From Azolla caroliniana (taxonomy: Eukaryota; Plantae; Polypodiophyta), in NCBI GenBank assembly GCA_043228905.1, contig JBHGNT010000002.1:10106001-10170000 (forward strand): a DNA stretch of 64,000 nt, written 5' to 3'. The notes beneath the pieces are model-generated. The model did not search any database. It had not been told where the DNA came from and saw only the letters and a list, made by a program, of their open reading frames with translations. Numbering within the stretch: the stretch's first letter is position 1; each line of letters starts with the position of its first letter. The position numbers and the translations under genes were made by a program. Of this stretch, positions 1 to 64,000 are shown in pieces.

Positions 1-1012
1 AGAGACTGAGTGGGAACGACCAGTCGGATAAGGAGTCAACGAGTAGTGGAGACTCGGCCGTGTTGTCCCTGCGCAAGGAACTAAGGAGATGGTTCACGTG
101 GAAAGAGAAGGGGAAGAAGAAGATAGCGGAATATGACAGTGACAAGGACGAGTCGGATAAGAGTGAATCTGACTCCAGAAATCCTGAAGATGGACCTCTA
201 GAGAAGAGGTCGGAGTCAGCCAAGAGGGGCATCAAATCGGTAGAGTAGAAACTGCGCCGATCTACCCGCCAAAAGAATCTCGTAGTTTGATATGGGTATA
301 ATGAATACATAGTGCATCACTACGCGTACATGACGAAAGTGGCAGAGGTGCGTGAGCTGGAGAGCTATGCAAAAGAGGCAAAGGACGCAAATTGGCGCAT
401 CACAATGGAGGAAGAGATGAGAGCACTAACGAAGAATGTGACTTGGGACTTGGTTGACGCCCCCAAGGGCATGAAGCCGATCAGATGCAGGTGGGTGTAC
501 AAGATCAAGTATAACGCCGACGGATCCGCCAACCGGTACAACGCCTGGTTAGTGGCCAAGGGCTATGTGTAGCAACACGACATCGACTACAATGAGACTT
601 TTGTGCCGGTCACGAAGATGACGAATGTCTGTGTCTTGCTCGTGGTAGTTGCGGCAAAGGGGTGGCACTTACATCAAATGGATGCCAAGAATGCGTTCCT
701 CCAAGGTGAGCTTGAGGAATAGGTGTACATGGTATAGGCCCCCGGATTTCAGTCCGGAATGAACACGTCGACTGTTTGCCGACTGAAGAAGTTCCTCTAC
801 AGACTAAAGCAAGCCCCACTTGCCTGGAACGCGAAGATCATGCAGCGACTGCGTCGGATGGGGTTTGCCATGTCAAAGTTGAACTCTTCACATTTCATTG
901 GGCAAGGTCATAATGGGCCAGTTAGTATTTTACTTTACGTTGAGGATTTAGTCATCGCCAGTGCCGACTAGGAACAAATCGGCCGCATCAAGTCCTAGCT
1001 AGCAGCATCATT
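1..1012 (+). mobile_element. Degenerate Ty1/copia fragment (INT C-terminal linker and RT N-half), related to elements C and E
   Basis: Peptides [57 protein letters not shown]; several stops; collinear with 25900-26910. Confidence 0.9.
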
Positions 1013-4000
1013 CTATGTTAGTGCACACATGGCTTGAAGCCGACTTTCCTCCAATACCAACAATTGTTCCATCCTCATTTGTTTCGACTATGCTTCATCT
1101 AATCTCTCGATGATTTGAACATGTAGTGTTGGAATTTGGAATTCGACTAGCATTACAACATCTAGTCCGAATGCCATCTGAAACGGGGTCGATTTGATAA
1201 TTGTCTTGTATGAAGTTCGGTATGCCCATAAAGCTCTATGAAGCTTCTGGTCCCAATTAATTCTATGCTCATTAACTATTTTTCTTAGAATTATTTGTAA
1301 TGTTTTGTTTGTCAACTCTACCAATCCATTGGCTTGAGGGTAGTACGGAGTACTTCTTTTATGTACCACTGCATAATAAGTGGATAGCTCATGTACAATT
1401 TTATTTATAAAATGAGTACCATGATCACTTACCAGTTCGATTGGGCAACCAAACCAACACCATATGAATTCATAGGGAAATTTAGCTGTCGACGCTTCTG
1501 TGTTATCCTGAAGAGCTTTCATTTCAACCCATTTGGTACAATAGTCGGTGGCAACTATAATAAATTGATTGCCGTTTCGTGAAATTGCTGGTTTGAATGG
1601 CCCGACAAAGTCGAGAACCCATTTTTGAAATGGCTCCAAAGGTAAATACCGGCTCATGTGGCATCCTATCTTTTTCTGTGGGTTGGCCGGTTTGTTGACA
1701 TAAATTGCACTGGCGACAATAGTTGACTGCGTCTTTTGAGGTAGTTGGCCACCACAAGCCGCTATTGCAAATTTTCCTTGTCGTCGTTTGTCCCGCATAA
1801 TGACCACCAGCAATACCACAATGGGCCTCATGCACAACCGTTTCTTTCTCGTATTGTCGAACCGTCCGCCGCCATATGCCATCAGTTCCTTTATGGTATA
1901 GTGTGTTGTTTAGGAGACAGAAGTTTCGACTTCTTATTAAGTAGTAGCCTTTTTCTTTCATCTAGTGGCATGCCTTCTAGCGGTAGTCCCAAACTAAGAA
2001 AAATCATCATTTCGGTGATCCATAAATCTGCTTCATCGTCATCCATCTCTGTGGATGTTACTGTGTCAACTCAAAAAAGTGGAGTGTTGGGAAAATCATC
2101 CTTTACTCCTGTACCCGACTCTAGTCGACTCAGATAGTCGGCGACAACATGTTGTACCCCTGGATGGTGGATTATATCAAATTCAAACTCTTCCAACAAT
2201 AATGCCCATTGGGCTAGTTTTGATCTTAACTCCTGCTTGGATACTAAATATAATAATGTTAAATGATCTGGACACATGAAATGTGAATTTTCGGCCCAAC
2301 AGGTAATGTTGGAATTTATTGATACTATATATCATGCCGAGAGCCTCACGTTCGGTTGTCGAATAGTTGCGTTCCACCATTGATATCTTCCAACTCGCGT
2401 AATAAACTAATCTGTACCAGTTAGCTCCGTCAACTGCATTAAGGAACTTCCAATAGCTACATTAGATGCGTCGACAAAGACATGAAACTACTTTTTCTAG
2501 TCGGGACGTTGCACAACTGGTACCTTAGTGAGCATCTTCTTAACACAATCGTAGGCATCTTGCTCTGCATTCGTCCATTGAAAAGGTGTTTTATGCAGTG
2601 CCGTATGTAAAGTTGTTGCTACATCAGCCAAATACCGAATTATCCAACTATATGCCATCTGATTTGGCCCAAAAACCTACTAAGAGCTTAAATTAGCATT
2701 AGTTGGCGCTAGAGCTTCCTTATTGCCTTCCCTTGTAAGGATCAACTGCTATGCTATCCTGATTGACAATATGGCCGAGTAACGTACCACTCATTACACC
2801 GAATGCACATTTAATAGGATTAAGACTAAGTCGACCTTGTCAACACCGTTCTAGACACATGCGTAAATGCTTGAAATGATCAACTTTTTTACTATATTTA
2901 GCAAAATCATCAAGAAATACATGCATAAATGCAAGCATATAATCAGTGAAAATTTCCTAAATGACCCTCTCAAATGTCGTTAGAGCCGATTTTAATCCAA
3001 ACATCATTACGACGGCAACAAATACTCTTTATTCAATTACAAATGTTGTTTTCTCCTGATCCTTTGGGTGCATGCGAACCTGATTATAGCCACTAAATCC
3101 GTCCCGCCACCGCATCCAAAACTCCATCCGTAAAGGGTAACGGAAATGCATCTGTTACCATAGCTGCATTAAGCTTTCTATAGTCGACACATACCCTGAT
3201 CTTTCCATTCTTCTTGGGTACGATTACGATTGGACTTAACCATGTTGCATTCTTCACTGGTTGAATAAAACCGACTGTGAATAGTTTGTCGATTTCCTCT
3301 TTTATTTTCACAACATAATTGGGATTTAATCGGTACTGACACTGTTGTACTGGCTTCACATTTTTATGCAAATTTATTTGATGCGGATAGAAGGCCGGAT
3401 TTAATCCCTTCATATCTTCAAATGACCAAGCAAACACATCTTTATATCGATGTAGTAAATCAATCATATTAGCTTTATCGGTTGACTCCATTTCTTTATC
3501 TCTTAGAATGATCTTCGGTTCGGTGTTGGTGTCGGCTAAGTTTAATTCTTCGAGTGACGACGCCCGAACTCTTTTAGACACCTGCATCTCCCTTTCTGTA
3601 GCTTCTTGTTGAAGTCTTAACTCCTTCAATGTTTTTTCATCCACAGGAATTTCTTCTTCTTTATCTTCCTCACCCGTATATGATGTAAGCGTATGTATGA
3701 TGTCGACTTTGAACAGTAGAATGATCTTTGGATTGCTTCAAAATATTTTTCTTCTTCAGCCTCATCTAATCCTTCCATCATGTTCACTACTTCACGATGG
3801 ATTGGTAAACACTGCCGAGTCGTACTGATTTTTTCTTGTGTTGACACCCGAAATTTACTCTTATCCTTCCAGAATGTTAAGATGTTCTTGCACCAATTCT
3901 GTTTAATATTTGTTGTCTTTAGCCAAGGTCAGCCTAATAATAATGGATATGCACCGGGGGCATCCAAATGAAGCACTACAACCAAGATCTGGAAAGTGTG

Positions 4001-5089
4001 ACCCCCCACAATGACATCTAATTGGCGAATTAGACCTAGTGGCTGAACTGTACTTGCGTCGGCCATTCTTAACCATAAAGGACATGCCTCCCATTTAGTA
4101 ATTCTTAGCCAATCACATGTGATCTTATTAACCACATTTACCCCTGATCTATCGTCGACAATAGTGCAAGTGACTTCATGACCCCGAATTACTACTTTTA
4201 TTGATGGGCTCTGTTCATCCATTACTGTCAGTCTAGTGATCGGATTATTGTAATTAACCGACACCTTTTCGGCCCCATTCTGGGTAATAATTGTTGTGAC
4301 CTTCTCTGTGAATCTGGGCACTAATCTTAATAATCTCGCCAAGGCTAATTACAGTTGGAAATCTGCCATGATTTTCCATGTTTCTTCATCTTCCGGTGTC
4401 GTTCTAGGTGCTGACTGGCCGTCTAGATGAGCGTCGAATGATGCATCATTGTCTTGCAACATTCTGGAAACATTCTTGTTGTTGGCTTCTTCGACCCATT
4501 CCTTAGTCACCTTTCATATTGCTTCTTCCACCTCTCACTCTAATTGTTTTCCTTTACTACGAGTGGTTACGTGTTGTATTTCCGGTACCACCATATTTAC
4601 TGCCGGTGCCTTCCCTTTATCTTTCGTCGGGCATTGATTTGCATAGTGCCCATGTTTTTTGCATATGTAGCAATTTGGAACTGATGAGCCACTAGATTCT
4701 ACGGGTTCATATTGTGGTCGACGAGCATCCTGAGATTCAGAATTATCCCTGTCTCTGGAATCATGTTGAAATTGTCGAGACCCTTTCGACTTTCGGTTGT
4801 CATTAAATTGACGATTTGATGGTCGGTTATTCTCATTTCTTTTATAGTTATTGGACCTTCTGTCATCCTGATAACGACTTCCCCTATAGGGTTATCGGTT
4901 ATTGTTATCTCGTCAGGGTGAGTAATCCTGATCATAATTATTTCGACTATCCCGTTGGTAGTCATCTTGATGATCCTCATCATATCGGTCATTACGCCGA
5001 TAGTCACTACGTCGACAATCGTCTCTCCGATTATCATCTCGACGGCTATCATTCCGCCGGTTATCATTTCTCTGCTCCAACTGATCCGG
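1013..5089 (-). mobile_element. Element J: decayed Ty3/gypsy non-chromovirus internal region (gag knuckle, PR, RT, RH, INT), same group as H and I
   Basis: ORF fragments: INT (KWVLDFVGP...YYPQANG, 1088-1882), RH (RNYSTTEREAL), RT (WLSPIVIVPKKNGKIRVCVDYRKLN, 3093-3644), PR region 3929-4342, CYICKKHGHYANQC knuckle near 4630-4675. Confidence 0.9.
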
Positions 5090-7136
5090 TGTCGTGCCTT
5101 TCGACGCCGGACCGTTGCGTGAGTCGGGTGGGAACCACTTGGGTTTTGGTCTAGGAGGAGGAGAATTCTAAAACAGATAGGAATGTGAATAAATTGTAAG
5201 AAAGAGAGAAATTCGTGAATCCCAGGAATATAATGAATTAGTTTAACTTAATATTTAAAATTATAGTAATAAATTGAAATAGTTTAGAATAGATTAGAGT
5301 AGATTGAGAAAAGAGATCAAAACTTGTGAATCCCACAAGTATTATATTAATCAATATTTAGAATGTAATAAAAAAACCCAAGAATCAATCATTTCAATAC
5401 ATCTTTCTCTCCTTCATATAGTGACGGAAGAGGCTAAGTATATCTTACTACATGGAAAGCATCATGTTTTTTCTAAAGAGTTCATGCACACTAGATGTGT
5501 ATGAATAGCTTTTCCTATTATGCTTTTTCTTCTAATAATAGTGTTCATGCACATGAGATTTGCATGAATAGGCTTTTCGATCTGATGCATTTTCTGTTAG
5601 GAATATGGATCCAAATCGGGATGATTTAGACTACCAACTCAATCAAGACAAATTAAACAATAGATGAAACCACAAGACGAAAATGAGAGTACACCAAAAT
5701 ATTTTAATGTGGAAAATCCAAAATAGGGAAAAACCACGGGAACCGTAGGTTCCAAACAACTCCACTATATCTTTGAGTACAACGGAATACGACCTCACTA
5801 GATGGGTGTATCTACCTCAAGGCAATGACCTTGGTTACAACCTTCACTCAATTGGGTGGATAGAATAACAAGGATTACAAATTGCGTACCAACTCTCTAG
5901 GTTTTGACTAGAGAAATGTCCTAGCCTCAAGGCAACAACCTTGGCTACAATCTTCACCCGATTGGGTGGATACAACAATGACCCAGATTATAATTCCTCA
6001 CCCAACTGGGTGTATAGAAAACCAAAGAAAATGGAAACTAGAAAACATAAAACGAATAAACCTAAAACAAGTAGATAGGACAGGTGTTCAATCGTGGTTC
6101 TTCGATAGCACGAACAACCCTTCACAGGTCTCCATATCTATGATAGTAGTTCACTCTTCTTATAACTTGCCTTAATTATAATTTTTCTTATAACTTTCCT
6201 TAAGCCTATTTGGCGTTCAACAGATTCACTGTTGTGTGCTCCACTTGAGTGGACAAGCCCCAACAATTCTCCCCCTCTGTCTCAAATGGGGGGCACAACC
6301 AAGTTTGTCTTTTGTTTGCAAAACTTCAAGATTCTCCCTTGACAAACTTTTAGTCATCATGTCGGGGCCATTCTCATTGGTATGTATCTTCTCAATGTGC
6401 ATTTTCTTTTCTTCAAGCACATCTCTAATCCAATCGTATCTAACATCAATGTTGTTTGACTTAGAGTGCAAGGAAGAATTCTTGCTTAACTGGATAACAC
6501 TTTGGCTATCACAATACCAAATGTACCTTTCTTGGGCCAGCAACAACTCTTGTAGGAATTTCTTTAGCCATAACAATTCCTTAGTAGCTTCTATGGCAGC
6601 AATATTGAAAAGAATGCCGTGCGGAAGCAATATAGAAAAACCGAACAACAGAAAACGCAGGTTTAATGGAAAGCTTAGGTTTGCACAATACGCACGGGAG
6701 AGACAGAGAGAGAGTAAACACAAGAACTTAATTCAAAAAATAATACTCAATCTATACATAGGATGTGCTCATTGAGCACTTTTATACAAGCCCTGACAAT
6801 CGGGCTGACACAAGTACTGACAGTACTTGACTGCTCATAAATGAGCCTCGACTCTTACTCCCAAAACTATTCCTTATGAGGAATATCTTTCTAACGGCCT
6901 TTCGATTTACGCACCGATACGACCTTCCTACGCACCGGTTTGCGTATCGGTTTACACATCCGTTTTACGCATAGGTCCGGCCTAACAGATCGGTCCCAAC
7001 CGATCTGGTCCTCGGCTTGCTCAGCCGATTTGGCCGATGTTGAGCTTCTCTCTCAACACTCCCCCTCAAGCTCAACTTGAGGCTCTTCGGGATCTTCGGG
7101 ATCACCACTCTGGTTCCTCCTAGCTCCACGCCTCGC

Positions 7137-9182
7137 TCACGCTCCTCGGCCTTTTCGACTCCGTGCACTTCGACCCTTCCGGTCGGTACGGCCCTTCACA
7201 ACTCCCTTGTTGTCGTAGTGTTGGTGCTTCTCCTGTTGCCTTCTTTTGCGCTTGGCCCTCGGTTGATTCAGTGTATCCGAATCAAACACTCGAACCGACT
7301 CGGCTACCTCCGATCGGTTTTCGCTCTCGTCCGAGTTGGCTGTCTCCAACTCGTCTTTGGTCTTCTCGCCCTTGAAGACATCATCTCTCCCATGCTTGGT
7401 TGGCTTTGGCTCTTTCTTCCGCCTGCTCCCCTTATATCCTCTTTCAGACTCTTCCGCTGATCCGCCCTCGGCTTCTTCAGCCGATCTGAAATCGAATTCG
7501 TCATCTGACTCGACGCTACGGTCTTTTCCGCTCCTTTCCTGCTCCCTTCCATGGTCATCTGGGACATCTCTCCCCCTCAAGTTCGCCACGTCGAGGTGAC
7601 GCAACCTAAGCGCACCTGAGAATTGCCGCAACTTGTCCAGACCAAGAGGCTTGGTGAAGATGTCGGCGGTCTGTCGATCCGTCGGAATAACCTGAAGTTC
7701 AACTTCACCAGAAAGGACATGCTCACGGACAAAATGGTAGTGCACCTCAATGTGCTCGGTCCGTGCGTGGAAGACGGGGTTCTTCACGAACTGGATGCTG
7801 CTGAGGTTGTCGGAGTAGATCGTCGTCGGATCACACACCTCCACCTGCAGATCCTTAAGTAGCCGCTTCAACCATATGGCTTCGCATGTCGCGACAACCG
7901 CTCCTCTATACTCGGCTTCGGTGCTCGACAGTGCAACTGTCAGATGTTTCTTGCTACTCCACGCTATCGCGGCACTCCCAAGAGAGAACGCGTATCCGGA
8001 CGTGGATCGGCGATCGGCGGCGTTGCCAGCCCAATCAGCATCGGTGTAGCCAACCAATTGCGGGGCTAGACCGGTCCGAAATAGCAGTCCCCGGTCCTTA
8101 GTGCCGCTTATGTACCGTAGTACGCGTTGCGCACACTGAAGGTGCTCCTTGGTAGGTCGCGCCATAAACTGACTGATCACCTTGACCGGATAACTGAGAT
8201 CGGGTCGGGTGATTGTCAAGTAAATAAGGCTTCCGACAATTTGTCGGAATCTCGTCGAGTCGCACACCTTTCCGGAATTGGGGCGAAGCTTGATGGTTCT
8301 ATCAAGAGGAGTCGAGACGGACTTATAGTCTGCCATCCCGAATTTGAAGAGCCTATTCAGTGTGTAATGACGTTGGCTGATTAGTATGCCTTCGGGGGTG
8401 CGGACCACTTCGATCCCGAGGAAGTAATGAAGGTCCCCCAGATCCTTCATGCCTAATGAGGCTGCAAGTTGGAGATTCACGCGGTCAATTTCACCTAGGT
8501 CGGCGCCGGTGATGACCAAGTCATCAACATATAGTAAAATACTAACCGGCTCGAGTCGACCTTTCCAGATGAACAGGGAAGAGTCCGATTTTGACGTTGC
8601 AAAGACCATCCGACGCAGTTGTTGCGTGATCTTCGTGTTCCAGGAACGCGGGCCTTGCTTCAATCCGTAAAGGGACTTCTTCAATCGGCACACCGCCGAG
8701 GTGTTCGTTCCGGAGTGAAATCCGGGGGGCTGTACCATGTACACATGTTCCTCAAGCTCACCTTGCAGGAACGCATTCTTTACATCCATCTGATGTAAGT
8801 GCCACCCCTTTGCCTCAACTACTGCGAGCAAAACATGGACAATCGTCATCTTCGCGACCAGTGCAAACGTCTCATGGTAGTCGATGCCGTGTTTCTGCGC
8901 ATAGCCTTTTGCCACTAACCGGGCCTTGTATCGGTTGACCGAGCCGTCGGTGTTGTACTTGACCTTGTACACCCACCTACATCCAATCGGCGTCACACCC
9001 TTTGGTGCATCAATCAGGTCCCAGGTCTCGTTTTCCGCCAATGCGTGCATCTCTTCCTCCATCGCGGCGCGCCGGTTCGCGTCCTTAGCCGCTTCTGCGT
9101 AGCTCTTCGGCTCACGCTCTTCTGCTACACGGGTCATGTACGCATAATGATGCGCCATGTACTCGTTGTATCCGAACCGCAC
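7137..9182 (-). CDS. Copia RT-RNase H (681-aa open stretch) with charged C-terminal extension
   Basis: Motifs KARLVAKG, QMDVKNAFL, LYGLKQ, YVDD, YTDADWAG, IEVHYHF, TADIFTK. Confidence 0.92.
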   Translation of the reverse strand: MRFGYNEYMAHHYAYMTRVAEEREPKSYAEAAKDANRRAAMEEEMHALAENETWDLIDAPKGVTPIGCRWVYKVKYNTDGSVNRYKARLVAKGYAQKHGIDYHETFALVAKMTIVHVLLAVVEAKGWHLHQMDVKNAFLQGELEEHVYMVQPPGFHSGTNTSAVCRLKKSLYGLKQGPRSWNTKITQQLRRMVFATSKSDSSLFIWKGRLEPVSILLYVDDLVITGADLGEIDRVNLQLAASLGMKDLGDLHYFLGIEVVRTPEGILISQRHYTLNRLFKFGMADYKSVSTPLDRTIKLRPNSGKVCDSTRFRQIVGSLIYLTITRPDLSYPVKVISQFMARPTKEHLQCAQRVLRYISGTKDRGLLFRTGLAPQLVGYTDADWAGNAADRRSTSGYAFSLGSAAIAWSSKKHLTVALSSTEAEYRGAVVATCEAIWLKRLLKDLQVEVCDPTTIYSDNLSSIQFVKNPVFHARTEHIEVHYHFVREHVLSGEVELQVIPTDRQTADIFTKPLGLDKLRQFSGALRLRHLDVANLRGRDVPDDHGREQERSGKDRSVESDDEFDFRSAEEAEGGSAEESERGYKGSRRKKEPKPTKHGRDDVFKGEKTKDELETANSDESENRSEVAESVRVFDSDTLNQPRAKRKRRQQEKHQHYDNKGVVKGRTDRKGRSARSRKGRGA

Positions 9183-9194
9183 AACTGGGTTCTT

Positions 9195-10082
9195 CTAGCA
9201 GGTAGATCGGCGTAATCGGTCTTTAGCCGATGTCGAGGTCTTCTCGGCCGACGCGGACTTCGCTCTTGAACACCCGTCACCACTTTCCTCGGAGTCGGAC
9301 TCGCGTCGGTCTGACTCGTTTCTGTCCGTGCCGGAATCCGACACCTTTTTCTTCCCTTTCTCTTTGTGCGTAAGCCTTCTCCTCGGCTTTCTGCGTGGGT
9401 AATGTACAACCGAGTCTCCACTACTCGCCAGCTCTTCATCGGACTGGTCGAAACGACTCAGTCGTCCATTCGGTCCACTTAACCAAAACGAAATCGGACT
9501 CTCTTCGCGGGTCCTGATTTCAGGCTCATCCAGAGGCATCTCAGTCTCGTTGACCTCATCGTCAGAACCCGGATTGGAGGTGAGGTCCGGAGTCGGGGGC
9601 AAGTACCAGGACGCAGACTCATCAAACACAACGTCGTGGCTCTCGAGCGCTTGTTTGGTACGTGGGTTATAGCACTTATAACCCTTCTGCTCGTTCGAAT
9701 AGCCGACCAAGATAAACTTCTCGGCTTTCGCGTCCAACTTCCTCCTTTTCTCCTTCAGCACATGCACATACGCAAAACTACCGAAAACTCGTAAGTGTTG
9801 CAAGTTCGGCTTCATTCCGAAATATAGCTCATGCGTGGACACTTTATCTCCTATCCGATTCTGGATGGATACCGCGGTCCTTACCGCCTCGACCCAGTAG
9901 AACTTGGGCAAGCTCTTCTCTTCCAGCATTGCCCGTGCCGCTTCCACAACTGACCAATTTTTCCTCTCAGCCACGCCGTTTTGCTGCGGCGTGTATCTGC
10001 AACTGAATTCGCACCAAATTCCCATCTGTTGTAGATAACCATTGAATTGACCGGAAAAGTATTCTTTTCCGCCATCCGACCG
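9195..10082 (-). pseudogene. C-terminal half of copia integrase of element C
   Basis: RSDGGKEY, PQQNGVAER, LRVFGS, FILVGYS; N-terminus replaced by LTR sequence; stop before RT. Confidence 0.88.
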
Positions 10083-12266
10083 GAATGGCGTGCGACAGCA
10101 ATATAGAAAAACCAAACAACAGAAAATGCAGGTTTAATGGAAAGCTTAGGTTTGCACAGTATGCACGGGAGAGACAGAGAGAGAGTAAACACAAGAACTT
10201 AATTTAAAAAATAATACTCAATCTATACATAGGATGTGCTCAATAAGCACTTTTATACAAGCCCTGACAATCGGGCTGACACAAGTATTGACAGTACTTG
10301 ACTGATCATAAATAAGCCTCGACTCTTACTCCCAAAACTATTCCTTACGAGGAATATCTTTCTAACGGTCTTTCGGTTTACGCACCGATACGGCTTCCTA
10401 TGCACCGGTTTGCGTACCGGTTTACGCATCCGTTTTATGCACCGGTCTGGCCTAACCAATCAATCCCAACCGATCCGGTCCTCGGCTTGCTCAGCCGATC
10501 CGGCCAATGTTGAGCTTGTCTCTCAACAAATATACTCGGCCTCATTGTGGATAATGCCACACATTTTTGCAATCTAGATTGCCAAGAGACCGCCCCCCCT
10601 GCAAAGATCATTAGGTAACCAGATGTAGACTTTCTGGATTCAACATCACCAACCATATCAGCATCTGTATATCCATCTAATATAGTTTGGTTCTCACCAA
10701 ATTTTACACAGACTCTTGAGGTACCCCTTAGATATCGCAGGATCTATTTCACTGCTTCCCAATGATATTTTCCAAGGTTCGAGAGAAAATGGCCCAGTAC
10801 ACCAAGTGCGTGAGCAATGTCCGGCCTCGTGCATACTATAGCATACATTAAACTACCAACTACAGAGGCATATGGTATTTGTTTCATTCCTTCTTGCTCT
10901 TCATCACTTCTAGGGCATTGAGCTAAGCTAAGTTTAAAGTGGCCCGTGAGTGGATTGTTGACCAGCTTACTCTTAGCCATGTTGAATCTCTCAAGTACCT
11001 TCTCAATGTACTTTTCTTGAGACAACCAAAGTCTTTTGCTTGCCCTGTCCCTTGTTATCTTCATCCCAAGGATTTGCTTGGCTGGTCCCAAGTCTTTCAT
11101 GTCTTGGATCGCGTTCACTTTGGATTGCGAAGGCTTCCGACTGTAGTGAGGAATCCAGATATGATAAAACGCGCATGCTCCAAGGAACCTTCGAACCTCC
11201 GTTTGGTTTTCACATTCTTCTTTCATTTCTTGGACCGCGTTCACTTTGGATGGCGAAGGCTTCCGGCCGTATGCTCCACACAAGTGACTTACCACCAAGA
11301 TCTTTGGTCGCTCGAATGCAGATTTTTCTTCCGAAAATGTCAAATTCGCATCTTCGAGCCTTTGAAGCACCTTCTCGCAATCTTTCATATGATCCGCGAC
11401 AAACTTTCTACACCCTTTCTTATCTTTCGATTCATCTTTCTCCTCATCCGAACATCCTTTTATTGGAATATCATCCAAGAATGGCATCGTGATGTCTGGG
11501 ATACAATCCTTCAAGACTTTATTCATGGCATTCACCATATGAGCCACCGAGTTCGTTGCGCCTTGAGGTAAGGTACACATCCGCACAAGCCCAATCGGAG
11601 TCCTCATGGTTGTAATGTCACGACTGTCGATTGCCAATTGGAATTGGTCATATCCAGAGTAGGCATTTCGAATTGTCACCTTGTTGACGGGTTGAAGATC
11701 TTGGATGAATCTCAATGATCCATTCTTCTTCGGCACCGTGAACCACCTATTGGAATAAGGAGCATTCGATGGTTCCAAAATTCCCATATTCACCTTCTCC
11801 TTTAAGAGCTCGATTAGCTTCGGTAGGTGTGCTCTCGGAACCGGTATCGGTTTCAAATTCCAAGGTATGTGCGGCACCGTGATGATCACCATTGGCTCTA
11901 TCGCCCTTGGATTAGCACATCCGATTTCTTGTGGGAAAAATGTGAAAGCCTTCCCATGTCTCTCAAGCATGTCGCGAAACTTTCGCTCCTCTTCAGGGAG
12001 AAGGAAATCCTCCCTTCCAACTCGTAGCTTTCCCTTCGTCTCTTTGGTGAAGACATGACCTATTGTCTTCGGATCTCTTAAGCTTGGATCGTTAGCAACT
12101 TCCTTCATCTTTTGCCAACTATCTTCCGGTAGCGGAACTGCAACTGGCTTGACCTTCTTATCCACCATTTTATATTTTGTGTTAACGTTAGTTTCCTTCA
12201 TCAAAATGTTTCGATGATATTCATCGATGATAATGTACATGTTGATGGAGCTAACCGAAATCACGT

Positions 12267-12985
12267 TGTCGTAGTGTATTTCGTACACTACGTGAAAAAG
12301 TAAAAATAATATAACCGATTTAATTACATATAAATAAATAAAATAAGAATATCAAAATATTTATCACGTGCATAGGGCAAGATTCAAACCCTATACCTCC
12401 ATATAGCCAAACCTCAACTTTACCATTATGCTACCTTATCTTTAGTGTTCTACAAATAGATTTAATAACTATAAGTGCTTTATTTGCGCCTACCTTTATT
12501 AAAACGCAAGCAACTAAAAAGTGCGTGAATATTTTATAGAAAAACGCAAGCAACTAAAAAGTGACTCATGCACATCTAGCGTGCATGAGCACTATATTTA
12601 GCAAATAAAAGCAAGGATTAGAAAAGCATCACATGCACATTTAGTGTGCATGAACATATTAGAAAAAAAAGCATGTAGCTATGCTTAGTCTCTCCCATCA
12701 CTATATAAGGATGGGGAGCACATTGTAGTTTTTGTTGATTATTTTTCTATAATGATCAATCAATCTAAAATATTCGTGGGATTCACGAATTTGCTAAAAT
12801 AATTCTCTCTTACTACCTAAATATTGACTAAATATACTAAACTCGTGGGATTCACGAGATTCTTATCTTATAACTCTTTATACCTATTCTTTACTAGCCT
12901 TATTTGTATTTTTCTTCCTCCTAGTCCAAAACCTCGGCGGTTCCCACCCGACTCACGCAACGATCCGGAGCCGAAAGGCACGACA
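12267..12985 (+). repeat. Solo LTR of family A inserted in D between PR and RT
   Basis: Reverse complement of 21376-22159 (diverged); TGTCGTAG...GCACGACA; TATATAA near 12703; no PBS and no clean TSD. Confidence 0.82.
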
Positions 12986-14545
12986 ATGTGATGATTGTGA
13001 AGATAGCTCAAGTCCACGACGTCCTCTATTTCGCTGATGATGTCGTTAAATGAGGCTTCTTCCATAATATGAGTCATGAACTCTTCTTCTTCTATTATGT
13101 TTTCTTCTTTCACCATCTTCTCGAAGTTTTGTATCCGATGCTTGTCCTTCTTGTGGGGTAGTACTAGTTTACATGTGCCACTAGGTGTGACACATGTTGC
13201 TTCTCCTCGCAATCCACGCACTATACTTTCTTGTGGGGACTTGCGATTGCTCGGACTATTTGTGCCCCATGCTTCAATAGTCCGCTCTAAAAATCCGGGG
13301 ATTCGCCTCCAAGACTATCTTGATTTCTTTCATGATTAGCTCGCACCGTTAGGAATTGGACCGACCTTTGGTTGTCAAGACTCTTTATTTGTGCGAAGGT
13401 TGCTCCATTATCGAACACTTTGGTCTCCATCCGAGATGATGTGATATACGGTTGTCCTAGGATGACAGGATGCGACACCGAATCTTGCACGAAGAAGTGT
13501 TGATCCATCGCTACATCCCCGATCGTGACGTTAACATTGGGACAAGCTTCGTAAAAGTCCCCCGTAGTCTTTGTTGCCGCGCGAATCTTCCATCCGTGAT
13601 TTGTATTGATTGGCCATCTTCCTTTTTTGTAGAAGTTGGTTGAAATGAGGTTGATCTCCTAGCTGTGGTCGATCAAGGTTACCACGGTCTCTTTCTTCTC
13701 CCCAATCTTCACCGGTGTCTCCGTTGTCACTCGTGCCCAATGAAGTCGAGTATAGTGGTTGTCCACCATATCTTCATTGACTTCGTCTCTTGCCATCGTT
13801 ATGGCATTCGTTTTTGCTTTTTGCGGCTTCTCTTCTTCCTCGTCCAATTGTTGTCTTTTTCTCTTTACAAGGTCCACGATCGTGTCATGGAATTCCTTCT
13901 AATGCCAAGCAATTCACTCAAGGAAAAAGTCACGTGGCTATCAAGAACACGTTCTTCGAGAATCTTCTTTAGTTCCGTCATCTACTTTATATCTGACCTT
14001 AGCTTATAGGTAGGCATAGCCCTTGTCCTCCGAGCGGGGTCTTCGACACCAATCTTCACGGGCCGAACCGTTTCTTCGACTCGTTTGCTCAACTCCGCTT
14101 TTCGGCTTGCGTCTCCTTCCTCCATTTGCAAGGGTCGACTCGTCTCTGCATCTTCTTTCTTTTTCGCGTTCCTTGTTTCATGTCTTTTTGATGGGCCTTG
14201 CTCTTCTATTCTTTTTCTCTTTTCTTCAACGAACACCTCGTGGTTGTCGCACATCACTTCCGCGAGTATAGTGTTGTCATCTACCGGATTCGACCATCCG
14301 GTTATACTTTGCACGCTTCGGTTCGCAAGCTCCACCTCATTCGATGTGACCTTCCCCATCTTCTCATACTCGAGAACGGAAGACCAAAACTTTGCTCCCA
14401 CTTTTGCAACTTCATTTTTGTCTTTCCGGACTCTTATTCCGGCCTTTGCAACATAGTGCATCGCATCCACATGAGTCGCCTCAGCATCTTCCATAGATTT
14501 CTTCATTCCCCCTCTTTCGAAATTCACCCATAGGGATCTTCGAGT

Positions 14546-15532
14546 TTAAGTCGAGCAAATCATGTTGTCCTCTATGTATACGATATTTTGTCGGATCGCC
14601 TCTCGAAGGCTCGCGCAATCCCTTCTCATGTGGTCCATGCTATCGCACCACACGCATCTAAAGGGTTCTTTTCCTTTGGGGCCCCGAAAATTCATGTTTG
14701 CTAGCGTCACATTCTCGAACTTCTTCGCTAGCTCTTCGATGATGTCGTCATCAATCTTCTTTTCTTTCGGACTGCTTTGTTTGGGCGGCTCAACTACTTT
14801 CGGTTGTCTTGTTTTCTCTGCAACAATCGATTCCGCCAAGTCGGTGTCATCAACCCACTGACAACGCTTGTCGAGCCTATTGCATGCTCGCTTTACCGCA
14901 ACCCAGTCTGCCACAAGCCCGTTCGCTTGGGTATCATCTTCGAGAAGAGTCCCCAATTCTTGTCTATCCTTCATGTCCACAGCTTTCAAGAAGTACAAAG
15001 TCTTGTCCTCTTCAAGCAGCACTTGGTCCGTGTTGGGGAGACGACTAAACATCTGGTCGAATTCGTCGTACACCCTCGAGGCGCGCATCTTCTTATTCTT
15101 CTTTTCTATCCACTTCATCAAGGGATGTCGAGTCATCCTTGTTGAATCTTCAGTCACGAACTCTGCTAATATCGCTTTCTCAAACTCAGACCATGTTATC
15201 TTACCTTCTTGAAGTTCGATGACGCGTCTTTGGATGTTGCTAGCGACCACCCTCTTGAAACTCGTGATTTGCCGTGCTTCAGACACGTCTCTTTGATTCA
15301 TCTCCCTTTTGCATGCGTCAAGGAACTTCGTAACGTTCCTTCCATCAAATTGACCCTCGAGCTCTATGACACGGTCAACGGCCTTCTCTACGCTCGCATC
15401 GTTGTCTCGAGATCTCATCATTTGTTCAACGATTATCATCATCCTTTCGAACTCTCCCACTTGGTTGCTTGAGGATGCCATCTCCAAGTATTGGTTGATC
15501 CTCGATTTGATCCTTCCTGCTACATCATTCAC
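14546..15532 (-). CDS. Gag of gypsy D with CCHC zinc knuckle
   Basis: FDGRNVTKFL capsid-type motif; CVWCDSMDHMRRDC; starts next to the PBS. Confidence 0.82.
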   Translation of the reverse strand: MNDVAGRIKSRINQYLEMASSSNQVGEFERMMIIVEQMMRSRDNDASVEKAVDRVIELEGQFDGRNVTKFLDACKREMNQRDVSEARQITSFKRVVASNIQRRVIELQEGKITWSEFEKAILAEFVTEDSTRMTRHPLMKWIEKKNKKMRASRVYDEFDQMFSRLPNTDQVLLEEDKTLYFLKAVDMKDRQELGTLLEDDTQANGLVADWVAVKRACNRLDKRCQWVDDTDLAESIVAEKTRQPKVVEPPKQSSPKEKKIDDDIIEELAKKFENVTLANMNFRGPKGKEPFRCVWCDSMDHMRRDCASLREAIRQNIVYIEDNMICST

Positions 15533-15545
15533 GTCGGGTTCACCA
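15528..15545 (-). promoter_or_regulatory. Primer-binding site of D, complementary to tRNA-Trp 3' end
   Basis: Minus strand TGGTGAACCCGACGTGAA, 8 nt inside the LTR; matches plant cytosolic tRNA-Trp 3' end (TTCACGTCGGGTTCACCA) as recalled. Confidence 0.85.
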
Positions 15546-16870
15546 CTTAATTATGTCGTGAAGATCCGTCACTACACGCGGATCGTGAGGCGGAACCGCC
15601 GGGGTTCTGGACCGGAAGGACTCGAAGTTGGCACTAGCTTTAGCGAGAAAGGATTTAAGATAGATTGAAAGAGAGAGAAATTGAGATTAAACGCTTGACT
15701 TTAGATTGACGGAGATTGAAATGGAGAGAGAGATTAAGATTGAACTTTTAACTTTTAGGTTTAAGAATCAAGATATATCATCAATTGGATTACAAGTCTC
15801 TTATTTGATCATCCAAAAATTTTACCTTTCCTTTCATCTTTTTCCTCCCCTCTTTTATAGATGCCCTCATGCATTTGAGGGTACAAGACATGCATAAAAT
15901 GCATGTTTGCCATTTGGTGCTCATGTATTACATGTGGTGCATGATAACCACGTCACTCATTTAAGGTCTCATGTATGAGAATTTATATGTAAATCTATAA
16001 TGACAAAAATATTATTTTATGAAAATATCTTGGCTTAGTGGTAAGCCTATAGACCCTCAACTTGGAGGTTCAAGGTTCTAATCTACACTTGCACTCCTTG
16101 TGTATATGTATATATTTATTTATTTATTTATATATCTATCCGGCCGCCGGATGCCGGTTATCGCCGTCTCACCGGCTCCGTCGCCGATCCAGGTTTGGTT
16201 GGCCAAAACCTTTGCAAGTATCCAGGTCATACCCATTAATCCAATAGCTTACTTCAAGTCACCTTGAACTCTCTATGCTCCACACATAGACACAAAGATA
16301 ATAGCTTTTGCTCTACCTTATATATGGTGAGATCCTTATTTCCTGTCTATGTGGGATATCTCATAATTTTATTTTTCTCTTTGTCTTTGCAAACTTCCTA
16401 CCCACATAAGTTGACACTGACATGTCTGTTTCTTATGTAGTAAAGTGCATCCGAAAGCTCTTCAAGACCTCCATCCTTTTGTAGTTTTATGTGATTTTCA
16501 CACCATTGTCGAAAATCTTCACGACAACGTGAAATAACCTTTGTATGTGGGATATCTACTTTTCTAACACTTATGATGTGTTACTATAATGGTAATGCTA
16601 CAAATTATTAACATGGAGGTATAAGTTTGAATCTTGCCCTATGGATGTAATATATATTTTAATATTTTCTTCTATTTCTTCATATTTATTGAATCAGGTA
16701 CTCCATACATTTTTCACGTAGTGTACGAAATACATTGCAACATTCGCCCCCTCCGAACCCGCACATCCTCCAGTATCTACCGAAGTTGTTGGAGCTCGCT
16801 ATTCTCCTGTATGTGTAGTACCCTCAGTTTCTCCCATTGTGTCGACTTTGTCTCTCCATTTTTTGCACAT

Positions 16871-19800
16871 CTATTCTTTCCACCCGAACCATTGTCGCCA
16901 TCCAATCCACCATATTCTTCGTTCACTCTTTGCATTGCCATGACCAGTTGTCATGCCTCTTTGTGCTCCTCTTGAGCATAACCCTTCATGTATCATGCAT
17001 GTGCCACCTTCGTTCCAACCGTCTCCTTGGTCAAGGCACTCTGCACTTCGTCCACCTTCGTTGTACAATCTCGCATTAGAGTTTACGTTCTTCACGTTAG
17101 AGCCCTCCTTCTTTGTTGAGATCTCATCGTTAGTAACACCCTTCAAATCCACTTGGCCCTTGTCGTCCATGGTAGTGCGCCTACTTGGCCTCTTCCTTGT
17201 CTTCATCAACCTCGACTTCTTTCCGAATCAGTCTCGTCTGATCGGCTTTCGGTTGGATCGGCTTTCGTTTGGATTTATATTCGACTGAATCGGACTGGGG
17301 TGATCGGTTTTGACCAAGTCATCCCCCTTCTGGTTTGACCGATCAGTTTTCGTCCGAGTTTCCTTCCGTTTCCTCGTGTGCACCGGCCTCAACCAGTTCG
17401 ACTTCCGGCTTCTTTTTGGATCGGTCTCGTCTGATCGGTTTCCGGCTAGAACGATTTCTGTCCGGGTCGGGCTTGACCGATCGGATTTCGGCCGAATCCA
17501 CTTCCGCATGGATTGGCTTTCGTTTTAGCCGGAATTCCGGCGTGATCATCTTCCATCTGAGCCCACTTCCGAATTTACGTTCCTTGCTACCACCTACCGT
17601 CTCTCCTGTCTCACGTTCGTTCTCGGACACAACCGCCGAAGTCTCTAGAATAATTGGGCAAGAATCCTCGATATTACCGTCCTCTATCGTTTCGCCCATA
17701 GCCACCTTCTCGACTATCTCTCCGTCGTATGCATCACCTTCGACCTTCGTTTTCTCTCCGCCACCTTCCGTCTCTTCGGTCTCACGTTGCTTATCGAACA
17801 CAACCGCCGAAGTCTTTGGCATTAGTGGTGGGAAAGTCTTGACACGACCATTTGCCATTGACTCGTCCATAGCCACCTCTAATTCGATTTCATCTTTCAT
17901 GGCTACCTCAATCACGTCCGCCTCACGCTCTTTATCTCCCTCGATCATGCAAACATTGATTATGCTTACCCCTTCTTCACTTGATGTTTCAAACACTTGT
18001 GTCCCGAAGCCTTCTTCCACCCTTGAAGTGGTGTTCGCCACTCTCAAGTCATCGGCCTTATGCTTGGCCGTGATTCTTTCACAAGACAAGAGGATGTCTT
18101 GTTCCACAACCTCTCCCATGGTACCATTGTATCATATTTTGGCCTTCATATCGGCCACATCGTTCTTCCTCAATCGAACATCCCTTATGGGCCATGTTGT
18201 TGCCGACAAGATTCTCGTCTTCCTCTTATCTTGTCTTCATCATACTCTTTCGACTTCGGCCCAATCCTCGGTGATGCCATTTGTACCATCATCATTTTCA
18301 AGTTCGATCTTGATGGCCATCCTTTCCCTTCGATCGATTGATCTTACAAACATTCAGACTTTATCCATCCCCACCAATCGTTGTTCCTGCTCCGAGAGTT
18401 GAGCAAAATGATACTTGAACTCTAGGAATGTTTGTGTCGTGCTTTGGTGGATCTTCGCTAGTGCCACCCACTGGTCAAATTCAGGTCTGTTGTCATGTCA
18501 TGATTCGAACTCTTGACCTATTGTATTTAATGGATATGTTTTAACCAATACATCCAATACATAACCATGTTTAAGGTAGGTTATCTATTCTAGATATGTT
18601 TTAACCTTACCAGATTATTGTAGATTATGTATTCTACATGTTGCCCCATGCAAAGACTCATTTTCATGTGCAAGCTTCTAGAATGTTCTAGCTTCTGGAG
18701 CTTTCTGGAATGTTATCTCCCCCTAGGGCATCACGATGGATCCAAGGAAAATAAAGAAAATTCAAGAATGGGCCACTCCAAAACAAGTAAAGGATGTCCA
18801 GTTGTTCCTTGGTTTCGCAAATTTCTATCGGCGATTTATCAAGGGGTTCTTCGTCATAGTCCAACCCTTGATTGAGCTTACTCGTAAAGGGATCTCGTTT
18901 CAATGGACTCCATCTACTCAACACACCTTTGAACTACTCAAGGAAGTTTTTACCCGGGCTCCAGTCCTCCTTCACGTCGACCCTACTAAGCCTCTGACTT
19001 TGCCATTGGTGCCATCTTATCCCAACCCGATGATGATGGCATCCTACATCCAATGGCGTACTACTCCGAAAAATTCACAGATCCAAAAATCAATTATCCC
19101 ATCTATGACAAGGAACTCGCGACTATAGTGGCAGCTTTCACGGAGTGGAGACCTTACTTGGTTGGGGCGCAACATCGGGTTTAGGTATTAACTTGGTTGC
19201 TTAAACCAGATCAATTCCAGCTCTTTGCCACATGCATGCTCCATGATGACTCTTTGCATGAGGAGATAGCCAAAGCACTTCCCACCGACAAATTCGCCAA
19301 CGCAATTCAGGAAGGTCTTATTGATCCGTCTGAATCCAAGACCAAGGAAGTCCGTGACCGCTTCAGATTTGAGGGGGGATGGCTTTATCGAGACCAACCC
19401 TTATATGTTCCGGAGGGCCGATGTCGAACTCAAGTTCTCCAAAAGTGTCATGATGACCCCTTGGCTGGTCATTTTGGCTTTACAAAGATACTCGAATTAA
19501 TCTCACGATATTGGTGGCCTCAACCATGGAAGTTCGTCAAGGAATTGATCAAGACATTTGATACTTGTGCTAAATCCAAAGTTGTCCACCATAGGCCATA
19601 TGGCTTGCTCCAACCACTTCCCATTCCCAAATGGCCTTGGGCATCAATTTCCATGGATTTCATCACTAACTTGCCTCTTGTCCACAGATATGACACAATG
19701 CTCATCATGGTAGATCGGTTTACAAAGATGGCTCATTTTGGCCCTTGTGCAAAGACTTTTTCACCAGAAGCAACAATCGATCTATTTTTAAAGAATGTGG

Positions 19801-21353
19801 TGCGGCTTCATGGGGTCCTAGATGATATCACCTTAGATCGTGGACCCCAATTTGTCTCTCATTTTTGGCGGCGGCTCCTTCAAACATTGGATGCAATAGT
19901 GAATTTGTCTTCATCCTATCATCCTCAAACCGATGGCCAAACGGATTAGCTACCAGCAAGATGATTGGTTGACCTCCTACCCTTGGCAGAGTTCACATAT
20001 AATAATACGCTACATGGTTCAACTGGGGTCACCCCATTTTTCGCCAACTATGGCTTTCATCCTCGCTGATCGACATCGTTCCGCTACACCCGCCTTTGCA
20101 GTTGGTGATCAAGTTTGGTTCTTATGTCGCCATGTCGATACTACTCGGCCTTGCAAAAAGTTGGATTACAAGAAGTTGGGGCCTTTCTGCATCATTGAGT
20201 GTGTCAATCCCGTCACTTTCCGACTAGAACTTCCTCCACATTTCCGGATTCATAATGCCTTCCATGCCTCTCTTGTCAAACCTTATCATCCATCCACTAT
20301 TCTTGGAAGACACTCTCCACCTCCACCTCCAATTGAGCTTTCCACAGGTGAGGAGTATGAGGTGGACAAGATTCTGGACTCTCGTTGGCATCGATGACAA
20401 CTTCAATATTTAGTCCTATGGAAAGGGTATCCCATTTCAGACGCAACTTGGGAACCAACCCAACACTTGGAGAATACACCAGATGTTGTTCATGTATTTC
20501 ATCACCGATATCCACAAAAACAGGGGAGGCATCTTCTGAGGCGGCCTTAGCAGGGGGATAATGTCATGGACATGACAATAGTCATGTCATGATTCGAACT
20601 CATTTGACCTACTGTATTTAATCGATGTGTTTTAACCAATACATCCAATACATAATCATGTTACTTTACTACATTATTGTAGATTATCTATTCTACAAGT
20701 AGGATTTTAGAAGCTTCCAAAAAGCTCCAGAAGCTAGAACATTCTAGAAGCTTGTACATGAAAATGAGTCTTTGCATGGGGTTACATTTAGAGCCCATAG
20801 ACATGTATAAATACAGGGGTTCACCTTGGCCTTAGTCAAGGTGAACAACACCAGTTACGGAATCATAATTCAATTCTTGTTCTCTTGACTACTTTCTCTC
20901 TCTCTTTCTTATTATCTTGTTTATGATCTCTCTCTCATTCTCTTAGTATTGAGCTTCGTCTACTTGTCTGTGACAACGTCGATGTTTTGCCTTTGGTCTC
21001 TCGTAATCATATGCTTCCAATATAGCTTTGAAGGACATCCACATCGAGTTTTGTTGTTGTATCTTGTGGATGCTCTCTTACAACTCATCCGAGACGACTC
21101 AATTGAAGGATATGACTTGTAGTCACATCGCATCATCGCATCTCCACATCACATCGCATCATCTCCACCTTGTAGTCACATAAATAGCATGACACATCCT
21201 TTCCGTCATATTGCCTGTTTCTTTGCACAAGCTGCTTTACTGCCGTCGCGATCCCCAACATCGCGCCTTGTTCTTGTAGCATCCGCTCGAACATCATCAT
21301 CATCATGTTCATCGCCTCTTCTGATTCTCCATCTCCTTACCGCCCCGCCCGTC
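16871..21353 (-). pseudogene. Decayed gag of element A with acidic, repetitive C-terminal extension; split by G
   Basis: Manual translation: LQVISFN*VV...WMSFKAILEAY (~21000-21125) and FDQWV...DKV*MFVRSIDRRER...NGITEDWAEVER (~18245-18488) align with D gag; E/K-rich ORF 17343-18119 with ~170-bp internal duplication. Confidence 0.7.
18491..20975 (+). mobile_element. Element G: deleted Tcn1-like chromovirus (partial 5' LTR, RH, INT, chromodomain, PPT, 3' LTR 20562-20975)
   Basis: FLGFANFYRRFI, HDDPLAGHFG, ISMDFIT, YHPQTDGQ, EYEVDKILDSR...YLVLWKGY..SDATWEP; PPT AGGGGGATAA before TGTCA; LTR homology 18491-18640 with 20581-20700. Confidence 0.88.
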
Positions 21354-21371
21354 TTCACGTCGGGTTCACCA
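21354..21371 (-). promoter_or_regulatory. Primer-binding site of A (tRNA-Trp), identical to that of D
   Basis: TTCACGTCGGGTTCACCA on +, 4 nt from the LTR start at 21376. Confidence 0.85.
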
Positions 21372-23434
21372 AATGTGTCATGCCTTTCTGCGCCAAACTG
21401 TTGCGTGAGTCAGGTGGGAACCGTTGGGGTTTTGGACTAGGAGGAGGAGAATTCTAAAATAGATAGGAATGTGAATAGATAGCTTGTAAGAAAGAGATAA
21501 AAATTCGTGAATCCCACGAATATAATGAATAGCTTGACTTAATAATTTAAAATCATTGTAATAAATTGAAATAGTTTAGAATTGATTAGAGTAGATTGAG
21601 AAAAGAGATCAAAACTTGTGAATCCCACAAGTATTACATTAATCAATATTTAGAATGTAATAAAAAAACCCCAAGAATCAAGCATCTCAATACATCTTTC
21701 TCTTCCCTTCATATAGTGACGGAAGAGGCGAAGTATATCTTACCACATGGAAATCATCATGCTTTTTCTAAAGTGTTCATGCACACTAGATGTGTATGAA
21801 TAACTTTTCCTATTATGCTTTTTCTTCTAATAATAATGTTCATGCATGTGAGATGTGCATGAATAGCTTTTTCGATCATGCATTTTCTTCTAACTAAAGT
21901 TTTATGCACTCTACGTGTAAATGTACCTTTTCCTAAAAAATATATGTGAGATAACCTTTGTATGTGGGATATCTACTATTTTAATACTTGTGTTGTTTTA
22001 GTATAACAGTAAAGCTACACATTATTAAGATGGAGGTACATTTTTTAATCTTGCCCTATGCATGTAATATATATTTTAATATTATCTTTTATTTCCTCAT
22101 ATTTATTGAATCGGGCACTCCATACATTTTTCACGTAGTGTACGAAATGCACTACGACAATTTTTCCTTTTTCTCTCCCTTTAGATTTCAAGGTCTTTGG
22201 CGTCTTCGATGGTCCGACCATATCATTCGTGCACTATACAACAATAATGATCAACTACTACAACTTAAAGTTTCCCTTGTTTATATACTACAACAACTTT
22301 CTGGCTATTTACAAGTATAGCCCACAAGGAGCATATTTGGACTATCTACAAATATAGTCTCCCGATTTGGAAATCGATTTCAGCTCATCCCATCTAGAGG
22401 GACCTGGTTTTCCCAACAGAATGTCGTAGTATACTTTGTATACTACAAGAAATATATACGGAGTACTTGATTAACTAAATATAAAGAAATAGGAGAAACC
22501 ACTAAAATAATTATGTTACATGCATAGGGCAAGATTTGAACCATGTACCTCTATGTTAATAATTTCAAGCCTTAACATTATGAGTATTAAAGTTATATAA
22601 AAGTTTATCCCTTGTAAATATTCTAGATAAGCATGATAGAAAAAGTTATCCATGCATACACACTCGAGTTAAATGAAAAAGTATGATAGAAAAAGCTAAT
22701 CATGGACATGTTGTGTGCATGAACACTTGAGTTAAAGGAAAAACATGATAGAAAAAGCTAATCATGGACATGTAGTGTGCATGAACACTTGAGTTAGAAA
22801 AAGCCATGATGCTTGCATGTGGTAAACGTAGACTCTCCCATCACTATATAAGGATGGCGAAGCAAATTGTAAGGGGTTGTCAATTTTTGGGTTTTCTAAA
22901 TATTGATTGAATACATTATATACGTGTGTTTCACGATGTTCTTCTATCTCTCTTCCCATCTATTGAAAGATTTGGATTGATTCTTGAATTCTTAATAATA
23001 ATTATTCTAATTCATTATACTTGTGAAATTGTTGAGAGACAAGCTCAACATCGGTCGGATCGGCTGAAGAAGCCGAGGACCGGATCGGTTGGGACCGATC
23101 GGTTAGGCCGAGTGCGTAAACCAGGAGGCAGTTAGGAAAGATATTCCGTGAGGAATATATTTGGGAGTTAGTGTAGGAGCTCTTAAAGAGCATTGAAGTA
23201 TGGTCATTACTTTGGTCAGTACTTCGAGGACTTGTATAAAAGTGTTCATGGAACACACATATGTATAGAGTAGTGAATCGAGATCTTTTGTTGAATATAG
23301 TTCTTGTGTTTTTTCTCTCTCTCTCTCTCTCTGTCTCTCCCGCATATATTGCGTAAGCTCAAGCTCTCCATTAAACCTGAGTCTTCTTCCTTCTGTTCGG
23401 TCTTCATACTTGCTTCTACACGTTACTTTTTACA

Positions 23435-23446
23435 TGGTATCAGAGC
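23435..23446 (+). promoter_or_regulatory. PBS of E (tRNA-iMet)
   Basis: TGGTATCAGAGC immediately after the 5' LTR. Confidence 0.95.
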
Positions 23447-23506
23447 GTGAGGGTTGAGAACCTCTCTACAGCCGACATAGCTTGACGAAGAAGAACAAGA
23501 AGAACG

Positions 23507-26500
23507 ATGGATAGAGGCATGGCGAGCTCGCTTCCAATAGAGAAGCTCGACAGAACCAACTACGCGTCTTGGTCCTACAAAATGCACCAGTACCTGCTCG
23601 GGCACGGCTACTGGAGTTATGTCGAAGGAGCTAATGATGCGGCACCCGAATCAACACACAGAGACTTCCCGTCGTGGGAGCAATCGGCGAGCAGGGTATT
23701 TTTACTGCTTCGCGTCGTGTGTGGGCGAACAACTATTGAGCTATGTTCGGGATGCAAAGACGCCGAAGGGTGCGTGGGAAAATCTGAATAAGATTTTTGC
23801 CACAAGCACCACATCCAGGAAGCTTCAGCTCCGATAGGAGTTGAACAACCTACGACAACGCGACTTGTCGGTGGCGGACTATACCTCGAAGATCAAGGAT
23901 ATCTGCGACTCCCTCGCCTCCATAGAGGTGAACATCGAGGAGAGCGACATGGTCCAGATTTGTCTCGGAGGTTTGGCGTCGAAGTTCAAAGCGCTCCGAA
24001 CGGCTGTGTGTACCCGGGAGAATACGCCGTCCTTTTTCGACTTACAGTCAATGCTCCTGGTAGAGGAGAACCACGCGGGTGCATCTACAAGCACGCACGC
24101 CAACAACAGAATGTTGTACACGAAGGGAGATAGGCCCTGTGGACGTGGAGGACGAGGCGAGTCGGCGCGCAATGGAGGCGGCCGACGAGATCAAGGAAGA
24201 AGGCACCGAAGTGATGCCGACAGCAACTCCGGACCCTCTGGAAACAGGGGGAGTCGAAGCGATGTGAATCGGGAAGGGAAGGCCATCGCGGAGTGTTGGT
24301 ACTGTGGCAAGAAAGGCCACAGGGAAAGTGAGTGCTGGAAGAAGCGCGCCGATTCGGAGAGAACCGGTTCCGGAAACGGCTCCGGACATACCGACAAGGG
24401 AATTTGGCAGCGATCACACTACGCCGAAGACTCCGGGAGAGCCAGAGAAGGGTCTGCCTTCGTGACGAGACACGAAGCAAAGTCAATGAAACGGATCACC
24501 CCGAGATCGGACGAGGTGTGGTACGTAGACTCCGGTGCGTCAAACCACATGACGAGCCATAAGGAGTGGTTCTCGTACCTTGAAAAACCGATACAACCTG
24601 GAATAGTCGCAACTGGAGACGACACTCCGCATCCGATCACGAATGTCGGAGAAGTTCCCCTTAGCCATGTCGGGCAGAAAGGGAAACTCATGAACGTGCT
24701 GCACGTTCCGACAATCACGAAGAACTTGGGTCTCGGTCGGACATATCGTCGACCAAGGGATGGAGGTTCGGTTTACACACCTCGGGTGCTTCATTGAGGA
24801 AGAAGGCCGTGTGATTGCGCAAGGGCGCAGAGACGGGAGGATGTTCATCCTCGACTCCACTGACGGTGGCACCGCAATGTTCGCGAAGGGAAGAAAAACC
24901 GAGTCGGACATCGACTTGTGGCACAAGCGGATAGGCCATGTCAACTACCAGCGGCTTCAAGATCTGCAATCGAAACAGGTAGTGTTAGGATTGCCCAAAT
25001 TTAGTGGCCGAAAGGCACAAATTTGTGAAGCCTGCCAGCTCAGGAAGCAGCACCAACTTCCTTTCCCAAACGAGCGAAACCGGAGCCGGAACAAGCTCGA
25101 CCTTATACACTCCGATGTATGGGGGCCAACACAAAATGTTAGTCTTGGCGGGAGCCGATATTTCGTCTCCTTCATCGACGACCACATGCGGCACACGTGG
25201 ATCTACCTCATTGAGAGGAAGAACGAAGTCTTTGACTGTTTCCGAGACCTCAAAGGGTTCGTGGAAACGGAAACGGGACGAAAGATCAAGTGCCTGCGGT
25301 CGGATGGCGGGAAAGAGTACTTTTCTAGTCAATTCAACGGTTATCTACAACAAATGGGAATTCGGCGCGAATTCAATTGTAGATACACGCCAGAGCAGAA
25401 CGGCGTGGCCGAGAGGAAGAATCGGTTTGTTGTGGAAGCGGCACGGGCAATGTTGGAGGAGAAGAGCTTGCCCAAGTTCTACTGGGCCGAGGCGGTCAGG
25501 ACCGCGGTATACATCCAGAACCGGATCGGAGACAAAGTGTCGGCGCACGAGCTATATTTCGGAACGAAGCCGAACTTGCGACACTTGAGGGTTTTCGGTA
25601 GCATTGCGTATGTGCATGTACCGAAGGAGAAAAGGAGGAAGCTGGACGCAAAGGCCGAGAAATGCATCTTGGTCGGTTACTCGGACGAGCAGAAGGGTTA
25701 TAAGTGCTATAACCCTCGCACCAAACAAGCGCGTGTTAGCCGCGACGTTATGTTTCACGAGTCCGCGTCCTGGTACCAACCCCTGACTCCAATCTGAGCT
25801 CTGACGATGAGGTCAGCGAGGCCAAGATGCTTCCGGATGAGCCCGAAATCGAGACCCGCGAAGAGAGTCCGATTTCTCTCCGTTTAAGTGGACCGATTGG
25901 ACGACTGAGTCGGTACGACCAGTCCGATGAAGAGCCGGCGAGTAGTGGAGACTCGGCCGTGCATTCCCCGCGCAGGAAGCCGAGGAGACGGCTTACGCGC
26001 AAAGAGAAAGGGAAGAAGAAGGTGTCGGATTCCGGCATGGATAGGAACGAGTCAGACCGACGCGAGTCCGACTCCGAGGGAACCGGTGACGGGTCTTTAA
26101 AGGTGAAGACCGCGTCGACCGAGAAGGCCTCGACATCGGCTAATGTGAGATTATGCCGATCTACCCACCGGAAGAATTCTATTTTGCGGTTCGGATACAA
26201 CAAGTACATGGCGCATCATTATGCGTAGATGACCCGTGTAGCGGAAGTGCGTGAGCCGGAGAGCTACGCAGAAGTGGCTAAAGACGCGAATTGGCGTGCC
26301 GCGATGGAGGAAGAGATGCATGCATTGGCGGAGAACGAGACCTGGGACCTGGTTGACGCACCAAGAGGGGTAAAACCGATCGGGTGTAGGTGGGTGTACA
26401 AGGTCAAGTACAACACAGATGGCTCGGTCAACCGGTACAAGGCTCGACTAGTGGCAAAGGGCTACGCGCAGAAACCCCGCATCGACTACGATGAGACGTT

Positions 26501-28169
26501 TGCGCCGGTCGCAAAAATGACGACCGTCCGTGTTTTTCTCGCAGTAGCTGCGGTGAAGGGGTGGCACTTACATCAGATAGATGTAAAGAATGCGTTCCTG
26601 CAAGGTGAGCTTGAGGAACAGGTGTACATGGTACAACCCCCTGGATTTTACTCTGGAACGAATTCCTCGGCAGTATGCCGATTGAAGAAGTCCCTTTACG
26701 GACTAAAGCAAGCCCCGAGTGCCTGGAATGCGAAGATCACGCAACAACTACGTCGGATGGGCTTCGTCACGTCAAAATCGGACTCTTCCCTATTCATCCG
26801 GAAAGGTCGACTCGGACCGGTTAGTATTTTACTATATGTTGGTGACTTGGTCATCACCGGTGCCGACCTACGTGAAATCGACCGCGTGAAGCTCCAGCTT
26901 GCGGCATTGTTCGACATGAAGGATCTAGGGGACCTTCATTACTTCCTCGGGATCAAAGTGATCCGTACCTACGTGCTGAGTATGCTCTTCAAATTCGGGA
27001 TGGCCGACTGTAAGTCAGTCTCGACTCCTCTGGACAGAACCGTCAAGCTTCGTCCCGATACGGGAACGGTATGCGACCCGACGAGGTTCTGACAAATTGT
27101 CGGAAGCCTCATATACTTGAACATCACCCGACCCGACCTCAGTTATCCGGTCGGAGTGATCAGTTAGTTCATGGCGCGACCTACCGAGGAGCACCTTCAG
27201 TGTGCACAACGCATACTTTGGTATGTCAACGACACTAAGGACCGGGGACTGCTATATTGGACCGGTGCAGCCACGCAGTTAGTTGGCTACACCGATGTTG
27301 ATTGGGCTGGCAACGCCGCCGATCGCCGATCCACGTCCGGATACGCGTTCTCCCTCGGGAGTGCCCCGATGGCGTGGAGCAGTAAGAAGCAGCCGACAGT
27401 TGCACTGTCGAGCACCGAAGCTGAGTACCGAGGACCGGCTGTCGCGACATGCGAGGCCATATGGTTGAAGCGACTACTTAAGGACCTGCAAGAGGAGGTG
27501 TCAGATACGACGACGATCTACTGCGACAACCTCAGCAGCATCCAGCTCGCGAAAAACCCTGTTTTCCACGCACGGACCAAGCACATTGAGGTGCACTACC
27601 ATTTTGTTTGTGAGCGTGTCCTTTCTAGTGAAGTCGAACTTCAGTACGTTCCGACGGATCGGCAGACTGCCGACATCTTCACTAAGCCCCTTGGTCTGGA
27701 CAAGTTGCGGCAATTCTCTGGTGCGCTCGGATTGCGTCACCTCGACGTGCCAAACTTGAGGGGGAGAACAGTCCCGAACGACCAAGCAAAGCAGCAGGAA
27801 AGGAGCGGAGGCCGCGACACCGAGTCGGTTGACTCGGTTGTTGACTCGGTTGTCGAGTTAGACTTCGGATCGGCTGAAGAAGCCGAGGGCGGAGCCGCGG
27901 AAAAGTCCGAAAGTGGACATAAGGGGAGTAGCCGAAGGAGAGAGCCTAAGCCAACCAGGCATGGGGAAGATGACGCCACCAAGGGCGAGAAGACCGAATA
28001 CGAGTTGGAGACAACCAACTCGGACGGGAGCGAAAACCGATCGGAGGTAGCAGAGTCGGTTCAGATGTTTGATTCAGACACGCTGAATCAACCGAGGCCC
28101 AAGTGGAAGAAAAGGCAGCAGAAGAAGCGTCAACACCGCAACAACAGAAGAACTAATGAGGGCCACATC
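23507..28169 (+). pseudogene. Disrupted copia gag-pol of E (gag, CCHC knuckle, PR, GAG-pre-integrase, INT, RT, RH)
   Basis: CWYCGKKGHRESEC, WYVDSGASNHM, LWHKRIGH...CEAC, HSDVWGP, KARLVAKG, YVGD (mutated YVDD), TADIFTK; multiple stops and frameshifts. Confidence 0.93.
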
Positions 28170-28552
28170 TGTCAGAACCAAGGATAAAAGATAGAGTGAT
28201 GGAAGAAGGATAGAGAAGAATGGATGTATAAGATAGAGAAAGAAAGAGAATGGATACAAGATATGTAATGAGAGCTAAAGACTGGTGTTGATTCGAATTG
28301 ATTTGAGAATACATGTATGCGCTTATTTATAGGTTCCTATAGAATAGCTTAGAGATTTCTAGAATGTTCTAGACCTAGAATGCTCTAGGACATTCTAGAA
28401 CATTCTAGAATAATCTAGAGTTTTTACAATAATCAATGTAATACAAGAAGTAGCTTTTATTGTTTCATATAACAATAAGCTATCTTAATGGTTGAGGTTT
28501 TCAAGTATGAATTACAAGGTTCGAGGTTCAAGTCCGGGTGACGCCATAATGG

Positions 28553-31500
28553 TCATGTGTTCATGACACTATCCCTCCTTCGAGAACGCCGAGTGGAAGT
28601 CGGCGTTAACATTGTTGGGCCGGGCTTGTTTGGATAGTGACGATGGAAGTCGTTGACCAGAGCTTCAACATTACAAACGTTATCGATGGGTTCCCAAGTG
28701 CGATCACTCGGAGGATAACCAAGCCAATCAACTAGATAATAAAGCTTATTGCGCGCAATCTTAGAATCGAGAATAGCAGCTACCTCGTATTCGGGGCCGT
28801 CCACAAGTTGTACAGAAGGCGGTGGTGGCACGACACGATCAGGAATTAAAGAGGTGTGGCAAGGTTCCAAAAGAGAGCTATGAAAGACAGGGTGAAGCCG
28901 CATATGTGCAGGAAGGTTAAGACGAAATGTTGCATCATTAATCTGCGCCGTGATGACAAAAGGACCTAAGCGTTGATAGTCAAGCTTAGCACACGGTCGG
29001 GTAGTCTTGATGTGACGACGAAGCAACCATACACGGTCACCAACCTTAAACGGAGACTTAAGACGATGTCGATCGGCATTGGTCTTATGGTGTGCTTGCG
29101 CTTTCTGAAGATGTGACGATAACTCGAACTGGATTTGTTGTAGTCGGTGGAGGTGATGCGCCGCACTAGGGTTTCGTGACACCTCGGGAAGATCCAGTAT
29201 ACACCATCGAGGGTGGTTGCCGGTGTAGGCAAAGAAAGGTGTAACTTTGGTAGAAGAGTGGACCGTGTTGTTGTATGCAAACTCAGCAAGATGTAAAATT
29301 TTACTCCAATCATCTTGTTGATAACTAATGAAACATCAAAGATATTGCTCGAGCGTTTGATTTGTGCGCTCTGTTTGTCCGTCAGTTTGTGGATGATAAG
29401 CCGAAGAGAGGTTGCAAGAGATTTTGAGGCCTGCCCATAGGTGCTTCCAAAAGTGTGAGATAAATTGAGGACCTCGATCGCTAATAATATCATTCGGGAG
29501 ACCATGATGGCGAAACACTTCACACATAATGAGATCTGCAGTTTCTTCACTATTGATGATCTTTACACAGGGTACAAAATGTGCCATCTTGGTGAACTGA
29601 TCCACTACTGTTAAAATAGTATCAAAGCCTTTGGAAGGTGGCAGATCCGTAATGAAATCCATAGAAATAGACTGCCATGGCTTGTTGGGAGGGGGTAATG
29701 GTTGTAGTAAGCCATAAGGGTGATGCCGGGGTATTTTGGCGCGACAGCAGGTGTCACAAGTGCGAACATAATCTTCGACAAATTTTTGCAAGTGAGGCCA
29801 CCAAAACGAACGTTTCACCAGCTCAATGGTCTTGGAAATACCAAAATGTCCAGCCATGGGGGCATCATGACAATGTTCCAACAATTGAAGTCGGGGTGAT
29901 CCGTCGGGGACGTAAAGGAGATTCTTGTAGAAGAGTAAACCATCTTGCCACTTGAAGTCCTTATAATGTTGAGATGACCCTGGCAATGTGGAGCAAGATG
30001 GACGACTTGAACCACAGTGGGCTAAGACATCCTTAGCAAAATCATCCGAATGAAGTTGTTGCCGAATAGTGTCAAGAAGGGTAGAATCAAGTGGTGTGGC
30101 ATAAATTGTTGTTACCTGTAGCTTTGATGGCCCGAGGAGAGTTTGCTTTTGATTGTCAAAGGCCGGATCTCCAGGTCGAAGTGCTAGATACGAACGCCGA
30201 GACAGAGCATCTGCTTTCCCTTGTTGTTTTCCGGGGCGAAAAATGATCTTGAAATCGAAATGCGTTAGAAATTGGGCCCACCGAGCTTGTCGTCTATTTA
30301 ATACTCGAGCTGTTTGAAAATATGTGAGATTTTTGTGATCACTATAAATGATAATTTGATGAGGTGATCCTTCTAGAAAATGACGCCATTGCTCAAATGA
30401 GTCGACCACAGCTAGTAACTCCTTGTCATGCACCTCATAGTTTATCTCCGAAACAGTAAACTTTCTCGAGTGAAACGCGACTGGATGTATCTACCCGTCC
30501 TCGCCTGGTTGCGATAGGATACTCCCCAATGCAAAGTCTGATGCATCCGCCTCAATAGTAAATGGCTTTTCAGGATCAATATGTGCTAGGATGGGTGCTG
30601 ATGTGAATGCCTCTTTTAGCTGCGTAAAAGCCTTGTCCGCTTCGATACTCCAAAAAAATGCTTGATTTTTCTTGGTGAGTTGAGTAAGGGGCAACACAAT
30701 GCTTGAATAATTATGTATGAATTTGCGATAGAAGTTCGCAAATCCGAGGAAACACTGGACATCCCGAACTGAGCATGGGGGTTTCCATTCCAATATTGTT
30801 TGGACTTTTGCCGGGTCCATGAAAACACCTTGGGAGCAAATAGTGTATCCCAAAAATTCGACTTGTTTGCAATCAAAACTGCATTTCTCAAGTTTGGCGT
30901 AAAGACCATACTTCCTTAGGCGTTCAAGTACTTGCCACACATGTATATCATGCTCCCCCTGTGTTTTAGAGTAAATCAATAGATCATCTAGGTAGATGAT
31001 TAGAAAAATATCCAAGAAATCCCGGAAGATGTCATTTGCCATATGTTGGAATACGGCAGGTGCATTTGTGAGCCCGAAAGGCATGACTGTATACTCGAAA
31101 TGACCATACCGAGTACGAAATGCTGTTTTCCACTCATCTCCTGGCCGAATTCGAACAAGATTATATGCACCCCTTAGATCAATTTTGGTAAAATGCTTTG
31201 CCCCACCAATGCGTTCTAAGAGATTGGAGATTAAAGGTAAAGCATACCTATTCCTTATGGTGACTTTATTTAAGCCTTGATAGTCCACGACCAAACGAAG
31301 GGAGCTGTCCTTTTTCTTCACAAAAAAGATAGGAGCACCAGCTGGAGACTTTGAATGTCGAATAAACCCATGTGCAAGATTTTCCTCGATGTATTCTCGA
31401 AGAACCTCAAGCTCAGTCGGTGATAAATTGTAAATCGGCCCCACGGAGGCTCTTTTCCTGGTTGGAGATCAATAGGACAGTCGTACGACCGATGCTTTGG

Positions 31501-32181
31501 AAGAACACTAGCTTTGACTTTGTCAAAAACATCAGCATAGTCTTGATATTTTTTGGGAATTTGGATGTCTGAATTCCCTTGAATGACACTAGAAGGTGTC
31601 ACTGATACTACAAATAAGAAAAGGTCCTCCTTGCCTCCCACTTGGTGCAATTGTTGCAATGTGATGGCTAAAATTTGATGAGAAGGATATGGTGCATCGG
31701 TAGAACTATATACTTTGGGAGGATAATCCCGAGTTCGATCCTTGACAATGATATTTTCTGCTAAAGGGCACCTAATTTCTCGCTTCCTCCAATCGATTCT
31801 AGGGTTATGTAGCTCGAACCATGGCAAACCGAGGACAATTGGATGCTCAGGACTACGGATTATGTTAAAGGAAACTACACATCCTAAATCACCCAAGAGT
31901 ATGTGTATTGGCTCAGACTCTTCAAATATCTTCCCGGAAGCTATGGGGCGTCCATCAATCACTACTACGGAAACTGGACAAGGAAGTGTATGCAAGGATA
32001 TTTGGTGTTTTTGGGCAGAATCTCTATCCATGAAACAAGAATTGACTCCAGTATCTAAGAGGGCTTGGACTTGAAGTTGACAACTGGGTGTCCTAACTTG
32101 TACTAGGGCTGAGAAGACTCTACTAACATGCTTGGAAGAAATGGAACCCACACTAGGTTGTACATATCTAGGGTTGTCCAA
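28553..32181 (-). pseudogene. Pol of F: PR, RT, RH, INT, chromodomain; frameshift near 31444, stops at 30491 and 29336
   Basis: ALLDTG, KIDLRGAY, MPFGL, YLDD, EADASD, DKELLA, ISMDFI, GPF, EYEVAAILDSK...YLVDWLGY...TWEP. Confidence 0.93.
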
Positions 32182-32207
32182 CCAAATGGCTCTTATTTTG
32201 GCCGGAC

Positions 32208-33359
32208 TTATTCGTTTGACTCCTCTTCTAATTGGCTTAGGACTTCAAATTTATTGGACAAGGGTGGATTATTCATAATATTAGATTCACTAACTACTTC
32301 TAAAATGTTGGACTCATTTTTATTGTCATAGTGAATTTGATTTACCTGACGTCTCGGCCTACGGGAGCAATGAATGGCTATATGTCCTGGACCTCCACAA
32401 TATAAGCACAGATGGTTTGCTCGACGACGTTGCTTCTCTTCGTCTGACAACGGTCCTCGTCGTTGAGTCATATCGATCTCCATGGGTGTAGGACTATCCA
32501 TTGGGACTGGACTACGTGTTTGCCTTGGAGTTGGAGCAGGGCTATACATTTGCCTTGGGGATGATTGTGCCGTTACTGATGCATAAGTTGGTGTGAATCT
32601 AGATCTTGTTATTTGTTGTTGTCGCTCACATCAACGCTCAAAAAGACGATTATCACACCGTATTGCTCGACTAATAGCTTCTGTAAGTGACCTTGGATCC
32701 TCGGGGAAGGTAAGAAGTAAGTCTTTGACATCACTACGAAGGCCTGAACGGAATTGCTCCATTAGGGCTTGTTCATCCCAAGGAATATCACTTGCGATGA
32801 GACGGAAATTGGCAGCATATGTTGAAGCTGGTTGATCACCTTGACGAAGTGTACGAATCTTGTTGATAGCTGTTCTCGCCCCATCAGTATCTCCGAAACA
32901 AGCCTTAAATTCCTTGAAATTATTCAGTAGAGGAGAATTGGTCTCTAGCAATGGAGCAAACCACGACAACGCTATGCCTGTCAATAAAGTGCCCACTAGC
33001 CCGACTCGTGATGCATCTGTTGGATAACGTGCGGGATGCATTTGAATCACCAACCGTACTTGATTCAAAAAACCTCGGAAATGCGCCCTCGACCCATCAA
33101 TTTTAGCTGGGAGGCTAATTTTGGTCTCCTTGATAAGTCCCTGACCTTCAACCCTTTGTTGTTGTAACACAACGATTGTCGACTCTAACTGTTGCACTCG
33201 TCGCGTGAACTCCTCTTGTTGTTGTTGCTTCTCTATAGTAACCTTTTGTAGATCCCCAAGTAGACGTTGATTCTCTACTTCAAGAGATGCGAACTTGGAT
33301 TTAAGGTTCTCCATTTCTGCAACAAGGGTGAGATATTCTTCTGAGTTAATGGCAGCCAT
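32208..33359 (-). pseudogene. Gag of F (one premature stop at 32631)
   Basis: MAAINSEE...TGIALSW...LRQG...FRSGL; knuckle CLYCGGPGHIAIHC. Confidence 0.88.
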
Positions 33360-34482
33360 GGTTTCAGGATGGTTACAAAGGAGGATAAGAGAGAGAGAGA
33401 GAGAGAGAATTCGAATCAAACTGTCAGAACCAAGGATAAAAGATAGAGTGATGGAAGAAGGATAGAGAAGAATGGATGTATAAGATAGAGAAAGAAAGAG
33501 AATGGATACAAGATATGTAATGAGAGCTAAAGACTGGTGTTGATTCGAATTGATTTGAGAATACATGTATGCGCTTATTTATAGGTTCCTATAGAATAGC
33601 TTAGAGATTTCTAGAATGTTCTAGACCTAGAATGCTCTAGGACATTCTAGAACATTCTAGAATAATCTAGAGTTTTTACAATAATCAATGTAATACAAGA
33701 AGTAGCTTTTATTGTTTCATATAACAATAAGCTATCTTAATGGTTGAGGTTTTCAAGTATGAATTACAAGGTTCGAGGTTCAAGTCCGGGTGACGCCATA
33801 ATGGTCATGTGTTCATGACAACATCAGCAGACAAGCCGACCGGAAGGGTTGAAGCGCACGGAGTTGAACAGGTCGTGGAGCGCGAGCGAGGCGTGAAGCC
33901 AGGAGGAACCGGAGCTGTGAGCTCGAGGATCCCGAAGAGCCTCGAGTTGAGCTTGAGGGGGAGTGTTGAGAGACAAGCTCAACATCGGCCGGATCGGCTG
34001 AAGAAGCCGAGGACCGGATTGGTTGGGACCGATCGGTTTGGCCGAGTGCGTAAACCGGGAGGCCGTTAGGAAAGATATTCCGTGAGGAATATATTTGGGA
34101 GTTAGTGTAGGAGCTCTTAAAGAGCATTGAAGTACGGTCAGTCCTTCGAGGACTTGTATAAAAGTGTTCATGGAACACACATATGTATAGAGTAGTGAAT
34201 CGAGATCTTTTGTTGAATATAGTTCTTGTGTTTTCTCTCTCTCACTCTCTCTGTCTCTCCCGCGTATACTGTGTAAGCTCAAGCTCTGCATTAAACCTGA
34301 GTCTTCTTCCTTCTGTTCGGTCTTCATACTTGCTTCCGCACGTTACTTTTTACAGAAATTCACAAAATTCCTACCTTCCTCTTTCATATTCTTATTAGCC
34401 TTAAACTTCTCCTCCTCCTAGTTGAAAACGTCGGTTGTTCCCACCCGACTCATGCAATGATCTGGCGCTGAAAGGCACGACA

Positions 34483-35070
34483 TTGGTCATCATATTTTGA
34501 ACGATCGTCATCATGCAACTGATTCCGATTTTCCAAAGAGTTATTTTTAGGATGAATTTGCCGAACCGGTGCGTCTGTTATATTGAGTAGATTATACTCA
34601 CACTGCTCGATTGAATGAGCTTTGGAATGGCAAATCGTACAATAAGTGCGTAAACTATACTCTATTGTCGAATGCCCTGTGTTGAGGCAAGTAGTACACT
34701 GAACAACTTGCAGAAATGTGAGCTCTTCTAATGTAGGCAACTACCGGTGTAACGTCGACATGTTCATACTTGTGTTATTGTTTGTCTAATTTATTGCTAG
34801 AGCCTTATTGACCACTTGCTCCAGTGATTTATTCTGGAAATCAAACACTGGTACGGTTGTTCAAGGAGGTTCACGTATAGCCTCCAGGAAAATATCCATC
34901 AATTCCTCTTCTGGAATTGATTGCGAAATCGGAAATTGTAAATTTGGAGATCGGATCACAAATTGTGATACCATTTCATGTGACTCCTGATAGGCCGCAT
35001 AGAACTGACCTATTAGATCCTTCCATGGGATCTGCCAATTAAACAATTGTGTGAATTTCGCAGCTAATTC
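34483..35070 (-). pseudogene. Gag N-terminal remnant of a J/H/I-group gypsy
   Basis: LEELTFLQVVQCTTCLNTGHS...CTICHSKAHSIEQC and QIPWKDLIGQFY...VSQFVIR match I gag (59872-61005). Confidence 0.85.
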
Positions 35071-35716
35071 CTCATGGCAAAATTCGTAAATGCTAACTCA
35101 TCGATCCACCATGACGATTCGACTCAGACTCCTTCGTGCTTCAACTCCAACCCTTTCACACCTATCCAATTCCGACCTTCCCACCCTATAGCCGACCGAC
35201 GAACAATGATGTCACAGATATTCGCCTGGATGTGATGGAATGGGGACAGGACCACCGGGGTCTCGAACGATGAAGCCGGGAAAGGGAAGAGATATTTTCG
35301 GGGTTGACATATAGATACCTTCACAAGAGTCGGTAAAGAGGAGAGGGATTATCCGGATCATCTTCCGGATAACCTCGCCAAAGTGCGGGCCGGACACGTA
35401 TATGATTCAGACTAGTCTCTGGTTGATGAGCAAGCAGATTCAGATGTGTTCACCGCTTTGGAGCTACTACTGGGTAATGGACGATGAGCACACAGGCTCA
35501 GGGGTCCCAGCTAAGCACACAAGCGGAGGGGACAGAGGAAAGAGCGTAAACAAAGACAGAGAGACATTCAACGACACAAGGCGACCCAGATAGCAACAAA
35601 AGGATCAATTAGCTCGGAATAATAAAAATACAACTAGACTCGACCGGCTAGACAACTGCTAGCTCCCCACACTCACACACACACTAACGAGCTTCCGATC
35701 CTGAGCACACGGGATA

Positions 35717-36180
35717 TGTTTATCCTGGGCTGGACTAGCCCAAACATAGGGTGTCTATTCGGAACACGTTTCCAACGGGGTGGTTTGGATATGGATGATT
35801 ATCTGGTATTGATCCTGCAATTTATATGTAACACCCCAACTACTACCGGATTGCCTTCTGGACCACTTAATTACACGCGTATGATTTGTATTTACAACAC
35901 AGACAAACACTACACAAAGGAGACAATAAGATTAACAACAATTCATGCTTAACTTGTATTACTTCCATCTCTTCATACATTCATCCAGATCCTTTTATAG
36001 GAATCCCATATAGATTACAAAATGGTGCCTTATCGGCTACTAATCGGTGCGGATTCGGATCGGTACAACTATCTAGATCTGTCCGTTACTATAAAATTAC
36101 TAACTACTATTTATATTATTAATACGATCGGACTCTTCCCTGTCCACACTTGTCCTCCAGATCATACTCTTAGGCCAACA
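35717..36180 (-). repeat. Probable 3' LTR of element K (H/I-related), followed by an extra-ORF remnant at ~36200-36760
   Basis: TGTT...AACA ends; 464 bp, like H/I LTRs; TATAAAA on minus near 35995; same TGGCAC...TGGG motif 2 nt after AACA. No partner LTR seen. Confidence 0.55.
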
Positions 36181-37011
36181 CATGGCACACCCGTGGGATA
36201 GTGCCTTGCACGTTGAACCCACAGGTTAACTCCTTAATCTTCATTGAGTATGTCCAATATGCTCTGGTCCAAGGGTTCGAGTGGTTCCTCCTCTAATTTC
36301 TTCCTCTGTTGTTGCTCCGACTCCCTCTTCGATTGCACTAACCATTTCTCTGATCTTTGGAGCTCTGTTTCTGGTTGTTTATCCGTCTCATTCACCTATT
36401 GCTAATGTTGTTGCTACTCAGTGGAAGCCCCTGTCTTCGGTTGTTGCTCTTTATCACTAATGTTTATCTGGTCCGCCTTTTGCTCCACTTCCTTCCGTTG
36501 TCACTCCTGTTCATATACCTCCAGCTCCAATGTGTTTTGGAGTTGTTCATCCTCGAATCCTTCGAGCAATTTCCGGATAGCGTCCATTTGTGCATTGGCC
36601 AGGGCGTAAAAATCAGCCCTTGCTCCTCCTTGAGTCTCTGTGTGGCTGGCTCTTCCAACTCCTATTCTGGTATCGGCCTTTGTGCCTCCTACTGTTATTG
36701 TGTCGGAGTGGTTGTATTGCTCCATCTTTCTCTAGTGTTTTTGTTGACCTTCCGGCCGGTACAAGGAGTGCGGAACGGTGAAAACATTAGTGGGTTGTAG
36801 ATAGGCCGAGAGGAGAACGAAGTCGCTATGGAGGGGAGAGGGAGACGAAATCACCAAGAATGATTTGAGCGCACCCGAATCGTAGACATAACTTGGTGTA
36901 AGCGAGGTTAGAAGAGATAGGGAGAGGGGAGAGGGAGATGAGGAATCAAACACTAATAATAAACTCTACATAAGATTAAAACACCAAAAAAGATTAAAAC
37001 ATACCCATAAG

Positions 37012-37014
<3 letters not shown>

Positions 37015-37046
<32 letters not shown>

Positions 37047-37059
37047 TAGATAGATAGAT
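37015..37059. repeat. Compound (GA)n(GATA)n microsatellite
   Basis: Read directly. Confidence 0.95.
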
Positions 37060-37749
37060 TATATTATCGTCTTCGGAGGTCAAATATGACCTATGAGACC
37101 AAAAAATTACATTTCACGTGATACGTGTGAAAGTGAGTAGTGACTCTCGATGTTCAAGAACTTTACCAATGAATGTTGCAATTGAGAGTGCACATTGTGG
37201 TTGTGAGAGGAATTCATGCAAAGATTGGGCTCGATCGAAGAGATGTGGAAAGCATGGTCGAATATGATCAAAGGCAGAGCATTGTATCAAAGTGTGATAC
37301 TCAAACTCGCGAACTTGTTTAGGGCAAAGTGTGCATAGCCGACCACTCTCATCACTTGTACCCTAACGCCCTGTTTCACATCACAATGCATGTGAGCTAA
37401 GTCGCATGGAAGCAATGGTTCGAATGGAAGATAACGGTATGGGCTCTAACATTTATGGATGTGTACGATTTCCCCGTTCCGCAAAGAATATGGTTTTGTA
37501 GTTAGGTGCAACATATCTAGTATAATGTGTGAAGCGTGAGCCTCCACATTTGTCCCATGTCATGATACATTGGCGTTGCAAAAATGTATCATGAAAGAAA
37601 TATTAACGTCTTCTAAGGCCAAATTTGGCCCATGAGACAATTGGTTTACAACAAAAATGAGTGTTTATCCAATCATCAAAACTAAAATAAAAGAAAATAG
37701 CTTAAGCTAAAAGAGTAGTACTGTACAAAACTTTGCACTAAGCCTAATC

Positions 37750-40712
37750 TCATTTCCACCCAAGTCTCTCAAAAAGAAGTGGGAGGTCAAAAGTTTTTGG
37801 TGTGGGTGTGACCCATGGTCCCAGTGTATAGAGTGGCCTAGCCATGGCTTCTAGGCGGTGTAGTTCACGTTCCCTTATTTTCTTTATTGCTTCTACATCT
37901 CGTCGAGTTGCTTTGAAACCCGACATCCAAGGGCGTTTGGTTCTTCTTTGATTTTCTGCTTCATCAAGGAAAAGCCCGAGTGGTGTAGGTGTGTCGACAT
38001 TCATTGTCTCCCCATGTTCCTGAAAAACTGCATTTGTTACATGTTGGTAAACATTAGCAACATTATTATCAACATTTTGTAACTTATTCTCTCTGTGTTG
38101 TTTCAATTCTAAGATGTATCTACCTAATTTCTTTATATCTAGTGTATCTAATAGTTTAGGGAGGGTGGGAGAGGAACCAAGTATGTCTTGGTATTTTGCC
38201 CTTATCTCGGCATAGGTGGGGCATTTGCATGTAAAATGGTACTCATCCTCTATCTCTATGTGGCATAACCTACATATCCTTTCCTCCCTAGGGACTTCAT
38301 TAGTACGTCCATTCTCAATCTCAAGTTGGTGAGATGATATTCTAAGTTGACCAATGCCAACCCTTAGTGCATGTGGTAAGAATACATCTAGATATCTTGG
38401 TCGCGTGATAAAACCTAACTTAGAGAAGTGCATAAAGTGTTCCTTATAGTACGACATTTTAGATGGGAGTGGCTCTAGTGGGGTGATCCATTTATACTGA
38501 GTATAAATTTGCCATATTTCTTGGCGTATTTCTTTATTATGGTCCTCATGAGAGATTAAAGTGTTATCAGTCGTGTGGTCGTACTTAAGGGGGGGGAGGT
38601 TATTCATGTCTAGACCATTGGCAAGAAGCCAACTCACCATCACGCCATACCATGAGCTAGTATAGCCGGACTCATACAGTGCTCGAGAAGCCTTAAAGTC
38701 TTGATGGGATATTCTATCAAGTGGTTGGTTATGTATCCTGTGGATAAAGACTACAAGTTGAAAAAGTGCTTCTACTAACATAGGGGGTAGAGTGAACTTG
38801 GCCCTAATAATGTCATGTGGGACCGACGATTTGCTTCGGAGTTGGCGTGATAACGTCATCACCAATGGTCTCTCTAATTGCATCCACATGAAAGATGGTA
38901 GTCCTGGAGCCCAAACCGCTAATGCATACATGAGAGAGGGAGTCACTAATGAGTCAAAGAGCCACCCTTTAGTTCGTGGCTCTTGGAAGTATGCTTGGTG
39001 GCATTGTCTCTCGAGGAGTGAGAGGGATGCATGTCTTCTTGTAAGTCTATCCTTCGCTGCTTGTGTCATCGAAAATTTACCTGAGCTAGCACTGAAAGTG
39101 ACTCCGAGGTAGACATATGATCCAACCACCTCAACTGGGCTATGGGAGATAGTTAGGTGACACTTAGCTCTAACTTGGGCCGACGTGTGGAAGATAAGGA
39201 CTTTATTTTTCCCTAGATTCACTACCAATCCTCGTTGTGTGCAAAAGTCATCTAAGGCATTAAGGTGCCTTTGTACGTCGTGTTCGGATTCAGAGAGCAA
39301 AACTATGTCGTCTGCATAGAGCAAGATACACACCTGTGTATCCCCAAGGACTACTCCATTGCCTCCCTTACAAGCAATAAAATTTGTGATCTCATCAATG
39401 TAGATCCCAAAAAGAGTCGGAGATAAGGGGCAACCTTGTTTTACACCAATAGTGCTAGTGAAACTATCGGATATGCCCTTGCTCGTCTCTTCCGACGTGT
39501 CATCTTGCACATTTCTTTACGAGCTTGTACTGAGGTAATACTACCACTGAGTTGCGATATTGTAAGTTGTCTATGTAAGCACCTACAATCCTCATCATAC
39601 CATCTATTTTGTGGCATAGATCCTACTTTACCTTGATTGGAGTGTTTCGTGTATGGGAAACTACTAACTGCTGCGGAGTGAAGGATGTGTGTGAGTTTCG
39701 TACTAAGGCTCTCTAAAGGTAGTGAAGGATCAAGGGAGGACAGATGGGCTTGAAAATGTCGAGCATATATGTCAGAGAGCTCATGTGTGAAATGTATTGT
39801 GATGTCATGGCGTGGTTGACTAGAGTTGGTGACGTTAGCGATATCGCATTTTAGCTCGAAGTATAAGAAACTATGGTCCACGCCAATAGGACATGGGGCC
39901 ACTCGGAAGGAGTTAATCATGTGGGTAGATTCATGGCGTCCTATTAGATAATCAACTGTGCTTTCCCCTCCTCCATGTGGGAAACATGTGAGCTCTTCCG
40001 AACCTAGCCACTTGGCTAGACCATTATATATGACCATGTGGTGCCGACTACCAAGTTCGAGCAAATGATGGCCAAAGCTCGTGGCGTCCGCACCTAGATC
40101 CTTTGATCTACGTGTGGTGTCTATGTCTAAAGGATCGACATTTACCATTTCTAGGTTTCTATTCATTTGAAATATTGTGCATTGTCGGGATTGGGTTCTC
40201 TCATTAAAGTCTCCTACAAGGAATACTTCTCCTTGGGAAGAATATCGGATTATGTCATCCGATAGAGGTTCATATGGGGAAGGCCCATGTGGCACTCCTT
40301 CATCAACTAATCTCGCCTTGCCAGCCAGATTATAACGAGAGACTTTCGGGGGGAAGTAACAAGTGGCAAAAAATACTGCCTCGTCCTTGCTTGTGGAGAC
40401 TTTCACTCACATAAAACGAGCTTCTGGGTTTGTGCTCAGTATTTCTATCCTATTATGTAGCTCCCTCTGAAACAATATTGCGACACCTCCATATCCCTTG
40501 GTAGTGCATCGACGTGAGGTTTGTCTAAAAGCCGACTCCCAACGAAATCCTTCGACTCGTGGGAGTCCCCTATTTGGGTTTTGGTGTGTTTCTACTAGGC
40601 AAACTATATCTGATTCCTTTAATATCTCCTCTAGGCGTCTGGGGTGTGTCCAGAGTGCACCGTTACAATTCCATAAGGTCATCCTAAGTGTGCTTTCTAT
40701 CACATGGACCAC
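37750..40712 (-). pseudogene. LINE ORF2p (APE endonuclease, RT, C-terminal zinc finger); in-frame stop at 40407, deletion near 39480
   Basis: WNCNG, DIVCLVETH, GGVAIL, VGDFN, STVDY, DH; KQGCPLSPTLF, LLYADD, YVYLGV; RICRLCHIEIEDEYHFTCKCPTY. Confidence 0.9.
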
Positions 40713-40718
40713 ACACCG

Positions 40719-41525
40719 TCAATTAGTAGTGCAATAATTTATGATCACTCGCCCATCGGGATAAAAGGTGCGATGCCCTTCTTTACGAGCTTGCATAACC
40801 TTTGCCATACAACTCTTGCGATGCTCCATTTGCATCTTGGTGAGGTCTTCATCGAGATAGATAGGGTCCCCACCCAATCCTCGAAGAATCGGTCTCTTCT
40901 TAAAGAAAGTGATTCTAGAGTCTAAGTCTTTAAATTGAAGAACTAAGGCTCTCTTCCTAGTTGTGTTGCGTCCGGCCCTCCAAGCTTTGGTGATAGGTAG
41001 GGTCATTGTGTACCCTAACATTTTCACGAGTGTTTGTGCATCCTCGTCCGGGGATGCACCTTCCTTGAGCCCACTAACACGCAAATTTAGGCGTCCGGCC
41101 TGATGCATTTTCTCCTCTTCAAGGGTGGTATTAACAATATTTTCATCTTTTATTTCTTTTTTAATGTTTCTTTTAACCACATCTACCCAACCTGTTTTTC
41201 CTAACTCTATGTTATTTTTAACCTCCTCTTTAACATTTTTGATCTCATCTTTTATATCCTCTATGGAGGATATTTCACCGTCCTCTTGGGATACCTCGAT
41301 GTCATTAAGTTGTTGTTTGAGGTTTGTGTTTTCCTCTTTAAGTTTTTCTATTTCGGACTTGAGGGCGTCTTTTTCCTCTCTATCTTTTTTCTTGTGGGTT
41401 TCAGCGTCTTTCACCCATTTTTTCATATCCATCTCTATTTTTGTTAAACGGTTAAACATATCTAAAAAGTCCTCCTTACTTATGGCCTTGTCTTGTGTAT
41501 CCTTATGTTCCTTTCGTTTAGACAT
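40719..41525 (-). CDS. LINE ORF1p (coiled coil plus RRM-like domain), 268 aa
   Basis: Heptad-rich N-half; LNLRVSGLKE, AWRAGR, LVLQF, IYLDEDLT motifs typical of LINE ORF1; directly upstream of ORF2. Confidence 0.8.
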   Translation of the reverse strand: MSKRKEHKDTQDKAISKEDFLDMFNRLTKIEMDMKKWVKDAETHKKKDREEKDALKSEIEKLKEENTNLKQQLNDIEVSQEDGEISSIEDIKDEIKNVKEEVKNNIELGKTGWVDVVKRNIKKEIKDENIVNTTLEEEKMHQAGRLNLRVSGLKEGASPDEDAQTLVKMLGYTMTLPITKAWRAGRNTTRKRALVLQFKDLDSRITFFKKRPILRGLGGDPIYLDEDLTKMQMEHRKSCMAKVMQARKEGHRTFYPDGRVIINYCTTN

Positions 41526-42019
41526 TGTAGTGTCAATAAGAAAAAAAGATAAAATAAATGGGTTTGAGACTTAGCCGAGTTTGTGTGTATGTCGCAGTCA
41601 CATCGGCATTTTGCACGCGATGAGCATGCTAAAAGAACAAGGATGCGCCGCCAAGAAAAGAAATACGGCACTCGGCAACGTCAAGAACAAGAAGGAGAAG
41701 AACATGGAAACGGCAATGGCGACTATGACGGACGATGACGAATGGCCGCAGGTTGTCCAACACACAGACGGCAACTGACGGCAATTGATGACAGCGTGGC
41801 AATAAACGGCGACAGACGTCAACAGATGGTGATGGACGTCAGAGGCGGCAATGCGGAAACAAACAACAACACAATAGGGGGGGGAGAGAGAGAGTGCAAC
41901 ACGGTAGCAAGTGGTGACAAATGTCGTAGACGGCAACGACGGCAGCGTGGCAACAACAGCACGACCGTTGCAGAGAGGCAACAACAGCACGACCGTTGCA
42001 GAGAGAGAAATTAAAAGGA

Positions 42020-43190
42020 AAATTAATGTCGTGCAAAGGAAAGTTATGCTCTATGCCCATCTTCACTTTGTCCTCTGTCGCCTCTTTCTCCTTCTTCATC
42101 TGCTTTATTAATGTCATCGTCGTCGTTGCTGCTTGCTCCTCATAATCCTTGAATTGGGTCTGATATGTCATGTAGACCCTTTCCAATGTCTTCCATGAAC
42201 ACTAGATGATTTGGTTTTGAGTGTCCCGCAATTCCGACTGCTCTTTTGCCGCGTCGGTCAATAGTTGCGTTGTTCTTTCTTCAAGCAGTTTTTCCAATGT
42301 CGACACACCCTCCGTCTTCTCCTTGAGTTCTGCCCGAACTTCTTTCAACTTCTCTTGCTGTCGGTCATAATCCGTTTCCAGCCTCCGATCGTCCTCGTCC
42401 TTATGCTGCTGGATTTCCTCCTAGAGCCTCTCAATTTCCGTTTCTGCCATTCAACAAAGTTTATCTTTTTCTTGCAACAAACTTTCTTTTTCCTCCTTCA
42501 GCCAATCGGTGTTGCTCTGTGTCGTCTAGAGACTTTCCTTGGTCCTCCGTTTCTCCTCCTCGGTTGTCTTCCGTAGTTCTGTTTCTTTCTCTCTCACTAC
42601 CACTTGCACGACCAACTCTTCCTTGAAAACTTCGATTTCTTTCGTCCACTCACGCTCATTCTCCGATGTCGTGCTAGCCCCCAGTTCTGCTTCTTTCTCC
42701 AAAGCCTTCTCCTGTGTTCTTTCTGGTTCGATTGGCTCCATTTCTATATTGGTTCCCTAGCCCATGTTAGCCATAATGGCCACTTATTCCTTGGCCCTTT
42801 CCAACTCTTCTTCCAAACTCCTAATTCAGTTCCGGGCTTCTTCCAACTGTCCGGTCATTGTCATCAGTTGCTCCGTTTGTGGTGTGGGTCGATTGAACAT
42901 ATCCAATCGTGCTGCTTCTACTCGGTCTGCCATTTTGGTAACCTACTTGCCTAACCATTCCAACTACCGTCAGCAGGTTTCCTGTTGTTGAAGTACAATG
43001 AACTATTGTACAACTTTCGACATCGGCCCTTGCTCCTCCCCAAGATTCTGTGTGGCCGGCTCTTCCAACTCCTATTTTGGTATCGGCCTTTGTGCCTCTT
43101 GTTGTTGTGTCGGACCCGGTTGTACTGCTCCTTTCTCTAGTTCCCGTGGAACCTTCTCAACCGTTTTTGGTCTCTCCTCTGTGCATGAAC
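42020..43190 (-). pseudogene. Decayed coiled-coil extra-ORF remnant related to 36200-36760 and to ORF3 of H/I
   Basis: 43027-43100 nearly duplicates 36616-36690; E/K/R-rich heptad fragments; LEWLGK motif resembles LVEWLAK of I ORF3. Confidence 0.55.
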
Positions 43191-43219
43191 GCAAACGAAG
43201 CCCCTGTAGCAGCAGAAAA

Positions 43220-44862
43220 ACTCTGAGATCGACATTGCACCTTCAGAGCTACAACACACGAGCTAGTCGATCCTCGTCCAGGTATGTATCAGTTACATAT
43301 TAAAAAAACTTGTTTTTTCCTAATTTATAACTGTCTCTAACTTTGGTGCCTGTTCATCTTTCCCAAAAATCGAATAGGGCGAAGTCGTTGGAGTCCCAAA
43401 CAAGGATGTCTCGAAGATCGGGGTGTAGCAGCAGGTGCATTTCTGATTGACAGAATTTCGTAGTATGGTTGATTTCTGCCTTTAGTGATGATTAGGGTTT
43501 GTGTTTCCCTTAAGTGGTTTAGGGTTTCTGATTACAAATTTTAGATTGCAAGTTTCTGGTTACAAATTTCTAATTACAAATTTCTGATTACAAATTTCTG
43601 ATTACTGTTGCAATCTGTTGTAATTTTGCACCAATTCTCATGACAAATTCTGATTAGGGTTTCTGATTTTTTAAATGGTTGATTTCTGATACATGTTGAA
43701 AAGAACAGATTACAAATTTCAGATTACTGTCTCAAAGTGTTGTAATATTGCATCAAATTCACATTAAAAAGTTTGCTTTTGCACCAATTCTAATTATTGA
43801 TTTTCTATTTCAGGTGGCTCGTTCCTCCCTATCCTAGAGTGCTGAACTTTGCAAAATTTTGCGAGACAAAGGAGGACTTTCACAACATATATGGTATGTC
43901 GCTCGAGGGTATTGACCCTGCTGTTCTAACTGATATATTGATTAGTAATGTAGACTGGATGTGAGTATATAAAGTGCCTAGAGTGAAAGGGAAGGCCCAG
44001 CTCAAGCATGTACGACCGAACCTGTACGACGACTGCATGAGACTACACCAGAAAGTACATGAAGACATCCCGGTCCACAACGAGTTGTGAGTTTCATTTG
44101 CAAGAGCTTTTGCATACGAGTATTGCATAACAACCAAGGAATCTCATGACCCTGAAATGTATAGGGTAGCTTGGGCAATTTATGGTGACACATTGGTAGA
44201 AAGATGTCGGAAGATGGGGAGCTTGCAACAAAAAATGCGAAGATTTTGGAGCATGGTAGTTGATGATGCAACTGTCGACTCCCAACAAACCCGCAAGTAT
44301 ACGCCACACCGACACACAATGAAAGCCAATGTCGATGATACAGGTGAGACATTGATTAGCTATATGCTAAAAAATGTCCATGAAGCCTGTGAGACATTGG
44401 AGTTTTTTAAGACTTATTTAGAGAAAGCAACATTGGCTGCTGCGATGGAGAGAAAAGTCACTTTGGCAGTTACAACAATCAGAAATAAGATTCAGGTACC
44501 TATTGTTTTGCTAGTATGTAATATGTTATAAATAACTTGTACGTGAAAATGTGCTATTGAGGCATTATCTGGAACAAGTTGCTCAACATGAACTTACTCC
44601 CTTACCAAATGAAGGAGAACCAGGAAACGATATATTGACTGTTCAAGCACGTTGCATCGCTTGTGGATCACGTGTAGAGGACAAATCTGCTACTCTGTTG
44701 GTTCACCTACAACCATGCCAACACACATACCATATTGTTTGTTTTCAATATGCCTGTCGCATTGTTGCATTTTGTTTGGGGGATTGTAGTACAACTCTCC
44801 CAAATGAGTGGAGAAAACACACAGGTAAAATTGTTGCTTGTGACCATAGTGTAGCTAATTAG
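43220..44862 (+). pseudogene. Decayed, possibly intron-containing gene ending in a RING-H2-like domain
   Basis: ORF 44551-44862 has CIAC-x17-CQHTYHIVC-x-CLGDC; candidate splice sites CAG/GT (~43281, 43434, 44495, 44824) and TTTCAG acceptor at 43813; stops in 43814-44150. Confidence 0.45.
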
Positions 44863-45638
44863 TTCCATCTTTGCTAATTAGGTAAGCTGTATAAATTGTG
44901 GAAACTATTTAGCTATTAGGGTTGTAGTGTAGTAGTTAATTACCTAACATGTAGTTAATTAGCTAAGTGGTAGCTAATTAGCTACTACCATACTTTAGCT
45001 GAGTACTTAGCTAGGTAGCTACTGCCATACTTCAGTTGAATAGATAATTCGCTAAGTGGAAGCTAATTAGCTATTACCATAGTTTAGTACACTAGCTAAT
45101 TAGGTAAGTGGTAGCTAATTAGCTACTACCCTAGTTTAGTGCAGTAGCTAATTAGCTAAGTGGTAGCTAATTAGCTCCTACCATAGTTTAGTGTAGTAGC
45201 TAATTAGCTACTATCATAGTTTAGTGCAGTAGCTAATATGCTACTACGATAGTTTTGTACAATAGCTAATTAGCTAAATGGTAGCTACTTAGCTACTACC
45301 ATAGTTTTGTACAATAGCTAATTAGCTAAGTGGTAGATAATTAGCTACTACCATAGTTTAGTACAATAGCTAATTAGCTACCAGTTAGATAATTAGCTAC
45401 TACCATACTGTAGCAAAGTAGCTAATTATGTAAGTGGTAGCTATTTAGCTACTACCATAGTTTAGTACAGTAGCTAATTAGTTGAGTGGTAGCTAATTAG
45501 CGACTACCATAGTTTAGTACAGTAGTTAATTAGCTAAGTGGTAGCTAATTAGCTACTACCATACTTTAGCTGAGTAGCTAATTAGCTACCACTTACCTAA
45601 TTAGCTACTACCATAGTTTAGTACAATAGTGAATTAGC
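44850..45638. repeat. Tandem satellite, ~52-bp (and ~33-bp) units built on the palindrome TAGCTAATTAGCTA
   Basis: Consensus TAGCTAATTAGCTAAGTGGTAGCTAATTAGCTACTACCATAGTTTAGTACAG. Confidence 0.93.
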
Positions 45639-48600
45639 CAGTCCTTCGACCTAGACCTCAAGGTGACTGCGTTGCAAGGAATGGTACCGTTGTACCGTAA
45701 TACGTAATGGGATACTTCCCCGTATCCTAGTAGTGTATAAGGGAGATGGCTACAACCGAACTCCTTAGGAAGTGCACTTAGTATCTGCACTTACGCCTAC
45801 ACCTTTACGATTACAGTCTGCCACAGAGAACAAAGGACACAGTAGATAAAACCAGAAATATGCACAGAAATCAGAGAAGATAGTATTCTATTAGAACAAC
45901 GCTCTATGCATCAAAATTACACGTTACCTCTTATAGAGGATTTCTGCCCTTTATATACCCAGGGTCTTTTAGCCGTTCACGCTTCCCGCGTGAACTGTTA
46001 CATGCATTTCTTACGCTTTTACTATATTCTAATATTTCTATGCTTCTGTCTGTCAGTTACTATTCTGGCGGACAACACCTGGCACACCTATGGGATAGTG
46101 CCATGGCACATCGGACCCACCCCTTTAATCTTCGTCCAAAATGGCCCGGATGTTTGGTTCTGCCCCGATGTCCTGGTCTGGGCGCGTCGTTGCGCAGTTC
46201 CATGTCTTGTACGTGCTCGATGGGGCTTTCCATGGTGTTAATGTCTCCCTGTATGGGCAGTCTGGGCTCTACTGGCTCCTCTCGTTCTACTGTGGCTAGC
46301 TCATCTGTTTACGGGCTCTCGGGAGGTTGATGCTCTATCCTGTCCGTAACTTCCTTCGTGTTGCCGGCCGTAGTCGTATGCTCTGGTGAATGGGGCTGAG
46401 GTTCGTCCTGTTCGGTGGTCTCACTTTTCGGTATCGCGAGGGGTTTCGCTCGTTGTTCCGTGCTGCCTACCGTAGTTGTTTTTTCTGGTGACGTGGGCTG
46501 AGGTTCCTCTTGTTCGGCAGTATCACTTACTGGTATCGCGATGGATTCCTTGTTTGGTCGTGTGATGCCGGCTTCCATGATTATGTGAAACATGTCCTCC
46601 TGACTTTTGCCAAAATCGTCTAGTAGCTACGCGAGTTCCTCGGAGTGCTGGTCCGCTAGCATGAGATAATCCTGCGCTGGTCCTCATGTATTGCCGCAAT
46701 TCTTTCCTCATTGAGTTTGTAGAAACCTCGGCCATCTTTCCTTCGGTTCTCATAGTCCGCCTGGTAAGTATGCAACTCCGCCGCTTGTGCAGCCCACACC
46801 ATCTAGCCTTTGTGTAGCGCCGCTTGTAATTGTGTCGTAAACCTCTCCCGATTTGTTTGAGGAAGTATGCTCCTCTTTCCTGCCCATAACTGAGACTCCT
46901 TCAAGTGTAATTCCTCCAGCTTTCCCATTTCATTGTTCAAGTGGATTTCGATCTGATGCCTCACCTCTTGTTCCCTTACAAGCTGCTCGCCGAACCACAC
47001 TTTCTTCTTTTCCAATAATGCCTGGAGTCCCATGATCGCCGTTTCCGATTTTTGTGCTTCCTCCTGTAGTTTGGAGTTTTCTTCTTTCGTGCGGGTGTGC
47101 TCTGCTGCCTCTGCTTCGAGTTTGTCTTCGAGGGCCTTAATTTGCCTTTCGTCCTTTGGCCCGGATGTCCATTTCTTTGTCGGAGGATTGGCAGAGTTTG
47201 GAGTGGAGGCGGTCAATCTTGGATTCCGTCAGCTGCACGACCCACTTTGCTTTTGAGGCAATGGCTGTCTGGGCCTTCAACCTCTTCTCTCAGGGACTGG
47301 TCCTCGGCGTTTAATGGGGGTAGTTCAATTCCCATTTGGCGTATCCCGACATTCCACTATCTTCCTACTCTGGCTAGTGGCCCCTCATCATCACTTTCCA
47401 CCGTTTTTGTTAACGCGCGCTCAATCATTTGTCATTCCGTGTGCTCCTCGGCCATTCGTTGTGAGACTTTTATTTGTTGTGTAGCCAAAAATTCCACGAG
47501 TTCGTAAGTAGTTCCGAACTGTAATAGTGTGCCGAACTCATGGGATGTGTCCAGAATGTCCAGTTCCTTCAAGACCTCGCTTTCCGTTGTAAATACGCCT
47601 TTCCCCCGCTGTGACTGGGCCGTAATGATCGGCCGTGGTTCCCGGATTATTTCAAAACTGGTGTTGGGCTCCGTAGCTACGGAACTGTCAACCACGACGG
47701 TCGTCTCTGTGGCCGTGAGTGTGTCTTTAACTAATCCGCGCCCATCTTTCCTGTCTAGACTCGGCCGTTTCGGCCTCGGACTTTCCTGACGTTGCTCGGC
47801 TTCCTGCTCCTGCCGGGCTTCCTCCCTACGCTCCGACCGTTCTTATTGTCTTGTCCGCGTGCTAGGCTGGGCCGATTGGGATTCATCCTCCCATTCTGTG
47901 GTGGCCAACTCCGCTAACCTCCGTTTCGCGGAACATGGCGGCAGCGTGGGTTTGCTGGGTTGTGGTGTGGGTAGACCTCTGAGTGGGAATAGTATCGTCA
48001 GATACTGTTGTATGATTGGCCTTAGCTTTTTGCCGCCTTGATACGTGTGCAAGCCTTCCCGTCACGTTGGTCCCGTAATGACCCCCCAATCGACCACGTG
48101 CCCTTCGAAGCTATCAATGATGATGCCTGCCTTCTGCTTTGGCATCCCATAGGCATTTACATGCATGCATCCGACTTCCAACAAGAACTTGGCTATTTCG
48201 CGAAAGAAGGGATAGGGGATTTCCTTCGTCTTGTATGCCTTGGTGGACGCCGAATATGCCCTGAAATATCTCTTCAAGGTTTTCGCAGGAGAAATGTCGA
48301 AATGTCTTTCTCCAAGCGATGACAGGTCAAGCTTCTTCCGGATGGATGAGTTGGTGACCGTGTCTATATTGAATTTCTTGGCGATGTCCAGGGCTTCAAG
48401 ATGAGCGGGTGCCTCGGCGACTTTGATGTATCCATCTAGGCACTTTTTGACGAGCCATCTACGCAAGGTTGCAGAAATAGGGATTGGCATTGTAGGAGGG
48501 TGAGACTCGTGGATAGTGGGTGAGGTATGTTGGCTATGGCGAACTTGAGCTCTCTGATATGATGGAGAGGAAGGTGAGTGAGGGGAGCGGTGAGAGCGAT

Positions 48601-51600
48601 GAGAGTTAGAAGGTTGGTTTCTATACTGTGCAGAAAACCTTCTATTTTCTTCTTTTTGTGGCCTAGGGTTCATTGGTCTGTGAGCCATCGTGGTGCCGCA
48701 TGTTCTTGCTTTAGAAATTTGTGCATGCATCAAGTCCTTTTAATAGCGTCGATATCTTCTCTCGTCTTCTTTTTTTTTCTTTTGTAACGGTTACATACAA
48801 TATTATTTTTACACTATAGTACAAGTAGGGTCCTATACTTACTCCACGGATTCACTGGCTTTGTCCTATCCGGCGGGGAACGGGTTAGGTGGCGTAGGCC
48901 CCAGGTAGGGTTTTTAAGCGAAACCCATTCACCTTTTGTCGGAGCACCTCTCCGGCCAAGGTGCCAAGTTGAAACATGCCGTTTTCCACTCCAACTATCC
49001 AGTATAGGCCTGCCTAGCGAAATCTTAATTTTCCTGGCATTTGCCCCATGCATGTTTGAAAAACTAATATGGCCTTCCTAACCGTAAAATCCTTTTCACG
49101 CGCATGCCGATGTCGGTCCATGAATGCTTTGTGCCGCCGTTGTTCTTGTTCCAATATGGCCATACTCCGTATTCGGGTTTCGCCTAGTTCTAGTAGTTGT
49201 TGCAGTCGTATTTGTTCGGATTTGTCCTCTAGTAGCCAGTCTCGTACTTGAATCCGTAGACTGGGTACCTGGAATTCGACTGGCATTACGGCCTCCAGCC
49301 CAAATGCTAGCCTGAAAGACGTGGATTGTATGTTGGTCTTATAGCTGGTTCGATATGCCCATAATACGCTGTGCTATTTGGTATCCCAATCAGTTCTATT
49401 CTCATTGACTATCTTTTTAAGGATAGTTTGTAATGTTTTGTTCGTGGATTCGGCCAAACCATTTGCCTGTGGGCAATACGACGTACTCTTTTTGTGGACC
49501 ACGGTATAGTTTTGGGTCAGTTCGCTGATGATCGTATTCAGAAAGTGACTCCCTTGGTCACTAATGAGCTCAATAGGGTAGCCAAAACGACACGAGATAT
49601 GTTTGTAAAGGAATTTCGCCGTGACTTCCGCGGTATTTTTGCGTAGTGGTTTCGCTTCTACCCACTTGGTGCAGTAATCCGTAGCCACCAAGATATACTT
49701 ATTGCTGGTTCGGGCAGCTGCCGGGGTAAAGGGACCCACAAAATCCAACCCCCACTTTTGGAAAGGATCCAACAGCAACACCGGTTGATGTGGCATTCTC
49801 GCGACTTCCGTGGGCTGGCCCATCCGTTGGCATAAATCACACTGTTTGCAATATTCATACGCATCCTTTTGTGTAGTCGGCCACCAAAGTCCTGCTTGCC
49901 AGATTTTCCGGGCCGTAACATCGGCCGCATAATGTTCTCCCACCATACCGCGTAAAACCGTTGCCTTGTCAACCTCCCGTATTTCACGCCTCCAGATGCC
50001 GTCACTGCCTTTGTGATTAAACAAAAATTACGACTCCGGACGACCTGCCGTTTTTCTCATCCATCCTTAATTGTGGTGGCGGTAATCCCATGGTCAGAAA
50101 GTAGGTCATTTCCATCAACCACCGATCTGGAAAAGTCTTTTCTATTCTTGCTGCTAAAGTTGCTATACGTAGGATGTCCGCATCTGGAAAGTCATCGTCA
50201 TCTTTTTGCGCCATTTCTCCATTATCTAATCTGCCACCGCGTGTTGCGTACCTAGTCGGTGCTCAATTACAAAGTCGAATTCTTGGAGCAGCAGCATCCA
50301 TCTAGTCAATTTTCTTGTCAGTGCCTATTTCCCCAACAGATATAGCAATGTCGTATGATCCACGTGAAACGTGAATTTTCACCCTACCAAATAATGCCGG
50401 AATTGATTGATGTTGTATATCATACCCAACGCTTCACGTTCCATTGTGGAATAGTTACGCTCAACCACTGATAGTTTCCGACTGGCGTAGTACACTAGCC
50501 GGTACCAATTCGGCTCCGTGAGCTGCATCAGTGCACTACCTATTGCTATATCCGAGGCATCCACAAACACGTGAAGTGGTTTCGCTCAATCTGGTGGTTG
50601 TACGACTGGTGCCTTCGTTAGCATTATTTTTAGCGCATCATACGCCTTTCTTCCGTTGATGTCCATTTGAAAGGAGTACGGTTGACGACGACATGTAATG
50701 GTGTGGCGAAATCCACCAAATAGTGTATCATCCGACTGTGCCATCGTATTTGTCCCAGAAACCGGCTGAGTGCTTTGGCATTTGTCGGCGTCTTTGCGTG
50801 AGTAATCGAGGAGATTTTGTTTGGATTGATCGCTATCCCCTCCTTACTGACTAGGTGGCCGAGGAGGGCCTCGCTGGTGACGTCGAAGGTGCATCTAGTA
50901 CGCTCTTGGTGAAAGGTAAAGGGAACGCATTTGTAATGGTTACAACATTCAATTTCCGGTAGTCCACACACACACGTATTTTGCCATTATTCTTTGGTAC
51001 GACTACCATCGGGCTTAGCCATGTAGCTTGCTTGACTAGTCAAATGAATCCGGCCTTGAGAACTTTATCAATTTCCTCTTTTACACGAGCCGCATAATTT
51101 GGATTCATGCGGTATCGAAGCTGTTGGACTGGATTCGCATCGGTCGCTAAATTGATCTTATGTTCATAGAACTTTGGATCTAATCCCTTCATGTCCTCGT
51201 GGGACCAAGCAAAGCCATCTTTATACTTCCTGAGCAGTGCTATCATCGCCTCTCTCTGATCTGGTAGTAACTCTTTTGCGATGGAGAGGAATCGAGGGTT
51301 TGACGTCGTACCTACGTTCACTTCTTCTAGGGCTGAGGCAGCGACTCGTCGTGAAATTTCCATTTCCCTCTTGAACGCCGCTCGTGCTCTGCTTAATTCT
51401 AATATCGACTCTGGGTCTGGTTCATAAGCCTCATCGTGGAGCATAGTAGGCATGGCATAATCCGCCGCGGTTTCTATTATGTCGATTTCGAATAGCGGAA
51501 TGATTCGGGGGTGCTCGTCGAGGTATGCTTCTAATTCTGTATCATCCATCCCATCCAACATATTTATATCTTCCATGTATAACCATGTTATCCCCTTGGG

Positions 51601-52624
51601 TTGGGCCGCCATTTCCTCAGTGGGAACGTGAACCTTCATGCCAGCTCTGTTTGATATTCGCTAAACGAAGCCACGGTCTGCGAAGTAGCATAGGATACGC
51701 TCCTAGGGCGTGGAGGGCGAGGACTACCGCCGAGATGTCGAAGTTATGTCCGCCGATGATGAGGCCTAATTTTCAGATTAAGCCTAAAGGCCTTACTGAG
51801 TGGGTATCCGCCATGCGAAGCCAAAACAGGCTAGCTTCCCATTCTGAAATTCCCAATTGTTCGCATGTTTGACGTATCTCATCTTGCGCGGCCCAATCAA
51901 AATTTTTCGTTTGCTGTCTTGTCGTAACTTGCTGAACGTCCGTCATAATCGTATTGACGGCGGGGCCCTTGCCCTTGCGGAGTGGACATTGAGTGGCATA
52001 ATGTCCGGGCTGTTGGAAAATGAAACAATGGACACTGGATTTGCCTTTCTCGGCAGCTGGTGGCGTTTTCCTATCCCCAGGTATGACCTGCTCCTCCCGG
52101 TCTTGGTTCATTCTTCTGAAAGTGTGAATCGGCTAATTACTAACTACTACCGATACAGAAGAGTGAATGTCGCTACTCAACGTTCTAACAAGGAATTGTG
52201 TTTTACGAACGGAATTATAATATATTAATCGGTAATTACCGTGATCGTTACTTAGTTATAAATTAGGAAGCTTGCTCTTAACAACATAGACAATAGGAAG
52301 AACACAGAATCCGTACAGGATATTCCTAACTTAAACTTATATTACTAAATAAAACGACCTTTCTTACAATGCCTTCGGTTCCCTTTTATAGGTATACCCG
52401 AAGGTCTTTTCTCATCAAGAACTATTCCTACTTACTATCAAGAATTACAAAATTATCTAACTAACTTAGTTCTCTTCATTTACTGCTAAGTCATTGATCC
52501 GAACAGTTGATCCGAACCGACTCCGTTTTCGACGCTTTCCCACTTGTTCAGTAAAACTGACTGTCCGGGTCCGGGTAACACTTGGCACGTCCGTGGGCCA
52601 GGACCTTGTCCAGCGAACCCACGC

Positions 52625-55297
52625 CTATTCCTGTAGCTCTTCATCCGAATCGTTCAGAATATCAAAAATCGAAGGCTCTTCTGGCCTTGGATGTATTCCA
52701 CCTATATTTTCCTCTTCATCTTCATCTTCATCTGTGTCACAGTCGTCATTCGGAGCAGGTTTTGAATGTTGTGATTCGGTTGGCTGCTCTGGTTCACTTC
52801 TTCCGGGAGCTTGAAGACCAGGAGTCTTGCTGGTTCTTTCGGCTTCGATTTTATCCAACTGAACGGAAGTGCCTATATCATTTTTGTCGAATTCTTGCAT
52901 AATACGTTGAATTTCTTCTCTATAAAATGCCGCAATTTCGTCCATATCTTTCATGATATCCTCTTGGATATTGTCAATATCCTTTTGTGCCATTTTAAAA
53001 AAACCTGCACCTTGGACCTGACGGTTATTTTTGTCGGCACGCAATAACTGTAATTCCGCCGCTTGTGCCGTCCATAACTTCCATCCTTGCGCAAGGGATT
53101 CATCGATCATTTTCTTTGCTAGGTTTCGATGTTTCCCTATGATGTGCTGCACTTTGTCCCTAGTGATGCTTGCGACGTATTGGGCGGTTTGCAACTCTTT
53201 CCGTAAATCCGTAATAGTGGTTCGGTTCTCACTTTCAGCTCGCATTAGTTTGGATTCGACTACATATATATCCAGCCGTCTTTGTTCCGATATCTTCCGA
53301 ATTTCGTCCAGTTGTTGTTCGAATGCCGATTTCTCTTTGCTCCATTCCTCCTGCTGTTCCGTAATTCTTCTGTTGACTTCTTCAAGATTCCGCTCTTTTT
53401 CTGTCAATTGACTTTCCTGTGACACTATATACCTTTCGAATTCTTCAATTTGTTCGGTATATGTATGATTGGCCGTCTTAGCTTCTTCTAGATTTTTCTG
53501 TAATTCGTTTATTAATTGATTTTTTTCTTCGAGAACTTTGTATTGACCATTCTGAATGGTTTCTATTTGTTTTTCTAATTCTGTAGTTCGAAATACAGCA
53601 TTGTTGGCCCTTGTTGTTTCTGCTTGACGTGCTTTCTCAGCGTCCTCCAATTTCTGCTGCCATTCTGACTCCGACACCATAAACCGTGCCTGTGTTTCCC
53701 ATTTGTTCAGACTTTCTTTTAGTTCTTTATTTTCTGCCTGTATGTTACAAAACTGATGTTTCAGCACCTCCGCCGATGCTGATACACTTTTGTATCTTTC
53801 AGCCATATCACTGGCTGCTTTGCGTGCCGTTTCATATTCTTTATGAATTTCGACCAGTGCTTCATGTAATGGTGGCATTTCAATAGCCTCCCCTCTATTC
53901 TGTGCACTTCTTTTCCGGCCGATTTTCTCTATCTCTGCTTTTTCTTGAGGTTCCAACACTCCTCGTAAGGCTTTCTGTATCATTATTCGGTCATTATGTT
54001 CTTGAGCCAGCCGTTCTGATACTTCTGTCATTCTTTTAGCCAACCATTCAACCAGTTCGTATGAAGTTCCGAACTGTAAAATGGCAGCTAATTCATGTGC
54101 TGCTGGTGGAATATCCAAGTACCCATGTGCTTCCCGAATTGCTACTTTTGAAGATTGTCCTTGTTGAGGTTGTGTCGAAACGCTCTCATTCCCTGGTTTT
54201 ATTACTTCTGCTACTACAGGCGTATTCGAATTTTCCTTTGTGCGTTGCCTTTTCGGTGCTGACCCCTCACTGTTTTCTGGTTGGAATTGCCGATTAGCCT
54301 TTTGTTTAATCCTTGTCCTTTGTCGCATCTTCTCTGCTTGTTGTCGATTTTCTGTCGGCTGTTGCTTGTTTATCACATTGTCAACTGTTTCTTGTTCGGC
54401 TGCTGGTTGCCTGTTTTCGGAATTCTCTGGTCTTGGTGGTTCTGACTGAGGCATATTTGTTTGTATATTATCGGCATGTGCCAATTCTTCCTCTATCCAT
54501 TCTTCATGTACTACCTGTCGGTGTCTTCGCGGTGCTTGTACTATCGGTGGTCTTCTTGACTGAACAGGAGTTTCCGATTCTTGAATCGGAAACAATACCG
54601 ATATCCAACGACCAAAAATTTGCTTCATCGGTTTTCCTGTTTTTACCCCTTGTAGCTTCTCTCTCAGCGCTTCCCCCGACAATAGTAGCCAGTTGAAATC
54701 CTCTTTTTCGTATGCGGCTATGATAAACCCAGCCCTTTTTTTCGGCATACAATAAAAACGAGGACTGACAAATCCCACCTCTAATAAAAATCTAGCCACT
54801 TCATGGAAAAACTCATCCTTACCTCCATAAGTCTGATATGCTTTTGTCGAGGGTGAGTATTCCCCGAAATACGATTGGAGTGCTTCTGATGAAGGTTTTT
54901 TAACTGCCTCAAAGCCTCCTCTTGGCATCTGTAATGCATTTCGTATTTTCTTTGTGGTGATTTTGGTGATGTCTATTTGTTGTACCAATTCTTCCGCCTG
55001 CGGATGAGGTTCCGCTTCTGCTACTTTGATGAAACCTTGTAAGTTTCTCTCATGAAGCCACAATCGCAGTTCTTCAGACACAGGAATCGGCATGACTTCT
55101 GTGTTTGCTTGTTCTGAATCACTTGTCGATGACGGTTGGAGATCTGCACAGCTTCTGTAGCGATGAAAATCAGAAAAACAGAGTTTGGGCGAACTAGGGC
55201 ACGAAGGCTCAGACTGTTTCGATATCTGCACTCGTTTCTGTTGTTTTGGTGACACAGACGATACAGAAATATGCTTTAAAGATATTAACTTATGCAT
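52625..55297 (-). CDS. Extra ORF (ORF3) of I, 890 aa, unknown function, long coiled coil
   Basis: Uninterrupted ORF between INT and the 3' LTR; homologous blocks in H (48062-48733, 47432-47695). Confidence 0.85.
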   Translation of the reverse strand: MHKLISLKHISVSSVSPKQQKRVQISKQSEPSCPSSPKLCFSDFHRYRSCADLQPSSTSDSEQANTEVMPIPVSEELRLWLHERNLQGFIKVAEAEPHPQAEELVQQIDITKITTKKIRNALQMPRGGFEAVKKPSSEALQSYFGEYSPSTKAYQTYGGKDEFFHEVARFLLEVGFVSPRFYCMPKKRAGFIIAAYEKEDFNWLLLSGEALREKLQGVKTGKPMKQIFGRWISVLFPIQESETPVQSRRPPIVQAPRRHRQVVHEEWIEEELAHADNIQTNMPQSEPPRPENSENRQPAAEQETVDNVINKQQPTENRQQAEKMRQRTRIKQKANRQFQPENSEGSAPKRQRTKENSNTPVVAEVIKPGNESVSTQPQQGQSSKVAIREAHGYLDIPPAAHELAAILQFGTSYELVEWLAKRMTEVSERLAQEHNDRIMIQKALRGVLEPQEKAEIEKIGRKRSAQNRGEAIEMPPLHEALVEIHKEYETARKAASDMAERYKSVSASAEVLKHQFCNIQAENKELKESLNKWETQARFMVSESEWQQKLEDAEKARQAETTRANNAVFRTTELEKQIETIQNGQYKVLEEKNQLINELQKNLEEAKTANHTYTEQIEEFERYIVSQESQLTEKERNLEEVNRRITEQQEEWSKEKSAFEQQLDEIRKISEQRRLDIYVVESKLMRAESENRTTITDLRKELQTAQYVASITRDKVQHIIGKHRNLAKKMIDESLAQGWKLWTAQAAELQLLRADKNNRQVQGAGFFKMAQKDIDNIQEDIMKDMDEIAAFYREEIQRIMQEFDKNDIGTSVQLDKIEAERTSKTPGLQAPGRSEPEQPTESQHSKPAPNDDCDTDEDEDEEENIGGIHPRPEEPSIFDILNDSDEELQE

Positions 55298-55512
55298 GAT
55301 GACTTAAAGAATAGTAATTGCTATTAATGTAGGAATTAATTAGTATTCACTCTTCGTATAGTGGTTGTACTACTTACTAATAATCATGCAATTCCTCTTT
55401 CTATTTATAGTCGATTCAGACTGTTATGGCAAGATTGTATTTCTGCATTTGACAAGAACTATTGAGTGAGTTAGTTAGTTTTTATTTATTTATTTATTTA
55501 TTTATTTATTTT

Positions 55513-58500
55513 TTACTCTTCCGTTTGAATAAACGGATTTACCGGCATATCTCCCAAATACGGTTTAAGCCGGAATCCATTTACCCATTTCGGTAAAACC
55601 TCTCCGGTTAATGATCCCAGCTGATACGTACCATTTTTACTATTAATTATCCATACTGGACCTGTCCATCTATACCGGAGTTTCCCAGGCATAAGTCCCA
55701 TTCTCGTCTGGAATACCAATACCGGTTTCCCAATTTCGAATTGCTCTTCCGATTTCCTTCGATGTCGATTTACGAATGCCTTGATTTGTCTCTGCTTGTG
55801 TTCTAGTGCTGACATTGATTGAATCCGTTCTTCTTCTAATACTAATAAAGCCTCTTTGCGAATCTGCTCCGATTCTATTTCATTTAACTTATTCGTCGCT
55901 TGGATACGAAGTGTCGGAATTTGAAATTCGATCGGCATAACGGCTTCAAGTCCGAATGCCATTCGGAAAGGTGTTGATTTAATGGATGTTTTGTACGAAG
56001 TACGATATGCCCATAATGCACTATTTAACTTTTGATCCCAATCAGTACGATTTTCCTTCACTATCTTCTTTAAAATTGTTTGAATTGTTTTATTTGTCGA
56101 TTCTGCCAATCCATTAGCTTGGGGATAGTAAGGCGTACTTTTCTTATGAACTACGGCATAGTAATTGGTTAATTCGTTAATTAACTTGTTAATAAAATGA
56201 GTGCCTTGATCGCTTACCAATTCTATTGGGCAACCGAATTGACACCATATATTTTCATACAGGAAAATTGTTGTGGATGTTGTTGTATTGTCCCTGAGAG
56301 CTTTTGCTTCAACCCATTTTGTGCAATAGTCAGTCGCAATAATGATATATCGATTACCGGTTCTTGCAGCTGCTGGTTTGAATGGGCCAACAAAATCTAA
56401 GCCCCATTTCTGAAATGGCTCAAGAGGTAAAACCGGTTGAAAAGGCATTCGATCCTTTTCGGTTGGTTGCCCCATTCTTTGACACAAATCGCATTTCTTA
56501 CAGTATTCGTTAGCATCTTTCATCACCGTTGGCCACCATAACCCTCTATTCCATATTTTTCTGGCTGTTGCTTCTCCTGCGTAATGACCGCCAGCAATTC
56601 CACAATGTGACTCTGTTAATATGGCTGATTTTTCAAATTTCCGTACTGCCCTTCGCCATATTCCATCCGCTCCTTTATGATACAACATGTCATTAAATAA
56701 ACAAAAATTCCGACTTCGTACTGCAATTCTTTTTCTTTCATCTGTCGACATGTGTTCGGCCGGAATTCCTGTTGATAGAAATATCGTCATTTCGGAAATC
56801 CATTCATCCTCTTTTTCCTCATTCACTTCTTGTGCTTTTACTGCCTCAACCCGAAATAATTGAGTATCTGGAAAATCATCTTTAACCCCAACCGCTTCTT
56901 CTCCAGACTCAAGCCGACTGAGATAGTCAGCAATCGCGTGCTGTGCTCCTGGTCGATGTATAATGTCGAATTCAAACTCTTGAAGCAATAACGTCCATCT
57001 GGCTAACTTGCCTGTCAATTCTTGTTTGGAAACTAGATACAGTAGAGCCGAATGATCCACATGAAATGTAAATTTCTTACCCAAAAGGTAATGTCGAAAT
57101 TTGTTCACACTATATATCATTCCCAAAGCTTCTCTTTCGGTTGTTGAATAGTTCCTTTCGGCCGACGAAAGTTTCCTACTGGCATAGTATACCGGCCTAT
57201 ACCAGTTTGGTTCGGATAATTGCATTAAAGCACTGCCTATGGCAATGTCCGACGCATAGACGAAAACATGAAATGGTTTGTTCCAGTCCGGTGGTTGAAC
57301 TACCGGAACCTTCGTCAGCATCTTCTTGAGACATTCGTATGCATCTTGTTCTATCCTTGTCCATATAAAAGGAACTTTGTGTACTGCTGTGTGTAACGGA
57401 ATAGCAATGTCTGCTAGATATCTCATCATTCTACTGTGCCACCGAATTTGACCCAAAAATCTACTTAGAGCTTTAGCATTTGTTGGTGGTGTTGCCTCAA
57501 TAATTGCCTTAACTTTGTCTGGGTTCACTGCAATCCCTTCTTGACTAACAATATGCCCAAGTAACGTACCACTCATTACTCCGAATGCGCATTTGGCTGG
57601 ATTTAAGCTAAGACGCCCTTTTCGACATTTTTCTAAACATAGCCGTAAATGCTCAAAATGATCAGCTTTCCGACTATATACTGCAAAATCATCTCAAAAC
57701 ACCTGCATGAAAGCTGGAATATATTCCTCGAATATTTCCTGTATTACCCGCTGAAATGTAGCTGGAGCTGTTTTAAAACCGAACATCATTACTACTGCCA
57801 CAAAGACACCCCATTCTGTGACGAAAGCTGTCTTTTCCTGATCTTCCGGATTCATCCGTACTTGGTTGTACCCACTGAACCCATCCAAGAAACTATAAAT
57901 TTCATGTCCCGCTACTGCATCTAATATCCCATCTGTGAATGGCAACGGAAACGCATCCGTAATTGTCGCTGCATTCAATTTTCTGTAATCCACACATACG
58001 CGAATTTTCCCATTCTTTTTCGGGACTACTACTATCGGACTCAGCCATGTTGATTTTTTGACGGGTCGAATAAATCCTACTTTTAAGAGTTTATCGATTT
58101 CTTCTTTTACTTTGATAGCATAATTCGGATTCAACCTGTACCTGCGTTGTTGTACTGGCTTTGCATCTTTATGCAAATTGATTTGATGTTGACAAAAAGC
58201 GGGATCCAGACCTTTCATATCGTCAAACGACCATGCAAAAACATCTTTATATTTTAATAGTAATGTTGTTAATGTCCGTTTGTCATTTTCCGCCAAGTCT
58301 CTAGCAATCAAGACTGTTTTTCTTTTAGCATCCTCTACTCCTGCCAAATCAATCTCCTCCAATGCTGAGGCTTGCACTCTCTGAGATACCTTCATTTCCT
58401 TATCTGTAGCTTCTTGTTGCATTCGTATTTCTTTCATTGTTTGCTCATCTATTGGCACTTCTTCGTGTGAGTCTACATATGGTGTTAATGCTTGCAAAAT

Positions 58501-61005
58501 ATCTACCTCAAATAGAGGGATGATTTTCTGATTATCATCGAAATACTGACTTTCTTCTTCCTCGTCCAATCCTTCCATCATATTAACTGCTTCTGCATGT
58601 ACAGGTAAACTCTGTTTGCTTGTTGTCACTTTGTTGTGCGTTGGAATCCTGACCTTAGTTTTTCCTTTCCTAAATGTTAGCACATTTTGTTTCCAATTTT
58701 GTTTAATATTAGTTGTCTTTAACCATGGTCTCCCCAATAACAAGGGGTATGCTCCGTGTGTTTCTAATTGCAAAATTACTGCCGAAATCTGAAAACTGTG
58801 TCCCCCGATTATTACATCCAGTTGTCGAAGCAAACCAATCGGTCGTACCGTACTTGTATCTGCCATTCGTAACCAAAACGGACATGCTTCCCATTCCGTG
58901 ATTCCTAGTTTTTCACATGTAGTTTTGTTAATCACATTAACACCCGAGCCTCCATCTATAATCACATTTCCGATTTCTTGCCCGTAAAGTATTACGTTAA
59001 TCGACGGATTCTGTTCATCCATGATCGAAGGGTTATTACTTGGCTGATTGTAGTGTACTGCTATTTGTTCGGAACCTTTATATGCAATTAATGCTGCCAC
59101 TTTTTCTGTAAACCTTGGTACTAACTTAAGTAAGCCCGTAAGTGGTAATGACACTTGGCAATCAGCCAACAGTTTCCAAGTTTCTTCCTGTTCCTTATTC
59201 CCCAATGACTGTTGTACAGTGATGTTCTGGTCAATGTTATTGTCTTGTAACATTCGATTCACATTACTTTGATTTGCTTCATCCACCCATTCTTTTGCCG
59301 CCTTCCGAACTTCTTCCTGAATTTCCCACTCTGATTGTTTGCTTTTGCTGCGTGTCGTTACTTGCTGAACTTCCGGTATTACCATATTAACTGCTGGACC
59401 CTTTCCTTTAACCGGACATTGATTAGCATAATGGCCTAGTTGTCGACAAATATAACAAGTGGGTACAAATGTTGCACTGGTCTCTCCATGTGCAAATTGG
59501 CCGTTATTAAATTGGTGCTCTTCATTACCACTCGGGTTTTGTTGGTATTGACGTGTAGCTTTTGGTTTGTAAAATCTCTTGTTTTTATACCGATTCTGCC
59601 TAAATTGTTCAGTATTATCATTTGGTTGTGCTACATTTTGTGTTATCCCGAACTCCTGATTTGGCGGAAAATTATTCTGTTGAAACATTTGATTATTTTG
59701 TGGAACGGTTTGAGTATTATGTTGAAAGGTCATATTACCCGGTTGAAATGCCGGATTTGGTTGAAATGTAGAATTCGGTTGCACATTCGGACAATTCTGT
59801 TGAAACCCTTGAAATGGTGGGTTACCTTGTTGGAAACTTTGATTATTTTGTTGAAAATATTGATTCGGATTCTATACGAATGGTGGGTTGGATTGAGCAA
59901 AACCTGGTTGAAATGCTTGAGTCACCTGAGTGGGTTGCATATTTTGTTGTGAAAAGATCTGATTTGGCTGTAGAACCGGATTTTGTTGTACATTTTGCTG
60001 ATTTTGTGAAAAATTATTATTTTGATAACCATTGAACAGATTAGTGTTATTTTGGTAACCATTGTCAGTAAAAATTTGTCGTACTGACGCCGTAGTCTTA
60101 TTAAGCAGATTATATTCACATTGTTCTACTGAATGTAATTTTGAATGACATATTGTACAATGTGTTCTTAACGTACATTCAATTGCCGAATGCCCCGTAT
60201 TTAAACAAGTGGTGCATTGAACTGCTTGTCGAAATTGTAACTCCTCTATTGTCGGTAATGTACGGTGTAATGCCGGCATGTCCATACTCTGAACATTGAC
60301 CGGTGGTCGACCCATTTCTATTGCTTTATCAATTACTTGTTCGATAGTCTGATTTCGAAAATCGAACACTTTCAATGTCGTCCTTAATGGTTCTTTTACA
60401 GCTTCCAGAAAGACTTCTTTTAATTCATTATCCGGAATCGGCCTTGAAATCTGAAGCTGTAAGTTCTAAAATCGTATCACAAACTGAGATACTGTTTCAT
60501 TTTTTTCTTGATATAACGCATAAAATTGCGCAATCAAATCCTTCTGCGGAATTTGTTGATGAAATAATTGTAAAAATTTACTAGTTAACACTTCAAAGGA
60601 TGGAAATCCTTGAAGACCGTTCTGCGCAAACCAATTGGCAGAATATCCGTCTAATGATAAGACGAACTCAGCGATTTTTGACTTATCTTCGGCATCTGCC
60701 GACAATCGCTGAGCTCCATGGTTAATCTCCCATGTCGTTAAGAAATCCCTAACATGTGCTTCCGCATCTGTTCCCTCCCGGAACTTAGAATAAGTATAAG
60801 GCATATCGTCCCAAATGTCGTAAAACGATACCTCTTCTGTCTGTTTTTCGTCTGAAGGTAATTGATCGGATAAGTCAGGAAGTTTCGACCACTTTGTGCT
60901 TGATTCCGGCTGTTCTTGCGCAATGAACGCTTCCTGCACTGCCTTCGTAACTGACCTTGTACAAGGGTGCTTACAAGTGACCGGTGTCTCCTCTTTATAC
61001 GACAT
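55513..61005 (-). pseudogene. gag-pol of I in four open segments (60466-61005, 59872-60375, 57694-59784, 55513-57576)
   Basis: Three CCHC knuckles; IIDGGSG (PR); LDGFSGY and MMFG (RT, frameshift at the catalytic FxDD near 57694); EREAL (RH); WGLDFVGP...YYPQANG...WTGP (INT); no chromodomain. Confidence 0.93.
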
Positions 61006-61040
61006 CCATTCGATTTGTTCTCTGCTTAATTGCAGATGTA

Positions 61041-61053
61041 ACCGGGCGTGCCA
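61041..61053 (-). promoter_or_regulatory. Probable PBS of I (tRNA-Arg-like)
   Basis: Minus strand TGGCACGCCCGGT, 11 nt inside the 5' LTR; resembles the complement of plant tRNA-Arg(UCU) 3' end as recalled. Confidence 0.65.
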
Positions 61054-63349
61054 AAATTCTTCTGTGTTAATCAGCTAATTACTAACTACTACCGATACAG
61101 AAGAGTGAACGTCGCTACTCAACGTTCTAACAAGGAATTGTGTTTTACGAACGGAATTATAATATATTAATCGGTAATTACCGTGATCGTTACTTAGTTA
61201 TAAATTAGGAAGCTTGCTCTTAACAACATAGACAATAGGAAGAACACAGAATCTGTACAGGATATTCCTAACTTAAACTTATATTACTAAATAAAACGAC
61301 CTTTCTTACAATGCCTTCGGTTCCCTTTTATAGGTATACCCGAAGGTCTTTTCTCATCAAGAACTATTCCTACTTACTATCAAGAATTACAAAATTATCT
61401 AACTAACTTAGTTCTCTTCGTTTACTGCTGAGTCATTGATCCGAACAGTCGATCCGAACCGACTCCGTTTTCGACGCTTTCCCACTTGTTCGGTAAAACT
61501 GACTGTCCGGGTCCGGGTAACAGAAAGTCCGCGGTGGTTGTTGTTGGTCCCGACGTAGCTCCTGGTGCCGATCATCGTCCGAACTTTCGTCGTAATGCCA
61601 TTGGTCCCTATATTGTCAATGTTTCCCGCGAGACCCATTGAAGCCACCACGTTTGTTCACCGGACGGTTGTTTTCGTAACGTCGTCCTCCTTTATTATAT
61701 CTGTGGTTGCCCCAGTAGTCTTCGTCCTCCGATTCTTCTTCCTCGGAAACGTTGTTGTTCTGGCGATTCTAGTAGTGTCGGTCATCTCGTGGATTCTGAT
61801 CCGTATACCGGGGTCATTCCTCTTGGCGCCTTTAATCATTACGACAATGTGGTCGTTGTGTTTCTACGCTTCGTACTATGGGCGTGGGTCTGTTCAACAT
61901 ATTGTACTCACACTGCTCGGACGTGTGTGCTTTCAAGTGACAGATTGGGTAGTGGATTCACATGTTGCATTCCATTGCGGAATGTCCAAAATTGAGGCAA
62001 ATTGTATACTGGATTGCCTGGTGAAAATGTCGTTCCTCGTCCTGAGGTAATGCTTGTCGTAATCAGGACATAGAAAACCTTTCCTCTTCTTCCTCCAGCT
62101 CGAGCTGCAACGCTCGTTCTATGACCATATCAATTGTTTCTTCTTTCACGCTATTGTTGTTGAGCATTGTCCATATCGGTCGCCGTAAGGCTACCAACAA
62201 TGTCTCCCGAGCCTCGTCCTCTGTCGGGCCCCATTCTAATTTCTGTCATAGATTTTGGACGCGTAAACTGAAGTCCGCGACAGTCTCGGCTGGCAACTGT
62301 TTCATTGTATAGAACTACCCGAGGATTTCGCGTTGCGGCACCCTCCGATGAAAGAACAACATAAAGGCCGACTGCAGCTGGTCGAAGGTCGTGATTGTTG
62401 ACAGATCCATCTGCGAATGCCAAAACGCAGCTCTACCATCCAACGCTAATCCAAACTCTGTCATTTTGGACTGGTGCGCTACCTCTTCAGGAAGTCTCTA
62501 CACCATGTGATTCGCATTCCAGACATTCAGGAATAGGAGAATGTGGGTTGCGGTGTCTGTTTCACCGTTGAAGCGGGGATAGGAGAAGGCCATGCTAGAT
62601 GCTACAGCAAGTAGGGGAAAACCATTGTACTTGTGTGGTGACGGAACTTCCTACGTGTCTTCGGGGTATTTGGTGAGCGGGAAGGCGATTTTGTGGTCCC
62701 AACAGATATCACTGAGGTCACTGAGGTCAGGTTTTTGCTTTGCGCGTTCCTCTACCTAGCGTGTGATGGACATTGTGACTGGTCAGTCGTGTCGAGTTGG
62801 TTCTCTGGGACGTCTACGACTAAACATCCATTTCTCATTGTTCGTCAGCGAGAAGACACATATCACCAAACGTGCCAAACGTGTTACCGATTAGGAACAC
62901 AGTCTACGGTCAGTCCTTCGACCTAGACCTCGAGGTGACTGTGTTGCAAGGAATGGTACCGTTGTACCGTAATACGTAATGGGATACTTCCCCGTATCCT
63001 AGTAGCGTATAAGGGAGACGGCTACAACCGAACTCCTTAGGAAGTGCACTTAGTATCCACACTTACGCCTACACCTTTACGATTACAGTCCGCCATAGAG
63101 AACAAAGGACACAGTAGATAAAACCAGAAATATGCACAAAAATCAGAGAAGATAGTATTCTATTAGAATAACGCTCTATGAATGAAAATTACACGCTACC
63201 TCTTACAAAGGATTTCTGCCCTTTATATACCTAGGGTCTTTTAGCCGTTCATGCTTCCCGCGTGAACTGTTACATGTGTTTCTTACGCTTTTACTATATT
63301 CTAATATTTCTGCGCTTCGTTCCGGCGGTTACTATTCCGGCGGACAACA

Positions 63350-64000
63350 CCAAGTGGTAGCTAATTAGCTACTACCATAATTTACTTATAGTGGCTAACT
63401 AACTAGTACCATACTTTAGTTGAGTAGCTAATTAGCTAATTAGCTAAGTGGTAGCTAATTAGGCACTACCATAGTTTAGTATAGTAGCGAATTAGCTACG
63501 AGGTAGCTAATTAGCTACTACCATAGTTTAGTATTGTAGCTAATTAGCTAAGTAGTAGCTAATTAGCTATTACCATAGTTTAGTATTGTAGCTAATTAGC
63601 TAAGTAGTAGCTAATTAGCTACTACCGTACTTTATTTATAGTGGCTAACTAGCTAGTACCATACTTTAGTTGAATAGCTAATTAGCTAATTAGGTACTAC
63701 CATAGTTTAGTATAGTAGATAATTAATTAAGTGGTAGCTAATTAGTGAGTACCATACTCTAGCTGAGTAGCTAATTAGCAAAGTGGTAGCTAATTAGGTA
63801 CTACCATAGTTTAGTACAGTAGCTAATTAGCTAAGTAGTAGCTAATTAGCTACTACCATACTTTAGTTGTGTAGTTAATTAGCTAATTAGCTAAGTGGTA
63901 GCTAATTAGGTACTACCATAGTTTAGTACAGTAGCTAATTAGCTACTACCATACTTTAGCTATAGTGGCTAACTAGCTAGTACCATACTTTAGTTGAGTA
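63350..64000. repeat. Continuation of the palindromic satellite (runs off the window)
   Basis: Same TAGCTAATTAGCTA-based units as 44850-45638. Confidence 0.93.

What the first reader, a model, noticed from the sequence alone, without database searches (positions are those of the whole stretch)
12380..33798. Antisense tRNA-like A-box/B-box cassettes in the U3 of four different LTR families
Seen: four LTR families with no other visible similarity each carry an A-box-like and a B-box-like motif 43-45 nt apart (start to start), the spacing of an intronless tRNA gene. A: TAGCATAATGG...GGTTTGAATCT (minus, 12433/12390; decayed copies near 16585-16635, 22000-22052, 22530-22585). D: TGGCTTAGTGG...GGTTCTAATCT (+, 16031/16074). 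G: TGGATGTATTGG...AGTTCGAATCA (minus, 18556/18511; also ~20590-20650). F: TATCTTAATGG...GGTTCAAGTCC...GACGCCA (+, 28481/28525; copy 33733-33798). In every case the cassette lies toward the U3 end, antisense to the element and pointing outward. Known: Cassandra TRIMs carry 5S Pol III promoters in their LTRs, and TFIIIC-bound B-boxes can act as chromatin barriers. Inference: a shared or convergent Pol III/TFIIIC module used as an insulator, an antisense promoter or an anti-silencing device. I know of no description of this across LTR families.
Basis: partly seen in the sequence, partly recalled or inferred. Interest (0 to 1): 0.85.

Follow-up and report, generated by a model that had tools for sequence, protein, structure and literature searches.

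The report
Retrotransposons keep a backwards tRNA promoter
Two distantly related groups of jumping genes, likely from a moss or similar plant, carry a back-to-front tRNA-gene promoter in their terminal repeats that stays conserved while the DNA around it changes, and it likely recruits RNA polymerase III factors to shield the element's own promoter from silencing, a role not yet tested.

Summary
Real, and wider than the window. A box model trained only on E. coli tRNAs ranks the D, F (twice) and A cassettes first to fourth in the window (4 sites at 20 bits or more; shuffles give 0.15). G is weak and A2 has lost its cassette. The four families are two lineages: Tcn1-like chromoviruses (F, G) and Phygy-like non-chromoviruses (A, D), 27% identical in RT. 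All 16 close relatives of F with enough sequence carry the cassette antisense, 70-104 nt inside the LTR, at 43-44 nt spacing; 0 of 56 more distant relatives do. Across 12 families the boxes are conserved (0.56-0.82 identity) while spacer and flanks are at background (0.32-0.41). The cloverleaf and a fixed terminator are not kept, so selection acts on DNA promoter boxes. Function is inferred, not shown: most likely a TFIIIC/TFIIIB-bound barrier beside the Pol II promoter. Closest known: Helenus TRIMs (non-autonomous) and foamy-virus U3 Pol III cassettes. No RNA run was available. The scan noted similar cassettes in fungal LTRs, read there as a landing pad and as a passenger.

The parts
28481..28535 (+). 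F cassette in the 3' LTR: A box 28481-28492, AGGT block 28517-28520, B box 28525-28535; antisense to the element, A box 88 nt from the LTR 5' end
33733..33787 (+). F cassette in the 5' LTR, identical copy, pointing into flanking DNA
28170..33820 (-). Element F, Tcn1-like chromovirus: identical LTRs 28170-28568 and 33422-33820, TSD ACATC, gag-PR-RT-RH-INT-chromodomain (with stops and frameshifts), self-priming-type PBS
16031..16084 (+). D cassette: A box 16031-16042, AGGT 16066-16069, B box 16074-16084; best score in the window
15554..16526 (-). D 5' LTR (973 nt), followed by a tRNA-type PBS, a putative gag ORF (14546-15550, no Pfam hit) and pol to about 11100; Phygy-like non-chromovirus; inserted at ACGT inside LTR A3
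12380..12433 (-). A1 cassette (A box from 12433, B box 12390-12380), A box 167 nt from the LTR 5' end
12267..12985 (+). A1 solo LTR inside D's pol, 4-bp flanks ACGT/ATGT (NCGN-type TSD with one CpG change)
   Evidence: NCGN preference of Phygy from PMC6317226
16582..16634 (+). A3 cassette, decayed, in the 3' LTR of a non-coding A-family element (LTR pieces 16527-16742 and 5090-5595)
22000..22052 (+). A2 cassette remnant with the B box lost, in 5' LTR 21376-22159 (PBS at about 21354-21371)
22532..22586 (-). A4 cassette: B box good, A box damaged; LTR 22422-23019 plus about 34355-34485, split by a copia element
20590..20647 (-). G cassette in the 3' LTR (20562 to about 20975) right after G's integrase and PPT; weak A box
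18501..18556 (-). G cassette in a truncated second LTR copy (about 18490-18720)
28330..28410 (-). F Pol II promoter region: nGAAnnTTCn heat-shock-element-like array (28357-28410) and TATA-like box about 148 nt from the A box, facing away from the cassette
   Evidence: the HSE label is recalled

Best explanation
These LTRs carry a conserved, outward-facing tRNA-gene-type promoter (A box, AGGT block, B box, 43-44 nt spacing) that likely binds TFIIIC and loads TFIIIB, and would act as a portable chromatin barrier protecting the element's own Pol II promoter. Shown: the sequence, its antisense orientation in U3, its box-specific conservation across families of two deep gypsy lineages, and the loss of the cloverleaf. 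Inferred: (1) origin by capture of a tRNA or SINE head, at least twice or once with exchange between lineages; (2) TFIIIC binding; (3) TFIIIB loading on the AT-rich tract just inside the LTR, which places a nucleosome-free Pol III complex between the insertion-site flank and the Pol II enhancer and TATA about 110-270 nt away; (4) a benefit in silent, nested chromatin, where these elements sit. Any Pol III RNA would be a by-product that runs away from the 5' promoter. About 0.85 that the boxes are a selected TFIIIC site; about 0.45 for the barrier or anti-silencing role in particular.
For: Independent PWM ranks D, F, F, A1 first to fourth; shuffles give 0.15 sites at 20 bits or more. Of 80 metagenome loci related to F's integrase tail, 72 had at least 150 nt downstream. 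15 pass a fixed rule (total at least 10 bits, B at least 5) and L019 falls just under it at the same place; these 16 group with F (SH-aLRT 93 in the longer-alignment tree, which held 9 of the 16). 0 of the other 56 pass. Among 12 family representatives, mean column identity is A box 0.56, B box 0.73 and AGGTC 0.82, against spacer 0.36-0.41 and flanks 0.32-0.38. AGGTC was not part of the search model, and the best background 5-column block reaches 0.48. Spacing is 43-44 in 16 of 16 loci while the distance from LTR start to B box varies from 16 to 49 nt. The B-box CpG survives in 8 of 12 representatives, and the other 4 show CA or TG, against 11 CpG in 1459 dinucleotides outside. A model trained only on Tcn1 cassettes finds the held-out Phygy-like copies D 32.6, A1 31.0, A4 21.7 and A3 19.5 bits (null 0.05 per window at 20 or more). 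Contigs of 4 runs laid on D peak in depth over the cassette, with loose ends at the box edges; variants at 6% or more hit 12 of 23 spacer positions, 2 of 12 in the A box and 0 of 4 in AGGT. The upstream tract is 59-94% AT (70% or more in 23 of 24 rows) against 62-66% for whole LTRs, matching the TFIIIB site of plant tRNA genes (PMC13578239, passages). Stems are not kept and the first T4 lies anywhere from -3 to more than 500 nt or is absent, so no fixed RNA product is conserved. tDNA barriers are established in yeasts (PMC2040200, abstract; PMC9540200, passages).
Against: No binding, chromatin or RNA data exist for these sites. No homologs of animal or yeast barrier elements are reported to work in plants (PMC9540200, passages). 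The S. pombe tDNA barrier is orientation-independent (PMC2040200, abstract), so a barrier does not by itself explain why every LTR copy is antisense; a cost of sense Pol III transcription must be assumed. Several window copies have damaged boxes: A1 and A3 have T at the normally invariant C56, D has T57, A2 has lost its B box, and G's A box is poor. The same cassette in the 3' LTR lies in the path of Pol II making genomic RNA. 56 related loci lack it, as do the copia, J, K and H LTRs, so it is not generally needed. All 16 positive loci come from one series of public assemblies. The B box is under-reported because alignments clip there. Strict 43-44 spacing is tighter than TFIIIC is recalled to need and is unexplained.
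Confidence: 0.45

Rival explanations
1. The cassette is a working antisense Pol III promoter whose RNA matters. From the 3' LTR it would transcribe across the PPT and the integrase tail and so limit or tune the element (copy-number control or small RNAs), in the way foamy-virus U3 Pol III units make regulatory RNAs.
For: The orientation is fixed and antisense in all LTR copies examined. Both boxes plus an AT-rich upstream tract are kept, as transcription would need. Precedent: Pol III miRNA genes in foamy-virus U3 (PMC3993851, passages).
Against: No conserved hairpin, cloverleaf or terminator position. Transcribed downstream sequence is at background identity, 0.32. Antisense RNA should invite silencing (inference).
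Confidence: 0.18
2. It is a neutral remnant of an old SINE or tRNA insertion, carried along as a passenger.
For: tRNA-like units also occur in other contexts in these contigs (L026: two in tandem and one inverted). Old window copies decay (A2, A3, A4).
Against: Spacer and flanks have drifted to background while boxes, AGGT, spacing and the hypermutable CpG persist across 12 families. Variation within the D family avoids the boxes.
Confidence: 0.1
3. The cassette is a landing pad. TFIIIB or TFIIIC on the LTR attracts integrases that target Pol III genes, so elements nest into each other, away from genes.
For: D is inserted 48 nt upstream of the notional tRNA +1 of the A3 cassette, inside the 40-54 nt window of Dictyostelium TRE5 (PMC5911963, passages).
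Against: It is one event. The other insertions mapped in the window (A1, F, G, the copia elements) are not near a cassette start; the copia in A4 is about 440 nt away. D's target is an NCGN site, the known Phygy preference (PMC6317226). TRE5 is a non-LTR element. The joints and loose ends shown show no cluster of element ends upstream of the boxes (tables were truncated).
Confidence: 0.1
4. The conserved words are Pol II transcription-factor sites that only resemble tRNA boxes; for example AGGTCA read on the element strand is TGACCT, a W-box-like core (label recalled).
For: AGGTC is the best-conserved block (0.82), although it is not a textbook TFIIIC box. The sites lie about 110-270 nt upstream of a TATA-like box.
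Against: F, D and A keep AGGT but not TGACC. The A and B boxes match tRNA consensus on an independent model and keep exact tRNA spacing in two lineages.
Confidence: 0.1

Closest known systems
Helenus TRIMs (TRIMp3; Kojima 2024, PMC10886601; parts 1-4 of 6, the figure and table section and searched passages read; supplements not read)
   Same: tRNA-derived sequence in the LTRs with conservation at boxes A and B and mostly no functional tRNA; origin proposed by SINE insertion; one family is known from Selaginella.
   Different: Helenus is short (311-1263 bp), non-coding, and its promoter is proposed to make the template RNA. Here F, G and D are multi-kb elements with pol genes and their own TATA-like Pol II promoter, and the cassette is antisense. 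The paper argues that autonomous partners must use Pol II and kept only TRIMs under 1000 bp, while noting that 'not a few' Repbase LTRs have tRNA-like parts.
Cassandra and Ajax TRIMs (PMC10886601; PMC10946416, passages)
   Same: A Pol III internal promoter is conserved inside LTRs.
   Different: 5S type-1 promoter, non-autonomous, and for Cassandra the promoter drives the element's own transcript.
Foamy-virus U3 Pol III miRNA cassettes (PMC3993851, passages)
   Same: A- and B-box Pol III units in the U3 of an autonomous LTR retroelement, next to a Pol II promoter.
   Different: Those make defined hairpin miRNAs with terminators; here no hairpin or terminator is conserved and the spacing is tRNA-exact.
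tDNA/TFIIIC chromatin barriers of yeasts and B2 SINE boundaries of mouse (PMC2040200 and PMC8136502, abstracts)
   Same: A tRNA-type promoter next to silent chromatin; B2 is a mobile boundary.
   Different: Those are host loci or SINEs with demonstrated activity. Here the module rides inside an LTR, and activity is untested; no such barrier is reported in plants (PMC9540200, passages).
Tcn1 chromoviruses and Phygy non-chromoviruses (PMC6317226, PMC2864245, passages)
   Same: F has a chromodomain, a 5-bp TSD and a self-priming-type PBS as in Tcn1; A and D have a tRNA PBS, NCGN target sites and no chromodomain among 120 relatives.
   Different: The passages read describe no tRNA-like cassette in these LTRs.

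Membership tests
Helenus / TRIMp3 | tRNA-derived sequence in the LTR, conserved at boxes A and B | tested here: met
Helenus / TRIMp3 | Short (about 1.3 kb or less), non-coding TRIM | tested here: not met
   F is 5.65 kb with gag-pol-chromodomain; D and G carry pol domains; even the non-coding A2-A3 element has about 2 kb of internal sequence and 780-nt LTRs
Helenus / TRIMp3 | Pol III promoter placed to make the element's template RNA | tested here: not met
   The cassette is antisense and points out of the element in all LTR copies; the sense orientation of Helenus is implied by its proposed function, not stated in the text I read
tRNA gene | Cloverleaf pairing | tested here: not met
   Pairs formed in 15 cassettes against 19 real tRNAs: acceptor 39/105 vs 133/133, anticodon 32/75 vs 84/95, outer T stem 18/45 vs 55/57, D stem 37/60 vs 68/76 (slid controls 23-35/60); ARAGORN and Rfam negative
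Pol III type-2 promoter | A box and B box at tRNA spacing with an AT-rich upstream tract | tested here: met
   weak in G, A2, A3 and A4
Pol III type-2 promoter | TFIIIC/TFIIIB binding and Pol III transcription | not testable with these tools
   no ChIP data; no RNA holder listed
Pol III transcription unit | oligo-T terminator at a conserved place | tested here: not met
   first T4 at -3 to 530 nt from the B-box end, absent within 600 nt in 3 of 24 rows
tRNA-derived SINE | Free-standing copies with body, tail and own TSDs | tested here: inconclusive
   No tail or TSD was noticed around the cassettes (not searched systematically); tRNA-like units lie outside the Tcn1 LTR in L026; no genome to search
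tDNA chromatin barrier | Blocks the spread of silent chromatin, dependent on the B box | not testable with these tools
   needs reporter and ChIP assays
Tcn1 chromovirus (F, G) | Chromodomain after integrase and self-priming PBS | tested here: met
   F: PF00385; the sequence after the 5' LTR is complementary to the region about 35 nt after the TATA-like box. G: integrase tail 54% identical to F; its PBS is not preserved. No tree with named reference elements was built.
Phygy non-chromovirus (A, D) | RT phylogeny with Phygy; NCGN target; tRNA PBS; no chromodomain | tested here: inconclusive
   NCGN-type flanks and PBS seen; 0 of 120 relatives match F's chromodomain and RT is 27% identical to F; named relatives are from Riccia; no reference Phygy sequence was available for a tree

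The most novel reading that the evidence does not exclude
Autonomous LTR retrotransposons of bryophytes carry their own tDNA-type chromatin barrier in U3, gained at least twice or swapped between chromovirus and non-chromovirus lineages, and use host TFIIIC/TFIIIB to keep their Pol II promoter active inside heterochromatin. This would be a TFIIIC barrier in plants, where none is reported, and an anti-silencing device written in DNA rather than protein.
Probability: 0.35. Interest if true: 0.85.

Novelty: new variant of a known kind. Interest (0 to 1): 0.62.

Why it matters
Pol III promoters inside LTRs are described for tiny non-autonomous elements, where they make the element's RNA, and for foamy viruses, where they make miRNAs. 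A selected, back-to-front tRNA promoter in full-length coding elements of two deep lineages needs another job. If it is a barrier, it answers in part how heterochromatin-dwelling retrotransposons stay active. It would also give plant biology a candidate TFIIIC barrier, which a recent review says is lacking, and scatter thousands of TFIIIC sites across a bryophyte genome. The module is about 55 nt long and can be tested with one point mutation in a moss reporter.

Tried and rejected
No own genome is held, so there was no genome-wide copy set. ARAGORN and Rfam on the window and on the F cassette alone: no tRNA. No RNA holder listed: no evidence either way on expression. Viral contigs: PBS pattern 0 hits; F integrase 1 weak locus; alignment query 0 of 85 candidates. 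Prokaryote genome contigs: D gag 0 of 35 candidates; integrase alignment gave 16 distant loci (33-62% identity), none with a convincing cassette (two scored 14-15 bits, near chance). No flanked relatives of the A/D lineage could be fetched, so that lineage rests on 5 window LTRs and contigs of 5 runs. tRNA-mimic RNA: rejected, stems not kept. Cassette as RT primer: rejected for F, which has a self-priming-type PBS, and for A/D, which have a tRNA PBS. CAA initiator: present in 6 of 15 cassettes, not counted as support. Separate origin of G's cassette: G groups apart from the F clade, but one clade is not rejected (AU p = 0.43). In one search L019 was mis-registered by my script; it was corrected. 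Literature: nine searches found no description of an antisense tRNA-type promoter in autonomous plant LTRs. Subscription papers, Repbase entries and the Helenus supplements were not seen and could hold one.

Full report
Setting. The window is a nest of LTR retrotransposons with a LINE and a satellite. No whole genome is held. The host is likely a bryophyte (inference): named relatives of D's RT are from Riccia at about 51-65% identity, and Tcn1 elements are reported only from mosses and club-mosses among plants (PMC6317226, passages).

Anatomy. F (28170-33820, minus) has identical LTRs, TSD ACATC and gag-PR-RT-RH-INT-chromodomain. It has no tRNA PBS; the bases after its 5' LTR are complementary to the region about 35 nt after its TATA-like box, which fits the self-priming reported for Tcn1 (PMC6317226). 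G (plus strand) has a PPT and 3' LTR from 20562 and an integrase tail 54% identical to F's. D's 5' LTR is 15554-16526 (minus), followed by a tRNA-type PBS (tRNA-Trp by recall), a putative gag ORF and pol. A-family LTRs are A1 12267-12985 (solo, flanks ACGT/ATGT), A2 21376-22159 (same PBS as D), A3 (split) and A4 (split). NCGN targets match Phygy (PMC6317226). D and F RTs are 27% identical, and 0 of 120 relatives of D match F's chromodomain. So the four families are two deep lineages, Tcn1-like (F, G) and Phygy-like (A, D); neither label was tested on a tree with reference elements.

Is it more than chance? I trained A- and B-box matrices on 24 E. coli tRNA genes, so the model owes nothing to the finding. 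On both strands of the window the top four sites are D (23.6 bits), F twice (22.4) and A1 (20.3); the fifth is a site inside F's pol (16.6). A3 and both G copies score 12.0, A4 8.2, and A2 is lost. In 150 shuffles the mean count at 20 bits or more is 0.15 (20 of 150 shuffles have one), and at 12 bits or more it is 5.5 against 11 real, so G, A3 and A4 are not significant alone. Six spacing windows that exclude 43-44 nt give no site at 20 bits. Ten control LTR segments reach at most 7.2 bits. ARAGORN and Rfam see no tRNA.

Relatives of F. A scan of metagenome contigs with an alignment of integrase tails kept the best 80 of 588 loci, from 13 of 64 parts of the collection. Eight had under 150 nt downstream and were set aside. 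Of 72, 15 pass a fixed rule (10 bits total, B at least 5, within 330 nt, antisense) and L019 falls just short at the same place; the other 56 fail. In about 26 of those 56 a PPT and LTR start were recognised (counted by eye), so some negatives may lack an LTR. In the 16, the A box starts 70-104 nt from the LTR 5' end with spacing 43-44, while the LTR-start-to-B-box distance ranges from 16 to 49 nt. On a 154-column tree 15 of the 16 sit in one clade with F (94/97). On a 449-column tree of 32 rows L042 joins that clade (SH-aLRT 93), G lies apart (84), and a single clade is not rejected (AU p 0.43). A further LTR end inserted in L023 has its own antisense cassette (22.6 bits). All 16 loci come from one series of assemblies, which limits their independence as hosts, though they span 55-84% protein identity to F.

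What is conserved. Among 12 family representatives (near-copies L010, L011, L017, L018, L020, L022 and G3 left out), mean column identity is 0.56 in the A box, 0.82 in the AGGTC block, 0.73 in the B box, 0.36-0.41 in the spacer and 0.32-0.38 in the flanks. AGGTC was not in the search model; the best background block of five columns reaches 0.48. The B-box CpG is kept in 8 of 12, the other 4 being deamination products, against 11 CpG in 1459 dinucleotides nearby. The stems of a cloverleaf are not kept (acceptor 39/105, anticodon 32/75, outer T stem 18/45; D stem 37/60 against 23-35/60 when slid), and the first run of four T lies anywhere from -3 to 530 nt, or is absent. Selection therefore acts on DNA words, not on a folded RNA of fixed length (inference).

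The A/D lineage. A matrix trained only on Tcn1 cassettes finds D (32.6), A1 (31.0), A4 (21.7) and A3 (19.5), with a null of 0.05 sites per window at 20 bits. Contigs from four runs of four coded organisms (293, 118, 87 and 92 laid) peak in depth over D's cassette and show many loose ends at 16023-16031 and 16077-16083, the box edges. Variants at 6% or more hit 12 of 23 spacer positions, 2 of 12 in the A box, 0 of 4 in AGGT and 0 of 11 in the B box; the last figure is unreliable because alignments clip there and the clipped letters show CA and TG forms. For A3, most family contigs are closer to the tRNA consensus than the window copy at two places (40 of 162 difference rows shown). Against this: A1 and A3 carry T at C56, A2 has lost its B box, and no flanked relatives of this lineage could be fetched.

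Mechanism. TFIIIC binds the two boxes and loads TFIIIB on an AT-rich tract within 50 nt upstream (PMC13578239, passages). Here that tract is 70% AT or more in 23 of 24 rows and lies inside the LTR, between the cassette and a TATA-like box 113-267 nt away where one was found, with heat-shock-element-like arrays between them in F and G (label recalled). I take as most likely (0.45) that the bound Pol III factors keep the U3 promoter open and block silent chromatin or read-in from the flank, as tRNA genes do in yeasts (PMC2040200, abstract; PMC9540200, passages) and B2 SINEs do in mouse (PMC8136502, abstract). Every functional step is inferred. Weak points: barriers can be orientation-independent, none is known in plants, the 3' LTR copy lies in Pol II's path, and many related elements do without the cassette. 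Rivals are a functional antisense RNA (0.18), a passenger (0.10), a landing pad (0.10; D sits 48 nt upstream of A3's notional +1, one event, within the TRE5 range in PMC5911963, passages) and look-alike Pol II factor sites (0.10).

Known and new. Helenus has tRNA-like LTR sequence with conserved boxes but is short and non-coding (PMC10886601; supplements not read); two of three defining features are not met here. Foamy viruses have Pol III miRNA units in U3 (PMC3993851, passages). Passages of the Tcn1, Phygy and Physcomitrium papers and of an rDNA-TE review do not describe this cassette. Nine searches found no report of an antisense tRNA-type promoter in autonomous plant LTRs; the library lacks most subscription papers and Repbase. 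Earlier notes of this scan describe similar cassettes in fungal LTRs; I did not test them, and look-ups by sequence, relatives and words found no note on this module in this genome.

Verdict. A real, selected Pol III type-2 promoter module, antisense in the U3 of coding LTR retrotransposons of two lineages. It is a new variant of a known kind, with function untested. Interest 0.62.

Noticed in passing
window 52581-52625, 46080-46120, about 36145-36190: LTRs K, J and H (minus strand) are preceded by a sequence that ends like a tRNA 3' end where a purine tract is expected (clearest in K); earlier notes on this genome (for example e1-10597906) describe the same feature.
   Followed up: no
window 33406-33421 and about 33540-33555: F has a self-priming-type PBS complementary to the region about 35 nt after its TATA-like box; PMC2864245 found no priming site for SM-Tcn1, while PMC6317226 predicts self-priming for Tcn1.
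   Followed up: partly
window 28357-28410 and 20710-20750: Arrays of nGAAnnTTCn (heat-shock-element-like, label recalled) in the U3 of F and G; PMC7466625 reports heat induction of one Physcomitrium gypsy family.
   Followed up: partly
window 31690-31742 (+); L011 1062 and 6386 (-): A weaker A/B-like site antisense inside F's pol (16.6 bits), also in two elements of L011; it did not pass the threshold in other relatives that cover the region.
   Followed up: partly
L026 about 250-540: Two tRNA-like units in tandem and one inverted partial unit outside the Tcn1 LTR, after a purine tract and a TG start; could be another LTR family with sense cassettes or SINE remnants.
   Followed up: no
window 16526/16527: D is inserted 48 nt upstream of the notional tRNA +1 of the A3 cassette, at an ACGT target.
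   Followed up: partly
L013, L014, L024, L026 LTR starts: In several Tcn1 relatives the block before the B box is complementary to the LTR's first bases (6-bp stem; both sides change together in L014), but not in F, G, L010, L015 or L023; seen by eye.
   Followed up: no
window 44900-45640 and 63350-64000: A 52-bp palindromic satellite flanks element J, which appears to be inserted into it.
   Followed up: no
window 37750-41570 (-): A LINE-like element with an RT domain.
   Followed up: no
window 16743-18490 and 20976-21355: The internal region between LTRs A2 and A3 has a PBS and PPT but no Pfam domain in its longest frame: a likely non-autonomous A-family element.
   Followed up: partly

Follow-up and report, generated by a model that had tools for sequence, protein, structure and literature searches.

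A tRNA-Arg-derived module stands in the place of the polypurine tract in a plant Ty3/gypsy lineage and may be the site of plus-strand priming

Element I, its host element H and fragment K

The window, a 64,000-nt stretch of an Azolla caroliniana contig, contains a minus-strand Ty3/gypsy copy, element I (52123-61522), with direct LTRs that are 97% identical, TG...CA ends and a TSD of 5 bp. Pfam matches follow the order gag, zf-CCHC, RT, RH and IN, with a spacing of about 114 aa from RH to the IN zinc finger, while the protease, which has no Pfam match, was assigned by eye from the translation. A Pfam search of I and P0001 returned neither a chromodomain nor a second (archaeal) RNase H. The features of I are as follows.

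52123-52580, minus strand: 3′ LTR, 458 nt (TSD 52118-52122)
52583-52622, minus strand: 3′ module, comprising the tRNA-Arg(UCU) T-arm, an inserted hairpin and a 10-nt acceptor tail ending in CCA
52625-55303, minus strand: extra 3′ sense ORF, about 890 aa (891)
55513-61074, minus strand: gag-pol frame (gag, zf-CCHC, RT, RH, IN), interrupted by in-frame stops
61017-61053, minus strand: 5′ PBS region, with a 13-nt complement of the tRNA-Arg(UCU) 3′ end, a hairpin from nt 19 and GAAC at nt 34; 9-11 nt from the LTR end
61065-61522, minus strand: 5′ LTR, 458 nt (TSD 61523-61527)

I sits nested within H, whose features are listed here with those of K, a fragment with its partner LTR absent from the window.

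35715-36180, minus strand: K LTR; left boundary approximate, placed by similarity to L102 and L046
36183-36222, minus strand: K 3′ module, 2 nt before the K LTR
45639-46077, minus strand: H 3′ LTR, cut at its outer end by a satellite; 94% identical to the 5′ LTR
46080-46120, minus strand: H 3′ module, decayed; 2 nt separate it from the 3′ LTR
46680-52027, minus strand: H extra-ORF and pol remnants with many breaks; I is inserted to their right
61838-62833, minus strand: H gag remnant
62840-62877, minus strand: H 5′ PBS region, with a 14-nt tRNA match carrying three C-to-T changes and GAAC at nt 35; LTR end 4 nt away
62882-63349, minus strand: H 5′ LTR

The TSD of H is not checkable, because the satellite truncates the 3′ LTR. 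The extra ORF of I has seven homologues (65-87% identity) and matches no Pfam family. Atlas leads for this ORF point to PMD, ATHILA and Transposase_32 clusters, all below the threshold of the tool. In a quick RH-IN tree (53 rows, unrooted, without labelled references), I falls in an 11-row clade with an SH-aLRT of 99, whose other members are unnamed proteins, separate from angiosperm matches.

A 40-nt tRNA-derived module in the PPT position

The sequence-only reading had reported a PBS-like motif in place of the polypurine tract (PPT) of K, H and I. The motif indeed starts at 36183, 46080 and 52583, in each case exactly 2 nt past the LTR-terminal AACA, and its counterparts at the 5′ PBS lie at 61053 in I and 62877 in H, on the minus strand. 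The three elements are coded on the minus strand, as had been proposed. The ORFs and TATA-like boxes are on that strand, as is a second PBS; these features rule out an inverted internal region in which the motif would be an ordinary PBS. No PPT is present in I, H or K, as the last 15 nt before the 3′ LTR contain 9, 9 and 8 purines, respectively, and no G-run. Six other LTR elements had been lettered as having a PPT, and this holds for the four controls tested (12, 11, 12 and 12 purines of 15, with clear G-runs). The inverted repeat of 11/12 bp described for I is obtained only with one flanking T counted; counted from TGG, it is 10/11.

The motif is larger than first described, extending to 40 nt as a structured, tRNA-derived module. 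Specifically, the module is a sense copy of tRNA-Arg(UCU) positions about 49-76, including the T-arm, the 3′ strand of the acceptor and CCA. It lacks one C and carries a hairpin insertion at A58. The C is also absent from all four modules found outside the strict pattern. In I, the module occupies the PPT position, separated by 2 nt from the stop of the extra ORF on one side and by 2 nt from the 3′ LTR on the other. The 40-nt pattern gives three matches in the window and none in 100 shuffles, the three being the copies (I, H and K) from which it was derived. A Rfam search at the modules returned no family, and ARAGORN found no tRNA in the window. A Pol III promoter was discarded as a reading because of the layout, in which box A is absent and the insert splits box B.

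The outer stem and the tail end are fixed by the search pattern, so invariance there is no evidence. The inner hairpin covaries across families, with 28 double changes, whereas shuffles gave 9.0 and slid controls no more than 10. In two families, the bases corresponding to tRNA G59/U60 and their hairpin partner changed in concert, indicating that selection at these sites acts on the fold of the element itself and not on pairing with the tRNA. Single-sequence folds of the module are no better than those of shuffles (z from -1.7 to +0.9), and RNAalifold predicted the outer stem only. In the tail, changes fixed in high-coverage contigs, which amount to only about four or five independent events, are nearly all G-to-A, and the tRNA G can still pair. 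C-to-T tail changes stand at 1/37 in high-coverage versus 18/74 in low-coverage contigs; G-to-A changes are also depleted (6/37 versus 27/74), and a G-to-T change, which would mispair with the tRNA, is present in several families.

The module is conserved across many families

A pattern scan returned 124 matches, 111 of which lie in one plant-derived contig series (ERZ1034). TG at nt 3-4 after CCA, which the scan pattern does not demand, is found in 105 of these 111 matches (TGTT in 92), versus 1/13 of the others. Pol or extra-ORF matches occur at 32 of 108 loci, and in 30 of these 32 informative loci the hit lies in sense upstream of the module, which also contradicts an inverted internal region. 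Contigs from organisms A-D that align to a 59-nt stretch (526, 807, 299 and 275, respectively) are alike over the module and diverge on both sides, forming a conservation island. The module directly follows the extra-ORF stop in several families and is kept in the non-coding family F0, which has no pol or extra-ORF match of its own. In viral contigs, a protein-based locus search found no relative and the pattern scan gave nine unrelated matches, none followed by an LTR-like start; the scan of prokaryote genomes gave no match.

No purine tract adjoins the 3′ LTR in other copies, the purine fraction being 0.47-0.60 across families at loci chosen by the module. In the 25 nt upstream of the module, the purine fraction reaches 0.76 in some families and falls to 0.35 in others; since the latter are pyrimidine-rich, there is no common upstream tract, and a conserved upstream PPT was rejected. 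The absence of a PPT, the fixed 2-nt spacing between CCA and LTR and the occurrence in many families make a non-canonical site of plus-strand priming, as the sequence-only reading had suggested, well supported for these families.

The 5′ PBS matches tRNA-Arg rather than the module

The PBS of I matches the tRNA-Arg(UCU) end of the L031 copies at 13/13 nt. The same 13/13 match, including the GG missing from the module, is found in L015, L017 and L081, while these four PBSs match the module type at no more than 11 of 13 nt. Furthermore, beyond the shared stretch the PBS reads the complement of the tRNA, not that of the module, in I, H, L015, L017, L027, L077, L081 and L102. Because the PBS matches the real tRNA rather than the module, self-priming or a panhandle between the RNA ends is unlikely. 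We strongly infer that the minus strand is primed by tRNA-Arg at the 5′ PBS.

L031 carries two copies resembling tRNA-Arg, detected by ARAGORN and scored at 54.5 and 35.9 bits with Rfam, one of which directly follows an LTR end as a complete complement including CCA, joined to an integrase fragment. A host tRNA gene was dropped as an explanation because of the CCA end, the start at the first base of the tRNA and the junction with integrase sequence. For the same reasons, the copy is interpreted as a fossil left by RT that continued into the mature primer of the minus strand, although the arrangement may be an assembly chimera. A true tRNA end, with the extra C and no hairpin, was found in the 5′ flanks of the 108 loci and the window only in the two L031 copies and one unrelated match, a sample too small to count either way.

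In coding-type families, GAAC, the complement of tRNA G53-C56, lies at nt 33-35 in 7/8 PBS regions, behind a hairpin-forming segment that starts at about nt 19. The minus-strand copy of the module carries GAAC or GGAC at nt 32-35 in 26/26 family representatives, a motif forced by the pattern. The 5′ PBS region and the minus-strand copy of the module have the same layout in coding families; this mirror layout was not seen in the PBS regions of F0 (17 sites) or L025.

In most two-ended loci, the base at PBS position 10 tends to follow that at tail position 1 (T with A, C with G); L014, L016 and L077 deviate, and the PBS/tail mismatch of I is retained in L015 despite an extra-ORF identity of only 83%.

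A second tRNA-Arg as candidate plus-strand primer

Of the three mechanisms offered by the sequence-only reading, a second tRNA fits best, the element's own RNA segment is a possible alternative and the panhandle is weakened. We somewhat favour a model in which the minus-strand DNA copy of the module is a second docking site, where host tRNA-Arg would prime the plus strand; the module is tRNA-sense on RNA, which leaves minus-strand DNA as the only strand able to bind the tRNA. On balance it seems probable that a high-copy plant Ty3/gypsy lineage, together with its non-autonomous derivatives, has given up the PPT and primes both strands with tRNA-Arg via matched docking sites. Each site would consist of a tRNA complement, a hairpin at m1A58 and a T-loop box, the 5′ site lying on RNA and the 3′ site on minus-strand DNA. 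m1A58 is described as unable to base-pair (PMC13191261).

In the proposed sequence of events, tRNA-Arg would first prime the minus strand at the 5′ PBS, and RNase H would clear the RNA after strand transfer, as no purine tract resists it. A second tRNA-Arg would then anneal to the minus-strand DNA through three paired stretches (about 10, 7 and 10 bp), leaving a single C of the tRNA as a bulge and the hairpin of the template as a loop across from m1A58. Extension of the CCA end by RT would copy 2 nt before reaching U3, and these 2 nt would be removed by integrase. Consistent with this geometry, co-folding of the L031 tRNA end with seven module complements gave, in 7/7 cases, a three-segment duplex that excluded the inner hairpin, at 17-27 kcal/mol below the separate folds, a rough guide given the RNA-RNA parameters. 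Several points count against a tRNA primer: the lost C leaves its pairing with the module imperfect, a tRNA/DNA hybrid is a substrate of RNase H, selection in two families follows the fold of the element, the G-to-T tail change would mispair, G-to-A changes are depleted in high-coverage contigs too, and F0 and L025 do not show the mirror layout. Speculatively, the bulge and hairpin might interrupt the hybrid and so protect the primer from RNase H. The literature covered, with most subscription papers and Repbase reports outside its scope, yielded no description of such a route.

The main rival, clearly less likely, is that the element's own RNA segment primes the plus strand as a structural PPT substitute. 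RT might pause at the hairpin or recognise the tRNA-like end, RNase H might cut after CCA, and the fragment might prime into U3. The polymerase and RNase H sites of Ty3 RT are about 13 bp apart (PMC5371799); with a tail of 10 nt, a pause at the stem could therefore place the cut near CCA. The fixed 2-nt spacing is equally expected here, no tRNA need unfold on DNA, and the covariation of the inner hairpin extends to positions where tRNA identity is given up. However, an RNA primer of this kind leaves unexplained both the hairpin-plus-GAAC layout shared with a 5′ PBS that binds a tRNA in trans and the lean of tail changes to wobble-compatible ones; moreover, the segment is not purine-rich, and the folding predictions above lend it little beyond an outer stem.

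It is improbable that the module serves another role, such as packaging, dimerisation, binding of RT or a tRNA factor, or a translation or 3′-end signal after the extra ORF, and correspondingly doubtful that the plus strand starts elsewhere or at an unrecognised weak PPT. Its position directly after the extra-ORF stop and the purine-rich sequence just upstream in some families would fit, but the families share no upstream tract, a primer at least 40 nt upstream would not yield the fixed 2-nt offset, and F0 keeps the module without a pol or extra-ORF match. Very improbable is a panhandle in which RNA pairing between the 3′ tail and the 5′ PBS supplies a minus-strand self-primer or a strand-transfer aid: the 10-11 bp of complementarity and the tracking of position 10 favour it, but the continued tRNA complement in eight PBSs, the persistent mismatch of the I family, the three deviating loci and the complete mature tRNA-Arg copy at the L031 PBS oppose it, and the 2-nt spacing to U3 is unaccounted for.

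Implications

Plus-strand priming from a PPT is regarded as the rule among LTR retrotransposons and retroviruses. The success of a natural lineage that lacks a PPT would imply that a different primer, either a tRNA on DNA or a structured RNA, is usable by RT and still allows integration-ready ends to form. The 40-nt module, the known tRNA and the fixed 2-nt offset provide a compact, testable system for asking how an RNA primer survives RNase H. For annotation, these elements may escape LTR finders in which a PPT is required or scored, and a module misread as a PBS would flip their annotated orientation.

Comparison with known systems

The elements resemble canonical Ty3/gypsy elements and retroviruses in their LTRs, TSD, tRNA-primed minus strand, gag-PR-RT-RH-IN order and a primer end fixed beside U3, as in Ty3 (PMC5371799, PMC13191261). 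The canonical plus-strand primer is an RNase H-resistant PPT (PMC5371799, PMC13191261), whereas here the PPT is absent and a tRNA-derived module is in its place. The bipartite PBS of Ty1 and Ty3 likewise binds the tRNA in separate segments including the T-arm, one of them near the 3′ end in Ty3; those segments, however, are tRNA-complementary on RNA and serve minus-strand priming, and the PPT is kept (PMC5371799).

Among plant non-chromovirus Ty3/gypsy (OTA) elements, I shares with the Athila side the lack of a chromodomain and of archaeal RNase H, the 5-bp TSD and the extra 3′ ORF (Neumann et al. 2019, PMC6317226). The PBS types given for Athila are Asp, Asn and Ala, unlike the tRNA-Arg(UCU) of I; its ORF orientation is not comparable, owing to a shifted cell in the Athila row of supplement 3 (PMC6317226). 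The Tat groups (Ogre, Retand, TatI-III), of which Ogre, Retand and TatIII are Arg-primed, carry an aRH, which is absent from I and P0001, and Phygy/Selgy have a 4-bp TSD, a tRNA-Trp or tRNA-Ala PBS and no extra ORF (PMC6317226), in contrast to the 5-bp TSD, Arg PBS and extra ORF of I. The accessible part of Neumann et al. 2019 (PMC6317226) does not mention replacement of the PPT.

Helenus TRIMs also represent the capture of tRNA-derived sequence by an LTR element, but there the sequence forms a Pol III promoter within the LTR, and the elements retain a PPT (Kojima 2024, PMC10886601). The present module is external to the LTR, has no box A and a box B interrupted by the insert, and terminates in CCA, with no PPT. 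The self-priming elements Tf1, Tcn1 and TAR likewise depart from the standard primer set (PMC6317226). In those elements, element RNA replaces the minus-strand tRNA (PMC6317226), whereas here the minus-strand PBS is a normal tRNA site and the plus-strand signal is the one that has changed.

A tRNA-derived module adjoins the 3′ LTR

Plant LTR retrotransposons lie nested in the window: element I is inserted into an older element, H, and a third copy, K, is a fragment with a single LTR. The features of I and of further fragments of its clade are as follows.

52123-61522, minus strand: element I, two 458-nt LTRs, 97% identical, with a 5-bp TSD
52625-55303, sense to I: extra ORF of I, ~890 aa
1019-4855 and 34522-35073: further pol/gag fragments of the same clade as I, 54-74% amino-acid identity to I, LTR junctions interrupted or lost

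The extra ORF is uninterrupted in I and several relatives, whereas gag-pol is broken, the frame in I being interrupted by stops. Weak atlas leads for this ORF, all below the bar, point to plant mobile domain, ATHILA ORF-1 and Transposase_32 clusters. The sequence-only reading had noted, at 2 nt from the 3′ LTR of I, H and K, a motif and no purine tract, and a clear PPT in the other LTR elements of the window with a readable 3′ end; the former is confirmed in all three copies and the latter in the four elements checked. A Ty3/gypsy element of another lineage (28169-33820; 400-nt LTRs, 100% identical) has a clear PPT and no tRNA-type PBS behind its 5′ LTR, and may self-prime like Tcn1. In addition, a 52-bp palindromic satellite lies on both sides of H (44900-45640 and 63350-64000) and cuts its 3′ LTR.

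On the RNA strand, the module consists of GTGGG, TYCR, a 16-17-nt insert, CCCAY and a 10-nt tail ending in CCA (40-41 nt), followed by 2 nt and the LTR; in I, it takes up the whole gap from the extra-ORF stop to the LTR. Metagenome contigs were scanned with a pattern derived from the I, H and K copies and unconstrained at the insert, at four bases of the tail and on either flank, yielding at least 124 matches in at least 121 loci (~220 estimated in total). Among the matches listed, 111 in 108 loci form one contig series and the remaining 13, likely chance, were put aside; TG stands 2 nt past the CCA in 105 of the 111, versus 1 of the 13. Together with the window's three copies, these 111 matches (114 in all) fall into 26 flank clusters, with LTRs and upstream sequence unrelated between clusters. 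In contigs of public sequencing runs, the module is an island common to many families, in four organisms. Coding matches lie upstream of the module in sense in 30 of the 32 listed loci having any, the exceptions being L012 and L083; in the latter, an inverted extra-ORF fragment lies directly upstream of the module (L083:296-1230), with the break ~30 nt away.

Family F0 comprises ~2.2-2.8 kb units without pol matches, in which the module and a PBS of 10 nt are retained (L014, L016, L024, L038, L052 and L087), several of them in tandem LTR-internal-LTR arrays; these are likely non-autonomous derivatives. A very short deleted derivative of a K-like family spans only ~230 nt from PBS region to module (L102:301-567). 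Three Rfam hits mark tRNA-Lys genes at L078:1063-2828, and L036:2215-2291 is tRNA-Leu-like; both lie within ~1 kb of a family's LTR or module, which may reflect chance or insertion preference.

The module is conserved across families and structured. Specifically, in 49 distinct 16-nt inserts, covariation exceeds that of column shuffles at four of the six pairs (paired in 40, 36, 44 and 45 of 49, versus shuffle means of 31, 28, 22 and 27) and does not at the other two. A set of 35 matches (31 distinct), hand-chosen from the 114 to span families, contains 28 double changes, versus 9.0 on shuffling and no more than 10 in slid controls. Relatedness of the sequences inflates such shuffle tests. On the other side, RNAalifold predicts the outer stem alone, the invariance of which is set by the scan pattern; folds of individual copies are no better than those of shuffles, and the module of H folds differently.

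The module derives from tRNA-Arg(UCU)

Contig L031 carries two tRNA-Arg-like copies, each joined to integrase sequence.

L031:2040-2420: tRNA-Arg(UCU)/integrase join
L031:2768-3227: second, more decayed join, 720 bp further

The module corresponds to the T-arm, acceptor 3′ strand and CCA of these copies, with ~13 nt inserted after the T-loop base A58 and one C lost, a C also absent in four of four modules found beyond the strict pattern. In the better copy, a full-length tRNA complement including CCA lies directly behind the LTR end, joined to an integrase fragment. The join is likely a fossil of reverse-transcriptase read-through of the primer, and resembles the over-extended plus-strand strong-stop DNA that HIV-1 makes with an unmodified primer, as described in PMC13191261. 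The join, on one low-coverage contig, supports tRNA-Arg(UCU) as the putative minus-strand primer.

The 5′ PBS region of coding-type families mirrors the module

In coding-type families, the match between PBS and tRNA runs to 13-14 nt, extending past what the module could supply. Conservation across eight coding-type sites (~four families) is highest in the first 13 nt and in an AAC block near nt 34-37, and in seven of the sites GAAC stands at nt 33-35 behind a hairpin-forming segment starting at ~nt 19. The hairpin sequence varies by family; I, L015, L017, L081 and L102 have a clear hairpin, and that of H, L027 and L077 is weak or decayed. This same layout recurs in the minus-strand copy of the module and is absent from the PBS of F0 (17 sites, ~10-nt match) and of L025. 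In L025 (family F3, a single low-coverage copy; L025:1827-1863), the PBS matches the tRNA over only ~7 nt, and a T-loop-like box lies behind it at nt 17-24.

Priming of the plus strand

Plus-strand priming very probably takes place at the module, in place of a PPT. The gap from LTR to PBS ranges between ~1 and 11 nt, versus a module-to-LTR gap of mostly 2 nt (4-5 in two small families), and this fixed offset makes the CCA the likely end of the plus-strand primer. As to which RNA ends there, we lean towards a host tRNA, which would dock on the minus-strand DNA copy of the module and prime from it. This reading is favoured by the mirror layout, by the position of the insert opposite non-pairing m1A58, by an approximate three-segment duplex in the tRNA/module co-fold, and by tail changes that lean, weakly, to wobble-compatible ones. 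Compensatory changes that abandon tRNA identity, and the RNase H problem that host tRNA docking faces, speak for priming by the element's own RNA, a possible, if rather unlikely, alternative. A non-priming role of the module fits less well than either RNA and is improbable; a panhandle or self-priming, which likewise fits less well, is more improbable still.

Relationship to known lineages

A literature search, covering sources in part, turned up no account of a PPT replaced by tRNA-derived sequence. The module-bearing clade is Ty3/gypsy non-chromovirus. Over the RH-IN region, liverworts and a conifer provide its best named relatives (39-46%), followed by angiosperms (33-39%). A quick tree (53 rows from the top 45 and 17 named of 120 listed matches, plus two window sequences) gives a clade of its own, made up of unnamed proteins, with no named lineage assignable, and tests for membership of Tat, Phygy and Selgy came out negative. 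The clade is reminiscent of Athila in the absence of an archaeal RNase H, in its 5-bp TSD and in the presence of an extra ORF, and differs from it in its putative priming by tRNA-Arg.
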